Notes under the pieces: generated by a model
What the model was told of the DNA's origin: nothing
Database searches by the model: none
What the model saw: only the letters and a program-made list of their open reading frames with translations
Made by a program: the position numbers and the translations under genes
Shown: one piece after another, positions 1-64,000 of the stretch
How the letters are laid out: every line of letters starts with the position of its first letter
How positions within the stretch are numbered: the first letter of the stretch is position 1
Source: Bilabrum cf. latius
Lineage: Eukaryota
Length of the DNA stretch: 64,000 nucleotides
Assembly: GCA_965178125.1 (NCBI GenBank)
Contig: OZ237766.1
Location: 310,001-374,000 of the forward strand
Reading direction: 5' to 3'

Positions 1-1910
1 CTGATACAGGCATCGCAACACAGATATACCAATCGAAAGCATGGCCACCACAGTTCAGTCAGGCGCACCCAAGCCAGCTTCAAGCCCGTCCACGACTTGC
101 ATCAGACCAACCGGCTGATTTGCTCGCTAGCCAACCAGCATCTAGGCCTCAGTCAAAATCAGCGAGTGACCTTCACTGCTGTGTGGCATGGTGTGGAATC
201 ATTGGATGTGACACGGGCGATTTGAAGACAGACAGTATGCATGCATATCTCACGTTGTTCTTGGCCTCGATCTGCGCCCCCTTGGACAGCAACAGCTCGC
301 ACACGGATGCATGGCCATTCCTGGCAGCCTATGCGAGGGGGGTATTTCCGAACTGCGAGGGACTCATGAGGGGAGCAGACCTTAACACAGCTAGGCAGTG
401 CCCTGGTACAGGCATCGCAGCAGAAATACACCGATCGAAAGCATATCCATCACAGGCCAGTCAGGTGCACCCAAGCCAGCTCCAAGTCCATCCACGACTT
501 GCATCAAACCAACCGGCTGGCTTCCTCGCTAGCCAACACGTATCTAGGCCTCAGTCAAAAGGAGCGAGTGACCTTCACTGCCGCGTCGCATGTAGTGGAA
601 TCATTGGATGTGCCTCGGGCGATTTGAAGACAGACAGTATGCATGCATATCTCACCTTGCTCTTGGCCTCGATCTGCGCCCCCTTGGCAAGCAGCAGCTC
701 GCACACAGAGGCATGGCCCTTGGCAGCAGCCCATGCGAGGGGCGTGTCTTCATTCTGCGAGTAACTCTGGAGGGGAGCAGACCTGAACAAAGCTAGGAAG
801 GGCCCTGATACAGGCATCGCAACACAGATATACCAATCGAAAGCATGGCCACCACAGTTCAGTCAGGCGCACCCAAGCCAGCTTCAAGCCCGTCCACGCC
901 TTGCATCAGACCAACCAGCTGGTTTGATCGCTAGCCAACACGTATCTAGGCCTCAGTCAAAATCAGCGAGTGACCTTCACTGCTGTGTGGCATGGAGTGG
1001 GATCATTGGTTGTGACACGGGCGATTTGAAGACAGACAGTATGCATGCGCATCTCACCTTGTCCTTGGCCTCGATCTGCGCCCCCTTGGACAGCAGCAGC
1101 TCGCACACTGAGGCATGACCATTCAAGGCAGCATGTGCAAGGGGGGTGTCTCCATTCTGCGAATGACTCTGGAGGGGAGCAGACCTGAGCAAAGCTAGGA
1201 AGGGCCCTGGTACAGGCACCGCAGCAGAAATACACCGATCGAAAGCATATCCATCACAGGCCAGTCAGGTGCACCCAAGCCAGCTTCAAGCCCGTCCACG
1301 ACTTGCATCAGACCAACCAGCTGGTTTGATCGCTAGCCAACACGTATCTAGGCCTCAGTCAAAATCAGCGAGTGACCTTCACTGCTGTGTGGCATGGAGT
1401 GGGATCATTGGTTGTGACACGGGCGATTTGAAGACAGACAGTATGCATGCGCATCTCACCTTGTCCTTGGCCTCGATCTGCGCCCCCTTGGCCAGCAGCG
1501 GCTCACACACGGAGGCATGGCCATTCCTAGCAGCCAGTGCGAGGGGGGTGGTTCCATTCTGCGAGGGACTCATGAGGGGAGCAGACCTGAACACGACTAG
1601 GCAGGGTCCTGGTACAGGCATCGCAACACAGATATATCAATCAAAAGCATAGATACCGCAGGCCAGTAGGGTGCACCCAAGCCAGCTTCAAGCCCGTCCA
1701 CGCCTTGCATCAGACCAACCGGCTGATTTGATCGCTAGCCAACCAGCATGTAGTCCTCAGTCAAAAGGAGCGAGTGACCTTCACTGCCGTGTGGCATGGA
1801 GTATGGCCATTGGATGTGACCTGGGCGATTTGAAGACAGACGGTATGCATGCGCATCTCACCTTGTCCTTGGCCTCGATCTGCGCCCCCTTGGACAGCAG
1901 CAGCTCGCAC
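1..1910. repeat. Tandem array of ~402-bp units (99-nt ankyrin exon + ~303-nt intron), about 4.7 copies visible
   Basis: Near-identical blocks recur at 402-bp offsets (ORFs at 575, 977, 1379); some intron variants recur at 804 bp (1 vs 805, 403 vs 1207). Confidence 0.95.
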
Positions 1911-2286
1911 GCCAACTTCCAGCCGTTTGCTGCAGATTTAGCCAGTGCTGCCCACTGATGCTGCGCATCATGTCGTAATATTTTGTGATCAAATGCTCTT
2001 GTGTACCTTTACGTTGCGATGATTATGCGCAAATTCATTTATTTGCATGCATAAACCTACCTCAGCATCGTCTGTTCCCTCGATCGTAGCAACAACTTCA
2101 TCTCTGCCTAGCAATCCTTCAAGTTTTTCTTGATTGTTCAATGCATCATGCAATTCCTTTCCGAGCTAGGATAAAGGCCTGCAATAAAGGTAGAAATGAT
2201 CTAGGTGGACAACCAGTTGACATGACATCGTAGCCAAAACTCGGGTACTAGTCATGCTATGTTCTTCAAGCAAATGCACCTCACAT
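1..2286 (-). CDS. Modular ankyrin-repeat protein, paralogue 1 (multi-exon, 3' part runs off the window)
   Basis: Split start AT(2286-2285)|intron 2284-2179|G; cap exon 2178-2061; 99-nt phase-0 ankyrin exons at 1960-1862, 1558-1460, 1156-1058, 754-656, 352-254, each bounded by cag|...|gtgag and encoding e.g. NGDTPLAHAALNGHASVCELLLSKGAQIEAKDK. Two in-frame TAG. Confidence 0.85.
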
Positions 2287-2552
2287 GAAGCGAACGAAGT
2301 ATAACTCAGTATTATCCTTCCTATTTAGGCTCGTAGGCAGCTATGTCTTTGGCCGAAACCTCGGCGTCCAGCGGTGGTTCGGGCGGTTGCAACCATGCTG
2401 TTTGCCGCGCACTGCAAAAACGGAACTACTGCCCACGGGCGAACACAGCGTCTGAGTGCGAATAGATGTTGCCCCGAATCAATGGCGAACTTCGATGATA
2501 ACAATCAAATAAATAGACCTTGTCGACATGTTCAGCTCGTGCTCGGCGCCCA

Positions 2553-5500
2553 TCAGACTACACCCACCATCTTTGCTCTCACACCAGCCCCCATCCCCGC
2601 CAGGCAAGCCTCCCCCTCGGGTGCAGCCCGCTGCAGCGCACTCAGCAGCCCCAGCCCCAGCCCCCTCACCGCCCCAGCAGGCGCCCTCCAATCAGACCCC
2701 CCCCCTCCCCCCCCCCCTCCCCCTCCCCCTCCCCCCCCCGTGCACCGCTCCACCAGCATCAGCGATGCAGCCGCGTGACACCTCACACCGGCATCGTCGC
2801 ACAGCAGGCACGCCGCGATGCACTGCACCCCACCGTCCCACTGCGGCACTCGGGACAGGAACAATGGCACCGCCGCACCAGGGGCCGATGCAAAAGCACA
2901 CGCTACTCCCTATACCACACCTCCCAGACCCCCGAGCACATGCACCGCACATCGTCTCCCTGTGTCATCGCCAACATCATCACCACCGCAACAGCCCTCC
3001 CCTTCCCCCTCATCATCCCCCTCCTATTCTCCTCCCACCGCCACCAAATGAGGCATCATATCTTCGACTCCGATCGATTTCGCCACCTCCAACGCACGAT
3101 GCACCACCTCATCCGATCCAGCCCCACCCATACTTTGCCTGCCCCTCTCCACCGACCCCCGTCCAGCACCGAACGAAGGCGCCTTCAGCGCATCCACCGC
3201 ACTCGTCACACTCCCCATCCCCAGCGCAAGCACCGCAGCGCCCACCCGCCGCCTCCACACATCCACTCCCACCCCCACCCCCCCTTCCCCCCCCTGCGAA
3301 TCCCCCCCCACCACCCCCCTGCACTCCCCCGCCGCCACACGAGCCGCCTCCACCAGCGCACCCTCTAGCCTCGCACTCGCTCTCGCCCGCCTCTGGGGAT
3401 GCACCGCGATCCAGCGAGCCAGGTCACAAGCAGCAGCACTACCACCCCCTACACCTGCACCAACCGATGCTGAAGCTTCCGTGATGAAACCAGCGCTGGC
3501 CAGCAGCAGCCCGCGCGGCACCTCATCGATCGGAGCAAATGCATCACGGGAGACTGGCGACGACGATGCGCCAGCCGAGGAGGAAGACAAAGCCCCACCT
3601 GCAGCAGCAGCACTTCCACCGCCACCCCTGCCCCCACTCGTCACACCGGAAGCCTATCCACGGCCCCTCCCCCTGGCCTTCCTGGCGGCAGGGGCCAGAC
3701 CGGCCACGGACCCGCACACCATCAGCTGACCCAGCCAGTGCTGCTCCGTGGCCGATCGGAGCCATGCCTCACCAAACCGCAGCCCGCTGTCCAGCTGGTC
3801 TGCCAGTGGTGCGTCCAGGCAAGCACTCGTCACACCCCTCGGCGCCCTGGCGCGCAGGATCCGCCGGAGCTGGTCCGCCGCGCGATACTGCTCGTGGGTG
3901 GTTCCGCTGGATTGCGCGGCGTCCTGTCCGGGACCCACCGATGCTCCCATTGTACCCTTGTATCCATCGACCTCAAAATGCGCGGCGCCCCCCAGTTCCG
4001 CTCTCGCCCTGCCCACGGCCTCGTCAAGCGCGAGCGATGCCTCCTCCACGGTGGGGCCCACGCCCTGCTCATCTGCGGAACCGGCGCCGCGCTTGGATGA
4101 AGATGAGGATGCTGCCGACTTGCTACGATCCCCACCACCACCGCCGACCGTTCTATTGCCCCTGTCGCTGCCACCAGCACCGGCACCAGCAGAGTGCGGC
4201 AGTGCAGGCGGCACTGCCACCAGCGCGGCTTCCTTCCTCATGCCCTGCGGAGAAATCGAGAGTTTCCCCGCACTGACGTCAGCAGCCACGTCCCACCACT
4301 CCTGCCTCTCCGCAAACAGCGGATTCGTGCACCCGGCCACAAAGCCTCCCCCCGTTGAAAGGAACCCAGTGTCCGACAGAGACACGTACGGATACACTCG
4401 TTCGCTCACCCCCTCCAGCAACCCCCCCGCTGCCGCCCCCAGCCCGAGCACCAGCTCGCACAACTCCCTCGCAGGCCGTCCCTTGCCGCCCACCACCAGC
4501 ACACGGCGGCCCGATGCCACGGATCGGATCAAACTTGCGGAACCGGCGCCGCCGAACGCCCTCACGAGTGCGGCCAGGCTGCCGTTGCACGCCACGTCTG
4601 GCTCCAAGGATGGGTCCCGGGTGCATCGCACTGCAGCGGCCAATTTCCGACCCATGCCCTTGCCGCCCGCAGTGCCAGCTGCACCTGCATGCGATGCACC
4701 CAAACTAGATGCAGACGGTCTCGCCGGACCATCCGACGTGAGGTCCGCTGCCAGCATCATCTCGCGGTCCCACAGACGGCGAACCTTCACGAACCTCTCT
4801 CTGACCCCAGGCACTTTGGCGCAGTGCGGCAGCGAAGGGGTCCGCCCCGGCAGCGGAACCTACCCCCGCGCCGCGCATCGCGCCACCCAGTCGTCTTCCG
4901 GATTCGCCCCCGGCCCGGGCAGCAGAGGGGCAGCGAGGGCGGAGACGGTTGCAACCGACAGTGCCTCGAACAGCCACCGGGCCACAGACGGCGCCGCGGC
5001 GTCAGCGCCTACAGAACCAACCGAGCCGCGGCTGTCCCTGCGACCGAGCCCGCCGTCTGAGGTTCCGCTGGATCGCGCGGCGCCGCCCGCCATCAGGCTC
5101 CTTCTGTCCTCGTGCCACGTCCCTAGCGCGTCTCTCACAGCGGGCAGCATGGCATCTACCCAGGGAACAGTGGCACACACGGCCAGTGCGAGCATCTCGG
5201 CTCCCCTTGGGCAGTTGGGGTCGCGCCGGGTGCGGCAAACGGAGGCGCAATAGACTTTGCTGCGGGGCCTCGCGTGACCGCTGCCCACTATGTGTTGCAA
5301 CTCTACTCCAGATTGCGATGCATCTTCAAGCTTACTAGCACTTGATGCGGATGACCCAGAGTCTGAAATACCATCGCTAATACCCGAAGTTGGCGGCGGG
5401 CTGGGCTTGTCTGGACTTGCTCGGTTCGAAGCAGGTGCCCGAGGTTCGGGACTGCCAAGCAACCGAGGAGCATGAAGGGTGGCATCGCCCCTCGTTCTGC

Positions 5501-5870
5501 TTTTGGACTTCCGATTTGATTTCCCTGTACTTCGTTTGCTTGCTTCCGAGCTCGCTCCTCCTGCGGCTGAAGTGCGTGTTTCACTGGATGAGACGGGCGA
5601 TCGAGACCGGCCCGCACTGACACCACCACCCGCCACGGGCCAACCCTTTGCTTGAAACTCATCCGCAAATGATTCGGCCGGTAGGATAAAATATGTCGAG
5701 TCTTCATCTTCCTGGTGCCCGCCTTCTGGCAGCATCAGCTCTGCAACTGAACTTGAATCAATCCCGGCCGGGAGTACTGTCGGTTCACACGCATCCAGAA
5801 CGCTCCCACGACGAATATCGAAACGGGCGGCGAACACCCTTAGAATCGGCCAGCCTTCTGGAACTGACAT
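2553..5870 (-). CDS. AFI1: Afi1/MesA-like (DENN-related) protein with N-terminal Afi1 and SPA domains
   Basis: RVFAARFDIRRGS...AELMLPEGGH...STYFIL (Afi1-like) and RVYPYVSLS...GFVAGCTNPLF...WWDVAADV (SPA-like). ORFs 4860-5924, 3654-4814, 3024-3644 and 2553-2870 share one frame, joined through 4 TAG; ends TGA. First in-frame ATG at 5870. Confidence 0.8.
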
Positions 5871-6269
5871 GCCACCGGTTGCTGCAGCCAAAACTGTGTC
5901 CACGAATTCCCTGGGATCCAGCACGTCTTTGAGCCGGTGAGGTGCTTACGAATATTACTTGAAGGCCAATATAATAGGAATAATAGGCAGGGGACTCCTT
6001 CACTTGCAGTAGACTTGGAAATTTTATTCGGTGGATCCGCTGCTGACCGAACCTTCGCTAGTGAATTCGAAACGTTCGGCGTTTCGCAGCACAGCCACCC
6101 AGGTCCCCATTTGGGTGCAGCAAGGCCAATGTTGAGGTAAGATCTCTACAATAGCTCCAGCCCTGGATAGTGAACAAATGAAATGCTACGCGTTGACCAT
6201 GCAATGCACGATAATGTTTTGTTTCGTGCCGATACGCGCGAACATGCTGCTGCCAGCTTCTGCCCATCG

Positions 6270-9200
6270 ATGAACCGGCGATACCATCGACCCCTCGCTC
6301 ACCGCAGAAGGGCAGTATCGACGGCTGCCAGGCGGTTTAACACAAATACTCGTATGTTTGGAAGCTCTGCTAGGCGTATGGAGCGCGTTCTCGCAACAGA
6401 CCCCTTGGACAAGGCCGCTGCAGACATCCTGATTTCCAGGGGCCACGAAGTTGAGCTCTGGCCGTCCAGTCGTTCGCAAGAAGAAGTCATTGAGGCCGTC
6501 AAGGGATACGACGCCCTAGTTGTACGTAGGTAAGACGGGGTATACTCGCATATCGGCTCTTCGTGTAGTGCTAGCGGGTGCGATTCAGAAGCGTGCGACA
6601 CGTCTTGTGCCCGGCCTTGCAACTTGCCTTCGCAGTGGAACCCAGGTCACAAAGGAGGTGATTGATGCTGGTGATTCTTTGAAGATTATTGGCAGGGCTG
6701 GAACCGGGATTGACAACATTGATGTAGCCTCAGCCACCGAGAAGTGAGACGTGCCATTTGACTGCCGGATTATCGATTTGCGTCGCATCATGCACGCTTG
6801 TTTCGTTCGACCCCAGTGACACACTCCCATGCGTGCATGCCATTGATGCCATTTGGCGGCCCATGTCGGTCCAAATGCGTGGTGGGAGGGATTGCCGCCC
6901 GGTTGAGTTGCATCCACGCAAGGCGGAACAGTTGGGCTACGTTGCGAGGCAGTCGGCTTCATACAACGAATACTGCCCGTGCACAATTTCGAATGTATCG
7001 AATTTGCTAACCATAGTGCGCTAGGGCCTACGTATCGGCCTTAAAAGCCGGTCGTCGCACGCGGACCGCATTTTCACTCGTCACACAGTACCGTATCACG
7101 CAAGGCTCGCCACACCTCTTTCCATCGACCACTCGCTCCATCGCAGGGGCATCCTCGTGATGAACACTCCTGGAGGGAACACGCGAGCCGCCGCCGAGCT
7201 GGCCATCACGCTCATCATGGCGGTGGCCAGGCAGCTGCCCCAGGCCGTGGCATCGGTCAAGGAAGGCCGCTGGGACCGGAAGCTTTACATGGGCAGCGAG
7301 GTAGCGGGCAAGACCATCGGCGTGGTGGGCCTGGGGAGAATCGGCCTGGAGGTGGCGGAGTGGTGCAGGGGCGCGGGCATGGAGGTGGTGGGATTCGACC
7401 CGGTGCTCTCCAAGGCGGCGGCAGCAGAGGCAGGGATCGAGCTGCTTCCGCTCGAGGCACTGCTCTCGAGGAGCGATTTCATCTCTCTGCACTGCCCTTT
7501 GACCGCCGACACCAAGCACCTGATTGGGAGGGAGAGCCTGGCCCAGTGCAAGAAGGGGGTGCGGGTCATCAACTGCGCGCGGGGGGGGGTGGTGGACGAG
7601 GAGGCTCTTCTCGAGGGCATCAAGTCGGGGCACGTGGGCGGCGCGGCCCTGGATGTGTTCGAGTCCGAGCCTCCCACGGGGGCCGCCGCCGAGCTGGTGC
7701 AGCACCCCCTGGTGGTTGCAACCCCCCACCTGGGTGCCTCGACCCATGAGGCGCAGCTCACCGTGGCCAAGGCGGTTGCAACCCAGATCGCAGATGCCTT
7801 CGAGCATGGCAGGTACGTCGGCGTGGTGAACGCCTCGTTCATGGACCAGCTCAAGAAACCGGAACTTGTTCCCTACCTCTCCATCGCCGAGAGGCTTGGC
7901 CAGCTGCAGGCACAGCTCCTGCCCGGGGCACAACAGGTCAAGCAGCTCAGGGTGAGGCTGCAGGGGCCCGCCGTGGGGGAGCCTTCCGTGGCACAGGCCA
8001 TCAAAACTGCCGTCACGAAGGGCTTCCTGTCCTCCTTGTCCGCCAACTATGACGTGAACATGATCAACGCGGGCCAGGTCGCCAAGAGGGCCGGCCTGTC
8101 CGTGCAGGAGCTGACCAACGACTCGTCCTCCGGGACCTATTCCAACCTAATCACCGTGGAGGTGGACTCGTCTGACGCACAGGGCCAGCGGGGCGCCTCC
8201 CTCAGCGGCGCCGTCCTGAGCGGCGACCAGACCAGGCTCGTGGACGTGGATGGGTTCAGGGTGGACATCGACCCAGCGGGGCACATGCTCTTCTTCGAGA
8301 ACAAAGACAAGCCGGGCGTGCTGCGGGACCTGACCTCCGTGCTTGGGGAGGCTGGCGTGAACATCGCGTACTTTGGCCTGGGGAGGCACGAGGCAGGGGG
8401 CGAGGCGCTCGGGGTGGTGCAGCTCGATTCGAGTGTGAACGACGCCGTGCTGCAGCAGCTATCCGGAATCGATAACATGGAGCAGATCCGGCCGGTGCGG
8501 GTCACCGACGAGCGCGGCGCGGGCCGCATCCGGGCGGGGTCCCCTTACGATTCCGAGTCCACGGCCGAGGGCGGGCCCAGGCTGACCGTGCCGTCCTCTG
8601 CCGTGCGCAAGCCCGCGGCCCGCCCCGTGAGCCCCCAGTTCTCCTCCGGACCCACCAAGAAACGGCCCGGGTGGAACCTGAGCGCACTGGTGGACGCCGC
8701 GACCGGCAGGTCACACCGTTCCAAGATCGGCAAGGCGAAGCTGCGCGAGGCTATCGACGTGACTAGGAGGCTGCTTGACGTGCCCGATGACTACCGCGTG
8801 GGGGTGGTGCCCGCCTCCGACACAGGGGCCTATGAGATGGCCATGTGGACGATGCTGGGACAGAGGCCGGTGGATGTCTTCCACTGGGAGTCCTTCGGGA
8901 AGGGTTGGATGGGGGACGCTGGATCTCACCTTGGGCTCGAGGAGACCGGCCTGCGTGAGTTCAGCGCGCCGTACGGCGAGCTGCCCGACCTCTCGCAGGC
9001 TGACTGGAGCCATGACGTGTGCTTCACGTGGAACGGGACCACCAGCGGAGTAAAGGTCCCGAACGGAGATTGGATTCCGGATGATCGTGAGGGGCTGTCG
9101 TTCTGCGACGCGACCTCTGCCGTGTTTGCGCAGCACGTGCCCGTGCACAAAACCGACGTGCTGACGTATTCCTGGCAGAAGGTGCTGGGCGGCGAGGCGG

Positions 9201-9748
9201 CCCACGGTATGCTCATCCTATCCCCCCGTGCGGTGGATAGGCTTGAGACCTTCACTCCCCCCAACCGACCCCTGCCCAAGATCTTCAGGCTCACCAAGAA
9301 AGGCAAGCTGACTGAGGACGTTTTCAAGGGGGCCACTATCAACACGCCTTCGATGCTGTGCGTAGAGGATTACTTGGATGCTCTCCGGTGGGCGGAAGAC
9401 ATGGGCGGGGTGGACGGGCTGGTGCAGAGGGCCGACGGGAACCTGGCAGTGCTGCAGCGGTTCGTGGACGAGACGCCTTGGGCGAGTTTCCTGGCCAAGG
9501 AGCCGTCGACCATGAGCAACACGAGCGTGTGCCTGAACGTGGAGCTACCGGCCGACAAGATCAAGGCCATGGTTAGCCTGCTCGACGCCGAGGGAGTGGC
9601 CTACGACATCGGTGCTTACAGGGACGCCCCGCCAGGACTGCGTATCTGGTGCGGTGCCACGGTCGAGGCGAGCGACCTCGAAGCGCTCGTCCCGTGGCTT
9701 AAGTGGGCCTACAATGTCGTGTCCAGCGAGCCCGCCGAGAAGCCGTGA
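6270..9748 (+). CDS. PHGDH-PSAT: D-3-phosphoglycerate dehydrogenase (with ACT domain) fused to phosphoserine aminotransferase
   Basis: Exons ~6270-6529, 6636-6743, 7147-9748 (GT-AG introns rebuild VVRSGT and TEKGILVMN). Motifs [39 protein letters not shown] (ACT), then [40 protein letters not shown]. Start uncertain (6183/6270/6354). Ends TGA. Confidence 0.93.
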
Positions 9749-10108
9749 GTCTTACGGTTTTTTTGGCTTCGTTTTACAGATGAACGTGGGCCCGTTGCAC
9801 AGATATACCATGAAACGTATCTATTGTCTGGCATTCGGAAGACTGCAAATTCGGTGACTTCACAGACGCACACGATAGGGAGTCCTGGGAGCAAGGCTCA
9901 GAGTACATGATAAAATCTGGATCTATGGATCTAGATACGTATAGGCGGCAGCTATCTCTTATGCCCAGACAGCGGCGTTGCAAATCTAGCGACCTGTGCC
10001 CAACTGCAAGTACGAATAACGCCGGTACCTAGCCGACGTTTCTCGTTATTGTTTGTGCTGGGCTATCCGTTTTATTCAGACTATTTAATCAAATCGGCCT
10101 GAAATGCG

Positions 10109-13100
10109 TCACTGCTAGCCTACTGGCAGCCCCTTCGCATGGATCAGCGTGAGCATGTCCACTTCCATCTGGTTCCGGGGCGGCCTACCTCCCTTCAACG
10201 GCGTCAAATGCCGTTTCCGGAGGTTGGTCAAGTAGTTCTTAATGCTCTGGGTCGGCAGCTTCGTTTGCTCCGCCAGCAACACTTTGGTGTCGGCATCTGG
10301 GTACGGCCGGTGCAGGTGAGCCACCACCCACGCGAGCAGCGTTTCAATGGCCTCCTCCGGGAGGAGCTGCTCGCCCTTGCTTTTCCTGCCTCGCTTCACC
10401 ATGCGATCCACCCGGACGACGCCTCCCTCCAATAGCGTCTGCGCTCGTTCGCTCTGCCGAATAAACGCCCGGCCCTGGTCGTTGCACGCGAACGACAGCG
10501 CAGTCCCGTCAAACTCCCCTCCACCGGCCGTGCCCATGCCGTGTTGATCCTATGATGAACCGGAAATCGGCATCACGGATTCACCAGGCAGCCGGCCGCT
10601 CATTCTCTTTCCCGAACCGCCTGATTTCCCTCTCGGCTTCGGTGGCCTACTGGTGGAAGCACTTCGAGTCAAGTCTCCCTTGCCCCTGCCACTGCCCTTG
10701 CCCTTGCCACTGCCCTTGGCCACATCATCATCACCACCAACACCATCGCCGGCCCTGCCTCTGCTACTAGACAATCTCCCCACTCGCCGACCGGCACGCC
10801 CAGCGCGACGACGGCCTCGATTGCGGCCGATTGCTGCCAGGGCGGTCCATTCCTCGTCCTCCTCATCCTCGTCCTCGTCCTCCAAATCATCCTCGTCCTC
10901 CAAATCATCCTCAACCTCCTAATCATCCATGGCTTCCCCCTACTCTTCGTCATCTTCCGAGCTGAAATCGCCATGTCTGCGATTGCCAGATCGCACCCTT
11001 TTCGGTTGTTGGCGGCGGCTAGCTCGACCTCGACCGCTCCTCCTCCTACCATCCCCGTCATCATCCCCTTCGTAGTACTCGCCGTCCTCGCGGTCCCCCC
11101 TTCGGCGCTTGCGACCAGCGCCCCCACTCGTCACACCACCTTCCACCCGGACCGTCCTCCGCAGCACCTTCCCGTCCTTAAGCCTGCCCCCCCTAGGGGG
11201 AGGGAGACGGACCCCCCCCTGGCGATGGGGAGCTCCAGCCTGCAAGGGCTGCTGCTGCTGCTGCTGGTGACGTGCCATGGATGAAGACGAAGATGAAAAC
11301 TGAGACCCTCGTGCCGGACTATAGCCATGGAGCTAAGGCACGTCCTCGATTCCATGTGACGAGTGCCACCCGGAGCCGGAAAGGCCCATCCCGTGGGGGC
11401 TGGGCATCTGCATGAGGCTGCTGACGCCTGGCGACTGGAGCCAGCCGTCCTGGGGTGCACTGCCTTGCAGCACACCAGCGTGCATTGGGTCGTCTGCGGT
11501 CGGGGCCTGGCCAGGTGCACCACCGTGCAGTGCACCCGTCCCGCTCGGCCTCCCCTGCTGCAGGCTGCCGTCGCTCGCGGTGGACTCGTGCGAAAGGTGC
11601 ATCGCACTGCTGCGCGGATACTGCACCGCCGCGCGCTGCATCGACTGGGCCCGATCGCCATGATAGCCCATGCTGTGATGCTGCTGCTGCTGCATCATGG
11701 CCTGCACCTGCATGCCGTGCACCTGCATGCCGTGCAGCTGTTGCAGCCCAGCGTGGTGCATAGCGGCAGCCTGAGGGGGACACGGAGCGTACCAAACCAC
11801 GGGCATCGGCACCGCAGTGCCGTGCATGTTACCCCCCATCCCGGCATAGGGTCCCACCGTTCCGCCAGACATTTGTCTGCCACTGCCGTGCACTGCACCC
11901 GCCAGGCTGCTGGACTCGCTCTCCGCTGATGGGCCCAGCCCGCCCTTCAGCTGCTGATGCTGCTGAGTGCTCCCGGACCGCCCCGCACTAACTGCGACTC
12001 GACTAGTGCGCGACCCACGCTGCGTGGGGCTGATGTTCCCCGGGGAATGGTAACGCTGGTCTTCCGGGCTGCTACCGTGCGATGCACCCCCACCCGTCGG
12101 CTGGTGGTAGCCCACGAGGGGCTGCGGGTGGGTGCCCATCACACTCGTCACACCCATGCGACGGGGTATGATGGTGTGACGAGTGACTCGGTTGGCAGAC
12201 ACTCCGAATCCCGTGGGGGGCGGGGGCAGGTGCCGGCCGATGCCACGCCCCGCATCGCCGTAAGATGAGGCGGCGACCGCTCCGGTTGCAACCGAATCAT
12301 CGGGCATCCCTCCGGATGAAGATGCATAGGTGTGACGACGATCAACAATGGATGCTCCCGAGCCCAATGCGGCAGAAACCCCCACGGGTCCATCCGGGTG
12401 CCGCTGCACGTGCTCAGCCCCCGTGTCATCGTGGTGCTGCGGGTCTGATTCGCTCTCCCACTCTCGGGAGCTGCCCGCCGTGGCCGCCGTGGGCTCACTC
12501 GTCACACCGTGAGAGCTCTCCGCGTGCTCCACGGGTGCTGTGGGGGCAATTCTCGCAGGCGAGAGTCCCAGGCCCCCCTGCCCCGACCCCTGCTGCCCGT
12601 CGGGATGACTGCCAGTGCCCCTCGTCCTGGCCGATTTCCTCCTGCGCTGCGCCGCGCCCTCCGCCCTGGCATCCACCCTTCGATCATGCGTGTTGGCCGA
12701 TGCATGGGTGTGACGAGTGCTGGACCCACCTGAGCTGCCCTCCATCCCGCTGGTCGAGTGGAGGGCGGAGAGAGCGGCCGGTTCGCCGTCGCACGCAACG
12801 CCACCTGCTTTGGCACCGCTCGCGCTTCCTGTCCTTTTAGCGGCGGAAGATCCGAGAGCAACAATAGATTCAGCGGATGGTTCTTCTTGTGTGACTGCAA
12901 ATTGCAACTGCGTTGCATTGCTGCTTTCCTGCTGCCTTCTGGTTGCTGCGGACGAGCGAGCATCACCGGTTCCGAGGCTGCTCGCACCTCGGTGTCCTTC
13001 CGTCCTGCGGCGTTTTCGCGCCTAACGGGCCATGACTGCATCATTTACGGAAATGCCACCTATGGCTAGTAGCTGCGCAGATGATGGAATTCGATTTCGC

Positions 13101-13234
13101 TGCTGAGCGGCCTCGAGTGCTGCTACCACGCCGTGCTCAAAGCTTGCTTGCGCGGCCGGTCGCTGCTGACCAGTTGAGCAAACATGCGAAATTCTCCGCC
13201 CTTGATTGAGCTGCGTGCTGCTGTCTGCGTTCAT
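10109..13234 (-). CDS. TALE-class homeodomain transcription factor, long low-complexity N-terminus
   Basis: C-terminal LPEEAIETLLAWVVAHLHRPYPDADTKVLLAEQTKLPTQSIKNYLTNLRKR. One frame from ATG 13234 through TAG at 13022, 11333, 10940, 10919, 10550, 10115 to TGA 10109. Confidence 0.82.
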
Positions 13235-14760
13235 GTGGTGTCGGTTTTAGGGCGGTATTTGTGAGACAGCACTGGAGCCTGATCGCCGACGGGGTCGCTC
13301 ATATTCCAGCTGACACAGATCCATACAAGCTTGCAGGTTGGTGAGACCGTTAAGCATTGCACGCCCGATAAAAGCAAAAATAGCCAAAAAGTCAGTGTCT
13401 TACTTTGCATCGGCTCTTGATTGAAGCCATCAGGGTATGCACGGTAATTCTGCTTTCTCTGCGGCATGCGAGAGGCTGGCGGCAGCTAATGAATGATCCA
13501 AACAACGATGATCGTACCCATAGCATTGCCTCATGCAATTGTTATGCTTGACCGCACGTAAACTAGTCAACAACCACCACACAAGTCTCAACGCCCCTGG
13601 ATTGAGTGCCGCATGCTTGCATTGCAATTTGGCACAACGGTTCTGAAAGCGGGCCTTTAAGCTGATAAATTCGCCCCGCAGGCCTTCATGTGGACAAATT
13701 ACTACTCACAGGCTCCAAATCCAATATTTGATGAGCTTGAACGCTTTCAATCGTCCATGATTGCCCAGGGGAATGTGGGAGTGAACTGACTTGTACAGAA
13801 TGGGGTATCTGCGCCATTTGCCTCAGAATTATTGAATCGTACATACCATGGCGTCGACCACTGGAAATGTCCGTATAGTGTGTTCTTGATCCGCTATCTG
13901 TTGAACGGTTGCTTTGCGCCATTTCATCAGGGCGCGTCTATTGACTGCGGCCCAGAGTCGCTGGGACGTGTCGACGCAAACCAGTCAACTGCACGTTAAT
14001 GAGCGCTGCAAATGCAATTTGAAACGTCTCGATCCCTTCTAATTGTTCAAATATTACAGGGTTATGAGTTTCGCCCGATTGATAGACAGAGGTACTCCAG
14101 ATATGTGCTCGATGCCGAGCCGACTGGACCACTACATATCGACTCGGCGCTATCTCACGGCAATGCTGCAGCGCCACCATCACAAGCAGCGGCCAGACTC
14201 AGGCCCACAAGCCATGTCATGGATCCTCTCATACTTCAAGTATACTGTGCGATGAAAGGACTCGAGCGCTCGCCTAGAACAGCTAGATTTTACCCCTTAC
14301 GCGCACTTGCGTGTCCCATGCCGGCTCACAGTTCCGTTGGTAACAACATCTCAGCTATGCACTTGCTGTAGTGACCATATATTTAGTATTTAATTGAGAA
14401 ATGTTCGACGGTGAAGCCACATGACCATCCATCGCGCAAGCAACGCCCAAGAACAATCCGAACAATCGATGGTTGCGACCAAGTCAAACAGAGCAACGCT
14501 GGCACGTGGAAGATACCTGCCGAATCGCTGAACGGGCGAATGTCTGATATCCAAGCGAGACTATGCGATGAGCTCGCATCTCACAGACGCGTCACCCAGA
14601 AGCGATCATGCTCGCACTCTCCGCCGCGCGTGGCCCAGTACCGGTTGCAACCACACAACCACCAATCACCAATCAGTCACGTGCCCCTCCCCCGTCAATC
14701 ACACCCTCTGTGCAGGTAAACTGATCCGCCCGAGCAAGCGCGACACCCCACGCACACTCG

Positions 14761-16224
<1,464 letters not shown>

Positions 16225-16360
16225 GCTGATACTATATCAACGATTACTGGACCTGACACAGCACGGTGGAGAGATTTGCGGTCCAATCGTCATTCCAGGA
16301 AATGGCGCCACACAAGATTTTTCGGGGCGTAGCAACGCATTTCTGAGCATTAAACCAACC

Positions 16361-17595
16361 ATGAAGACCGTCATTGCAGCTCTCTCTATGCTAGCAGCCG
16401 TTGCGCTTGGCAAGCCCAAGGTGAGCAGCCGTGCTAGAGCTCCCCTACCGGGCAGTTGATGTTGCGCTCTGGTCCCATCACTTCGACCCAATGCTCCAAC
16501 CGCGAACATATCAACATCAGCACGATACGCAACCGAATACATTGTTTAAACTAAATTTCGTAGTGGCATGAGCTGGGATCGTACAGCTACGACGCCTTCA
16601 AGGCCGACTTCAACAAGCAGCACAGCGAGGAGCGCCGCGCCATCTTCGAGGAGAGGTTGCAGCACGTGATCGAGTTCAACCGGAACTCGGGCGCCTCCTA
16701 CAAGAAGGGCATCAACCACATGAGCGACTGGACCGCTGAGGAATTCGCGCGCGTTTCGAAGGGAATCAAGCGCACCGGCGACGAGCCCAAGGGCATGCCC
16801 CTGCCGGACTGGATCAGGAACGCCCCTCTGGCCCAGCTCCCCACCCACGTGGACTGGCGCGATCGCGGCGTGGTGACCGCCGTCAAGAACCAGGGCCACT
16901 GCGGGTCATGCTGGACCTTCGGCTCCACCGAGACGATCGAGTCCCACCTGGCCCTGGCCACCGGCAAGCTAATCAACCTGTCCCCGCAGCAGCTCGTCAG
17001 CTGCGTGGAGAACAAGAACCAGTGCGGCGGGTACGGCGGGTGCCAGGGCGCCACCGCCGAGATGGCCTTCCAGTACGTGAGCGATCACGGGATGGCGGAG
17101 GAATACACCTGGGGGTATGCCGCCGACACCTGGATGGGCAAGTCGAACGGGACCTGCATCGACGATCAGGTGCCCAAGACGGCCAACATGAGCGGGTTCT
17201 ACAAGGTGGACGCCAACGACGCCGACATGCTCACTCGGGCGTTGGCACTCGCGGGTCCTCAGTCCATCAGCGTGGCTGCCAACGTGTGGGGCGACTACGA
17301 TTCGGGGGTCTTTGACGGCTGCGACTTCAGCAAGGACATCGACATCGACCACGCCGTGCAGCTCGTGGGCTACACCCCCGACGCGTGGATCGTGAGGAAC
17401 AGCTGGAGCCCCTCCTGGGGTGAGGACGGATACATCCGCCTGAAGCGGTACCCCTCAGGCCAGGCGCCGTGCGGGGAGGACACCACCCCCCGCGATGGGG
17501 ACGGGTGCCCCGGGGGACCCTCGGAGGTGAAGGTCTGCGGCATGTGCGGGGTGGCGTACGATTCCGTGTACCCTGCCAATGTGAAGATGCTGTGA
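16361..17595 (+). CDS. Papain-family (C1A) cysteine protease, cathepsin L-like, copy B
   Basis: Exons 16361-16420 (signal peptide MKTVIAALSMLAAVALG) and 16564-17595. Motifs [22 protein letters not shown]; ends TGA. Confidence 0.95.
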
Positions 17596-17883
17596 GCGGG
17601 TGCATTGCACTGCTGAGCGCGGCACGGCCGCGATCGAGGTTGGCGCGTTGTGCAGCTGCATGCCAGACTGCCATGGGCGGGAATGTCTGCCGTTGGTTGG
17701 TCGGAGGTGTTCAGTTGTATGCATGTACAATCCATTCTTGAGGGGAAAGGAGATGCACCATTACCAGGCCACCGCGTAATGGTCTGGATCTTGGAAGTGG
17801 TTGCAACCTCATCTTCACAATTTACTCTGTCTAGGTTTCAAACGAGAACAAATTTGATCAAGCCGAATATACTATCGAAGGTG

Positions 17884-20297
17884 ATGTGAGTGCCCAGACT
17901 TGCTTGCATGGTTTGCTCCTGAAACGCATCACATTTTGGGTTCTGCGACCACGCCAGTTCTCGTGCTGCAATTGTACTAACTGCGATACCCGAAGGCCAT
18001 TGTCCGAGGCGGCGAAGCAAGTTCATCAAAGCCTCGGCTGTATTGACTCCCTTACTAAACTGCTCGGAATGGATGGAATAGACGAAATTCTTTGCGAGAA
18101 AGATGAAGTAAGACGAGCCACCATCCGTTGTATTCCAGCTGCAAGTCTCATATTGATTCGTTCAATATCGAGGAACACCCTAATACAAAGTATGGTATCC
18201 AATTGGTATGCAGAGCGGAAGGACTGCCCTAGCGACTGCTGCGGCAAACGGACATAGAGCTGCTTGCCAACTGCTGCTGGCGAAGGGGACGCACGTTGAG
18301 GCCAAGGACAACGTGAGATTTAGATGTTCTAGTGCGGCAAGTCTTGATAGCCCCCTTAACGTCATGCTAGCGTTTGAAGTGGTGGTTGACAGCGCTCACG
18401 CAAGACACAATCGTGACCACCTTTGATGGATCTAGCCGGTTGCCCAGAAGCTATCGTGCCACCATTGGGATGCATCACTGAAAGATTTGCCCACTTCATG
18501 CGTGCACGCGAATGGCCTACATGTCCGCTACGTTTTTCTCTTGGCACTCGCGTTGATTCTCAGTACGAAGACACGCCGCTAGCATTGGCTGCGTGGTACG
18601 GCCATGAAGACATTTGCAAGGCGCTGTTGGCTAGCGGGGCCGATGTATAGAATACAAACATAGTAAGACACAGATGAATGCCAGTGTAATAGAGTATGGC
18701 GTGCGCACTGGCTCTCGATCTGCGCCCGAGTCGCAGACACTGCAAAAGCTTACTGCAGCGAGTTTCGTCGCCGGCCTTGCGCTCCCAACTGCAGGCGTTC
18801 GAGTCACCGCTGGCACGTGCTGCCAGAACGGGTCATGCTTCAGTTTGCAAACTGCTCATAGAAAAGGGTGCCCAAGTTGAATCTGATAACGCTGTGAGTG
18901 GTCTCATGCTGATGGCAGTAGTGTTGGGCTGCTTGTCTCCACATTTTGGCGGATAACACTGCTGGGGTAATGGACAACAGATCATTCAGAACATGTTTGA
19001 TTGCGCAACTCATCTTCATGCGCCTGCACCCTTGCGAGTGGTACCCTTTGTGCCAGTGCGGCCATACTACCAGTATGCACAGCGCCCGGACGATACCATG
19101 AGCCCACATCCGATGTCTCGCGCAGGATGGAAACACATCGCTTGCTTTGGCCGCGATGCACGGCCATGAGTCTGTATGCCAGCTGTTGCTATCAAACGGA
19201 GCCAATGTTGATGCCAGGAATAATGTGAGGCTGATACACACGCGCACGATAGGGTTTGCAACAAGCAGTACAACTGCAGTACAGCTGGCTCGACACATGA
19301 CAGATAATCACATGCGGTTACCGCGCAATTTGAGCGAACTGGCCATGCACGTGCGGTAGTCTAGGACACATTGTACGAATTAGAGAGTTTGTGCATCCAC
19401 TGCCAAGCTCGCTTCTCTCGGCCAGACGATGCTAGTGTGCTCGCAGGCGGACATGGCACCCCTCCACATTGCCGCCTATTTCGGACAACCTGGCCCATGT
19501 AGCGTTCTGCTGAGGGCTGGTGCCAAGGTCAACGACATGGACGAGGTGAGAGCGTAATTGTGAGTAATAGCACCGCGCATTATGGTTGTTTTGTGACGTG
19601 ATATTTGCTTGGTAGCACATCATGCGACTCGCAGTACGATCGAACTCCGCTGCACGTAGTTGCGTCTACCAAGAGCCCGGAACGGAGCATAGTGTTTGAT
19701 CTTCTAGAGTTCGGGGCTAAATAGCTCGGGCCCGGTGTCATCGAGTCGTAGAAGGATTGCGTGAGGCATGTGTCGGGCACGAGATGGTGGTCGTCAAATC
19801 CAGGATTGTGCATCCTCTCGCTATCCATCGACAGAGTCCGAACCCATGGGTGCCAATGGCATATGCAAATGCTTCACTACAATGTAACCCAACAAAATTG
19901 ACCGCCACTATATGTATCCTACCCTCGATGGTTCTGAGTGCAGGATGGCCACACAGCGCTTGAAAGGGCAGTGGAAGGAGGCCACGTCGGCATAGCCAAG
20001 CTGATGGAGACTTACACTCCCAAGTGGGGCCACATGGCCAAATGGAGGAGAGCGGTCGATGCCAAGAGGGACGCTGGAAGAGTCTTCAGGGCAGCTGCTG
20101 AGGGTAGGCCCATGGAACTGGCAAAGAGGCTGAGACTGGGCAAGCTGGCAGGCGGGCTGGAGATCAAGGGCGAGGTGGAGGACGGGGCGGGCGGGACCAG
20201 GGTGGTGGGACCAATAGAGGCAGTCATGCTGGGTGGGCATGATTGGTGCCTAGAAGTGCTGGAAGAAGCGGCCAAAGGGCTCGTTTCTCAGTCATGA
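17884..20297 (+). CDS. Modular ankyrin-repeat protein, paralogue 2
   Basis: AT(17884-5)|intron with TACTAAC|G 17996-18107 cap exon; 99-nt exons 18214-18312, 18564-18662, 18795-18893, 19126-19224, 19447-19545; 126-nt exon 19635-19760; terminal exon 19944-20297 (...VFRAAAEGRPMELAKRLRLGKLAGGL...). Three in-frame TAG; ends TGA. Confidence 0.82.
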
Positions 20298-20329
20298 CTC
20301 ATGATCCATTGTACCGCATGATTCAAGCT

Positions 20330-23106
20330 GATCCCCTTGCGACCATAACTGTCCCAACCAACTGCAACTGTCCCAAGATTCAAAAGCGACCACTTCTTGA
20401 GCTCATACAGGTCTCAATTCTAGAGCTATGCAAGCATCCTCCTCCAGTTCTAAAGAATCATCAATACTCGACGCAATTGATGACTCGGATACTCGGGCTA
20501 TCCTTCAGGTGTCTGTGGATGACGTGAATCGTGTGCTCGCTTGGCGCACGGCCTTGGAGCAATCGGCAGAAGAATGCACAGCTGAGCAGCCTGAGATGCG
20601 ACTATATGAGGCGCAGCAAGCAGATTACATAATTTACAAGCAGAAGCTGCAGGCCTGGAGGGAAAAAAACCCCGGTAAGGTTCAAAATGACAGTGAAATC
20701 TACCGAGAGATTCAAAATGAGGTGTACCCAGAAAAGACGTTTAGCGCTGTCCGGAAGCGATTCCAGCGAATCTAGCAAAGATTAACGTGTCCCCTACAAG
20801 AGTTGTGTTGGCGAACAGATTTGCCCTAGTATATTGAACGGGCACTTGCGAAGCTGGTCATATTGCGAGAGGATGAGAAGGTGCCGTTCACGCTTGAAGG
20901 ACTGCGCCGAACTGCAACAGGCCTTCGCAACGACTTTTGTGCTGGTTCACACAAGGATGGAGTGCCACTATCGCGTGTGTGGTCAACCAGATTTCTAAAG
21001 GCTCATAACCTGAAGGATTTGCAAGGCGAAGAGAAGACAATCAATCGTAGCGTGGCGGAGAGCCACACGTGCTTGCTGGACTGGTTTGGCGAAGGAGCAG
21101 CAAAACGAGGCCTGGTACTCAATACTGAGCTTGGCGTCGTCGTGTCAGGGACGTGCATCTATCACGAACGATTGTAGTTAAACATAGATGAGACTGTGAT
21201 CATAATGCATGCCCAGCCAGGGTAGGGCGCAAGGGTTGACGGGGCGGACCGTCTAGTGGTCAGGGCCGAATCGCCCCGTGCTGCGCTTCGCGCGACGCAT
21301 TTTTCCAATACAAACGTATCATTCGTTCCTGTTGTATCAGCAAAGGATGGAATTGTTGCTGGCCTTCTCGTTTTCCGCTACGATGGCAAGTCTCAAAAGG
21401 TCAAACGCGAGATCCAGCGCGAGCAGGAATATGTGGCAGCCCGGTTGCAACGTGCACAAGCCCAGCGCGATGCGGGCAAGCTCGACGACGACGGCCTGAA
21501 GGCGGAGCTCGAGGATATTCTAGCTGAGGTAAGGCTATCTGGTAATGTTGTAGACCCCTCGTCTGTCCAGAAACTCTTCTTGGTGCTAGCCAAGACGGAC
21601 ATCGAGCTCCTCGACATCATCGTGTTCTGTGCGACCCCCTCCGGCTACAGCAACGTCGGGTCCTTGTCCCTGCTGCTTCCAAAGATCGTAGAGTACGCAG
21701 CTAGAGTGCGAAGGGAAGAGGGACTCCCTCCCACAGCTAGAGTACTGCTCACGATGGACAACCACTCGACGCATGACCAGCGGAGCCTCAGGAAGTTCTG
21801 CGCTGCCAACAACATCGACATCGAGCTCCTCCTTCCAATGAGCACCCACTTCCTGCAGCCCCTGGACGTCGCGTGCATGTCGTCCTTCAAAGCAGAGCTT
21901 CGTGGTGTTAAGAAAGACTTCTGTGTCTATCTGAGCTAGCTTCATTTCATGGAAGCATTCATGGCGTCTGCCCCAGAGGCGAAGAAGTCGGCACTAGCGA
22001 AGGCGTCGTGTGACGCGATCGGGGAGGAGTGGATCGCACCGCTGGTCTTGACCTGCGCAAGCCACAGCTTTCGAGCTTCGAATGCTGCTAGTGGATTCAG
22101 GAAGTGCGGACTTCTCCCGTTCAACCCTTCCGTTGTTGTTGACATGGACAAAGTCAAGCAGCACAGGGCCACGCTGCAGAGGGCCCGGGAGGGGGCCAGT
22201 GGTAGTGAGCTGTCAGACGTAGCCAAAATACTGGAGAGTGTCCCGACAGAGTCAGGATCTTTCGTGAAGAGTACTACGGCTGCCAGTGGAGCAGGCGCAT
22301 CTGAGCCGTAGTCATCATCCTCGTCTGCTGTGCTTGGGCCTGCCACGGCTGACAACCTCGGGGGACTGGCGAGCGCCCAGCGCGTGGTGAGCGCCCATGA
22401 TGCCCTGGCGAAGAGACGACCCAACACGGCTGCATTCCTGAGATTAGCAGGTCTGGGGGTTCAAGCAAAGATTGAAAGCGCAGCTCGGGCACAACAATCT
22501 CAGAAAAGGCGACCAAGGCTGAAGGGGCTGCAAGGCAACCGTGGGGCCATCGGGCCCCGGGGGGGCGGGGGTGACGCCGCTTAGCTGCGGAAAAATCAGA
22601 TGCGCGACCGCCCACTCTAGGATCAGTCCAAAGGTGAGATTATTGAGCAGCTTGAGGAGGCTAGAGTCAACCTGGACGCCATGAGAGCTCAGAATCAGGC
22701 CCTCAAGGACAAGATCGCGAAGATCTAGGCTGCAAGCAACAAGAGGGCCATGCCAGCTTCAAAAAAGCGTCGAACTTAATAAATTTATATATTATTATAC
22801 TGTCATTATACTAAAAACCTGAAAAAATGAGTGAAATACGAGATATTTGGGACTTTGAAGCTGGGACAGTTGTGATTTTTACCAGACGCGATCATGCCGG
22901 CCGCCAAGGCCGCCATCTTTGGTCGGTCATAGCTTGAAGAGAACATGCCGTCCTGAAAATCTGGTTACAGTTTTGAAATCTTCTTATAAACCTGCTTCAT
23001 CATCGAAAAGGATGAGGCCCTAGTTGGACATTATTGCTCCGAATTTTGCGACTGAAGTTGGGAATTTTGCCGTTCAGCTTGGGACAGTTATGGTCGCAAG
23101 GGGATC
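20330..23106. mobile_element. Full-length pogo-superfamily (Tc1/mariner-related, DD35D) DNA transposon
   Basis: Perfect 28-bp inverted repeat GATCCCCTTGCGACCATAACTGTCCCAA at 20330-20357 and 23079-23106 (includes the probable target site); subterminal ACTGTCCCA copies near 20367 and 22862; encloses a transposase. Confidence 0.92.
20428..22779 (+). CDS. DDE_1-type transposase, 783 aa when UAG is read as Gln
   Basis: LNIDET, VLLTMDNHSTH and THFLQPLD motifs with 35 residues between the 2nd and 3rd Asp; nine in-frame TAG, no frameshift; ends ...SKKRRT-TAA. Confidence 0.9.
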
Positions 23107-23225
23107 CGGATCTGTGACCACCTGTCTGCGCCGATATCTCTCCCAAATATCCTAGTCTAGCTTAGCTTCGATAACGCGCGGAGATGAATACATGAAAAAT
23201 GCATGGATATGTTAACGTTGCATGG

Positions 23226-24230
23226 TTAGCCTCGCACAACTTGCGCTGTGCCGCGCTCCCCGCACACTACGGAGCCCCCCTAAGCGAAAATCAGCGAGTT
23301 GCACACGGCGCTCTGCGTGTACACAAAGCCCTGAATGGTGACCGTATCGACGAGGCAGGAATGCAGCATACTGCAACATTCTTCTGCGAGCGGCTCGGTC
23401 AGAACCAGTTCATCCGCGCTGGATGCTGTAGTGCTATCTGTAGACCCACCGCTGTCCCCCTCCCCCTCTTCCCCATCCTCTCCATCGGTGCTGCTGCTGG
23501 TGGTGGTGGTACTGCCCACTTCCACTCCACCGGCCCGCAGGGTGTTGAGGAGCAGAGTGGTCAGCGGGTTGGTTTGGTTCTGGCCCACGCCGCCGAACCC
23601 GTCGTCCTCCGGCAGAAGTTCCGCTTCAATTTGCGCGGCGCCGACCAGGTTCTGCCTCGCTGCGATGGCCCTGGCGAATCGATCGTCCGCCCTCTGCCTC
23701 ACTAAGTCCTCAGAAAGCTCATCAAACTCGTCCAGACTCTCGATGTACTGTTCCGTACAGTCACTTCCGGTTTCTTCCTCCGTGGCACCGGCAGCGCTCG
23801 CTAGCCCGCCCACGACGGCTGCGTCCACGCTCGCCCCGCCGTCAAACTCACTCTCGGACGCAGCCGCCCGCAACAAGTCATAGTAAGATGAACCTTTGTC
23901 CCCAGCGGCTTCGGTACACGCGAATGCCCTGATTCGGTTGCGGCAGTCTTGGGATTTGGCACCGCACCAGCCACCCGAACTAACAAGCGGGCTTAACGAA
24001 GACAAATCCGGCTGCCCGCCCGAATCGATTCGAAGCTACTGACATAACATGGCAGCAGTGACTCTTGCAGAAAAGTCAACGCTTGTGCCGGGTCGATTTC
24101 TGGAGGCCACCTGCTGATTGGCTAGCTCTGGGCAAAAAGCTAGCTCGTCTTCCAGAAGACGCTAACAAGCATACGATTGGAATATTATAAGTTGAACAAG
24201 AGACAAATGAATGAATTGCCGGACACTCAT
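23226..24230 (-). CDS. Hypothetical, possibly secreted Cys-containing protein (~334 aa)
   Basis: ORF 23280-24005 extends through TAG up to MSVRQFIHLSLVQLIIFQSYAC (signal-like) and down to TAA 23226. No family recognised. Confidence 0.55.
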
Positions 24231-24890
24231 GCCGGTGAATTCGCGGACAAACTGATTGAATCCACTCAATCCAGGCGTTGGTCGCGGTACAGTGCACTGC
24301 ACCTTCCGAACACCAAGATTGTGTTTGCATCACTGCAACTGTGTTCAACCATCCCGCGTGATAGCCCTCATCATAGGCACGTTCGATTTATCTACTCAGC
24401 TCAGCCCGCTTCAAGTCGAATCTTCGTAACAAGCAGAGCGTTCCGTCAGATGCAGGTCCCTGAGAATGAGATCGGGCGCAGCACCCGCTCGAGGGGTAGG
24501 CTCAGATACGACGTAGCGAAGCGGGGGAGAGAGCGTTCGAGAAGGCCAGTCCAGTGAGGAACGAGCAGGAGAGGAGGCTATGGGATGGGCGAGAAGGACG
24601 AGGGCGGAGCCAATTTAGTCTATACAGTTTACTAAACAATTTATTAGCGAGTCACACCGCAGCAGCAGTCCAGCTGTGGCCAAGGCGGTGCATCGACAAG
24701 TTGATCGACCCCAGCCCGCCCTGACACGGACCATCAGCACTACAACATGGCAAGGTATATCATGTAAGCCCCCAAAACAATAATGCATCTTCTTGGGGTA
24801 GCACCACATCTGGGTAGCACAAGTCCAGTAGCGTGCACATGTTTGCACCGAGCAAATCTCATTTATTGCCGGACCAGGGCACCCGCAGGC

Positions 24891-25997
24891 ATGGGCCATG
24901 ATAGTGCTGGTGCGTTCTTACCTCTAGCAGCTGCTGTTATATTTTGCTATACAGTCACAGCCTGTGTCGTCTTAGCTGGCTGCAAGAAAGGCCAAGGATT
25001 AGCCGAAGATCTCGACACGAGCTGCGTGGTTGGCGATGACTTTATCCTGTAGAACTGGAACGGAAGCCTGGTTTTTCCTCCTCGGCTAGTTTCTCGGGAT
25101 GACGGAGGTTTCCTGTACGGAAAGCAAATAGCAGGTCCGTTCGCATCGGACGATGAAGTTAGAGAGATGATCGCTTCGTAGTCCACCAAGCTCTCTAGCT
25201 GGACACTGGACGCAACCGATGGTGTCCTTGGAGTCGATCCAGATATAGGAAATAAAACTGTTTGGCAGTATCCTGTCCAGGTCAACGGAGTTCGTATTTC
25301 GATTACTGGAAGACTTCCGGAGGGATCGCGTGATGAGGCTTACGCGGCATTCATACTCCAAAATAGGGACTACTGTGACACTGACGCGGCTCAAGGAAAT
25401 GTATGGTATGAATCTAGAGACTGGATGCCTGAGGCAGGGATCATGATCGGGACATCGGGTGCTGTGCTCGGAGGCTCGTTAGCAATCCTGGCATTCATAC
25501 TGTACGTCTTTCAGACTATAGACGGAAACAAGGTCAAAGGAAGGGTGACTGACATATGCCTTGTCCCCTGTTGGTGCGCACTATTCGTATCTATCGTGGC
25601 TTTCATGTGGATTGGGGGCCTTGGCATTACAGCTGGACTTCCGGCATTTTCAGGTTCGAATTGGTGGGCCGTGAACTTGCTCAGGTTGAGTCCGCAATCT
25701 AAAGTACCTTTTATTTCCGGCTGCCTGTGCTACTTTAGTTACTTTGTGATTGCGCTTGTGATGGCCGCTGGCTATTTGGTCATCACCTGCGCAGATGGCT
25801 GTGCCATGGTTTCAGTCTCCTCGAAAGCCTTAGATGAGTGGCAGAAGAGCCACGCCGCACTTAAGAAAGAAGGGCTTTAGGAGGTAACGCGAAACAGCGC
25901 GGCGGCACAGCCACCGGACATCTAGTGGGACAGCAACCCGGTTAGCGCGGAGCTGTAGGAGCATGACCATGGAGGTCACGGTGACAGCAGCGCCTGA
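24891..25997 (+). CDS. Hypothetical multi-pass membrane protein (~368 aa)
   Basis: One frame from ATG 24891 through five TAG to TGA 25995; hydrophobic N-terminus and about three hydrophobic segments in 25425-25800. Confidence 0.65.
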
Positions 25998-26667
25998 GCC
26001 AAGGATACTATTTCTAGCAGTACTGCCTTCGTTTTCATACAGGATTTCTTACATCTGTCCAAACAGGCTAAGGCGAGTATGCCAGCGCACCAGACTGACT
26101 GCCTCCGGTCCAAGCTGCCTCTTTGCCCACTGTACTGGATGGCAACAGTCGGTTACGCAACCTCGCGGTGATTCAACTCGATTCATAATGCAATTTATTA
26201 CCGTCATCGCAGACAGCCAAGGTAAGCCGGGGGATGGGGAGGGGGCAGCCGTAGCAGCGTTCTACGCGATACGGCTAGCATGATGCGGCAGATTCTCCTC
26301 CTCATCAGGCGGCGCTGGGTGCCCCTGGGCATTGCGCACCGCCACTTGCATACTCTGTGGATATATGCCTCCGCATTATCCATGCACCCATATTTTAATT
26401 AGACCTTGTTCTTGCGTGCGTATCCGGAGTCAGGGGCCACCCCACCTGGCTGAGCCTATTCAGTCTATGCTTGTCCCCAACTTGTTACTACCCGGCTAGG
26501 GAGGTTTGAAAACCAATCCCCCAGAAGGTGACCCTGATGAAGGCTTTCCAGGGGGCCATCCGTGGGGTCCCTCGCAAGTCTACTAGTACGGAACTTCAAG
26601 CTGAATTGCGCGGCGCCAACATTAATGCGGCAGAAAGATTCGGCCGGAACAATTAACTGATTACAAT

Positions 26668-28602
26668 ATGTCCAAACAAGGATCTTTCGCAAATCCGAAG
26701 GACTTCGTTGGATCCATCAAGAATGCTGCTTTCAAGGTACTGGAACCACCTTCAAGCGAGAAGTATCGCAAGGTAGAGCACTTGATCCTGGTTATTGGTG
26801 GTGCTGCAATCACGACGTACGTGCTCGTGCGTGCCGTACAGGCCGGCCCGCAAGCGGTTCTGAAGAGCGTAGTCGGCTCAGTCATATCAGTTGCATCTGC
26901 CGTGCCCGGAGTTCGTGGCGCAATCGACAAGCAGATCGAGGGAAGCCTCAAGGGAGTGGAACACGAAGTGCTCGGCGATGGAGACGACGAGACTGCCATC
27001 ACAATCCCGACACAGAGCCGCTCGCACGACGAGGTGATCGCATTGACGCAGAAATATGGCGTGTCGGATTCCTTTCAGCGTGGCAAGTCGCTCGGCGGCA
27101 TCTACTACGAGCTCCAAGGCGACATGTCGAAAACGCACGCCGCCATGTGGGCGCAGTTCTCGAAGACAAACGCGCTGTTCCCCGCTTTGTTCAGGGGAGT
27201 ACGTCGGATGGAAAGCGAGCTGTTGGCGATGATCCTCGCGATGCTCACGGGCGGCTCCAAGATGGCGCCAGTGCTGGACTCCCTGCCGGGCAGCACAGCC
27301 GGCGCGCAGGCCGCCGGCGGGGGCGCATCATCATCATCAGGAGAAGGAGACGCAGCGAAAGCAATTCTGGTCGCTTCTGCAGAGGACCGGGAGCGCATCG
27401 AGGAGGAGGACAAGGCCAACCGCACGCTGCCCTGGGTGGCCTCGAGCCCCGTGCTCCCCTTCGCCGAGAGGAGGCCCGCCCTGCATGGAGAGGGCCTGGG
27501 GGAGCTATGTGGGATCGTCACATCCGGGGGAACAGAATCCATCGCCCTGGCGATCAGGGCATACCAGGCGCAGGGGGAGGCGGAGCGTGGGATCGCAAGG
27601 GACCAAGCCAACATCGTGTGCAGCCAGGCAGCCCACGCAGCGCTGGACAAGGCCTGCCACTTCTACGGGATCCAGCTGAGGAAGATCCCAGTCGACGAGA
27701 ACATGCAGCTGGACCCAGCCAAGGCGGAGAAATAGATCGACTCCAACACCCTCTGCATCTTCGGCTCGGCGGTATCCTTCCCGCACGGCGTGGCGGATGA
27801 CATCCCGGCCCTGGGCCGGATCGCCATCAAGCACGGCGTGGGTCTACACAGCGACAACTGCCTCGGGGGAGTGCTGCTGTCGGCAATGCGCGGCGCCGGG
27901 ATCCAGGTTCCGCAGTTCGACTTCGCCGTGCCGGGAGTGACGACCATGTCTGTGGACGTGCACAAGTACGGGCTTGCCTCCAAGGGGGCATCCGTGGTGG
28001 CCTTCAGGACGAGGAACCTTCGCTGCCACGTGTTCTCTGCTGTGACCGACTGGTCCGGGGGATTCTACACCACCCCCACCGCGCAGGGCAGCAGGTCAGG
28101 CGGCGCAATCGCGCAGGCGTGGGGCAGCCTGGTGCGCATGGGGCAGGCGGGGTACGTGTCCATGGCCAGGAGAGTCCACGCACTCGTCACACAGCTGGCC
28201 ACGGAGATCCCCAAGATCCCCGGTCTCAAGCTGCTGGGCCGCCCGGACGCCGCCGTGGTGGCCTTCGGATCCACCGGTGGATTCAACATTTACGCCTTCG
28301 CCACGAGGCTCAAGGATAAGCACGGGTTCGGGCTGCCAACACTGCAGAAGCCCTCGGGGCTGCACGTGTGCGTGACCCTTCGCCTTGAGGACTGCGTGGA
28401 GGAGATGCTGGAGGCAATGCGGGAGTGCGCCGCGTACTGCGGGGAGCACCCGGAGGAAGGGGCGAAGGGTGCCGCGGGGGTTTATGGGACCACTTTCGCC
28501 CTGCCCGACGGCGAGGTGGAGAAGACGCTCAAGCTGTACGACGAGATGATTCTGGCGGTGAAGCCGGGGAGCAAGCACCCGCTGTGGAGGGAGAGGGGAT
28601 AA
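26668..28602 (+). CDS. SGPL1: Sphingosine-1-phosphate lyase (PLP-dependent)
   Basis: N-terminal TM segment, TSGGTESI, AHAALDKA, FPHGVADDI, HSDNCLGG, SVDVHKYG, GSRSG. Halves joined in frame by one TAG at 27733; ends TAA. Confidence 0.93.
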
Positions 28603-28788
28603 GTGGGTGGATTCCATTCTCTGGGAGTTACATTATTTTTCTATATTCAGCGCACACATTTCACTCAACCAGTAGCAGGGAGGCAGCCTCAATGCTGGTT
28701 GCGTCCAAAATCGATGAAGAAGATGACTAGAGCTGGGAACGCGACTGAGGTCGAAGATTCGATCCACATTGCATCCGCCGCCAGTACC

Positions 28789-31564
28789 ATGTAAGTGCGA
28801 TACTATAATACTTTTTAGGCAGCGTATCTAGATATCAGCCTGCAGCACTCGCTGCCAGTCTAAATCCTGACCAGTTCTTGCGCAGGTCGCATTCTCAGCT
28901 AGCAACAGATTTGCACGGCATGTTGCACGACATAGGACTTCTAAGAGATATCACTACGAGGTATGATGTTTCCGCTGCAATCGAGGAGGAAGACAAAACA
29001 TGGGTAAGCTCATTGAATTCAGACTAGACAATAGAGTTTTGGATCGTTCAGTATCGTATTGTTGCTCAACTTACGTACAAAATTGAGTGCGCAGTATAAC
29101 CGGACAGCTCTGTGCAAAGCTGCTATCGATGGGTAGATAGAGGCGTGTGAGCTGTTAATTGCCTGCGGTGCCCAGGTCGAGGCGCAAGACAGTGTGAGAC
29201 ACTCACATTGCGACAGGTTCCTCCCCCAGTGGGTCCGCCAAATGTGGACATAACCCCGGTAGTAGGGCGATCGCATTATTATTACTCCATACACTTGTGG
29301 GTAGTAGGTGGTATAGATGCGAACTACTACGCTGCATCAAGGGTCAAGTTCACGAGTGGCCAATCACCCCTACCTGCCATTGCCGACTCGGAGTGATAGC
29401 ACGCCATTGGTTGCGCCTATAACTATATAACAACGCGTGCGCAAATGCTACGCAGGAAGGAGCCACCCCTCTCATGCTGGCCGCCAAGAATGGCCACGCC
29501 TCCGTGTGCGACCTGCTCCTAGCCAAGGGAGCGAATATCGATGCCAAGGATTCCGTGAGCACTTGGCTTCGCCTCCATCTTTTCGGAAGGGGTATGTAGC
29601 CGGTAGTGCAAGTCCTAATCATGCAATATCATTTCGATACCCGCGTTACGTATGTTAGCCTAGTCTAGCAGCGCGGAAATACACCCCTGTTGCAAGCTAC
29701 CGACTATGGGAATGCCTCTGTGTGCGAGCTGCTGCTGTCCAAGGGAGCGGACATTGAGGCCAAGAACGAAGTGAGATATAACGCACAAAAGAGGATTACA
29801 TTCGACGCGAAACGGGTGGCTCGTATGCGTCTTGAAGCATACGCGCACAGGGCTACGGCCTGCTGGCAATAAGTGTTGGCGCGCAAAGCCATCATGCTCA
29901 CTTCCTCCACGGATTTGTACAAGTGCGTTGCATTGCAGGACGGAGAAACTGCGCTATTCCTGAGCATTGATAGCAAGCATGCGGCAGTGTGCGAGCTGTT
30001 GCTGTCCAAGGGGGCAAGTATGGATGTTGAGGACTCGGTAAGATCCAATCTATCCATAGTGTTGAGAACTCTTTAGGTGGCCTAAATGGGTTTGCCATGA
30101 GCATAGTCGTAGGGTTGCACGAGCCTACGGTACTTGATTCGCAATAAATTCCGCTCTCAATGCTGTTGAGCTCCCGTGCAGAGTGTGACGCAGGATGGAA
30201 ACGCACCCCTCGCATGGGCTGCCAGAGAGGGTCTTGCCTCCGTGTGCGAGCTGCTGCTGTCCAAAGGGGCGCGGGTCGACGCCTAGAACAATGTGAGCTA
30301 GCTATGCATATCGATGTCGAAAACGCGGCACCGAATCTCCGATGAGTCCATGCAAACCTATACTCTCAGAGCCTGGGTGACATTAGGATACGCAAACGGT
30401 ATTGGATATTCGCGGGGCGCTACGTCGCCGTACGCATCCGGGTATACAGCCATGGTGGCTGTCCGTGATAACACCACGCACGCAGGAGGGGGTCACACCA
30501 CTTGCACTAGCTGCTATGGTTGGGAATACTGATGTGTGCAGCTTGTTGCTTTTGAAAGGGGCGAAGGTCGACGAGAGTGAAATGGTAAGCAATTGGGCCT
30601 GCAAACGTTGGGAAGAAGTGGATTGTCAACTATGATCGAATCGATGATCCTTTTGGATTCAGTCCGCGACTACATAGTTCTCTGTTATTGCAACTTAAAA
30701 TATCCAGACAAGTATGAATTTCTTCGCAGGGCGGCAATACCCCGCTGATTTGGGCGAGTCTTTGCGGGCATGCCCCTGTGTGTAAACTTTTTCTTTTGAA
30801 GGGGGCCAACCTTGAGGCAAAAAACTGCGTGAGATGGCACTTTAGGGGGACCTTCGGTCCTTAACGGCATGCGTCAGCTCAAGCTTGCGATGGATTCAAG
30901 CAGCACATGCTGTCGAATGCGTATAGTGCCTGTCATGGCAGACTGGTTACTTGCCCAGCTCCAGCAAAAAAGCTACCCTTCAGACCAGTAACTCCTATGG
31001 TTGCATCATTTATGCAGTATGGAAACACTCCCCTTGCAATGGCTGCAATATACGGCCATGCTTCGGTGTGTAGGTTGCTGCTTTACAACGGGGCTGACAA
31101 GAATAGCTGCAACAAGGTGTGACAGGATTGTTTGGGCGTTCGGGGGACTTCTATGCTACTGATATACCCGTATGTAAGTACGTCCTATAGCCTATCCTAT
31201 ATTCTGTCCGGATCGTTAGCAGAACGGCAAATTTCCATCGCAACAAGCAAAAACTGCTTCACTTGCCCAAAGCATTGAAACATACACATCTCGATGGGTA
31301 TGCCTTGTCTCGTGGCGAAGGGCAGCCGAGGCCAGGCGAGATGCAGCCATGGTGTTTCAGGCCGCAGCAGAGGGTAGACCGCTGGAATTAAGCAGACGAC
31401 TGAGGCTTGGGAGGCTCGCTGGAGGCCTCCATATGAAGGGTGAGGTCGAGGATGGGGCGGGGATTAGCAGGAGGGTCAGTCCATTGGAAGCGGCCAAGCT
31501 GGGGGGGCACGACAAGTGCATCAAAATACTTTAGACTGCTATCTTGCTCAAACTGGTCAGATGA
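28789..31564 (+). CDS. Modular ankyrin-repeat protein, paralogue 3
   Basis: AT(28789-90)|gtaag...cag|G 28886-29003 cap exon; eight 99-nt exons starting 29095, 29456, 29672, 29939, 30194, 30486, 30730, 31018; terminal exon 31223-31564 homologous to that of paralogue 2. Three in-frame TAG; ends TGA. Confidence 0.85.
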
Positions 31565-31731
31565 TCCGGGATGTGTCATGCCTTGGCGAAAATCCGATAC
31601 GGATACGTCCGAAATCGGTTTTCAAATGAATCCTAGACTTTTCTCTTTCTGATACAGGATTAACTTAACTTAATTCGTGGATTTGAAGTAGAGAACGGAA
31701 GTACGGGTAACTATAGCCATATTTCCGTCTT

Positions 31732-32047
31732 CGGGCACCATCGCTACTCAAATAATTTATAACCGCTGAAATTTACATCTATCCAAAAATGAATCGAATT
31801 GGACTCAACCTAGCCACCGGAACTACAGTCAGACGTGCTTACGGGTAATACGTAACCTTACTGTAAACGACGGCACCGGTGGATCTATCCGGATCTGCAG
31901 TTCCTGGGAATGTGACGTGCGGGCGCGATGTCAGTGGGTGCACGTGCTAAGTGACGGCTCATCATCCTTTTGGATGGGGATCACGTGGCCGTTGTGGCCC
32001 ATTGCATCAAATCGATTCGGATGGTGGCAAGGGGGGATCCTGGAGAC
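31732..32047. repeat. Dispersed repeat shared with 37.8-38.15 kb
   Basis: 31878-32047 (continuing at 33711-33737) matches the reverse complement of 37806-37980; 31732-31839 matches 38056-38149 in direct orientation. Confidence 0.8.
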
Positions 32048-33702
32048 CAGGGCTGTGCGTTATTAAGGCCAAAACCTTAATACCGGGACCCAAGATCCGT
32101 GATTAAGCCGGTGATTAACAGGATTTTCAAAATAATCCACGATATTAAGATCGGGTCATTGGATCTTCTTCATTTAGTCCTTACATTGGGAGTTATGCAT
32201 GATATATATGCCACATACTATAAACAACATCTTAGTATACTACAAAGCGATACATTCTGGTAGTTATCCAGGCTGTGACGCTTGCCGGATAGCCACAAGA
32301 AGCCGTGACACCCTTCACTCGTGCTCGACGACCAAGGCTCGCAGAACCACATGGCTTGCATGGCACGGGCTGTAGTGGGAGCCCATCAAGTGTATGGCGA
32401 CCACTTGACGGGATGAGGAGGGGACATGCACCGAGTAGAAGTTCGCATCAGGTCCAAGGGTACAGACCACGATAGCGCCCTCGCTGCAGCCATTTCTTCG
32501 ATTTGACCACCCCTCACACCGTCCTTGCGCATCTTCACGTACTACTACAAGATCAGCATCTTTTCCGTGCCGTCAGGTGTCTGCATCATCTTCTCAAGAA
32601 CTGTCGAGCCTCCCCTGACGAAGTCGCCCATGCCCTTTTCGACCTCGTCAACGATGGCCTTGCGCAACCTACAAGGCTATGAGGTGGTCGGGCCCTTAGG
32701 AAGCAGCTGCACAAGCGAGTTGAACAAACATTTACCGTCATCTGCAGCCTGTCCGATGGTTATTCCTGGTGCGAGATCCTTGTTAAGGGCGTCATTGCGG
32801 CCTGCCTACCCAACAGATGCTATTGCGTCTGCTTCGGTCGGAGAAGCTCACGCTTGTGGTATGCCTAAGCTTCGTACGAATCCATCAGCACCAGCCCATC
32901 CTCAGCAGTGATGAACGCAAAGCCAACGGCGGTGCTTGGCAGCATCCACCACTTGTTCTTCTCGAGCCATGCCTTGCCCAAGACCCGAGGAGCCCGAACA
33001 GCCAACGATAATGCATCCAAATTCATCTTCAGTATCGCGGATATGGCGTGCTTTCCCTTCGTTTCCTACGCCTGTATAGTTCTAGCACGCTGAGTCCGCC
33101 AGCAAGACGCCATAGCCTTTGCTTCGGGCTCTCTGAGAAGGTGTTGGGGAGCCCAGGTACAAGGGTGTGCAGATCCCGGATCGTCGTGCTGCACCAGCAG
33201 ACGCATTAATCGCGCCTCAAGCTCCTTCGCACCGGATGTTGTATCAATACCAGTAACAATGTGGAGTACATTAGAGTAATGTCCGGTCGGGCCACACAGT
33301 CTTGCACCCAAAAGGAGCCCTGCACCTAGCTTCAGTAGTAGCTCAGCTGCACTCTTAGCCTGGTGAAATTTACGAATACCAGCAGGCTATTCTGAGTAGG
33401 CATTATTCGACCTTGCTATGCGTGCTAGACTTTGGCGGCGTTGTCTGCCTTTTCTTGGCCTAATGCCGACCTGCGTGGGTTGGACGTTGAAGGATTGAAT
33501 TGTAGCACGCTCATACTGGCTCAATAATACCAACATCGATAATAAATCTGCCCATACGAATAAAATATTAAGTATTTAAACTATATTTAGTATTTTTGCC
33601 CATTATTATGGGGTGTTGAGGCGACAAAGTGACTTCCGTTATTAAGGCCTCCGCGGGTGAAAATCCACGTTATTAAGGAGCCCTTAATAACGCGCAGCCC
33701 TG
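32048..33702. mobile_element. Non-autonomous hAT-like DNA transposon
   Basis: 21-bp TIRs CAGGGCTG(T/C)GCGTTATTAAGG (one mismatch) at 32048-32068 and 33682-33702; perfect 8-bp TSD CTGGAGAC at 32040-32047 and 33703-33710. Confidence 0.9.
32315..32847 (-). pseudogene. Decayed OTU-like cysteine protease domain inside the hAT-like element
   Basis: Manual translation gives QAADDGKCLFNSLVQLL...RLRKAIV...YVKMRKDGVRGGQIEEMAAARAL, then after a frameshift IVV...IHLMGSHYSP; an in-frame TGA lies upstream. Confidence 0.65.
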
Positions 33703-33819
33703 CTGGAGACTCGATTTCGAGGGGGTGGCATTAGTTGAGTGGTACCGTTCTGCCTTCTCCTACGTTCCACTTCTCCTTGTTGGAACATGCACCATCGCCC
33801 CGCAAACCCATTGTCCTCC

Positions 33820-36747
33820 TCAGCTTCCCGCCATCAGGCCGCACAGCCTGCACCACTTGGAAGCCGAGCAAGCCCGCGCCACCTAACGCCTCGCCTCTCG
33901 TCCCGGATCCAGCCCCGCCAGCCGGCAGATACCCGCGCTCTCAACTTCCAGCAGCAGCGGCCCGAGCCATGGCACCCCGAAATCCGATTGCACCCGGCCT
34001 CGCCCCTGGCCCAAGAGTGAAGGTCCCTACACGGCCCACTCACCCTCTGCCACCAGCAGTGACCGCATGGCCGAATAGCAGCTGACCATTTCTGCTCTCG
34101 TCTCGATCCGCCTGGTTGCCTTGAGGGATTTGCACATCAGGTACCCCCACGTCTGCATTGGGATCTATTGCGGGAATGCGCGCTGCAGTAGAAGTTCATC
34201 GGCAGTCCCAACCCAGCCGTCCTTCTCCGGTTCTTGCCGTCCCGCCTGACCATCTTCTCCTGCTTCCATTCGCCCTATTCTGCCTTTTCCTTCAGCACCC
34301 GACTCCATGTGACCCAACCGCCAGCCTGCATATCGAGACAGGAACAGCCCGGCAGAGGATGCATTCCAGCCAGCCGTGCCCGCTGGATCGACCCTGCCGC
34401 TGGATACCTGCCCTGAGACGATTCCCGCCTGTTTTAGACCCTGCTCCTGCTCCAGCGGCCCGGCACTAGCTATGCGAGCCGTCAAGTTCTTCAGCCTGCC
34501 TTCTCCGCTCCACGGGTGCCCCCTATCGCCCTCTCCGCTGTACCCTTCGCCATCACTTCCCCTCGCCCCGTCCACATGGCCAGTCTCTCCTCCCTGCCAC
34601 CACACCTCTCCCAGCTCGTGCACCCCGGCCGGCAGCATCGAGGAGGCAGCATCTGGTGCCCCGTGAAAGATAGGAACCGCCCCCGCAGCCACTGCATCCA
34701 GCACTTTCTCGCTCACGTAGCCAGACCTCTCCGCCTCCCATACGGCCTCCCGCATACGGTGCATGCTCTGGAGTCTGCCTCCTGATGCGTTCCAGCTTCC
34801 GTACCCTGCAGGCATGGCCTCAAACGCAAACAAATACCTGGATTGCTTCCCCATCGCCAGCTTGGTCTCCCACGACCCATCCGAGCCGCGACCTGCAAGG
34901 GGCCCCGCTGCAAATGGGGAGCTCCTCTTGACTGAACCGTGCCAGTCCCCGCCGCCCTGCCTAGCTCTTGTTCCCTGGTCCTGCGGACAGCTGCCCAGAT
35001 GCACCATGGAGGCGGGTGGTGGCCCCAGCCCCGCCAGCACCGCTTCATGATCCTGGCTGCAGTTCGACACCATGCTGAGCGACCGCACCGGTCGCAGCTG
35101 GGGCCGAAACGGCAACTACCGTGCACTTTCTTCGTATACGGAACCGGGTTCAGGCATCGGCGTGTTGATATACTCCGAGATGAACTGCACCACCGACTGC
35201 AGCGAGTAGGAGACTTCCGTGCATCCCTTGGCGTCCTTGCTACGGGCGTATGCGGCGTCGGCATCTTTCCTGATCTGGCAGCTGCTCACGGCCGATGCCA
35301 CAGCGCAGGCCCCTAGCCTCCAGGGCAATCCGGGCTGTGAGGCAAGCAGTGAGGCGGCAAGGGCGGTTACGTTGCCTCGGTCAGGAGTACTCGCATCCGG
35401 ATTGGAGCTTGGTTGCGACAAGCGGCCGTCTGCATCATGGAACAAACTTGCAGGAAACTGCCCAGGCACAGGTGCTTGTATCCCTGCATCCTCCGGACCC
35501 ATTCTCCTCGCGCACCGCAAGAAAGTGTCTCTCTCATCCCGCGCGATCGAATCATCCGCCGATCCACTTGTGAGTCCCTTCGAGCCCCTGGTCCAGTGCT
35601 CCCGGACCATCGCCACTATCCAGGCCCTCACGGCTCTCCAGTACAGCACCCCTTGCTTGCAGTGCCGAATGGAGGCCACGTGCAGCATGCTGGAGGGGTC
35701 CGTGGTGGGGGGGTCCGTGGTGGGGGACTAAGGGGGGGGCGAGGGGCGGGTTGAGGGGGGAGCCGAAGGACGTGCTACAGAGGGGGTCGAGTAAACACCA
35801 AAGGGGGAAGAGACAGCCTGGTGGTCTGGCCGCGACCGCTTAGGCTCCGGCAGAGATAATACCACGGTCGTGCCGGCCAGCCGCGGACCGAACCTTCGTC
35901 GAAGTTCGTCCCTCATGAGCCTCCAGGCGGGGCATGCCGGTGGCAGCCAGAGCCCGGCCCGCCTGTCCGCTGACAGCTCCACGAGTGCTGGACCTGGTGG
36001 CTTGAGGCGCTTGTTTGGCAACACAATGTTCGATGTGGGCTCATAAGTGGCGTTTATTCTCTCTTGGTAGGCATTCAAGTGTCCTCGCAGACGAGGTCCC
36101 GGCGGCTGAGACAGCGGCCAAAGAGCAGGCTACTAGTAAGCATTCTAGAGCTGAGCGCGTCCGCCCCACCTGCCGTGGCGCCAAGTGCGAGCACTTGCCC
36201 TGGCCTGTCCCAAGTCACCCTCAGTGAGCAGTACGGCCACGGCCGGTCCAGCGCTTGCCCCGGATGGTTTCGTGAACTTCTTCCGAGCAAAGTCATATGC
36301 TCGGTCCAGATCCCTGCTGTTGACTTTAGATGCCTCCCCGACCGCCAAAAGCGTGATCGCTCTGTCTGTATTCTTCACTGTAGATATAGGTGGCACATGG
36401 TTCCGCCTAGACCGATTGACCAATTGGACCGAACATCTATTCGAAAGTGGACAAAACTACTGGGTAGCTTGGGCATCATGCTCCCACTTCTGACCATAGC
36501 CTTTCCCCCAAAACCGATCAATAATTGTTTCATCGTGTATGAGGACTGTGACTTTCCCACCGGTACCCGCTGTGCTCGTGGAGTCTGCCATGGGTTCCAG
36601 CAGAGCTGGGATGGTCGCAGGTCTCTTGTAAAAACTAGTTCCGTGGTCTAGAAAACTAAACGAACCCCACAGTGATGCCGTTATAACCAATGATAAAATC
36701 AATGCAACTGTTAGGCAAACCTTGCCCCGGTTTGTGCAACGAACCAT
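33820..36747 (-). CDS. Type II membrane glycosyltransferase, GT10 (alpha-1,3/4-fucosyltransferase)-like, ~975 aa
   Basis: N-terminal TM (VCLTVALILSLVITASLW); SRYLFAFE...GYVSEKVLDAVAAGAVPIFHGAP matches the GT10 motif. Five annotated ORFs share one frame, joined via nine TAG; ends TGA. Confidence 0.75.
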
Positions 36748-37805
36748 CCGGACTGGCAACGAACTCAAGCTTGAAGTTTAAGGCTCGCACCGCAAGATGT
36801 GGATCAGATCAGGCTGCCTAGCAAGCCTGTGACAGCAAAGTGATGGCTCTCCGAGAAAATACTTGACTCCACAACCATTCCAATATCGTGAGGGGTGGTA
36901 GTGACGCTGGTTCTGATGGACCAGAAATACAGAAATACAGAAATACATTGTTCCGTTGGTTGGGTAAAGATTCCATAAACACCCAGATGCACCGTCGCCC
37001 CCGAGGGGGTTTGGGTGATCACCTAGATCCAGAGGAGCCCTAAAAACAAAGGACTACAAGACCCCCGACCCTTTCAGGCCAAAGGCCCCCCGTTCTCAGC
37101 CTATGCCGCCGAGTTCCCATTCTTCGCCATCAGTGTGGTCCCCCACAGGCCCCCAGCCTGTTGCCTTCACAAGGAGAAAGCATACAGGTGCGGAGCGTGT
37201 GCCCGGCACAAGGCGCGGTCCAGTCCCACATCGGGGTCCCCGGTCGAGACCCACCATTTCCTCCTCCATGACCGTCTCTGCGTCTCACGATCCTTCAGAG
37301 AGGCGAGCATGCACGCGCTCATGCCTTTGGCCCATTGCCTCTCTATATCCTTTAGCAAGCCGTGGGGCTTGAAAATCCGTCGCTGTAGTCGGGCGTTCGC
37401 ATTGGTTGCCGCTATCAGCTCCTGCGTGGCCGTGGCGGCTAAGGCAGCCGCCGCATCACCACGCATCCACTGCCTGCATGTCAGTTGCTCCTGCTGGCGC
37501 AGCTGGTTTCTGAGCACCTGCACCACTTGGTTGGCCAGCACCTTGACAGCTGTACGTTCCGAGGACCGTGCAATCGTGCGCTCTATCCAAATGAGCGCGC
37601 CTTCGACGATTGGCTTGGCCCTGTTGGTGTGTTCCAGCTTCTCGTCCCAGGGATCCAGGGCGAGAGCTGTTTTCGCCCATGCCTTCCGAAGAGAGGCGGG
37701 CGACCTCCCTCTATTCTGATCCCCGGCATCAGGTTGCCACGGCTAGTTTCAGATATTTTGTTGTGTGTACTTTTACGAACGGACGCGGAACGAATCAATT
37801 AGGCC

Positions 37806-38149
37806 CTAACCTGATGCAACCCCCTTGAAATCGAGTTTCCGGCCCCCCCTTGCCACCATAGATTTGATGCAATGGGCCACAACGGCCACGTGATCCCCAT
37901 GATGAGCCGTCACTTAGCACGTCACCCCCTGACATCGCACCCGCACGTTACATTTCCAAGGAGCTGCCGGTACATCCACCGATTGATAGATCCTACACCT
38001 CACCGTCCCCCACGAGAGAGACGCCACCGTGATGTTCATTCCGGCCCAGGCACCTTCCGGCACCATCGCTACTTAATTATTGCTGGAATTTCCAACTATC
38101 GAATTGGACCGGGACAACCTAGCCACCGGAATCACAGTCAGCCGTGCTG
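37806..38149. repeat. Second copy of the 31.7-32.0 kb repeat (uninterrupted, the empty site for the hAT-like insertion)
   Basis: Reverse complement reads ...GGCAAGGGGGGGCCGGAAACTCGATTTCAAGGGGG..., continuous across the point where the hAT-like element sits in the other copy. Confidence 0.8.
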
Positions 38150-38197
38150 ACTACAAACGACGATACTGGCCGGCTAGCAAGACCATTCTTTCCCCAA

Positions 38198-40234
38198 TCA
38201 CTTTGTTCGATACCCCAGCAACTGAATGGGGCACTTGGCCTCCAAAGCGCTGGTCGAGTCTTGCATGCACAGCCGAAACGCAGCCGGGCAAGCGGCCCGA
38301 AGCATGGCATCAGGCGCCACACTAGAGCCGTCCGTGTCCCTGAAATCGGGGTGGAGCTCGCTCCTGGGCACCCTGGACGAAAGCATGAGCCCCAAAAGAG
38401 GTGATCCACCGCATGGTGACGGCAAGCCACTACCTGACCTAGCCGGTGGTGGTTCAAAGGCTTCGCTACTGCTGGTTCTTTCCCCTGACCTACAGCGCGC
38501 CTCATCTCCAATCCGGATCCCAGAGGCCAGCAACCGAAAGAACTGCCGCTCGTCAGCGTGCCGAGGCCGGTACGCCAGAACAAACTGGGAACCAGCAAGC
38601 GAGTGCTTATCACCAGCGCGAGGCATGGACGGCTCCTACTTGGGGTCATCAGCAGCTGCCATGCTTGCACTGGGTCTGCCATGCCCTCGATCAGAATCAG
38701 CAGCTGCCATGCTTGCACTGGGTCTGCCATGCCCTCGATCAGAATCAGCAGCTGCCATGCTTGCACTGGGTCTGCCATGCCCTCGATCAGAATCAGCAGC
38801 TGCCATGCTTGCACTGGGTCTGCCATGCCCTCGATTAGAATCAGCACTAGCCACAGGTGATTCCATAGAAAATTCAGCAACACGGTCAGCTTTGGCCAGG
38901 GGAATTCGCGTGTCCACAGTGCTGATTTCGCTGCCTCGCTCCTGCACGGACCACCGGGTGATCCTTTGAAGCGTGCCTGCCAGTCCGGCGAAGTGCCTGG
39001 CATACGGGACTGCTACCACGTCGGCACCCAGCACCACGTCACAGAGAGGGCTGCTGCGGTGGTTAGCTGCTGTCTATCGCAAGGTTGATGGTCCCACTGA
39101 TGGGCGTGATGCTGGCTTCGAGAGTGCAGAATCTTCTGCTGGTGCAGTACCAGAGCCTGACTCGGCTGGGCTAACACGTAGGCCAATTGTAGTGCGTGAT
39201 AGGGCCTCAGGAGCAGCCACAGGAGCATGCACTGCTTCTTTCAGCTGCGCGGCCCCCTTGGCATGATCACGCGAAACAGGCGTCCCTGTGCAAGAACCTG
39301 GTGCTAGCGTGCCAGTGGTATTGCGCGATGTCGTGTCTACGGACCTCTTTGATTCACCTGACGTTTTACGCGCAGGGCTAGAGCTGCTTGCTGCTGCTGT
39401 TCCGCTGGGCATAGACAGGGGTCCGGAGCGAGGGCCGGGACGTCCCTTTTCCTCATCCTCTCCCTCTTTGGCTGCCAGGGCTGCTTCGACCCCGAGGTCA
39501 ACGCGAGCCTACAGGCAGCATCGCACTGCAATTTCGTCAGCATGGTGGCCCCATCGGAGCCGTGTGACGATCACATCGGTACCATGCAGTTGCAGGTGTG
39601 TCCATGGGCACTCTGAAGTCGGGCGAGCACTGGAACCCGAGCAAGTGCTTGGTGCGCTGCTCTGGCCTGCTCGCTCAGCCCCCGATTTTGCGCCTCCTTC
39701 GCTCCCATCTCGCAGCCATGCAAGCGTTTGCCTGGGGTCGGTGGAATCGGATTCGCTTGGTATGGCACCGCTCACGCTCTCCTTCAGTAGTTGCGAGGCG
39801 CGCTGCAGCAGCGGTGACGACGTATACGACACACGTCGAGCCCCGTTTCGAAGCAAGTTCTCGACGGTTTTGTCCACAGCAAGTGGATCCCCGTCCGTAC
39901 AGACGTATTGGCTCGAACCAAATCTGCACGCGACGGCACATAGCAGACCTAGTCCAGCCCCGATTTCTACTACCACCTTGTCTCGGACAAGGCAAGGTTC
40001 CACAGTGGCAATGTGGTGAGCCAGGAGGATCGAGCCGTTCCAAACGAATTCTGCAAAACTTCTATGGGCACTTTTAACCTCAGAGCTGGATGTATCACGG
40101 GTATTTGAATCTCCAACCGGCTGCACGATGCTGTACGATTTACCAGCAATCTTGATGTCTCTCTCAGGCAGGGAATGAGCGGCTGCATTCAGCTGTGGGC
40201 TTGACAATACAAATGGAACAATCGCTTGGCTCAT
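38198..40234 (-). CDS. METTL21/family-16 lysine methyltransferase-like protein with long insertions
   Basis: VWNGSILLA, VVEIGAGLGL, VCTD, LRWG, DVVLGADVV, LAYRPR...ERQFF in the expected order across four ORFs joined by TAG at 39509, 39074, 38636; ends TGA. Confidence 0.85.
38648..38846. repeat. 48-bp minisatellite, 4 copies, in-frame within the methyltransferase
   Basis: Unit ATCAGCAGCTGCCATGCTTGCACTGGGTCTGCCATGCCCTCGATCAGA, encoding ADSDRGHGRPSASMAA on the minus strand. Confidence 0.95.
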
Positions 40235-41354
40235 CCAACAATCGCTTTCGGTACGATCATTCACAATGACATGACGTGATACATTTTCCCTAATACCGCT
40301 CCGGATCTCGCTCTTGGGCCCAGACTGGTCAGCTCAGCTTGGGACCAAAACGGTTTACGACGTCATATAACCACGACAGTAACATTCGCTGTAGCTGATC
40401 CGAGCCCCAGCGCTTGCACTGCATGCGCTACCGGGGTACGGGTGCTATAGATCTAGGAGCTGTGGTTGCTCCTGGCGACGGCACCGATAGAGCATAAGCA
40501 CCGGTGCTCGCAGCTCGTTCATCCGGTTGGCCCACTTGACCCCCTTGAGGATATTCCTCCCTATCCGGCACCCTCACGCACAGGATGTGGTACACCAGTG
40601 CTTTCAAGCACCCGCCGCAGCAACTCGGGCATGAGATTGCCCCATACCCACGGAACGATCAGCTAAGCCGCACATCGGTAAACTGCAGCGTCTCCGTTGG
40701 CGTAGTCCGAAGATGTCTGCCTTGTCACCCTCACTGTGACCACATCTATTGCTCTCTACCCTACTAGTTAGTAATGAACAAGTAAGCCCATATCTAGCCA
40801 TAGTGGCCGCTACGAGGGCCATAGATCGCATTGGTGTCGCGCATGGGCGCGTGCGAGGCTGCAGACATTCCATATATAGCTACATTCTGCCGGCTGGCAA
40901 CGCATTACCGCCACTGGCGATGGTAAGGGAAGGGAGGTGGTAGGCAGGTGGTAGGGTACCCGTCGGGCATGCACCATTGGATGCCGCAGCACGGCGCCAG
41001 GCCCAGCTGTGCCACCTACTGCATCAGTCTGCTGTATCTAAGACATGTTTACTAGACACGTGCAGAAACAGGCTTATATCCCGGATTTGTCGCGAACTGC
41101 TGGCGCACCCCAGCAGAGTTTGCACTTGACCCGGCTGTTTGGGGACGTCGTCCTGTTCTTTACATGGACAGTACGAAGCCCCCAAAAGCCTATACAGCAT
41201 ATCAAGTATAAATAGGCTAATCACAAGTAATGATTAAAGTCTGTGTCGCCTGTGACAAGGCCAGAGAGGTAGGCACGAGCATCGAATGATGTAAGGTGCG
41301 AATATGATATACAACACGCACCTGCCTGCTCGTGCTCATCTCGCTAGTACAAGC

Positions 41355-44300
41355 ATGGCGATTAGTACTCGAGGTAAAAAACACGAGCTTTCTATTGAAG
41401 AGCTACGAAATAATGAGCTGCTAGGTTGTCCTACGGTAAGGATATGAGGCGAAGGCGTGATCTGCGAGAGTTCGCGGCACTGCTGTGCTCACCTCTGCTG
41501 CCACTCCATTTGGTCCGGAATTATCGCAGAAACTACTGCTTGAAGCGCTAATTCGAGCAGCAGAATCTGGCAATGTAGTACTTGCAGCAAAGTCTCTCGC
41601 GGCTGGCGCAGATACTACTGCCAGGCATGGGTTCATGGTGAGCAGGCCGTCTCGAAAACTCAGACAGCATCTATGCCTGGCTTTACCTGTCTGTGTATAC
41701 AATCGCGCGATTTTTTATTTCAAAATTGCAGGACGGAAGAACGCCGCTCCATGTCGCTGCGGAGTACAGGCAGCCGATCATTCTGGACATGCTCCTTCGT
41801 GCAGCGAGCTTGGAAGTGCTCGACGGCTCCATGGCGCGGCGAGCAAGGCGACGGAGACTCAGAATGCTGAGTGCAAAAGACAAGCATGGATGGACTCCGT
41901 TACATTTTGCTGCGTACGTAGGCTGTCCCATCTGTGTAAGGCTGCTCCTGTCCTATGGCTCTCCTGCGCTACCGGACGATACGGGCAAGACGCCCATATA
42001 CTGGGTGCGGGGAGCCACCGAGGAAATTCAGGCTCTGCTGATATCGAGAGAAATCCAGGTACAGAACCTAACTGAGAGCAAGTCAGGTGCAGCCGCGCCC
42101 GAAGAAGGGGTGCTAGCCCCGGGGGAGGTTGTATCTGGTCCAGGTGACCAGACGGGCGAGCACCAGCCGCACAGAACTCCGGAGCGGCCAAAAGTCCAAG
42201 CCATGGACGATACTCCAGGACGCTTCCATTCACCCTCTGTAGCCGTTGCAGCAGCCGCCGATGGAGGTGTTTCAGAGACTATCAGCGTGTCAGGCAGCCG
42301 CGCCGCAACCGCTACCGACGTGCTGCAGAGCTCGGCGCAGCTGCTCAGGCAGCGCAACGCCGCCTACCAGAGCCTCGAAGAAGAATCAAACGTAGTTGAT
42401 AGCGAGCAACACTACGACAAGCCGGCAGCAGGCTCTCTCAGGCCACGAGATGCCGCGGGGGAGCCGGGCATGGGTCCTCCCATCTTTTAGAGGGGCATCT
42501 TGATCAAGGACAACCCACTCAAGACGACCCTCGTCCTCCTTAGGCCATCCAGGAGACTCGTCACGATCGCGAAGATGTACTAGGAGGACGAGGAGCTTGC
42601 AGTGTCTGGCGGCCTCGGCCTCAGCACGCCCAAGGGCGGGGGCCACGGGAGGTTCGACAGCGCCCAGTCGCTCCCTCGGCTGCATTCTGCGACCAGCTCT
42701 GCTGGCGATCCCGCGGATGAACCAGCCCCCAAGGGCTAGCCGGGTGGCCTGCACCACCGTAGATCCAGGAGTGGCAGGCGGCAGTCCAGCGGTGGATTCT
42801 CCTTCGCGTCCAGCACCACCCTAGGGGGCAGTGCCGAGGACGGGCTGGGCGCCCCCGTGCTGCCTCCCGTGTTTCGGCCGTTGGGTGGCGAGACCAAGCT
42901 GAAGCCCAGGCAGTTCCTAGCCCCACCCAGTCTGCCCAAGGAGTTCGTGTTCTCCGATAGCGACTCTCCCGATGACGAGGAAGGCGAGCCGGTGGACAAA
43001 CAGGCGCTTGCCTACAGGAACAAACGCAAGGTGTACGCGGGTAAGCTGTCAACGGACGTGGACCCTGGGCTTGCCATCCCGTCCAGCTACATGCCCACGG
43101 GCATGTGGCAGAGGATGCACTACTTTGCCGCGTGCGGAGACTCCCAGCAAGTGCGAGCGATCGTGGAGGGTGGCCAGACCGGACCGACACCCGCTGGACA
43201 GGCCAGCCAGGAATCTGGCAGAGTGGAGAGTGCGTGCACGCGCGCACGGCCTACACGCTGCGACAGCCCAGAGGGTGTACCCGAGTCACAGGTGCAGCTG
43301 CCTGGAAGTGACGACGGTTCCAATTCTGGGGACGCTCCTACACAGCCACCTGTCGAGCTGATCTCCCCAGAGGGGCCATCCGGTCTGGTCCCACTGCACC
43401 TCGCGGTGCAGCTAAGGGATGCGGCGTGCACAAGGATGCTGCTCGATGCGGGTGCCGATCCGCTAGCTAGAGATGCCGGCGGAAAGACCCCTCTCCATCG
43501 AGCCGTGCGGTCTGGTTCCAGCCAGACGCTGCGGGTCCTCCTCAGCAGGCTCGCCTCTATGCCAGCCACAAGGGAGCAGCTCGACCACGCCAGGAGCCTG
43601 GCTTTTCCTGAGGGAGAGCATGACGGCAAGGGGGGCGACGGCAAGAATAGGCAGTCGTCCAAGGCCAGCAGCAGTGCCGGTGGAGCAGGCCGCCAGGCGC
43701 CGCGTCAGAACGAGGACTCGGGCAGCACTGCCGCTGCGACGGGGCGTGGGCATTCACAAGAGGGGCTGTCGACGGCAGGGACAGGTGACCGTCCCTCAGG
43801 CACTCTGAGCCAGCAGCTCGGAGACAGCCACTTTGGTCAAGCCGATACCGATGGCACGACCATGCTAGATGTGGCTCTCCTCTCGCTGGACTCGGAGCAC
43901 AGGACAGCTCTGCATGAGGCCGCCATGTTCGGCTCTGCCGCCTGTGTCCTGCTGCTGCTCCAAGCCGGTGCATCCCCCGATCTTGTGGACAAACAGGGCG
44001 CCACTCCCCTGATGCTGGCATCCTACGCGGGGCATAGGGACGTTATGTGCCTCCTGCTGCAGGCAGGTGCTCGCGCCAATTTCAAGGACAAAAAGGGAAG
44101 GACGCCGCTCCACGAGGCCACAGTTCTCGGCCATTTCGAAGCGTGCGCCGTTCTGCTGCAGGCCGGTGCAAGCGTGACCACGCAGAACAACGAGGACCGG
44201 ACGCCATTGCACACCGCGTGCGGCGGTGGATTCCAGCGAGTGGCTCTGCTCCTGCTAGCGGCGTATCTCGACCGACTCGCTTCCCTCAAGTCGGACACGA

Positions 44301-47300
44301 AGCCAAAGACAGGCGGCAGGTACAGGTGGGGACGGCGTTCCCGGGGTGTGATGCCCATCGCCTCCGAACGGACGACAGCACCAACTGTCGCTGCGGCCGA
44401 GCACCACGCGGATAATGCCAGCGGGCCCGTACCCTCAAGTGCTACCAACCTAGCCGGCGGTTCCATCGGCCGGGGCCCATCCTCCTTGGAGGCAGGCGGC
44501 TCCTTCCTCTTGGCGAGCGATTCAATGGAGAGCAGAGGCTCTGCCACTTCGCATAGCACCTGGATGCCGGCGGAGCACTCGCAAATTCTAGAGGCAAGGG
44601 AAGCGTACCAGCACTCGTACGCGGCGTGGACCACTGACCAGCTGTCCGCGTACTGCCGGCAGAACGCCTCCCCAGAGTTCGGACAGGCGATCTCGAACAT
44701 CAAGGACAAGAACCAGTGGACCATCGTGAATGACGCGGCATGTGCCGGGATGCTGCACGTGCTCAAGGTGGCAGTGGCAGCAGGTGTCGACGTCAATGCG
44801 AAGCGCACGGACGGGCACAGGCCGGTGCACGACTGCTGCATCCACGGACATGCTGACTGCTTGTCATTCCTTCTGGCCGTGGTGCAAGACGGTAGCACCG
44901 CGGACAAGAACGGGGACACTCCGCTGCACTGGGCGGCATTCCGGGGCCATCGCGCTGTGGTTGCCACGCTGCTTCGAGAAGGCGGCGTGGAGCTTGACGC
45001 AACCAACGCGGACGGTGGAACTGCCCTGCATTCGGCTGCAAACAACGGCAACCCGCTGGTGGGCGCGGAGCTCCTCATGGCGGGGGCAGACGCGAGTGCC
45101 GAAATGCTGGACGGGAACACTCCGCTACACAACGCGTCTTACGAGGGACACACCGCGTTCGTGGGCGTGCTGCAGCGGTTCGGCGCGAATGCCGTCAAGT
45201 CCAACCGCGATAGGAGGACGCCACTCCACGAGGCGTGCATGCAGGGGCACGCGGGTGCAGCACGGTGCCTGCTCGTGGGACCCCACACCGCGCCGGGTGC
45301 CAACACTCTCGAGCAGCAGTGGCAGAACGACCCGCTATCAGCGAAGCGATTTGGAGCAGGCAATCGACTCGAGGCATACGCAGGCGGAGTTGTCCCCAGC
45401 GGCGCACTGCGCTTCGATAGCTCGGAAGCAAGGCACAGCATCGCCACCGCCTCCAACTTGGCCGTGATTGACGTGGCCTCCACTGCGGCATAGGGACGGG
45501 CACAATCCTCGCCTGCCGGCATCCACGGGAAAGAGATGCCAAAGCAGAGCACCGACTCAAAGTCCAAGCAAGGCGATGCCCCGTCGGCAGCGAAATCGAG
45601 CCAAACACGGCGCACGGCCTCCACCAAGTGGGCTTCCCACGGGTCGGACGAGGACGAAGTCGACGAACATCTGGCTCGTGAGGCCGGCGCGGTCGTGCAG
45701 CAAGCAAGTGCTGCGAGATCCATCGCCAGCATTGCTGCGATGCAGCCGGCACGCCGGGTGCTAGGCGATGGAGTGCCTGGGAGCATGCCACCGCCTGCAT
45801 CCAGCTCTGATTTAGGTGAGCTGTTCGAACCGGCCTCCAAGTCGGGAACACGGACCTGCCGCCAGTCGCCGCTGCAGGCGCTGCCTCCCGCCATGCCCAT
45901 CAGCGGTTTCACGCCGGCAACCCAGGTGTCCGATCCCAACAACGCGGACACTGGCGGCGACACGTGCCTCCACTGGGCCGTCTGCCACAGCCACAATGAG
46001 GTCACGAGGATCTTGCTCGAGGCGGGAGTCAACACCAAGCAGATTAACACGGACGGCGGGATTGCGCTGCACGCCGCGGTCATCAACAAGCGGTGGAGGT
46101 GCTTGCAGATGCTGCTGGAGCACGGCGACGACGTCAACTCAAAGTTCATCCGGGTGGATCCCGAACGCGAATCGACCGAGGACTCTTGCCTGCACATAGC
46201 CGCTTCGGATGGCCTGGTGACCGGGGTGGAGATCCTCTTGGACAAGGGCGCAGACGTCAACGTTCGCAACTACAAGAACAGCACGCCGCTGCATGAGGCG
46301 TGCAAGCACGGCAACAAGCGGATCGCACAGATGCTGCTCGAGGCAGGCGCAGACGTATCGCTGGTGGACACCAAGGGCAGGTATGCCCTGCCCATGCTGC
46401 TGGTGACGCCAGGATTCCCGCTTACTGTTGACCTGCCTGACTCGAATAGCGACGAGGAAGAGGAAGGAGGTGGCGAAGGCGCCGGTACTGACGCCCAGTC
46501 GAGGGCTGCAAGCACCAGCAGCGATGGCTGGGTCGGGATCCGCACGGGGCGGGGACACTCCACGAGCCCGCTTCGGGTCCCTGGTCTCGCATCCACTCCA
46601 TCGGCCTGGCGCGGGTTCGGCGAGATGCATGGCGACGAGCAGTTCGCAGACGTGGAGCTGGTAGCAGCTGACGGCACCGCGGTCCGTGCCCATCGGGTTG
46701 TGCTTGCAGCCCGCTGCAGCCTCATGCACGCCCTGCTCACCAGCGGGATGCAGGAATCGGCAGCCTAGAGCATCCGCATGCAAATGTCGGGGGTGGCGCT
46801 CCGGGCACTCGTCGAGTACATGTACACGGGCGGACTGGATGTGGCCCGCATCGCTGCCGAAGTCTCCGCAGCGCCAGGCGATTCGAGCCACGCCACTATC
46901 TCGAGCCGACTGCTTGCGGCCCCTGAAGGCTCTCAGGGCCCTTCCCTCTCCGAAGAAGACGTCATGGAGATATGCGAGGTGGCAGACCAGTATGACGTGC
47001 TCGGGCTGAGGCTCATCAGCGAGGCGCTCTTGGTACAAATGGCCAGACTAGACGCGGTGCCTAGGCTCTTTGCCTTTGCGGAGCAGTGCAGACTGCTGCG
47101 GCTCAAGTCTGCATGCGTGAACACAGTATTGGCACAGGCAAGCCTGGAGGTGCTGGGCCAGCGAGGCAGGGAACACGCCAGGATGGCAGAGGCAGAGGCA
47201 GAGGCAGGCAAGCGCGCCAGCACTGCTTCCTCCCCAGGAAAGGCGCACGGCGGGAAGAGCAGCCGCAGCATGGGGCACCACTCGCCGAGCGCAGCCAGCA

Positions 47301-47641
47301 CAATGGCAACGGCAGCTGCAGCCGCAGCAAACGGTTCCGCGGCGCCCCCGAGGCATGGGTCACCCGTCGTTGCGAGCAGCAAGCCGCACCCGATGGAGGA
47401 ATTCGGTGCCCTCTTTCACTTTCTGCTGCACGAAGACATGGGCGCCCACAATGAGTCGGTTCTTGGACAGCTGCAGGGAAGGCTCACGAGCTCCTCGAGG
47501 GGGACGGGAGGCGCATTTGGGAGGCGGGTGTCCAGGAAGAGGAGGGAGAAGCGAGCGGCTAGTGGGGCTGGGGATGGCTCGGGGTCGGGCGGTGCTGCCG
47601 CCTCTGTTGCGGCGGGGGTAGCTGGGTAGGTGCGCGGCTGA
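41355..47641 (+). CDS. Large ankyrin-repeat and BTB/POZ domain protein (~2,000 aa)
   Basis: Exons 41355-41435, 41530-41637, 41732-47641; many TPLH ankyrin motifs and BTB motif FADVELV...VRAHRVVLAAR...GMQES...VEYMYTG. In-frame TAG at 42488, 42581, 42737, 45491, 46766, 47627; ends TGA. Confidence 0.87.
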
Positions 47642-47776
47642 GTCTGGCACATGGGGGGATGGGCGAGTTGAGAGAGGCAGCACAGTGTTTGAGTGCGCTG
47701 ATCGCTCCCACATATGGATTCATTTCACAGCAATGTTACCTGACCGCGCACGTAGCCACCAGAGTCCTCCACGTCA

Positions 47777-50641
47777 TCACTCGTCACTGTCGCTATCCCC
47801 ACCCTCTGGCTCCACGGAATCAGCCGATGTGACGAGTGCATCGTTCGCTTCCTGCATCCAACCCGACGCCGCATCGGCCACACCTGTCCCAGCATGCCCG
47901 CCCCCCCCGCCGATCCTAGCCGCCTCCGGTCTATGCCTCCACCCATCGAACGCTCTCGCGGCATCCTTGAGGTACCCCAGCATTGCAGGCCCGCTCTGGA
48001 GGTGGGCGAGCACGGGCATGCCGCGGGGCACCTGCTGCACGCCTCGGTCGCAAGGCATGTACCCGCCCTTCCCTTGTTCCCTGAGGATCGGTGGCCTAGT
48101 TCCGTCTGGCCTCTCTCCCCTCACGTCGATCTTGAAGGACCACGCGGATTCCGCCCCCGGCCTAGCCAACTCACCAAGCCTGGCGTGGCGGGGCACGTGG
48201 CCCCACGCGGTGAGCAGGCCCCTGGATGCACTCGTCACACCGCTGGCGGACGACCCTGCTGACCCGGTGCTCGGTCCAGCCCGCCCCGCGACCAGCAGTT
48301 CGCGAGGGGCCGCCCGCCCTGACAGCGGGCAGGGCAGCCGAGGCAGCGAGCAGTGAGCCGCAAAACGGCACCGGCTGCGCATCATGAACTTATCCCACTG
48401 CGGCGTGGCGGCGTATGCGGAACCAGAGGCGCCGCGCAGATGATCCGCGGGGGTAACAGCAGGTCTATCACGCGGCGCCGCGGAACCCGAAGCACCCGCG
48501 GCGCCGCGCGGTACCATTCCAACGGAACCTCCCACCCCCCTTGCGACCAGCACGTGCGCCACGGGTGGGTGCAGCCCGCTCTCTGCACCACCGTGAGCTG
48601 CACCCTGTATCAGACCCATCTGGTGTTCTCTGAGGGTTCGTTCCGACCTGTGCCACATCGGCGCCATGTCCCGCGCGGGCAAGCCGTGCGGAACCGGACC
48701 CCCGCGCGCGGCGTCAAGCTGTCTCTAGATCGCCGCCATGCCTTCGGTCGACCCAGGAAACGGCGCGGCCACCGAAAGGCCCAAAATCTCGGTTCCGCTG
48801 CGCGGCGCCGCCCCGCCCAGTAGCTGCCCCAGGCGGGTGGAGGGGGACAGGGAAGCGACGCCGCCGGAGGTTCCGCTACTGGATGCGCGGCGACAGGGGC
48901 TGAGCAGGGCGTCCAGCGCAGTTCCAGCCACCCATCCCTGTACCACCGAACTTCGAAGAACGTTCGCCGTGCTCTGCAGGAACGGCAGCGCGTGCAGCTC
49001 CTCGTACACCCTCACCCCCTTTGATGCCCTGCCGGTTGCAACTGCTGCTCTCGCCTGCGCCTGCGCCTGCGCCATCGAGGCCAGCGCGGACAGCGACAGG
49101 GGCACCACGGCCGACGAATGTTCCCTGAGGTTCGCCAGTGCCAGGGAATATCCCGCCCGGGCCAGCCACTGCCTGCCCCCACTCGTCACACCCGTACCCT
49201 TCACGTGAGGTTCCGCAGCCGGCTCCGCGCTCACGCCCCACCCGTGCCCTCCATAGGCACCAGAACTGTAGCTACCAGCACCGTATGCGCCAGCACCACC
49301 GTCGATTCCACCGCTGAACCTTCCATCGGTCTCCCGCTCTCCGGCGTCGTCTCCATCGCCATCATCCTCGTCCTCGTCATCAGCAGCCACCCCGTCACCC
49401 AACAGCACGGACAGCATGGCAGATTTCGGAGCCTCGTCGCGGATCGCCTCTGCGGTTGCAACCGACAGCCCACCCCATGCCCCCGACGCGTCTCCCAGCA
49501 GCACAATGCCCTGCACCCCGTCGGCCGCCTCGAGCAGCTTTCTCACAGAGTCGCCCACCTCGTCCCTTTGTTCCTCAGGGAACAACGACCCGCCCTCCAG
49601 CGCGGTGCGGCCATCCCCGTACACGGAAAAACTATCTCCCGGACCCGGAGCCGGAAGTGACACGGTGCCGCCCTGCGGGACCCCACCCGTCCACAGGCTG
49701 CTCCAGCTGTACCCGGCGAGGCACGGGGCGCCGCGCCGAGCGTTTGCGGAACCGAAGGGTGAACCACTTTGTTTGCTCGAACCCGCACCACTGCCAGAAG
49801 AATCCTCGTCTGGGTGTCTTCCTGCGGGACTGGCCCCAGAATGCGCGGCGCCCCGCGCCTCCTCAAGCGCTGCCGCGAAGCCGCCCATCTCGTCGTCGCC
49901 GCCGGCCCCACCGTGCGATGCACCCGCATACTATCCTCCGACATACCCTCCGTAGCTGCCTGTGCTGCCTGTGCTGCCGCTGCCAAGAAATCCGCTTGTG
50001 GCCCCACCGAACGAACCTTCGCCGTAGGTTCCATCCCCTCTCTCAAGCGCCCTCCTCCTCGTCTCCTCCATAGCATCATCACCACCATCATCACCATAGT
50101 AGCCACCATCATCACCTGAGTACCTTTCTCCACTGGCCGCAGCTCGCTTCTCTGGATGATCCCACCCGCCGGCCTCCGCGCTGGCCCCACCGAACACGCC
50201 ACCGAACCCGCTGTCCCAGCCGGTGCCTGTGCTCGCTCCTTGCAGAGCACTGACGCCAGAATCGGGCTTCTCTTCCGCCACACCACTGCCAGTAAAAACG
50301 CCTAGAGGCCCTACGCTCGTGGATAAATCAATAAGTGCCATGCGAGGCCTCCACTGGGCGACAATCTGCGATGATTCGGATGGATCCATTGCAGGCATTT
50401 CGAAAGTAGTCATTGGTAGTGTACGACACTGACCGATGCACGATAGACAGAATTTAATTTATCTTACACTCTCTGCGGATTCGAGGAATTCGTGAGTGAC
50501 TGCAAGATCAACATCGGGGTGAGCCCCTGCCGCCCAGTCCGCATGAAGGAGCTCTGATTGTGCCGCAGAGAACTGCGTTCCGGTCATGCATCCCAACGGA
50601 CCGACGCAAACTGTTATGATAGCCCGTGAAGATCCACTCAT
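47777..50641 (-). CDS. MSTO1: Misato/DML1 tubulin-FtsZ-like protein
   Basis: AIITVCVG...GTQF, WRPRMALIDL, DSVRKLLEAADGVQG...GAWGG. 39-nt GT-AG intron 50467-50429; TAG at 49931 and 48725; ends TGA. Confidence 0.8.
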
Positions 50642-50841
50642 AGTGACTTGAATTTATACTAGACAGCCGAAAATACGGAGGAACGAAAGGGCAACTGCGG
50701 AGGAGGTTGCAACCGGCGTGCCGATGGACCAGGATCGAATTCTACGTGTCCGCAAGAACTGCACACATCACTGGCGGTACAGCATCATCTGCTGTATTTC
50801 TACGGGTTTCCAGTACATTAGGTACCACTCGGTACCGGTGC

Positions 50842-53800
50842 ATGAAAAGAAGCCGACCAAGTAGCGTTGAAACTAGCAAGGACTCCACCGAAACGGAGGG
50901 CTTGTCGCCGGAACCAGCAAGGAAGCGCAGGGCCATCGAACAATCAGCAGCAGCAGAATCAGCCCCCAAATCTACAACACAAGTACCAATGAGTGATTCA
51001 GACGCATCGTAGGCAATCGTTCCGGTGCACCGATCGCCACCAGGCACTTCTGAGCTTTCGCCTGGGCGGGCATCCACCGGCGGCGCGCCTGCGCTGGTGC
51101 TTGCCGCTGCCGCGCCTTCTTCCGAGCTTCAGCTGGTGCCTCATTTCGCTGCAGACGCCGCATCCGCCGCTAACGCTCTGATCCGGCACAGATCGGTCTA
51201 TGTCGGCGATGCGAGCGGTCTTGCCGCCACTCACACGGTGGACGGCGACGGCTCAGCCACAGGCGACGATGGGACCGGCGGGGGAGAATTCGACCGGCGA
51301 GCCGTCACGGAAGTGCTCACCTGCGGAGACGGTGCCGAGGGCCAGCTCATGCTCGGGCGAAAGAGAAGGAGAGCAAACCGGTTCCAGGCCGTGCACAAGC
51401 TCACCGCCTCCAATGTAGTGGGGCTATCGGGCAGCGCATTCTCATCGGTTGCAACCACTGAGACGGGGGAGTTGTTCCTCGGGGGCTGCAACGACGAGGG
51501 CTAGCTCGCGCCCGAGCGAGCCAATGCGAGCGGCGGTAGCGGCAGCAGCAGCGGCAGCAGAGGCGGGGACGATGACGATGAGTACCTGCTGAAGCCAGTG
51601 AGGCTTGATGCACTGGCGGCACAGCGGATCGTGCAGGCATCCGCGGGGGAGAACCATGTGGCCGCGATCAACCAGAGCCAGAAGGTCCTGACCTGGGGCT
51701 CCAACGCCACCTTCGCCCTGGGGCACACGGAGAACGAGCCGTTCAGGGTGCCGCCGCGCGTGATGAGGGGGCTGGACCGCTACCGTGCAGTGCAGGTGGC
51801 ATGCGGGGACACGCACACGGTGGTGCTGACCAGTCTAGGGGAGGTGTTCACGGCGGGGACCGGGGCCATGGGCCAGCTTGGTCACGGGGAGAGATCGGAT
51901 CAGCAGGTGGCCAAACGCGTGGACGCTCTGGTGGGTACGCCCGTGTCCCAGATCGCCGCGGGCTCGCAGCACACTGTGGCGGTGTCCGCCTCGGGGCTGG
52001 CCTTCGCCTGGGGAAGGAACAAGAGGGGGCAACTCGGAATCGGAACCCTGCAGACCAAGTCGGCGGCCTACTCGCCGCAGCGGGTCGTCGCCCTCCCCGA
52101 GCTGGTGCAGCAGGCTGCGGCTGGGGAACAGCACACGATCTTCATCACGAGGCTGGGCAACGTGTACGCCTGCGGGCAGGGAGACCACGGGCAACTCGGA
52201 ATCGGAACGCCGGCGCCGCGCATCACGGACGGAATCTGCTCAGCGGCGGCGGACGGGAGTAGCGGCAGCGGCACGTCTCACTCGTCACACCCCCTCCACA
52301 CGGTGGACCGCCCCGTTTTGATCCGATCCCTCCAGGGCAGGCACGCGCGGCAGGCCGCCTGCGGCCGCAGGCACTCGCTGGTGCTCATGCAGAGCGGGCA
52401 GCTGTGGGGGTTTGGCTCCAACGAGCAGGGGCAGCTGTCACTCGGAGATGAGATCAAGGAGGCTTTCGACCCTGTGAGGATAGAGGACGGGAGCGACTGC
52501 GGGGTGTTCAACGTGGCATGCGGCGCGAGTCATTCCGTCGTGGTGAGGGTCATTCGGGGGTCGGTTCTGTCGACGCCGCCGGGGTCACTCCCCCGCGGGT
52601 CCATGGGATTCGTGGGAGCACAGACGCTGCAGGTACTGGCCAAACTGGCCAGGGAACAGGAGGAACGTGTGACGAGCGCCACAGCGGGACCCCGCGGGGG
52701 CGGCGGCAGGGGCGGGCTGAAGGGCCTACTGGCCGTTCTGCGGGAGGTGTGGAGCAGTCCCACGTGCTTAGCAGGGTCCTTTAGGCTGCAGGACGTGAGC
52801 GAGAACGCCTTCATCGAAGACAGGGCCCCTGGCTCCAAGTCGGTCGTGGAGGCTCTCCGGAGGGCACACGGGGAGGCACCCACGCGGGCCCTTATGGACC
52901 TCCCGATCTCCTCCAGTGCCCTCGATGACGCTCTGCTCGTCGCGGATGCGAAGCCGGGGCTGCTGGCCCTGCCGGCCCCGCCCTCGGGTGTCAGTGGTGT
53001 GACGAGTGAGGAAGGCAACGGCGCGGCGTCGGGGGCCGGGGACGGCGGGCCGTCGTCGCCCGGTGGTGGCGCTGGTGACGTCAGCGGTGGCGGAACCACG
53101 ACTTCTGCTAGCGGCGGTGTGACGAGTGCATCCAGTGGCCCAGAAGGCGTGGACGAATCCCTCTGGCGGCTGCTGGAAGACATGAGAGACCAGCGGGCGA
53201 GGAACGCGCAGGAAGCAGCCGCCCGCATGGAGCGGGAGAGGACAGAAGAGGCGAGCCAGGGGAGGGTGCACTCGTCACACTAGAACCGCGGTGGCAGCGG
53301 CGCCGGCAGCGCCGGGGAAGCCGACGATGATTTCGACGAGGCCATTTTCCTGGAGGCGATCGACGGTTTGGCGGAGGAGCTGCAGGAGGCGGTGAGGCAG
53401 AGCGGGCCGTTCGGGGCTCTCACCAGCAGCGAACGTTCGTCAGCGGGCGGGGGTAGTTCAGCAGGGTAGGTCGGGGAGGGTGGTCAGAGCGGCGGTGGTC
53501 ATGCCGGCCGTGGATCCGATCCAAATGTGGCGGAGATGGCCCGCGATTCGATGGAACGGGAGGAGCGTGAGCTATCAGGCGGCGAGACTGGGGCCAGCAG
53601 CGGTTTTGGTGTGACGAGTGCAGTTGGTGCCCCCGGACTGGCACGTTTCTCTTCCACCGGTACGGTAGAAAGCATAGATGAAGACTAGCCGTAGGGCGGG
53701 TCGGGCGGCAAGCGTGCCGGCATCGCTGCTTCTTCGGGGTCTGGCGGTGGCAGCGGCAGCGGCACACGTGGGGGCGGCGTGAGCCTGTCCATCCGAGCTA

Positions 53801-56800
53801 GCTCGGGTGCATCGCACGGTGGTGCGGGTGGTGTCGATCTCGAAGACGTAGAAGGCGCCAGCACGCCATCCCTCATGGCTGGCGGGGCCTCAGGGATGCG
53901 GGAGGGTCGCAGGACACCGAGGGACGGGCCCGTGGGACTTGCGGCCGAGAGGGTCGGCACACCGGATGGAGTGATTCAGAGCAGCAGGGCGGCTCCGGGT
54001 GAGATGCCTGTGGGGGCGGCTGCGGCCGTCCTGTCCGGACCATCCTCAGCATCGGCATCGGCATCGTCCGCATCGTCGGCTGGGCAGCGGGCAGCTGGGG
54101 ACGGCGCTTCGGCAGGGGCTGAGACCGGGTCCAGCACCGGCGAACCTACCGTTGAGCCTCTAAGGAACAGCGGTGTGACGAGGGTGAAGAGCCTGCCTCT
54201 AAGGAACAGCGGTGTGACGAGGGTGAAGAGCCTGCCTCGGCCCCGGTCCGGGATCCTTGCACTGCCACCGCTGCCACCCAGCCCAACAGGCCAGCAGCAG
54301 GCCATGCAGGACGACGCAAGCAGTATGGGCAGCAGCAGCGCGGGGCTTGACGGTGAGGTGGATGCATCGCACGGTGGTGCAGACTCCCAGGCGATCGTTC
54401 CGATCTCATCCGATCCTGACGTCATCGTCGGGGGCCCGTACCGCTTCCCCGTCCCGCAGAAGCCTTGGCCCAGGCCCCGCACCGTGTATATCCAGCCATC
54501 CCCCGCTGAGGAATTGATCGGCGCCAGGCGGCCGTTCCTGGCCCAGCCCTTGGTGGCCGCGCGACTGAGCAGCTCGTTGCTGGATGTGACGGGCCTGAAG
54601 GACGCCATGAAGGCATGCTTCGCCGCGGGCAAGGAGCAGGTGATAGACACGCTCAGCAAGGCCCACATCGAATGCCTCAAAGCCCTTAGACCAGTGGCGA
54701 GCAAGATCAAGCAGCCAGATCCATTGCGTGCCATCATGTGCATCTTCCAGAGTCCCGTGCTGACGCTGTTAAAGCCAAGCAAGGCCTCCCTGGAGACAGT
54801 CTCGCGGCTGGCCGAGGTCGTGCTGGCCCTGCCCCAAGCCTCCAGGAAGCTGCTCCTCGCGTGGGTGGCCGAGGATGTATCCGGAGCCATATTTGAGAAG
54901 CACTATGTGAAGCCCATGCAGCGGCACCTGAGCGTGCTCATCAAAGCCACGCTGATGCAGAGGCAGTCCGTGCAGGTGGCTCCTGGGATCAGCGCACTTC
55001 GGGGCATGGAGATGCTGGTGGTGGTGCTGGGTCACCTGTTCGACCTGAATGCAGACGTGGCGAGGAGGGCGAGGGAAGTGGCCGTGTACGGGAACGCAGA
55101 AGCGGCGGAGGCTGCGAGGATCGGAGCGGTGGAGGGTGCAGCGCACGATGGTGGTGAGGGCGGCGCGGCGGCGGGAGGAGCCGCCGCTGCCTCCTCCTCT
55201 GGTCCGTCCTCGGGAGCCGGCAGCGGGGACGTTGGGGTGGATTCTAGAAGTGCTGCATCGAGCCAAGGTGTATCGCATGGTGGTGCAGCGGCAGGAGTAA
55301 TTGCAGCACTTCCCAGCACGGCGGGAGGTACCCTGGGGAAGGTGAAGAGGCTGCCCACCCGTGCCAGCAAGGCAGACGCGATCCGCACGGCATCAAACGA
55401 GCTAAGGAACGCCGCCGCTTTGGCCACCTCTCAGGTGCCCCACAGCCAGGAACGGATCTTCGCAGACGAGGTGCACGATTCGGATTCTCTGGGCGGCAAG
55501 GTGTGGGGCCTGGTGCCTGCCTCGTCCTTCAACAATCCAACCGTGTGCGAGCTGCCAGAGGGCGTGCTGCAGCACGACTACAGGCTATGGCGGCAGCAGC
55601 GGTTTCAGATGCGGACCAAGACGTTCACTCTCTGCGCCTATCCGTTTCTCATGGACGCAGCAACGAAACGGAAGGTGCTGTCATTCGAAGCGGCTCTCCA
55701 GATGCAGATGCAGATGCAGAGTGCCATGGCGAGGAGTCTCTTCGTGCGAGAGACGCCATACCTAGTGGTAGAAGTGGGAAGAGAGAACCTTCTCCGGGAT
55801 TCGATCAACATGCTCGCCTCGCAGCACCCTTCTTTCCTCAAGAAGCCGCTGCGGGTCATTTTCCGGGGGGAGGAAGCGATCGATGCCGGTGGTGTAACCA
55901 AGGAGTGGTTCCAGCTCCTGCTGCAGCTGATCCTCGATCCATCCTACGGCATGTTCGAGCAGGTCACGGGAAGCAGGCTCGTGTGGTTCAGGAAGAATTC
56001 AATGGCGGACCCCGCCGAGTTCCGGCTGATCGGCATCATTGTGGGGCTGGCTATCTTCAACGGCGTGCTGCTGGACGTGGCATTTCCCCGCGCGCTATAC
56101 AAGAAGCTTCTCGGGATGCCAGTCGGTCTGACAGACCTGATCGAGCTGGACCCCGATCTGGGCCGTGGACTGTTGCGGGTGCTGGAGTACGGCGAGGACG
56201 ACATGGAGGACGTGTTCTGCCTCGATTTCACCGCCCAATACCGCGAGTTCGGCGAGACCAAGAACGTGGAGCTGATCCCAGGCGGGGCGGATATCGAGGT
56301 GTCGCAAGCAAACAAGCGCAAGTACGTGCGAGCATACGTGGACTGGTACCTGAATCAGGCTGTCAAGCAGCCTGGTTTCAAAGATTTCGCTCACGGATTC
56401 TCAATGGTGGCAGACGGGCCGTCCCTCAAGCTGTTCGAGCCCGAGGAGCTTGCACTACTTGTGGCAGGCTCGAGCGAATTGGACCTGAGGGAGCTAGAAA
56501 AAGTGTGCGAGTACGACGGCGGGTTCACCGCGAGGAGCAAGACGGTCGTTGATTTCTGGGCCATCGTGCACGGCTGGCCGCAGAAGCTGCAGAAGAATTT
56601 GCTTTTGTTCGCTACGGGCTCTGCCAGGGCGCCCATCGGAGGTCTTTCGAAGCTCAACTTCAAGATTCAGAGGAATGGGGGAGACACGAGCCGACTGCCG
56701 ACGGCGAGCACCTGCTTCAATACCCTGCTCCTTCCCGAGTACGGCAGCAAGGGCAAGATGGAGGAGCGGCTCCGCACGGCGGTGCAGAACTTTAAGGGTT

Positions 56801-56814
56801 TTGGTTTGAAATGA
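50842..56814 (+). CDS. HERC-type E3 ubiquitin ligase (RCC1 repeats + C-terminal HECT), ~1,990 aa
   Basis: RCC1 repeats (VACGDTHT, WGRNKRGQLG) and HECT (FRGEEAIDAGGVTKEWF, LPTASTCFN). TAG at 51010, 51502, 53281, 53467, 53686, 53692; ends TGA. Confidence 0.93.
54157..54234 (+). repeat. Perfect 39-bp tandem duplication in HERC coding sequence
   Basis: CCTCTAAGGAACAGCGGTGTGACGAGGGTGAAGAGCCTG x2 (PLRNSGVTRVKSL). Confidence 0.95.
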
Positions 56815-57610
56815 TTGCGGATGGCGAGGAGGTGGAGGTGGTTCGTCTAGAGGCAGCCAGGCTGTGGGAGCACGATGAGTGCGTGAAGGTGCTGGAGCAG
56901 GCCCCGTTGTGAAGTGAATCCGGCAACTGTCCGATTTCGTAAGGTATACCACGTACATCTCGGCCCCCGCCGCACACTATCCCATGGATCCATCAGGATG
57001 TAGCCACTTACTTTCGACACCACACGAACATGCCGAATCGGATAGAACGATGGATGCAACGTTTCACAGCAGTGACTACTAGATCTCTAGACCTAATCCA
57101 CATCCGGATGCATTCAGGGATCCCCGGATAGTGGTACGGGGTATCCGTCCACTCTTCTCTCATCCACGTTCGCCTGTGCGTTGAAAGGCATCTTACCGCG
57201 ATGTGAGGTGCTGGCTTTTTTAATCGAACTAGTGCGGCCAGTGGGGTATCTCTTGCTGATTTGGAAATTTCTGATAGTCAGTTACTCCTTGTCCAACACA
57301 AAGTTAAATATCGAATGATGCTATAGTTTTATGAAAATTCAAATTCAGAGTAATTCCTTCGAATCTCTCTCGGATGAATCTCTCGCAGAAACAAGTCGAG
57401 GGGGAAGGGCGGGGAGGGATGTAGACTATACTCTCATACTCCCAATCTGAACGCGGAAGCATTCCAGGTCCCACCGCCCCCTTCCCACCTTGATGTCCTG
57501 CCTGTGCCTTCCACTTCCTCCGCCAATCCGTATTGCCCACCTTTTCCTCCACTCTCATCCGCCCTCCCTCGTCCCACAATTGACTGCCAAAACAGCCACA
57601 TTCAGCCGAC

Positions 57611-60600
57611 TTAATAAAGAAAACCAACCATTCCATACGAAGCGATGATGGACGCAAACGTTGCCAGCCCCGCCAGAATCATGCGTCGCTCGGAGCCACG
57701 CGATGGCGATTGAACAAATTCGGACAGCTCTGATTGGTCTGGAATTGGCACGTGGTAGGTTTCCAGATCTGCATAGGCAAGCTCCAGCAAACCAGCTGCG
57801 GTACTTGCAACATCTTCGTCCGAAGATTTACAAAGTCCCTCCAAGACACCCATGATGCCAGCACCAGCTAAGATCTAAATCCCAGAGTCGACATGCTTCT
57901 GGGATATGACCAGCTCCTGGAGCATTCGCACAACGGCGTGTTCGTCTCGAATAGGCATCCTCAAAAGTTTCTCAGGAACACTAATCGAAAGCGGTTTAAA
58001 GTCGTACTCCACTAGCTGGCTGTACAGTAGAGCATGTATGTTGTTAGCCTGAACAGCAATACCGAAACTTGAGCACTTCCTGCACCGGGATACAACACGT
58101 AGTACGCCTGACCCAGCTAAAGCTTGAACAATTACAGGATCGTTGTTGCTAGCTAGCCGCACAACTATATCGAGAGCTACCTCTACCATTTGATCGTTGC
58201 ATCCCCCCGAATGCCCAACGCTTCTAATAATCCAAACAAGTGGTGCGAGTAGTCCAGATTGAACTGCTGGTCGATGGGCGACGGTGCAGTCCGACAGGAG
58301 GACGCGATAGGCGTTCAGCGCTATGTACGCTTCTCTGCCAAGTCTACCCATCGCATTTGCCAAACCGTGAAGAACTCCGGACGAAGCGATCGCCTTTTTG
58401 ATCTTAAGGGAGTGCTAGGCCAGTTTCTTGACAAGCCACCCTACTTTGACAATGGAATCACCATGCCGAGAGAATAGCACATGGGCAAGTCCACCAAGCC
58501 CCCCAGCTTGAATGAATGACGTTGCATCCGCCTCCGAGTCGGCAATGATCCGACTCAGAAGGATAGCGACACGGCCAGGCTATGGCACGCGCAGGAGTAG
58601 GCTCACCAGACCTGGAAGTGCACTTTCCGCATCCACACAGTCTTTCACTGTATCGAGGTAATAGTTTGCCATTCGTGATAGTACATCGGATGCAAAATAG
58701 AGCACCTGTGAGTTCTGCTTCTGCTAGCAAAGCCGGACAAGTGGCCTGACTAGTGACTAAACTTGCGGTTGTGTTGCAAACATGATTGATTTGCAGGCCC
58801 TCACTGCAACATGCACGGCATCAGGATTTGAGCTGTTGATAAGCTAGATTGCGAGCTCTATTGCCCCCTGCTCGCGAGCAATACTACGAACTACATCGTT
58901 ATGGCTCGCGATGCTACCAAGGGAGGCCAATGCATGTAGTTTTTGGCCCAAAGGAATCCCATCTCTAGTAGCCGTGTGAATCAGAGCTCCGACCAGCACT
59001 GACAGACCTTCATCGTCTCGTTCACTACTTGACCACCTCGTTTCGCGTGGCATTCGACAGCGGGTATCAATATGTTCTAGTGCAGTGGCAATCCTTTCCG
59101 AATCGCGCGACGAGAGTCCTTCCGTGATGGCAGAAACTGATGCAAAGTTCTCCCAAGGCCTCGTATCCCAAGTAAGCAGTGTGCCAGGGTCTGCTAATCC
59201 GAGGGCTTCCTTGGCGACATCAGCCGACTGGTTTCGGCAAGGTATTTTGACTTCTGCAACCCCGTCAGATTGCGACGGCATCGACACACCCAAGCGGACT
59301 GGGTAATTGGTCGGCACAAACGTTCCTGCATTCGCAAATTCGCCCTTCTTTGTCCATTCGTGACGTTTGAGAGATTCGAGTGTCTGCTCCAATAGCTCAG
59401 AATCATGGATTGCCGACCCGCATGAAACAATTGATAGTTCCCGATCGAGAGACAAAAAAGTCCAATCGATGTCTTGGCAAAGGAGTGCCTAAACTCGAAG
59501 CGTATACTCACTCGGAGCCACAGCATCGTCCGTGGTCCCTATGTCAAAAGCGCAACCAGCAGCCTGTCGATACATGGCAAGGCTCACATCGCCTATATGA
59601 GATTGCTCAGGATCTTGTGCGGAGACTGCATCAATAGCCTGAATCAAGGCATCCTCTTGCACGCATGTTCCGAGATCACGTGCATTAGAATCTACAAGAA
59701 CAAGGGCAATGACCCTCAGAGCCCATGATTTCTCGGATGTTGACGGCGACTTCAAGGAGGCCTATATCTATCTGAACAGCATCCTCCGTTGTGCTTGCTA
59801 CGCCGCTCCTACAACAGAAACCGACTCTGTTTTCGGCCTATCTGTACCTGTCACAGTCTTGATACACGGTGCCGACGCTGGCGGTGCTGAGCCATCTGCA
59901 GCTGCCGCAGTCTTGGCGGACGATGCCGGCACTGGCGGTGCTGTAGAGCACATGAAGTAGTCTCGCTGCAGGGCTGCCTAGCTCAAGTCTGTCTGAACGA
60001 TACCATCCTGTCGTAGCTCTTCCAGAGTGTCGAGTATTGAACCATATGATGCTGCCGATCCTACCTTATGGCGCAGCCTATGAGAGTGCTTGAGGAATGC
60101 AAGGCGAATAGTGGATACTCTACACGGCAACTCAGACAGCAATATAGGGATGAACGTCCTCAGTCTCTTCAGTGCTTCAAATTCTTGAAACTAGGCCTAC
60201 ACCTCATCGCGCATTGTGTTCAAGCTCTCGTCGCTGAGCCGGGCACGTCCGGCTCGCAGCTGCTAACGCGAGAGCAAGCAGCTGTCAATGTATATGAGCA
60301 GATTTAGCAGCGACTGCCCGTACTCAGGATGGCTCTTCCCAAGGACAGCAGCACGCAGCTCTCTACACTTATCCTCAAGCTCCAAAGCGTCCCACATCGC
60401 TCCCTGGGCCTGCCACGAGACCTGCGTGGCTATATGACTAAGGGTTGTGATGTAGTCTGGATGCAGCTAGTCCAACACCTTTGAACGAATTGATAGGCAC
60501 ACTCTGAATTTCTCCTCAGCTGGTCTATGCTTCTTCTAGGCTGCCAGACAGTTGCCCCACCGATGGATGACTTTTGCATAGTCAGGATGGTCTGAGCCCA

Positions 60601-63600
60601 GTGTGCTCAGCAAAATTGTCGACGCCTTCTGGTACATTTCTTCTGCTTTTGCGAACTCACGCAACCGAGAGAAAACGTCAGCTTGATACGACAGCGCAAT
60701 AGCATAACGAGGATGCTCCTAGTTGAAGTCATGGAGTTGCTTCGAAACGGATTGAGAACACAATTCCCGAGCTGCTGCATAGTCCCCGCTATCACCACGC
60801 CTCATATAACACTCAGACGCATCCTACAGCAGCTCACAATAGCCGTGGCGATCTTTGGCCATCAACGCGATGCACTCCTTGAACTTGTCAAGTGCAGCTC
60901 CAAGCTTGCGTTGCTTCATGAAACACTTTGCAATTAGCAATACAAGCGTCGAGTAGTCAGCATGTTTCCGGTCCATTCTATCGCAGCAAAACTCATATAT
61001 CTTCATGGCCTCCATGTACTTGCCTTGCCTAACCAGCGTTTCGCCGATATCGGCGAGTCGGCACAGCACTGTTGTGTTGTACTGCGGTCGGCGTGGCTAG
61101 GAGCCTGAAGCAGCAGCTCGTGCAGCTGCACGTGAAGATATATCGTCAATAAGACCAGTGAATGCCTCCTGTGCTTGTCGAGCGCGTACGACTGGTCTTA
61201 TCCAGCGAAGCCCGGCTGACTACTATGCAAGGGTGCACAGCGCATTGAGGAGATCTCCCTACCCAGTTCCACCAACACGCTGCAGGTGGCCAAGTTCGTC
61301 TAGCAGCGATTGCAGGCCATCCAGCGCAGATTTTGCATGGATACCCCCAGTGATAGCCAGTTCTGCCCCAATGACTGCGGAACCAGCGTCCTGGGGTAAC
61401 TAGATCTCGGAACGAGCCTCCTGTGTATCAAGACAGAATTCAATAGGTTGAAACAGCAAACCTTTCGAAGCAAACAGCCCTGACATTGCGGCCAGTTGCT
61501 AGGCTCTCCCCCGCTGATCGACAGGCAGCAATTCCTATAGAATCTACAACAGGTCATGAACCACATCTGAACCATGTGCAAGCGCACGAATGATTCTATC
61601 ATGGAAGACTTTGTGCCCACTGCCGAAACCCTGCAATACGATGCGTGCGTGTCGCAACCCGAGCCCAATAGAATGCATAGCTCTCTTGAGAATAGTGCGG
61701 TCGTGGATAGGATCTGCCTTGCTCTTCTCAAGTTCACGTATGATCTGTTCAGGTCCTGATTGTCTCGCTCGGCTGTACAGTTCAGAGATGACTGCTTCGG
61801 CATGATCTAGCTCAGGATGTTTCTCATGTAGTGGGAACCTCGTCTAGATCCGGATCTGCTTCATAATTGCATCGGGACACAAGCCGACCATACCATCCCC
61901 AGCTCGACTTGACTGTAGTACTTTGGCAGCCTCGGGCGGTAGTAAGCAGGTAAGGGACACATTACCGCGGTAGTACCAACTTGGACAGGACATGATGGCC
62001 AGCATACCTGGCGAGCCAGATGAGCTCTTTGTCACGGCTATTGCACAGCCAAGCTCAGGGTAATCTACAGCTGGTTCGAAATGGGAAGGTATGCCGTTTT
62101 GCTCAGCCCAGGTATTCAGAGCCGCATTGCGATCTGTGCTAATGCCACTAAGCTGAACCACTTGTGGAGGTGATGCCGCTGCACCGCTCGACCTTACCAC
62201 CCAGACCCGTGGCTTAGCCTCCACCGACGACTTCATCCATTGAATCCACGGTACGTCCGGGATAAGGAGGCGATGGGTATCCAACACCATGCGCTCTCCA
62301 CTTGGTAGCTGGTGTATCTCCACGTCAAACGGAAGGTGAAACTCAGTAGGCTTTGGCATCAGGTGTGGCTGGATCAACGACCCGGATCCAGCCTACAAGC
62401 CATCCATTTTTGTTGGCTATGCATTATGCCGTATACCCCGTGAGCTAGGCTATGTCCGCAGGTCTACTTTGCCATTCTACACAACCTAAAAGGCTTGCCT
62501 TGCCAGCTCCTACTGATTGCCTGTCAGTTTAGATGTTGCCTAGTTTTCAAAGTACTCCACGCTTGGGTTGCAAGCTGCTTTCACAGCCTCCAAAACTGAA
62601 ACCTCCATGCTACCTCCCGGGAAATCAAGCACGGACGCTTGTGGATCCTCGCCGAATGTCCCTGAACCGTCATGGCAACCTTCATCGTGAGCATCTGTTG
62701 CGGGGGGGTACGAATGACATACAAGTGCTTTACACATCAACAACCCCGGTGAAAGATAAAAATGCTTAGCCAGCGGCTTCACGACGTCTTCCAACTGTTC
62801 ATCGTCCCAATGAATAGATTTCATACTATCCGCTGAGCCAACGCGCATTGTAGTGGAATTGACAGAAGCTTTGAACTCTTCTGTAAAACCGCCCTTTTGC
62901 TCTGCCTCGTCATACTTTTTGCAGCCGCGAACATCAATGCGAGCAAATGCCTGCACGCGGATGGTGCAATAGCCACCACTTTTCAAGGCAACACGAATGT
63001 CAACGCACTCAAGCAGTGGTGTTGACACGTGTACGCTGTCCATAGCATGAACCCAACGACTTGCTGAAGCCTCCCGTTTTGCTGCTTTGGCTGCCATGCG
63101 GGAGCTACCATATATGCTCTCTTGGTCGAATGCAAATTTCAGGAAGAGCCCCAGGCGCTCATGCACAGCCTTGATGCCCCCAGCACTGCCACCAGCATTC
63201 ACGAAAATGATCCCTAACGCTTCTTGTATTCTCTTTCTGTCTAAATCAGTGAATCCAACAGGGCCAAGCGACGAGTTTTCATTGCTCCATTTCATTTGTA
63301 AAGGTGGAAGCCGCTTTGGATCAAGCGCAATGTGCACATCGTTACTGAAGCGGCTCCCAATTCCCCGGAGCAGCGATGTCCGCTCTGCAACCTAATACGG
63401 ATACAAAGCTACAATACGCTTGGCAGCTTCAAAGGCGGGCTGACGACCCCCACTTTCGACACTCTCTAAGCCAACGGTAGCCGCTCCACTTAAATAGTCG
63501 GAATCGCCACCATAGGGGGTCCTAGCCTGGTAGGCCGCTTCGGATGCATGGATATCCCCGCCACTGGAAGGATCGTCATTTCCAGCGCCAGATGCAGGGT

Positions 63601-64000
63601 GATCTTGACGCGATCTCCCTGCAGGTACAGTACCTGCTTCGGCTTGTGAGGTCTCCATATCGGGCGTCCCTGAACGTCCGCTGCAATGATGAGGTGACGT
63701 CGTGCAACTAATACCAGCATCAGTGGCCCCTGCCAGTGATGCTGGCTAGCTGCATTCAGATGACACGGCGGTGCTAGTCCTCGAAGCCCCGGTAGTGATT
63801 GAGGGCTCCACAACCCTAGCAGCTTGCTCCGACGTCGCATCGTCATCATTAACCGGTGCTGCCGTTGGTAGCCCCCCGGAGACTGCGCCAGACAACATGA
63901 CCTCAGTAGCTGGCAGCATCTCGCCGTGCGGTGGCAACACGTAAGCATTGCTGTTCTGCTAGCTAGGCGTGCAGGTCGATTCAACCGTGCTAGACTCAGC
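57611..64000 (-). CDS. Giant protein with CLU-like domain, kinesin-light-chain-type TPRs and C-terminal ARM-like repeats (5' end outside window)
   Basis: One frame of >2,100 codons containing about 37 TAG and no TAA/TGA until TAA 57611. IYGSSRMAAKAAKRE, TPLLECVD, LDTHRLLIPD (CLU-like); LGSDHPDYA, LGKSHPEY (TPR); helical ARM-like tail. Confidence 0.8.

What the first reader, a model, noticed from the sequence alone, without database searches (positions are those of the whole stretch)
1..64000. Non-standard nuclear genetic code: UAG = Gln, with UAA and UGA still stops
Seen: about 100 in-frame TAG (manual count) interrupt 16 otherwise intact genes, and no in-frame TAA or TGA does. Re-read genes end in TGA (13) or TAA (4). 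Gln assignment: cathepsin A GAT-TAG-GTG aligns with paralogue B GAT-CAG-GTG; the RCC1 repeat at 51502 reads NDEG*LA where sister repeats read GQLG; ankyrin cap exon LS*L aligns with HSQL. Established: most nuclear reassignments move UAA and UAG together; UAG-only Gln (NCBI table 15 pattern) is known from few lineages, such as the fornicate Iotanema and some ciliates. Inference: this GC-rich genome does not look like a ciliate, so it may be an independent, possibly undescribed origin.
Basis: partly seen in the sequence, partly recalled or inferred. Interest (0 to 1): 0.95.

Follow-up and report, generated by a model that had tools for sequence, protein, structure and literature searches.

The report
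UAG read as glutamine in stramenopile
This stretch of nuclear DNA comes from a relative of the flagellate Cafeteria that reads the stop codon TAG as an amino acid, most likely glutamine, which appears to be the first such change seen in its large group of organisms.

Summary
In 16 ORF segments (15 genes, 14,944 codons) I count 96 in-frame TAG. No TAA or TGA falls inside any of them. The genes end in TGA (11) or TAA (4), never TAG. Reading TAG through gives ORFs of 2129, 2055 and 1999 aa with CLU/TPR, RCC1+HECT and ankyrin+BTB domains.

Contigs from four studies carry the same TAGs with no differences listed. One run (X5) has transcript-shaped contigs, one of them with a GT..AG intron removed.

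The PGDH-PSAT fusion gene places the organism among stramenopiles, next to Cafeteria at 62% identity. A sister species in metagenome contigs (L001, L002) has its own in-frame TAGs, so the change is shared by a clade.

Glutamine is the best reading, but the evidence is thin. In 4 of 5 comparisons with close homologues TAG pairs with CAG or CAA Gln. The RCC1 GQLG motif scores best with Q among 19 residues tested. Six profile-only columns are inconclusive (E 5.3, K 4.0, Q 2.6 bits). The combined score is Q 21.1, E 8.7, K 6.9 bits.

No tRNA, eRF1 or peptide evidence was available. Nine literature searches found no nuclear code change reported in stramenopiles.

The parts
57611..64000 (-). CLU/TPR gene, open at the window's end. 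2129 codons with 37 in-frame TAG; ends in TAA.
   Evidence: An X5 contig covers 57304-64000 with 0 differences. TAG 914 pairs with Q in relative fragment P0279.
50647..56814 (+). RCC1-like + HECT E3 ligase gene. 6 in-frame TAG, one at 51502 in the GQLG motif position. The HECT profile ends at the last residue before TGA.
41642..47641 (+). Ankyrin-repeat + BTB gene. 6 in-frame TAG, one inside BTB and one 4 codons before the terminal TGA.
6174..9748 (+). PGDH-PSAT fusion gene (N-terminal exon ORF 6174-6530, main ORF 7025-9748, TGA stop). It has no TAG of its own in the exons. Its CAA and CAG Gln codons pair with TAG in the sister species L001.
14764..16057 (-). Cathepsin L-like gene, copy B (exons 15683-16057 and 14764-15600). 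GAT TAG GTG pairs with GAT CAG GTG in copy A.
16555..17595 (+). Cathepsin L-like gene, copy A (Peptidase_C1 + I29). Ends in TGA.
20401..22779 (+). DDE_1 transposase ORF with 9 in-frame TAG. Ends in TAA.
26626..28602 (+). PLP-dependent decarboxylase / sphingosine-phosphate-lyase-like gene. 1 in-frame TAG; ends in TAA.
10109..13246 (-). Long low-complexity ORF with a homeobox-like C-terminus (my reading of the sequence; not scanned against Pfam). 6 TAG, one 2 codons before the terminal TGA.
47777..50659 (-). Gene with a 102-nt GT..AG intron (50366-50467), which is removed in an X5 contig. 2 in-frame TAG; TGA stop.
2553..5945 (-). 1130-codon ORF with 4 TAG and a TGA stop. Its N-terminus is 77% identical to a stretch of relative contig L001.
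33820..36777 (-). 985-codon ORF with 9 TAG and a TGA stop. Not scanned against Pfam and may contain introns.
38198..40333 (-). 711-codon ORF with 3 TAG and a TGA stop. Not scanned against Pfam.

Best explanation
The window is nuclear DNA of a GC-rich, intron-poor stramenopile related to bicosoecids such as Cafeteria. Its translation system reads UAG as a sense codon, most likely glutamine. UAA and UGA still end translation.

Shown: TAG lies in frame inside conserved genes. It is present in transcript-shaped contigs. It never ends a gene here. A sister species has the same habit. In close homologues TAG pairs with CAG or CAA.

Inferred, not shown: a tRNA-Gln with anticodon CUA decodes UAG. Such a tRNA pairs with UAG but not UAA, which would let UAG change alone. 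The release factor eRF1 has lost recognition of UAG and kept UAA and UGA. New TAG codons then arise from CAG by C-to-T change and behave as synonymous, AT-richer Gln codons.
For: ORF structure:
- Reading TAG through raises the longest ORFs from 1039 aa to 2129, 2055 and 1999 aa.
- These ORFs carry whole Pfam domains: HECT 2-306 of 306 up to the last residue, RCC1-like 1-363 of 363, ankyrin, BTB, TPR_12 and CLU.
- In-frame there are 96 TAG against 0 TAA and 0 TGA in 14,944 codons. Off-frame TGA counts are 240 and 314.
- Adding TAA as a sense codon lengthens the ORFs only slightly, for example 2129 to 2132 and 1130 to 1148.
- Terminal codons are 11 TGA and 4 TAA across 15 genes.
- TAG makes up 1.7% of codons in the 52% GC gene and about 0.3% in the 64% GC genes. 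Its frequency rises and falls with CAA.

Not an error and not edited away:
- X1, X5, X6 and X7 come from four studies. Where their contigs lie on 44001-64000, no differing letters or indels are listed.
- X5 contigs stop at gene borders and differ in depth by gene (6.8 to 42).
- One X5 contig skips 50366-50467, a GT..AG intron on the minus strand.
- X7 contigs cover 50782-56870, the span of the HECT gene.

Clade:
- L001 and L002 come from two metagenome records and encode a PGDH-PSAT protein 87% identical to this one.
- There an in-frame TAG is followed by more than 100 conserved codons and then a TGA stop.
- A second TAG lies in that gene's N-terminal exon and a third in its cathepsin gene.

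Glutamine:
- TAG pairs with Q in cathepsin copy A (CAG), in P0279 (CLU position 914), in our PGDH exon (CAA) and in our PSAT region (CAG; P0003 also has Q there). That is 4 of 5 close columns; the fifth pairs with S in copy B and Q in copy A.
- The RCC1 segment scores 19.8 bits with Q. The next best is A at 18.8, and E, K and R score 17.7. 19 residues plus X were tested; C was not.
- At TPR column 1155 Q is the commonest residue, 204 of 749.
- Combined score: Q 21.1, E 8.7, K 6.9 bits.
Against: - Profile-only columns do not single out Q. TPR columns 1094 and 1178 are E-rich (225 of 602 and 279 of 717; Q 13 and 12).
- The PSAT column is E in 102 of 120 homologues. The PGDH exon column is K (50) or H (28) among 93.
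- Summed over six profile columns the scores are E 5.3, K 4.0 and Q 2.6 bits.
- Twelve CLU columns compared with distant relatives (27-38% identity) give mixed residues.
- BTB, SPL-like and cathepsin Pfam scores are nearly flat among Q, E, K and A.
- The kind of runs X5 and X7 is not on record. The tool labels X5 'RNA? (probably DNA)'.
- No tRNA gene lies in the window and no whole genome is held, so the decoding tRNA and eRF1 were not seen.
- Only 15 terminators were sampled.
Confidence: 0.82

Rival explanations
1. UAG is a sense codon but encodes glutamate (or lysine), not glutamine. UAA and UGA are still stops.
For: Six profile-only columns sum to E 5.3, K 4.0 and Q 2.6 bits. TPR columns 1094 and 1178 are E-rich. 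The PSAT column is E in 102 of 120 homologues, and the PGDH exon column is K in 50 of 93. Two TAGs sit in an acidic run of the homeobox-like ORF.
Against: None of the 5 close-homologue partners is E or K; 4 are Q and 1 is S. In the gene tree P0003 branches outside (window + L001). P0003 and the window both have Q at the PSAT column, so TAG = E would need a Q-to-E change there. The RCC1 motif scores 2.1 bits higher with Q than with E or K. TPR column 1155 has E 8 against Q 204 of 749.
Confidence: 0.1
2. UAG has two meanings. It is read as an amino acid inside genes but still ends translation near the 3' end of some mRNAs, as in ciliates with context-dependent stops.
For: TAG lies 2 codons before the terminal TGA in the homeobox-like gene and 4 codons before it in the ankyrin/BTB gene. 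These TAGs could be working stops.
Against: The four genes whose C-termini are anchored by homology end in TGA: HECT at the end of its profile, PSAT at the same residue as P0003, and both cathepsins. The two late TAGs are equally well explained as former stops that are now read through. A count of 2 of 15 is small.
Confidence: 0.06
3. The TAGs are not translated. On this reading they come from pseudogenes, assembly or base-call errors, RNA editing to CAG, or introns.
For: A few TAGs probably do lie in introns or UTRs, for example the 2 upstream of the PGDH exon. The kind of run X5 is only a guess.
Against: Decay would add TGA and TAA too, and 0 are seen among 96 in-frame stop-type codons. Contigs of four studies agree, with no differences listed. 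A sister species in two other records has TAGs at other places in the same conserved genes. Transcript-shaped contigs with an intron removed keep the TAGs. ORFs of 2000 aa and more with whole domains leave no room for 37 introns.
Confidence: 0.02

Closest known systems
UAG-only to Gln nuclear codes: the fornicate Iotanema spirale, the ciliate Protocruzia tuzeti and two phyllopharyngean ciliate lineages (NCBI table 15 pattern)
   Same: UAG is read as a sense codon, most likely Gln, while UAA and UGA stay stops. I saw these cases in Discussion passages of PMC11687900. The link to table 15 comes from the abstract listing of PMC9523058 and from recall.
   Different: The lineage differs: this is a stramenopile near Cafeteria, not a ciliate or metamonad. 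The genome is GC-rich at 53-66%. Here the tRNA and eRF1 basis has not been seen.
UAR (UAA+UAG) to Gln codes (NCBI table 6: many ciliates, Ulvophyceae, Hexamita, Streblomastix, Amoeboaphelidium)
   Same: A stop codon is captured for glutamine. The list of lineages was seen in a Discussion passage of PMC11687900.
   Different: TAA is not a sense codon here. There are 0 in-frame TAA against 96 TAG, 4 genes end in TAA, and reading TAA through adds only a few codons.
UAG to Leu (an uncultured rhizarian and a phyllopharyngean ciliate), UAG to Ser (Scotinosphaera), UAG to Glu with UAA to Lys (ciliate PL0344)
   Same: UAG changes meaning independently of UAA. Seen in passages of PMC11687900 and the abstract listing of PMC10553269.
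   Different: Leu scores poorly here: RCC1 15.5 against 19.8 bits and BTB 52.2 against 54.0. Ser pairs with TAG in 1 of 5 close columns. Glu is the main rival but pairs with TAG in none of the 5 close columns.
Cafeteria roenbergensis nuclear genome
   Same: It is the closest named relative by PGDH-PSAT at 62% identity. It sits in the clade next to the window's clade in the gene tree, with SH-aLRT 86. It is also a heterotrophic stramenopile.
   Different: The passages I read of PMC6972860 mention only a mitochondrial UGA=Trp code and no nuclear change. Its PSAT column has E where the window's clade has Q or TAG.

Membership tests
Nuclear code with UAG = Gln and UAA/UGA = stop (NCBI table 15 pattern) | UAG occurs in frame inside conserved protein-coding genes | tested here: met
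   96 in-frame TAG in 14,944 codons of 16 ORF segments. Whole Pfam domains span them.
Nuclear code with UAG = Gln and UAA/UGA = stop (NCBI table 15 pattern) | UAG aligns with glutamine in homologues | tested here: inconclusive
   TAG pairs with Q in 4 of 5 close-homologue columns. The RCC1 motif scores best with Q among 19 residues. Combined score is Q 21.1 against E 8.7 bits. Six profile-only columns give E 5.3, K 4.0 and Q 2.6. The evidence favours Gln, but too few columns were available to settle it.
Nuclear code with UAG = Gln and UAA/UGA = stop (NCBI table 15 pattern) | UAA is still a terminator and is not a sense codon | tested here: met
   4 of 15 genes end in TAA. Making TAA a sense codon adds 3 to about 70 codons to the long ORFs. 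The sample is a single 64-kb window.
Nuclear code with UAG = Gln and UAA/UGA = stop (NCBI table 15 pattern) | UGA is still a terminator | tested here: met
   The HECT profile (306 of 306 positions) ends at the residue before TGA. PSAT ends at the same residue as relative P0003. Both cathepsins end in TGA, and L001's PSAT also ends in TGA.
Nuclear code with UAG = Gln and UAA/UGA = stop (NCBI table 15 pattern) | UAG is not used to end genes | tested here: met
   0 of 15 genes end in TAG. Two genes have a TAG 2 and 4 codons before the TGA, so a dual role is not excluded.
Nuclear code with UAG = Gln and UAA/UGA = stop (NCBI table 15 pattern) | UAG is present in the mRNA (no editing) | tested here: met
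   X5 contigs are transcript-shaped, one with a GT..AG intron removed, and carry the TAGs of the CLU and HECT genes with 0 differences. Caveat: the run's kind is not on record.
Nuclear code with UAG = Gln and UAA/UGA = stop (NCBI table 15 pattern) | A tRNA-Gln with anticodon CUA exists | not testable with these tools
   The window holds 0 tRNA genes, and no genome is held for it.
Nuclear code with UAG = Gln and UAA/UGA = stop (NCBI table 15 pattern) | eRF1 is changed in its stop-codon recognition motifs | not testable with these tools
   No eRF1 gene is among the genes found in the window, and no genome is held.
Stramenopiles, near Bicosoecida | Conserved genes group with stramenopile homologues | tested here: met
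   All named hits among the best 120 for the PGDH-PSAT fusion are stramenopiles, with Cafeteria best at 62%. In the quick tree the window's clade (support 100) sits next to the Cafeteria clade with SH-aLRT 86. This is one gene only, and no 18S was available.

The most novel reading that the evidence does not exclude
This is the first nuclear stop-codon reassignment in stramenopiles. A clade of at least three related, so far unnamed, bicosoecid-like flagellates (the window's species, the L001/L002 species and the P0003 species) reads UAG as glutamine in a GC-rich genome. It arose independently of ciliates and metamonads. Some former TAG stops are still visible just upstream of today's TGA stops.
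Probability: 0.55. Interest if true: 0.75.

Novelty: new member of a known kind. Interest (0 to 1): 0.7.

Why it matters
Practical consequence: standard-code gene calling breaks this organism's genes into fragments. In the protein database its relatives' CLU gene appears only as pieces of 76 to 129 aa. Any genome, metagenome bin or transcriptome of this clade therefore needs a TAG-sense table.

Evolutionary consequence: cases where UAG changes without UAA are few. None was found for stramenopiles in nine searches. A GC-rich case with sister species at about 87% protein identity allows three comparisons:
- how a CUA-anticodon tRNA and eRF1 change together;
- how fast CAG and TAG interchange;
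- what happens to genes that used to end in TAG.

Tried and rejected
Searches and tools that gave nothing:
- ORF length alone as a test. Rejected because making TGA a sense codon also lengthens many ORFs in this GC-rich DNA.
- A near-length homologue search with the CLU/TPR ORF gave only 2 weak TPR hits.
- The exhaustive HMMER search of 1200 aa of that ORF was swamped by TPR proteins. 149 of the 150 listed were generic TPR proteins and 1 was a relative's fragment, P0179.
- At P0179 the window's TAG falls in a gap.
- The first metagenome scan, with CLU patterns, found no relative.
- The PDB alignment of the RCC1 region did not reach the TAG column.

Run and read results:
- No RNA holder was listed for the stretch.
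- X6 and X7 hold only parts of the stretch, and those parts are identical to it. They therefore gave no polymorphism data.
- Parts of the stretch without cover in X5, X6 or X7 were not used as evidence.

Uninformative comparisons:
- Distant CLU relatives at 12 TAG columns gave mixed residues.
- BTB, SPL-like and cathepsin Pfam scores did not separate Q, E, K and A.
- The residues after the ends of relatives' fragments (K after P0179, L after P0279) cannot be used, because the DNA behind those fragments was not available.
- Self-comparison of the window found only the cathepsin pair as coding paralogues. The other pairs belong to a non-coding repeat.

Not available or incomplete:
- Whole genome not held.
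- The careful tree search did not finish, so the tree cited is the quick one.
- Supplements of papers were not seen. They could list code calls for bicosoecid or MAST genomes that the main texts do not mention.

Full report
WHAT IS THERE

The window has 53-66% G+C and holds no tRNA gene. Under the standard code the longest stop-to-stop frame is 1039 aa. If TAG alone is read through, frames of 2129, 2055, 1999, 1130, 1045, 1021, 985, 893, 792, 711 and 658 aa appear.

Pfam finds whole domains in these frames:
- CLU and TPR_12 in 57611-64000 (-).
- An RCC1-like domain (1-363 of 363) and HECT (2-306 of 306, reaching the last residue) in 50647-56814 (+).
- Ankyrin repeats and BTB in 41642-47641 (+).
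- Phosphoglycerate dehydrogenase domains in 6683-9748 (+). The C-terminal half of this ORF aligns with proteins that sources name phosphoserine aminotransferase.
- A PLP-dependent decarboxylase fold in 26626-28602 (+).
- DDE_1 transposase in 20401-22779 (+).
- Peptidase_C1 with its I29 propeptide in 16555-17595 (+).

IS IT MORE THAN CHANCE?

ORF length alone does not decide. Making TGA a sense codon also lengthens many frames, because TGA is the commonest stop triplet in GC-rich DNA. The frame-specific counts do decide.

In 16 ORF segments (15 genes, 14,944 codons) the reading frame holds 96 TAG, 0 TAA and 0 TGA. The two other frames of the same segments hold 116 and 119 TAG, 38 and 49 TAA, and 240 and 314 TGA. 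The CLU/TPR frame runs 2129 codons with 37 TAG and nothing else.

The terminal codons are 11 TGA and 4 TAA for the 15 genes, and none is TAG. Adding TAA as a sense codon extends the long frames by only 3 to about 70 codons. Four C-termini are fixed by homology and end in TGA:
- HECT, at the end of its Pfam profile.
- PSAT, at the same residue as relative P0003.
- Both cathepsins.

ERROR, DECAY OR EDITING?

Contigs of four studies (runs X1, X5, X6, X7) were laid on 44001-64000. No differing letters or indels were listed. X1 covers the whole stretch in two long contigs.

X5 looks like RNA for three reasons:
- Its contigs begin and end near gene borders: 44001-47555, 50778-54185, 54209-56907 and 57304-64000.
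- Their depth differs by gene, from 6.8 to 42.
- One contig joins 50365 to 50468. The skipped 102 bases read GTAAGATA...CATCGCAG on the minus strand, a standard intron of the gene at 47777-50659.

X7 contigs cover 50782-56870, again the span of the HECT gene. The kind of these runs is not on record, and the tool labels X5 'RNA? (probably DNA)'. I therefore treat 'TAG is in the mRNA' as probable, not proven.

WHO IS IT?

The PGDH-PSAT ORF finds 7098 homologues, of which the best 120 are listed. Every named one among those 120 is a stramenopile. Cafeteria roenbergensis is best at 62%, followed by brown algae, Tribonema and oomycetes at about 48-55%.

Two unnamed proteins are 87% identical to the window's protein: P0003 and P0004. 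A quick maximum-likelihood tree of 37 rows puts (P0003,(window,(L001 = P0004))) together with support 100 on a long stem. This group sits next to a clade holding Cafeteria, with SH-aLRT 86. The careful search did not finish, and this is one gene only.

A SISTER SPECIES DOES THE SAME

A metagenome scan returned 31 loci. Two of them, L001 (5029 nt) and L002 (2760 nt), encode P0004 at 100% identity.

In both contigs the predicted protein stops at a TAG, but the frame goes on...[22 protein letters not shown]... It continues for more than 100 conserved codons to a TGA stop.

L001 has a second in-frame TAG in the N-terminal PGDH exon. There [18 protein letters not shown] matches the window's [17 protein letters not shown] third TAG lies in L001's cathepsin gene. 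TAG as a sense codon is therefore a clade trait, not a feature of one assembly.

WHICH AMINO ACID?

Close homologues, five columns:
1. Cathepsin copy B GAT TAG GTG against copy A GAT CAG GTG.
2. CLU position 914: VGGTG-TAG-GDL against VGGTA-Q-GDL in P0279, 73% identity.
3. L001 exon TAG against the window's CAA.
4. L001 PSAT TAG against the window's CAG, and Q in P0003.
5. L001 cathepsin TAG against TCC (Ser) in copy B and CAG (Gln) in copy A.

So the nearest partner is Q in 4 of 5 columns. It is never E or K.

Motif: the TAG at 51502 sits where five sister RCC1 repeats read GQL. The Pfam score of that segment is highest with Q at 19.8 bits. A scores 18.8; E, K and R 17.7; W, L and I 15.5; F is lowest at 15.3. 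I tested 19 residues plus X but not C. Only Q brings up the RCC1 repeat family.

Results against Q: in a profile built from 149 TPR proteins, column 1155 favours Q (204 of 749). Columns 1094 and 1178 favour E (225 of 602 and 279 of 717; Q 13 and 12). Across 120 PGDH-PSAT homologues the PSAT column is E in 102 and Q in 4. The exon column is K in 50 and H in 28 of 93.

Summed scores:

| Column set | Q | E | K |
|---|---|---|---|
| Six profile columns | 2.6 | 5.3 | 4.0 |
| Five close columns (BLOSUM80) | 17.5 | 5.5 | 3.5 |
| Close columns plus the four independent profile columns | 21.1 | 8.7 | 6.9 |

BTB, SPL-like and cathepsin Pfam scores are nearly flat. Distant CLU relatives are uninformative.

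I conclude Gln with about 85% confidence. Glu is the main rival.

HOW IT MOST LIKELY WORKS (INFERRED)

A tRNA-Gln whose anticodon became CUA would pair with UAG but not with UAA. A passage of PMC11687900 gives this as the reason UAG can change alone. eRF1 would have to stop recognising UAG.

TAG then behaves as a third, AT-richer Gln codon. It makes up 37 of 2129 codons in the 52% GC gene, beside 39 CAA and 40 CAG. In PGDH-PSAT, where 84% of third codon positions are G or C, it makes up 0 of 907 codons, beside 1 CAA and 30 CAG.

Two genes have a TAG 2 and 4 codons before their TGA. These may be former stops that are now read through. It is also possible that TAG still terminates there.

WHAT IS KNOWN

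Passages of PMC11687900 list UAG-only Gln in Iotanema, Protocruzia and two phyllopharyngean lineages. The same passages list UAG = Leu in a rhizarian, UAG = Ser in Scotinosphaera, and UAR = Gln in several groups.

Nine full-text searches found no nuclear code change in stramenopiles. A 2024 stramenopile overview cites only work on mitochondrial codes. The Cafeteria genome paper mentions only a mitochondrial UGA=Trp code. I read passages, not whole texts, and no supplements. Subscription journals are not in the library.

VERDICT

This is a known kind of code in a lineage where it has not been reported.

Noticed in passing
window 1-2000; also about 18200-19600 and 29300-31600: A repeat family with a unit of roughly 400 bp, in tandem at the window's start and with dispersed copies elsewhere. 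The copies match each other in several reading frames, so the repeat is probably non-coding. One apparent TAG-to-W/Y pairing there is not evidence about the code.
   Followed up: partly
window 14764-16057 (-) and 16555-17595 (+): The two cathepsin L-like genes are head-to-head inverted duplicates. The first ~60 aligned residues of the propeptide are identical, while the protease domain is 69% identical. This pattern suggests gene conversion at the 5' ends.
   Followed up: no
window 20401-22779 (+): A DDE_1 (pogo/Tc5-like) transposase ORF of 792 codons carries 9 in-frame TAG and no TAA or TGA. The mobile element is therefore written in the host's code.
   Followed up: no
window 10109-10120 (-) and 47627-47641 (+): The homeobox-like gene ends ...PVG-TAG-Q-TGA and the ankyrin/BTB gene ends ...VAG-TAG-VRG-TGA. 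These TAGs may be former stop codons that are now read through to the next TGA.
   Followed up: partly
L001 4791-5027 (-) compared with window 9749-16057: In the sister species the cathepsin gene lies directly after PGDH-PSAT. In the window the long homeobox-like gene (10109-13246) sits between them, so local gene order differs.
   Followed up: no
window 6174-9748 (+): Phosphoglycerate dehydrogenase and phosphoserine aminotransferase are fused in one gene. The same fusion appears in the listed stramenopile homologues, including Cafeteria, Ectocarpus and Phytophthora.
   Followed up: no
window 38198-40333 (-): This ORF holds four tandem copies of the peptide DSDRGHGRPSASMAAA.
   Followed up: no
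window 47777-50659 (-): After the 102-nt intron is removed, as in the X5 contig, the protein starts MSGSSRAIITVCVGPLGCMTG. From recall this resembles the N-terminus of tubulin-like Misato/DML1 proteins. I did not test it against any family.
   Followed up: no

Follow-up and report, generated by a model that had tools for sequence, protein, structure and literature searches.

A modular family of one-repeat-per-exon ankyrin genes with in-frame TAG codons in Bilabrum cf. latius

One of the closest described parallels to the genes reported here is found in the brown alga Ectocarpus. Its ROCO-LRR and NB-ARC-TPR genes encode candidate receptors and carry one repeat per phase-0 exon of fixed length, the LRR exons being 72 nt long (PMC3341825; PMC11378527). 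Three ankyrin genes, g1, g2 and g3, were found in a window of 64,000 nt from Bilabrum cf. latius (contig OZ237766.1, positions 310,001 to 374,000; positions below are those of the window). As in Ectocarpus, every repeat is carried by a separate phase-0 exon of constant length, here 99 nt and ankyrin, and both systems combine tandem expansion, large family size and variable residues on the ligand face. The Ectocarpus precedent, cited in the earlier note in support of a combinatorial recognition system, is in print as stated there. In contrast to the Ectocarpus receptors, the genes described here encode ankyrin repeats, lack a GTPase or NB-ARC domain and have no relic exons in their introns. No positive selection was found, no alternative splicing was seen among the 15 joints listed, and the host genome is intron-poor and uses TAG as a sense codon.

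Devoting one exon to one ankyrin repeat is not unprecedented, since many of the 24 repeats in the membrane-binding domain of vertebrate ANK1, ANK2 and ANK3 are encoded by single 99-bp exons. However, these are single conserved scaffold genes whose repeat number does not vary and which carry large additional domains, whereas the present genes belong to a multigene family whose small proteins consist of repeats only and differ in repeat number. In DARPins, n internal repeats of 33 residues stand between an N-cap and a C-cap, and six positions are randomised in their libraries. The predicted proteins follow the same plan but are natural. Position 18 of their repeats is an invariant Cys (18/18 window repeats and 55/61 in the exons of relatives), and where DARPins have a simple cap at the C-terminus they have a long conserved module. 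The reading we favour, and consider rather probable, is that of an intact, transcribed, lineage-specific multigene family of modular ankyrin binding proteins, which grows by duplication of exon-plus-intron units and diversifies in the germline.

Structure and transcription of the three genes

All three genes (Table 1) consist of a cap exon followed by single-repeat phase-0 exons, five or more in g1, six in g2 and eight in g3. Terminal exons are present in g2 (17884-20297) and g3 (28789-31564), and g1 runs on the reverse strand from 2286 off the left edge of the window. A length of 99 nt is kept by 18 of the 19 ankyrin exons, the last of g2 being the exception, and every internal exon is symmetric, being in phase 0 and a multiple of 3 in length. 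The three single exons compared with Pfam Ank (PF00023) all passed its cut-off of 21.1 bits (25.7, 43.1 and 32.1 bits), and because their alignments span profile positions 1 or 2 to 32 or 33 of 33, one exon equals one Pfam repeat. The g1 ankyrin exons scored 56-73 bits with the family HMM. No Pfam family matched the cap and terminal exons at E <= 1. The terminal exons of g2 and g3 are 51% identical, and the predicted proteins, of about 362 and 417 residues respectively, are small and probably cytosolic.

Table 1. Features of the three ankyrin genes, in window coordinates
Gene	Feature	Position	Strand	Details
g1	Tandem array	1..1910	-	402-nt unit (99-nt ankyrin exon + 303-nt intron) repeated 4.8 times, cut by window edge (TRF)
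g1	Ankyrin exons	1960-1862, 1558-1460, 1156-1058, 754-656, 352-254	-	99 nt each, phase 0 (scan for 99 nt between AG and GT; translation)
g1	In-frame TAG in ankyrin exon	331-329	-	
g1	Predicted start	2286..2061	-	AT 2286-2285 before GTGAGG donor; cap exon 2178-2061 (118 nt, begins M-P-L-S); TAG 2168-2166
g2	Predicted start	17884..18107	+	AT 17884-17885 before GTGAGT donor; cap exon 17996-18107 (112 nt)
g2	Ankyrin exons	18214-18312, 18564-18662, 18795-18893, 19126-19224, 19447-19545, 19635-19760	+	last exon 126 nt
g2	In-frame TAGs	18648-18650, 19722-19724, 19749-19751	+	
g2	Terminal exon	19944..20297	+	117 codons + TGA; predicted half ankyrin repeat, long helix and module of two ankyrin-like repeats
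g3	Predicted start	28789..29003	+	AT 28789-28790 before GTAAGT donor; cap exon 28886-29003 (118 nt)
g3	Ankyrin exons 1-4	29095-29193, 29456-29554, 29672-29770, 29939-30037	+	
g3	Ankyrin exons 5-8	30194-30292, 30486-30584, 30730-30828, 31018-31116	+	
g3	In-frame TAGs in ankyrin exons	29134-29136, 30284-30286	+	
g3	Terminal exon	31223..31564	+	TAG 31532-31534 read through to TGA 31562-31564

Each gene is predicted to open with AT directly before a GTRAG donor, and the cap exon would then supply the G of ATG. In g1, which has no upstream in-frame ATG, the start codon would be split in this way; in g3, upstream in-frame ATGs are also present. The same M-P-L-S cap, with AT before GTGAGA, occurs in a metagenome relative (locus L008). 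Each protein would form one continuous ankyrin solenoid, with an N-cap reached through the split ATG, n repeats and a C-terminal exon. Coordinates, exon lengths, the Pfam Ank match and splice joints agree with the original description of three paralogues built from a cap and one-repeat phase-0 exons. That description needs one correction, namely that six exons and one cap hold in-frame TAG codons and are open only if TAG encodes a residue.

Spliced contigs were taken from three public runs (X6, X7 and X8), whose RNA label is a guess and of which X6 is labelled 'probably DNA'. Among the 15 joints listed of 20, 12 are GT..AG joints that fall exactly on predicted introns, and they confirm, in g2, all seven introns that follow the cap and, in g3, the first five of nine. 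The joint between the g2 cap and its first ankyrin exon (18107->18214) was retrieved in both X6 and X7, and an 871-nt contig (X6 record 8) joins the g2 cap to all six ankyrin exons with no other letters among its listed pieces. Contigs of g3 start at 28886, the start of the cap exon; a joint in X7 (30824->31018) has five letters between its ends, and the length of a 1324-nt X6 contig is consistent with the presence of all eight g3 ankyrin exons. TAG-bearing exons are kept in the spliced contigs. An unspliced g2 region in X5 shows 0 differences over 16969-20180. No joint among the 15 listed skips an exon, although contigs drop rare isoforms, and none spans the first intron of the split start. 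Two odd joints (30015->30235, with AA..CT, and 30274->20043) fit paralogues, since their ends are not splice ends and their depth is far higher. In X6, 18 contigs stack at 20135. In these runs, labelled RNA by guess, g2 and g3 are expressed and 12 of their predicted introns are spliced with every exon retained.

Should X6, X7 and X8 be DNA, retrocopies could explain the joined forms. Against this, run depth tracks the genes, and in each of the three runs the contigs of the S1P-lyase gene end at 28647-28649.

The C-terminal module

The terminal domain had been singled out as distinctive and shared. It is shared, conserved and devoid of any Pfam match, but it is itself ankyrin-like according to its model. 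The AF2 model of the terminal exon (pLDDT 90.6) contains a long helix and two ankyrin-like repeats. The top matches with Foldseek and VIA are all ankyrin proteins, although no Foldseek E-value is below 0.088. In the VIA rows that superpose the residues from 46 onward (to 109-117) on ankyrin repeats, 54-62 residues align at an rmsd of 1.3-2.0 A (Z 6.2-9.3). The C-terminal exon would encode half a repeat, a long helix and two divergent ankyrin-like repeats. In sequence, the module defines a family of 105 protein clusters at E <= 1e-3, of which 59 are retrieved at E <= 1e-10, and its alignment of 48 rows has six invariant and 12 nearly invariant columns. It is always C-terminal. The parts that precede it in the 40 module proteins scanned are ankyrin-type in five, DUF285 in three and without a match in 32, although most library matches are short fragments and these architectures are uncertain. 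No NB-ARC, ROC-COR, TIR or kinase domain was found in the family exons or in the 40 homologues scanned.

The tightness of this family, its fixed position and its differing N-terminal partners could indicate adaptors, in which targets are selected by the variable repeats, of ankyrin type here and of DUF285 or LRR-like type elsewhere, and the C-terminal module docks all members on a single common machine, much as proteins with a SOCS-box, F-box or PRANC dock on ubiquitin ligases. The ASB (ANK-SOCS box) and poxvirus ANK-PRANC families likewise combine variable ankyrin repeats with a conserved C-terminal box in a large family. In contrast to these, no SOCS, F-box or PRANC Pfam match was found here, and with a fold that appears simply ankyrin-like the module may be no more than a C-cap that has been conserved; the fragmentary matches also count against the proposal. 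Such adaptors are an unlikely explanation, although the best placed of the alternatives, and any link of the module to ubiquitin ligases would be pure conjecture. Under the favoured reading of a family of modular binding proteins, the constant module, common to other repeat proteins, would confer a common function, such as capping or binding a shared partner.

Growth of the arrays and variation between repeats

The g1 array (TRF period 402, 87% matches) has introns that are 85-94% identical to one another. Its sequence points to a young exon-plus-intron array and to unit duplication as the likely growth mechanism, and unit duplication is also seen in the relatives' loci L004 and L069. The layout probably arose through tandem duplication or unequal crossing-over of exon-plus-intron units, a process that would still be under way in g1; one ancestral inter-repeat intron would have multiplied in an otherwise intron-poor genome. 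Because each unit adds 99 nt in phase 0, repeats can be gained or lost in the course of evolution with the reading frame intact. The layout is conserved in metagenome relatives, where AG and GT flank 68 of 88 family repeats at a spacing of 99 nt, in 39 of 80 loci. The layout was rightly called family-specific in the earlier note: the ANK-BTB gene in the window is one ORF of 1999 codons, and neighbouring genes give unspliced contigs.

In g1, exons are more variable than introns (28/99 versus 39/253 variable columns, Fisher p = 0.0097), with third codon positions the most variable. This counts against plain duplication and drift, which do not predict it, but the pattern was not repeated in loci L004 and L069. 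Exon-targeted exchange among dispersed paralogues, in the form of germline cassette conversion, would account for variability that is even synonymous. In the wider proposal to which this belongs, the C-terminal module would be the hallmark of a new superfamily of proteins for intracellular recognition in this protist lineage, whose interchangeable repeat arrays (single-exon ankyrin, DUF285 or LRR-like) would provide rapidly evolving specificities that the module couples to a common effector. We consider this proposal improbable, a little more so than the adaptors.

The most variable repeat positions are 1, 3, 8, 11, 12, 31 and 33 in the window exons and 1, 2, 3, 8, 11, 12, 31 and 33 in 61 exons of relatives, and they include six that match the positions randomised in DARPins. 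Judged by these alignments, variability clusters on the canonical target-binding face of the ankyrin repeat, so that the members would most likely bind different protein partners. The data show the gene structure, its splicing, the code, unit duplication, conservation in relatives and the fold of the terminal module, and from these we infer a binding role for the repeats, a cytosolic location and the meaning of the C-terminal module.

Whether such variation amounts to an immune-like receptor repertoire, diversified by exon skipping, alternative splicing or very rapid exon shuffling as proposed for the Ectocarpus genes, is more doubtful still. The symmetric exons, the repeat number that differs between paralogues, the young array and variable exons of g1, the variable binding face and the published precedent (PMC3341825; PMC11378527) would all suit it, as would the contig pile-up on a shared segment in X6, which points to many expressed paralogues. 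Against it, dN/dS is 0.32-0.68 in the g1 array (pairwise Nei-Gojobori) and, on small counts, 0.49 at six binding-face codons versus 0.26 elsewhere, so that no positive selection (dN/dS > 1) on face codons was found in this comparison. Skipping of a family exon is absent from the 15 joints listed, which is weak evidence given that contigs drop rare isoforms, and no signalling domain accompanies the repeats. No relic, antisense or inverted exons were detected in the introns by the family HMM over six frames of the window, which retrieved only the 18 known 99-nt exons and weak matches in the ANK-BTB gene. A difference in exon number or order between strains, which had been put forward as a check, was not seen in nine cross-record pairs of relatives (97.65-100% identity), each one a single collinear match, although few of them span several exons and power is low. 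The claim of combinatorial recognition therefore keeps its modular phase-0 layout and variable binding face but is weakened by dN/dS below 1, the collinear pairs and the missing relic exons and signalling domain, in tests of low power. With such a modular layout, binding proteins could evolve new variants quickly; the data examined show no shuffling in progress.

TAG as a sense codon and the nature of the family

Eight in-frame TAG codons occur across the three genes, with no TAA, TGA or frameshift and with every splice site intact. Reading TAG as a residue gives intronless ORFs of 2129, 2055, 1999, 1130, 1045 and 1021 codons in the window, so TAG is a sense codon here, with TGA and TAA as stops, and the genes are intact. 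All 14 long window ORFs contain TAG in frame within conserved domains (94 in total) and end in TGA (10) or TAA (4). Pfam matches to RLD, BTB and S1P-lyase run across TAGs, the HECT match extends to the profile end ahead of its TGA, and S1P-lyase homology stops about 16 residues short of its TAA. The S1P-lyase TAG is covered by an unspliced RNA contig, homologues of the g3 terminal exon extend beyond its aligned TAG, and TAG accounts for 20 of 2244 codons in the family exons of relatives. A nuclear code with only UAG reassigned is known in Iotanema (PMC5304391), and the window agrees with such a code in that conserved genes carry UAG in frame while UAA and UGA still serve as stops.

The residue is probably Gln. 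TAG stands where five of six other blades of an RCC1 motif have Q, the g1 cap TAG aligns with CAG in the g3 cap, and a column of the relatives with Q in 72 of 74 rows holds five TAGs. In likelihood, R (-128.2) and Q (-129.8) tie for the relatives. Opposite the S1P-lyase TAG, two solved homologues have L and F, and the BTB TAG aligns to A/V/D/T. No tRNA genes were found in the window. That these are decaying genes, transcribed pseudogenes with nonsense mutations, is what the eight TAGs would suggest under the standard code, but with all eight stops being TAG, the reading frames and splice sites otherwise unbroken and the same codon in frame throughout the long ORFs and in the relatives, it is very improbable.

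It is only by the standard code that the genes seem broken, since the organism translates TAG, most likely as Gln. An annotation made with the standard code would list each member as a pseudogene or split it into fragments, as most library matches appear to be, and the UAG-sense code of the organism and its relatives must be set before the family is counted. The family illustrates how one intron may multiply through unit duplication in an intron-poor genome. If its members are diversifying binders, they would represent a second natural example of repeat-per-exon recognition, independent of the brown-algal one and on another fold, and a natural counterpart of engineered ankyrin binders.

Single-repeat exons and their splicing

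The window is eukaryotic, with a G+C content of about 52-68% and no tRNA gene found by ARAGORN. A scan for AG-exon-GT blocks, combined with direct reading of the sequence, recovered the three ankyrin paralogues (g1, g2 and g3), each with a cap exon and one-repeat exons and, in g2 and g3, a terminal exon, at the places where the earlier note had put them. All 19 internal exons are in phase 0 and 18 are exactly 99 nt long, the exception being the 126-nt exon at 19635-19760 in g2. The three single exons tested each exceeded the Pfam Ank cut-off and spanned profile positions 1/2 to 32/33 of 33, so the exon borders are repeat borders. A family HMM retrieved the 18 exons of 99 nt and no further ones of this kind in the window, and scored the repeats of the ANK-BTB gene, which lie within one ORF, far lower. 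The described layout, phase-0 exons of nearly always 99 nt holding one ankyrin repeat each, is thus confirmed, and more strongly than originally stated, as it is backed by spliced contigs and conserved in relatives.

Coordinates of the three paralogues, of the split start codons and of TAG codons within conserved domains
Feature	Position	Strand	Cap exon	Ankyrin exons	'AT' of split start
g1	2286 to past the left window edge	minus	2178-2061	5 within the window	2286/2285
g2	17884-20297	plus	17996-18107	6	17884/17885
g3	28789-31564	plus	28886-29003	8	28789/28790
Relative L008					L008:49-50
TAG, sphingosine-1-phosphate lyase	27733-27735				
TAG, RCC1 blade	51502-51504				
TAG, BTB domain	46766-46768				

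Contigs from four public sequencing runs (X5 to X8) were aligned to region 16500-31700, and 15 of 20 joints were listed; the RNA status of X6-X8 is a guess, and none of the runs found is recorded as RNA. Among the joints listed, twelve are GT..AG and matched predicted introns exactly. In g2, joints were seen for each of the seven introns that follow the cap (7/7 in X6, 5/7 in X7 and 3/7 in X8), and in g3 for the first five of nine introns (5/5 in X6, 3/5 in X8 and 0/5 in X7). A single 871-nt contig of X6 joins the g2 cap to all six of its repeat exons in sequence, and another of 1324 nt has the length expected with all eight g3 exons. Skipping of a family exon was absent from the 15 joints, which come from contigs and cannot reveal rare isoforms. 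Two odd joints, 30015->30235 and 30274->20043, have much higher depth and the terminal exon is covered by up to 18 contigs, which points to more strongly expressed paralogues elsewhere. In X5, a separate data set whose cover ends at about 28882, too early to judge g3, the g2 locus is unspliced with zero differences. In the neighbouring cysteine-protease gene, a GC..AG joint at 16748-16837 skips 88 nt, not a multiple of three; it occurs in X6 only, and the X7 and X8 contigs are unspliced there.

All three genes have 'AT' immediately 5' of a GTRAG donor, and the G of the cap exon completes an ATG, after which the cap reads P-L-S in g1 and g2. No further in-frame ATG is present in g1, and upstream ones are present in g3. 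This split start is absent from the joints listed and is probably real, because the distant metagenome relative L008 has a matching arrangement (AT/GTGAGA and a G-P-L-S cap).

In-frame TAG codons and the genetic code

Eight in-frame stops would interrupt g1-g3 under the standard code, all of them TAG (two in g1 and three each in g2 and g3); neither frameshifts nor broken splice sites occur. Read as a residue, TAG opens long intronless ORFs (2129, 2055, 1999, 1130, 1045 and 1021 codons), and 14 such ORFs contain 94 in-frame TAGs and terminate at TGA (10) or TAA (4). TAGs are crossed by the Pfam RCC1-like domain and BTB models and by homology to sphingosine-1-phosphate lyase, whose TAG is covered by an unspliced contig. 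The lyase homology stops just short of its TAA, and the last position of the HECT profile is reached ahead of a TGA. The long TAG-bearing ORFs, the domains crossing TAGs and the ends of homology together argue from the sequence that TAG is a sense codon and that TAA and TGA are stops, a UAG-only reassignment. Such a nuclear code is rare and is described in Iotanema (Gln) and a rhizarian (Leu) (PMC5304391). With TAG read as sense, g1-g3 are intact; a pseudogene reading was rejected, as all eight stops are the codon that is sense throughout the window. The end of g3 at 31564, as first proposed, holds: it is a TGA, beyond a read-through TAG at 31532. The TAG-sense code is the most surprising feature of the window, and lies outside the ankyrin finding proper.

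Glutamine is quite likely the residue encoded by TAG, as the best candidate for an identity that is not settled. The TAG position of the RCC1 blade is Q in five of the six other blades, g1 has TAG in the cap exon where g3 has CAG, and in relatives five TAGs fall in one column of the terminal module where 72 of 74 rows have Q. In overall likelihood Arg (-128.2) ties with Gln (-129.8); the lyase TAG is aligned with L and F, and the BTB TAG with A/V/D/T. The TPR part of the ORF of 2129 codons matched generic TPR proteins only, which were of no help on the code. TAG usage is uneven: the TPR/CLU-like ORF at 57611-64000 (-), of 52% G+C, uses TAG 37 times in its 2129 codons, roughly as often as CAG (40) or CAA (39), and the RCC1-HECT ORF at 50647-56814 (+), of 64% G+C, has 6 in 2055 codons, with 72 CAG.

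Three further ORFs were noted. A 792-codon ORF at 20401-22779 (+) encodes a DDE_1 transposase domain and contains nine TAGs, and X5 and X6 contigs match it at ~2% differences, as expected from copies of a multicopy element. The 907-codon ORF at 7025-9748 (+) matches D-3-phosphoglycerate dehydrogenase in residues 39-480 (2-Hacid_dh, PGDH_inter and ACT); its C-terminal ~400 residues have no Pfam match at 1e-5 and look aminotransferase-like by eye, so that it is possibly a fusion of two serine-pathway enzymes. The third, of 711 codons at 38198-40333 (-), contains a 48-nt tandem repeat (38648-38846; 4.1 copies, 99% matches) encoding a 16-residue protein repeat.

Relatives, the terminal module and variable positions

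Relatives were sought in metagenomes. A scan with a single protein found none and alignment A1 was too loose for searching; the small alignment A2 retrieved 91 relatives, which were reduced to 80 loci drawn from four records (G+C 0.47-0.59 among the 28 loci listed with values). The window-derived repeat HMM located 88 family repeats that fit entirely within a locus, in 39 of these 80, and AG and GT stand exactly 99 nt apart around 68 of them. Several of the 20 exceptions resemble terminal-exon half-repeats, with AG before and GT absent after, or repeats whose acceptor is displaced. In-frame TAGs account for 20 of the 2244 codons in these family exons. Given these flanks and TAGs, the layout and the code are lineage traits rather than quirks of one assembly. 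No exon gain or loss was found in nine cross-record locus pairs (97.65-100% identical, one collinear match each), a weak test with few overlaps spanning several repeat exons. In the pairs L006/L013 and L009/L078 the differences (5/5 and 7/7) are confined to a 40-50 nt stretch in the terminal exon. Such clustering could reflect conversion between paralogues or chimeric assembly, and it was left out of the argument.

No Pfam family matches the terminal exon. AlphaFold, given a 48-row alignment, predicted it with a pLDDT of 90.6 as a half repeat and a 40-residue helix, followed by a helix pair, a hairpin and a second helix pair. The best Foldseek matches were all ankyrin proteins, at weak scores (E of at least 0.088), and in most top matches VIA-align superposed the segment from residue 46 (to 109-117) on a pair of ankyrin repeats (Z 6.2-9.3, rmsd 1.3-2.0 Å, 54-62 residues aligned). 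ESM Atlas yielded ankyrin-type look-alikes only. A full-length model of the homologue P0007 (AF2, single sequence) was unusable (pLDDT 45.4). The "distinctive terminal domain" of the earlier note therefore stands as a sharp, widely distributed sequence family outside Pfam, and its predicted fold is ankyrin-like: on these models, the conserved C-terminal module is a divergent ankyrin pair and not a different fold. Its family comprises 105 clusters at E <= 1e-3 and 59 at E <= 1e-10 among 1.84 billion representatives; in the larger set, five are long proteins whose match is limited to the ankyrin half-repeat, and a search for longer homologues gave three matches. A Pfam scan of 40 homologues found ankyrin-type domains in five (two above cut-off), DUF285 in three and nothing in 32. 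The module is C-terminal in the homologues, behind varied N-terminal parts, and most are short, as expected from standard-code gene calling on single exons.

Entropy peaks at positions 1, 3, 8, 11, 12, 31 and 33 in the 18 window repeats and, across 61 distinct exons from the relatives, at 1, 2, 3, 8, 11, 12, 31 and 33; six of the peak positions correspond to those randomised, and contacting the target, in DARPin design. Position 18, in the second helix, where the ankyrin consensus has Val, is Cys in 18/18 window repeats and in 55/61 of those in relatives.

In g1, exons 2-5 are more variable than the introns (28/99 against 39/253 variable columns; Fisher p = 0.0097). The excess lies in codons 1-23 (25/69 against the intron 39/253) and is strongest at third positions (13/23), these boundaries being picked post hoc and descriptive only. 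Pairwise dS in the array is 0.24-0.49 and intron divergence 0.05-0.15. Pairwise dN/dS is 0.32-0.68, with 0.49 in the six face codons and 0.26 in the remaining ones, so this low-power test gives no classical signal of positive selection. The exon-specific excess, synonymous sites included, may possibly reflect sequence exchange with dispersed paralogues whose homology is exon-only, or introns homogenised while exons were kept different. It was not seen in the relatives L004 and L069, whose exons are at least as identical to one another as their introns.

Origin of the layout and reading of the family

The g1 gene is a tandem array with a 402-nt unit (99-nt exon and 303-nt intron), introns 85-94% identical to one another and a border inside the first exon, which together form a signature of unequal crossing-over between in-register repeats. 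None of the 16 introns in g2 and g3 has a match elsewhere in the window, so these genes are older. Recognisable exon-plus-intron duplicates are also retained in L004 and L069. A single inter-repeat intron multiplied by unit duplication would account for an intron-rich family in an intron-poor setting, a setting that the earlier note had drawn from the ANK-BTB gene and that is borne out: the ANK-BTB repeats lie in one ORF, and neighbouring genes are covered by unspliced contigs where covered at all, the GC..AG joint of the protease gene being the sole joint listed outside the family. Introners or other repeats as the source of the introns were rejected, since the g2 and g3 introns do not recur within the window. 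Coding on the strand opposite g1 was considered, as long plus-strand ORFs exist there; stops are placed differently in each unit. Rfam gave nothing over 1-32000, so the conserved introns of g1 show no sign of an RNA gene.

The proposal of a combinatorial recognition system holds in part. The architecture would let repeats be gained, lost or exchanged without a frameshift, and gains of this kind have occurred during evolution. Splicing-level or somatic combinatorics were not seen in the 15 joints listed, exon-number polymorphism was absent from the nine cross-record pairs and dN/dS stayed below 1 in the g1 array, all at low power; no signalling domain was found. Vertebrates, too, have ankyrin genes with one repeat per exon; the literature searched contained no description of a protist or algal family of this kind. 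Repeat-per-exon receptor candidates are already known from Ectocarpus, as described in PMC3341825 and PMC11378527, and share with g1-g3 the layout of one repeat per exon. In the best reading, g1-g3 belong to an intact, expressed, lineage-specific family of putative modular ankyrin binders with a conserved ankyrin-like C-terminal module, in which unit duplication in the germline would generate the diversity.

Follow-up and report, generated by a model that had tools for sequence, protein, structure and literature searches.

A discrete 12-nucleotide DNA word and a palindromic companion are over-represented in a subset of genes of a eukaryote that reads TAG as sense

The window, by which we mean the whole 64-kb stretch of DNA analysed here, is eukaryotic, and TAG is read in it as a sense codon, probably for glutamine. 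It contains an Afi1/SPA/Avl9-like gene (2553-5945, minus strand), a region of PGDH homology that starts at 7133, a TALE-homeobox (Homeobox_KN) gene (10109-13246, minus strand), a papain-like gene (14761-15600, minus strand) with its TGA stop at 14761-14763, and a cathepsin gene (16555-17595). These are followed by a DDE transposase (20401-22779), a sphingosine-1-phosphate lyase (S1P lyase; 26626-28602), an ankyrin gene (41642-47641), a Misato-like gene (47777-50365, minus strand), a HERC-like gene with RCC1 and HECT parts (50647-56814) and a CLU-TPR gene (57611-64000).

The word W1, CACTCGTCACAC, occurs in the window in 18 exact copies, 13 on the plus and 5 on the minus strand, at exactly the coordinates listed in an earlier note on this DNA, and each of the five near copies named there differs by a single mismatch, bringing the strand balance to 13 versus 10. 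Among 100 dinucleotide shuffles none reached 18 exact copies (mean 0.02), and sites with at most one mismatch numbered 23 against a shuffle mean of 0.38. The excess survives Markov simulation of the whole window (100 simulations per order), which yielded 0.0 exact copies per window at order 3 and 0.18 at order 5. It likewise survives a synonymous-codon shuffle within genes that left the protein unchanged (runs of 300 and 200), which gave 0.14-0.16 copies on average and never more than 2, versus 16-17 observed under the same gene models, and codon permutation, whether global or in 30-codon blocks, predicts 0 copies. The mismatch spectrum comprises 18 exact, 5 one-off, 3 two-off and 30 three-off sites; since the last two classes are at the level of uniform expectation (about 4.5 and 45 by our own arithmetic), W1 is a discrete entity. 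Its 13th base is C in 13 of the 18 copies, giving the extended form CACTCGTCACAC(C).

With TAG as sense, 16 of the 18 copies lie in coding sequence, which is more than the earlier note had counted when it described the word as mostly coding. The Afi1/SPA/Avl9-like gene carries three plus-strand copies, at 3200..3211 (read SVTSA, in the GVTS frame), 3635..3646 (GVTSG) and 3824..3835 (GVTSA). Plus-strand copies in the homeobox gene at 11125..11136 (GVTSG), 12142..12153 (GVTSV) and 12496..12507 (GVTSE) are joined by minus-strand copies at 12174..12185 (VTRHT) and 12708..12719 (STRHT) and by a minus-strand near copy, CACTCGTCACAT, at 11354..11365 (HSSH); those at 12142 and 12174 form an inverted pair in which an 18-nt spacer separates the two sides of a 13-bp stem. 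The single copy within S1P lyase (28181..28192, plus) encodes ALVTQ within a conserved helix that aligns without gaps. The Misato-like gene has plus-strand copies at 48229..48240 (GVTSA) and 49180..49191 (GVTSG) and, on the minus strand, the near copy CACTCGTCACAT at 47827..47838 (ALVTS). In the HERC-like gene, exact copies are found at 52279..52290 (plus, HSSH, in a Gly/Ser-rich loop of the RCC1 region), 52997..53008 (minus, GVTSE), 53117..53128 (minus, GVTSA), 53269..53280 (plus, HSSH) and 53609..53620 (minus, GVTSA if TAG is glutamine). Minus-strand near copies in this part of the window are CGCTCGTCACAC at 52667..52678 (RVTSA), in the same gene, and two of CCCTCGTCACAC, starting at 54173 and 54212 in a 39-bp tandem duplication (54173..54223) and read GVTRV. 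The TAG at 53281 that follows the copy at 53269 in frame is sense, and this copy is therefore not at a gene end.

Of the remaining two copies, that at 14755..14766 (plus) spans the TGA stop of the papain-like gene, just as had been described. The other, at 7075..7086 (plus), precedes the start of the PGDH homology by 47 nt. As that homology sets in near residue 86 of solved PGDHs, an intron is likely here; the intron position claimed earlier is thus probable from protein homology.

The claim that the signal resides at the nucleic-acid level gains support from the way in which W1 is encoded. The four reading frames reported before (GVTS, HSSH, TRHT and ALVT) were all recovered, and in roughly 40 kb of coding sequence the word encodes every one of the 18 W1-compatible peptides, 16 of them exactly and 2 with one difference. 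The seven word-bearing genes contain 30 compatible tripeptides, of which 25 are written with the exact word codons (VAT 7/7, VTS 11/14, RHT 3/3, LVT 2/2, SSH 2/4), even though these codons are rare, with GTT, GCA and AGT making up 11%, 22% and 10% of the usage of their amino acids. A peptide-level origin, with GVTS, HSSH and VAT as short linear motifs or the word as a by-product of codon bias in low-complexity sequence, would fit the dominance of the GVTS frame (11 of the 16 coding copies in the window and 13 of 18 in the metagenome loci described below, a strong skew) and the location of copies in Gly/Ser-rich segments. We consider it very improbable: the rare codons of the word, the occurrence of the same 12 bases in four peptides, a stop codon and a probable intron, and the absence of copies after local 30-codon permutation all speak against it, as does the shuffle that keeps the proteins, with 0.14 expected versus 16 observed for W1. 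The encoding of compatible peptides, the synonymous shuffles and the tripeptide permutations contradict this candidate, and the words are not a peptide motif.

W1 is accompanied by a palindrome, W2 (GGTTGCAACC; extended form (C)GGTTGCAACC(G)), that behaves in the same way, with 7 copies observed versus 0.03 expected when codons are shuffled synonymously with the proteins kept. Two copies (7714..7783, starting at 7714 and 7774) are both read VAT in ungapped conserved PGDH segments. The frame SVAT is used in the Afi1/SPA gene (4947..4956), the homeobox gene (12284..12293), the Misato-like gene (49454..49463) and the HERC-like gene (51447..51456), the last of which has a further copy in the LQ frame (50705..50714). 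Other copies are found outside the gene models (2385..2394), beyond the stop codon of the papain-like gene (14643..14652) and downstream of the cathepsin gene (17799..17808). Taken together, the sites comprise coding sequence, the probable intron, the stop codon and positions outside gene models, with both orientations represented. GCGCGGCGCC and GGTTCCGC probably belong to the same small vocabulary; they encode Gly/Ala/Ser-rich peptides and are less clear, with observed/expected ratios of only about 12 and 7.

The words were written in place. The W1 copy of S1P lyase and the two W2 copies of PGDH sit in alignments to solved homologues without gaps, and the ALVT of S1P lyase is also present in an 84%-identical relative (P0001), the cross-species evidence on W1 being at the peptide level only. 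These observations weigh against micro-insertion, according to which a 12- or 15-bp unit would be put in frame by a templated or mobile process, for instance repair on an RNA or oligonucleotide template, or a selfish element of very small size, and would be tolerated only in disordered segments and stop-free frames. Such a process would suit the length of W1, a multiple of three, the ratio of 18 exact to 5 one-off copies as expected of young insertions, and the frequency of VTS in word-bearing genes (14, versus 0-4 for its permutations). It would also suit the preference for disordered segments, which is marked: order-promoting residues around W1 have a frequency of 0.162 versus 0.271, with 0 of 20000 resamplings as low. 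Period-15 tandem arrays of 2-4 units in the metagenome loci L018 and L019 point in the same direction, and the 15-bp arrays of L018, (GVTSD)n, show that slippage or insertion multiplies W1 too. We nevertheless regard micro-insertion as unlikely, since neither target-site duplications nor a shared flank were found at W1 sites, VAT is word-coded in 7 of 7 cases while being no commoner than its permutations, and an inserted 12-mer leaves the conserved 13th base unexplained. Rickettsia palindromic elements, which are selfish DNA lying in frame within coding genes, resemble the words in this location; they are insertions of 100-150 bp conserved throughout, whereas only 10-13 bp are shared here and at least 3 copies are in-place substitutions.

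An artefact of assembly, adapter or primer carry-over, or an origin from MITE or transposon ends, is harder still to entertain. The inverted pair at 12142/12174 and several plus/minus alternations resemble tiny elements with 13-bp terminal inverted repeats, but these would-be elements share neither interior nor flanking sequence (a comparison of the flanks of all 18 W1 copies revealed no relatedness), every copy keeps its reading frame open, and the transposase gene of the window lacks W1. Contigs from runs of three other studies (X5, X6 and X7; RNA/DNA) cover 52279-53609 with 0 differences, and the W1 copies are therefore no assembly artefact. We find this chance close to nil; unrelated flanks and interiors together with the identical contigs contradict a repeat family, and the words are not copies of a mobile element.

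The distribution of W1 is specific to a class of genes, as had been proposed. No W1 site within one mismatch occurs in the ankyrin, DDE transposase or CLU-TPR genes, and none of the 5 compatible tripeptides in the five other genes is word-coded, which differs from the word-bearing genes (Fisher p = 7.8e-4); all five belong to the ankyrin gene, whose GC (0.64) and GC3 (0.72) are the same as those of word-bearing genes. Nor is W1 limited to the window, as nine loci of one metagenome, selected solely by one 14-mer containing W1, carry it repeatedly, with 8 copies beyond those ascertained. These loci have end-to-end open frames only when TAG is sense, contain W2 three times versus 0 in the 233 kb of the other loci, and are enriched in W3 and W4 too. 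No W1 beyond the copy used for selection was found in 112 other metagenome loci and 120 viral loci. On one TAG-sense metagenome contig, two paralogues have both W1 copies identical in their 97%-identical part, and a 10-nt core persists in their diverged part, where identity is about 50%, the alignment there being anchored by the word itself. The sample is small, comprising 64 kb plus 21.7 kb. The interpretation of the earlier note holds as regards a DNA-level, gene-class-specific signal that extends beyond the window; the genome-wide protein-binding mark that it proposed, for chromatin, replication, recombination or self-marking, is putative. Two points had escaped it, namely the variant genetic code, which alters the gene models, and the fact that W1 is one of several words.

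Relative to transcription, about two thirds of the W1 copies point the same way, a skew with which an RNA-level or peptide-linked component would be compatible. In an RNA-level element, sense and antisense W1 and W2 would base-pair inside one mRNA or across two, or would serve as guide-RNA targets, with roles in, for example, localisation, condensation or modification. Almost all copies are within transcribed DNA, genes with several copies have both orientations, the palindrome is identical in every transcript, and the 12142/12174 pair folds into its 13-bp stem with -28.2 kcal/mol (z = -2.5). The remaining third of copies has the other orientation, however, and the three copies of the Afi1/SPA gene all point the same way and thus have no partner in cis. 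A search of Rfam matched no family, and exactness over 10-13 nt would be unusual given that RNA pairing tolerates G-U, so that we hold an RNA-level explanation to be improbable. W2 is compatible with both a DNA and an RNA reading.

We place similarly little credence in ordinary cis-regulatory sites, that is, transcription-factor sites inside the gene bodies of a compact genome. Readers of the tandem Myb, homeodomain or four-finger zinc-finger type would suit a length of 10-13 bp, W1 has a TGAC core that may be a TALE/bZIP half-site, and it is most frequent in the gene for a TALE homeodomain protein. Degeneracy and a position close to the promoter are the norm for regulatory sites, whereas here up to 6-8 copies occur per coding region with hardly any intergenic, degenerate variants are nearly absent and compatible codons are saturated.

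The pattern in which the words are distributed calls for a directional force acting on the DNA sequence itself. We posit, at roughly even odds, that W1 and W2 are lineage-specific double-stranded-DNA words kept, by selection or conversion drive, through the action of a sequence-specific reader. The words would be put into a subset of genes by point substitution. Where a compatible peptide already exists, the exact codons of the word, rare ones included, are adopted, and in permissive disordered protein segments the word would have imposed its own peptide, mostly GVTS; frames that give a stop or Cys-Asp-Glu-Cys/Trp are unused. The putative reader would more likely be a protein than a guide RNA; an exact word of 12-13 letters with a palindromic companion points to a factor reading the DNA directly. 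Word-bearing alleles could be favoured by selection for a chromosome-level function or, alternatively, by gene conversion or repair biased toward the word, i.e. molecular drive. The number of words would grow with residence time, and such accumulation would explain why the ankyrin gene has none despite its similar GC; this account may extend to the transposase and the CLU-TPR gene.

No eukaryotic precedent for such words was found. Chi is likewise an over-represented word of core genomes, which marks 'self' for a repair nuclease, but it has 5-8 nt, is strongly strand-skewed with replication and is read by RecBCD/AddAB, which to our knowledge are missing from eukaryotes; W1 is distributed 13 to 5 between the strands, or 13 to 10 with near copies. 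The mammalian PRDM9-type hotspot motif matches in length (12-13 bp); it is read by a zinc-finger array, and its abundance is shaped by biased gene conversion. Hotspot motifs erode, whereas W1 and W2 accumulate, and the conversion bias would have to run in the opposite direction.

The nearest analogues, on our best reading, are the bacterial uptake sequences DUS/USS and HIP1. The uptake sequences are described as raising the frequencies of the tripeptides they encode, as occupying poorly conserved positions and as absent from genes without homologues (PMC2817400), and the accumulation of USS in Pasteurellaceae and DUS in Neisseriaceae is explained there by molecular drive (PMC2817400; PMC1939737). 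As characterized in these sources, they share with W1 and W2 the form of short exact words (9-12 nt) on both strands, mostly intragenic and in preferred frames, whose peptides are commoner, lie at poorly conserved positions and are missing from recently originated genes. The host of W1 and W2 differs in being a eukaryote that has introns and an altered nuclear code, in having several unrelated words together and in its near-saturated use of compatible codons (25/30), and we know of no DNA-uptake machinery in it. HIP1, GCGATCGC, is the highly iterated palindrome of cyanobacteria, reported as hyper-abundant, with about one or more copies per gene inside and between reading frames; it is conserved and has no peptide or RNA role, for which reason selection is held there to maintain it, with a possible role in chromosome structure (PMC5861425). 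W1 is longer, non-palindromic and found in a eukaryote, whereas W2 resembles HIP1 in being a palindrome written into genes.

The 12-nt word CACTCGTCACAC (W1) is present in the window in 18 exact copies, 13 on the forward and 5 on the reverse strand, at the same positions that the earlier note had assigned to them from the sequence alone. The five near copies it had listed were likewise all recovered in a search allowing one mismatch, giving 23 sites against a shuffle mean of 0.38. None of 100 dinucleotide-preserving shuffles approached the exact count (mean 0.02), and the excess persists under both kinds of null model that the note had named: Markov simulation produced 0.0 (order 3) and 0.18 (order 5) copies per simulated window, and shuffling of synonymous codons within each gene produced 0.14-0.16 copies (maximum 2) vs 16-17 observed. 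Codon permutation, either global or in 30-codon blocks, yielded 0 copies. When all 8-16-mers in the window were counted, W1 and its sub-words led the lists at k = 10 to 13. The mismatch spectrum is sharp, with 18 sites that match exactly, 5 that differ at one base, 3 at two and 30 at three. As the last two classes lie at the level of uniform expectation (about 4.5 and 45 by our own arithmetic), W1 is a discrete word rather than the most frequent member of a degenerate family.

The copies are dispersed in the window and not arranged head to tail as in a micro- or minisatellite, and the flanks of the 18 share nothing except a C directly after 13 of them. Contigs of three sequencing runs from other studies show 0 differences over the W1 copies between 52279 and 53609. 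In the contigs of two of these runs (X5 and X7) a 102-nt GT..AG intron at 50366-50467 (reverse strand), near the 5' end of a Misato-like gene, is spliced out, which indicates that those runs contain RNA. The W1 copies are real, and some of them are retained in spliced transcripts. A splice signal was rejected because RNA contigs continue unspliced through five copies. A repeat family or artefact was dismissed in view of the unrelated flanks and the unchanged copies in the three runs, and transposon footprints or MITE ends in view of unrelated flanks and interiors and the lack of a target-site duplication. No other clean intron-like joint was seen in the 9.5 kb covered by run contigs, and contigs of a further run, X8, matched the window only in short, dissimilar pieces.

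The gene content of the window is eukaryotic, including 3-phosphoglycerate dehydrogenase (PGDH), ankyrin, RCC1, HECT, papain-type proteases, Afi1/SPA, a Misato-like tubulin domain, S1P lyase, TALE homeobox, CLU/TPR and a DDE transposase. Gene models were built by ourselves from open frames, Pfam matches and the one RNA-supported intron. All in-frame "stops" that split recognisable genes are TAG (27733, 45491, 46766, 51502 and 53281 on the forward strand; 4860, 15187 and 48725 on the reverse strand), whereas genes with an evident end stop at TGA or TAA. When TAG is read as sense, fragments join into long frames, such as a 2055-residue RCC1+HECT protein (HERC-like gene, 50647-56814) and a 1130-residue Afi1/SPA protein (2553-5945, reverse strand). 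TAG is therefore a sense codon. One TAG coincides with the Q of the conserved RCC1 motif GQLG, and from this single diagnostic site we posit that its meaning is probably Gln. Reassignment of UAG only is described for a few eukaryotes in passages of PMC5304391. A tRNA gene search of the window found none, and hence no TAG-reading tRNA.

Under the TAG-sense code, 16 of the 18 exact W1 copies are coding, which together with the 18/5/3 mismatch spectrum speaks against ordinary regulatory or transcription-factor sites. The several reading frames reported in the earlier note were all seen: GVTS in 11 copies, TRHT and HSSH in 2 each and ALVT in 1. The frame encoding Cys-Asp-Glu-Cys/Trp is used by 0 copies, and the frame with a stop only at a real stop, where the copy at 14755, placed over a stop codon by the note, spans the TGA of a papain-like gene. 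The copy at 7075, which the note had placed in an intron, lies 47 nt upstream of the PGDH homology; since the homology begins only at about residue 86 of solved PGDHs, the copy is likely intronic. Every W1-encodable peptide in the gene models (18 of 18) is encoded by the word itself, 16 exactly and 2 with one mismatch, and 0 by other codons. A short linear peptide motif or codon bias was therefore rejected, given four frames, 16 of 18 compatible peptides with identical DNA and only 0.14 copies vs 16 under synonymous shuffling; this supports the note's claim that the signal is at the nucleic-acid level.

The same holds for tripeptides. In seven word-bearing genes, 25 of the 30 compatible tripeptides carry exactly the word's codons. 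For W1 these are VTS (11/14), RHT (3/3), LVT (2/2) and SSH (2/4), and for the palindromic companion word GGTTGCAACC (W2) VAT (7/7). The codons concerned are rare, AGT, GTT and GCA making up 10%, 11% and 22% of the codons for their amino acids. VTS is far commoner than its permutations in the word-bearing genes (14 vs 0-4) and VAT little commoner than its own (7 vs 3-5), so that the words act in two ways, by imposing peptides and by recoding those already present.

W2 occurs in 10 copies in the window (2385, 4947, 7714, 7774, 12284, 14643, 17799, 49454, 50705 and 51447), often extended as CGGTTGCAACCG; its flanks are unrelated, and 6 of 7 coding copies read xVAT. Two GC-rich words are also dispersed with unrelated flanks, GCGCGGCGCC in 12 copies (3980, 4083, 5075, 23633, 26608, 27888, 48428, 48500, 48800, 49727, 49843 and 52212) and GGTTCCGC in 17. 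Copies of the two are frequently no more than about 20 nt apart, in variable arrangement, and encode Gly/Ala/Ser-rich peptides in several frames. Copies observed within genes vs those expected from synonymous shuffles were 7 vs 0.03 for GGTTGCAACC, 10 vs 0.84 for GCGCGGCGCC and 16 vs 2.4 for GGTTCCGC. We regard W2 as a secure companion word, and the case for the two GC-rich words (W3 and W4) is weaker.

The vocabulary is confined to a particular gene class. The ankyrin (6 kb) and CLU-TPR (6.4 kb) genes contain none, or almost none, of the four words, in agreement with what had been noticed for W1. In five word-poor genes, 0 of 5 compatible tripeptides are word-coded, all five lying in the ankyrin gene, compared with 25 of 30 where the words occur (Fisher p = 7.8e-4). 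In GC (0.64) and GC3 (0.72) the ankyrin gene equals the word-bearing genes, and we therefore discarded base composition as the cause of word absence.

A scan of metagenome contigs with one 14-mer containing W1 returned at least 121 loci. Nine of these have contig names with a common prefix, and in four of them W1 is present two to six times; among the matches listed, the other 112 each hold only the copy for which they were selected. Likewise, 120 loci from viral contigs carry one W1 copy each, the selected one, and no extra copy. The nine loci have uninterrupted frames along their whole length only when TAG is read as sense, with lengths of 1337, 1184, 978, 799 and 712 codons and 4-17 TAGs, and their W1 copies read GVTS (13), HSSH (4) and ALVT (1). 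They were chosen by W1 alone but are enriched in the companion words too. Among the matches listed, the nine loci (21.7 kb) compared with the other loci (233 kb) contain W2 3 vs 0, W3 8 vs 8 and W4 10 vs 7 times. The vocabulary thus belongs to a lineage and not to the window alone. Enrichment limited to the window, which would have spoken against the note's reading, is thus not what was found. A joint k-mer census of the window and the metagenome loci brought up two further common words, CTGCCATGC and GTGCGATGCA. A protein-guided scan of metagenome contigs for relatives of the HECT protein gave 601 pattern matches and 0 relatives.

Two of the nine loci, L018 and L019, contain short tandem arrays of two to four W1 units with a 15-bp period (the word plus two bases), at 878-919 and 1652-1711 of L018 and 625-651 of L019, which read (GVTSD)n or GVTSEGVTS. 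The arrays lie inside long TAG-sense frames encoding very acidic, Gly/Ser-rich proteins. They were found only in these two loci, with the 18 window copies dispersed; solitary copies are not extended to the 15-mer of the arrays, and telomerase-like additions were rejected on this ground. Both the arrays and the excess of VTS could be accounted for if W1 units had been inserted in frame as micro-insertions, which we consider unlikely. Target duplication is absent, the recoding of VAT would be left unexplained, and insertion fails at ungapped sites: in S1P lyase, W1 encodes ALVT in a helix where the alignment to solved lyases has no gap, and both W2 copies in PGDH fall in conserved segments that likewise align without a gap. 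As a general source of the words, insertion is therefore excluded.

In an 84%-identical S1P-lyase relative from another assembly, ALVT is identical and the adjacent residues differ, at the peptide level. A pair of tandem paralogues on one metagenome contig (L019, 1-1300, and L020, 1950-3440) shares 97% identity over the initial ~450 nt, beyond which the two diverge strongly; this may reflect recent partial gene conversion. Both W1 copies are kept in the 97%-identical part, and a 10-nt core in the diverged part, where the alignment is anchored by the word. In searches for orthologues spanning the W1 sites, the best hits of the RCC1 part are only 22-36% identical. An Afi1/SPA fragment had no hit, and the 1130-aa protein, compared with the whole library, found domain-level matches plus three short fragments whose best-scoring stretches span 0 of 3 W1 sites. 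Order-promoting residues make up 0.162 of positions at W1 segments vs 0.271 of all positions, with 0 of 20000 resamplings as low; segments so poor in such residues can accommodate a foreign tetrapeptide.

A role of the words in RNA is in our opinion very unlikely. Two thirds of the copies share one orientation relative to transcription and one inverted W1 pair folds into a 13-bp stem, but the remaining third is oppositely oriented, and no Rfam match was obtained (0 at gathering score in the window).

Hyper-abundant exact DNA words inside genes are known in bacteria, namely uptake sequences, HIP1 and Chi, and reflect DNA uptake, repair or chromosome organisation. These are the closest systems to W1 and W2, and most testable behaviour agrees. 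Like DUS/USS, W1 is a short, exact word that is strongly over-represented on both strands, and its copies occupy tolerant positions and frames within genes, where they make the peptides that they encode more frequent. Its host, however, is not a competent bacterium but a eukaryote, as HECT, RCC1, a TALE homeobox and a spliced GT..AG intron show, and W1, unlike HIP1, is not a palindrome, as only its companion W2 is. For these reasons W1 belongs to neither system. Full-text searches, with subscription journals and genome-paper supplements outside their scope, found the words in nothing but primers and unrelated sequences, and no such vocabulary in the nuclear genes of any cellular eukaryote.

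The words are exact and double-stranded, number several and recur in a second data set. They are written by substitution near saturation of the compatible codons within one gene class, impose peptides where these are tolerated and avoid harmful frames. Such features require a directional force on the DNA sequence. We posit a sequence-specific reader whose action would favour word-bearing alleles; it might serve self-marking, recombination or chromosome architecture. Candidate readers would be multi-zinc-finger or Myb proteins and the TALE homeodomain protein of 10109-13246. Each word site might add to a chromosome-level function, which would amount to selection, or conversion or repair might be biased towards the word, which would amount to drive. 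PMC5861425 argues for selection in the maintenance of HIP1, and PMC2817400 for drive in the accumulation of uptake sequences. Near-saturation and the cost of imposed peptides seem to fit drive somewhat better than selection. Words would then accumulate with the residence time of a gene, which would explain the word-free ankyrin gene despite its similar GC and may extend to the transposase and the CLU-TPR gene. Only tentatively, and as a rather improbable scenario, we propose an active sequence-directed writing system in which biased conversion or templated repair with dedicated readers would turn near-cognate sequences in resident genes into a small set of exact words. Word density would then mark "self" or residence, setting genes of long residence apart from transposons, recently expanded families and DNA entering from outside, as a eukaryotic counterpart of Chi/DUS-type self-marking.

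This reading draws on the 64 kb window and the 21.7 kb of metagenome loci. If the pattern is genome-wide, the force would be capable of fixing rare codons at almost all compatible sites and of imposing peptides on disordered regions of proteins, implying an undiscovered sequence-specific reader or conversion bias. Word content would then offer a simple sequence test of the residence time of a gene in the lineage, and a tractable eukaryotic case for weighing molecular drive against selection.

Some further features of the window were observed. W1 is densest in the gene at 10109-13246 (reverse strand; 5 exact copies, 1 near copy), whose product has a C-terminal TALE-class homeodomain (Homeobox_KN). 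W1 has a CpG and a TGAC core, the latter known as a TALE half-site, and the match may be coincidental. Composition shifts sharply between the CLU-TPR gene (57611-64000, reverse strand; GC 0.52, GC3 0.51) and its neighbour at 800 bp, the HERC-like gene on the forward strand (GC 0.64, GC3 0.74). TAG makes up 32% of the Gln codons of the CLU-TPR gene (37 TAGs) and 8% in the pooled word-bearing genes, the HERC-like gene included. A change from CAG to TAG is silent in this code, so precisely the trace seen in the CLU-TPR gene would be expected from C-to-T pressure at CpA. A DDE_1 (pogo/Tc5-type) transposase domain lies in a 792-codon frame with 9 TAGs (20401-22779, forward strand). Positions 1-2000 hold five tandem units of 402 bp (anchors 266, 668, 1070, 1472 and 1874), and related segments lie on the reverse strand at 29720-30242. 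The loci of these units, which carry none of the words, are probably the modular repeat loci of the earlier note.
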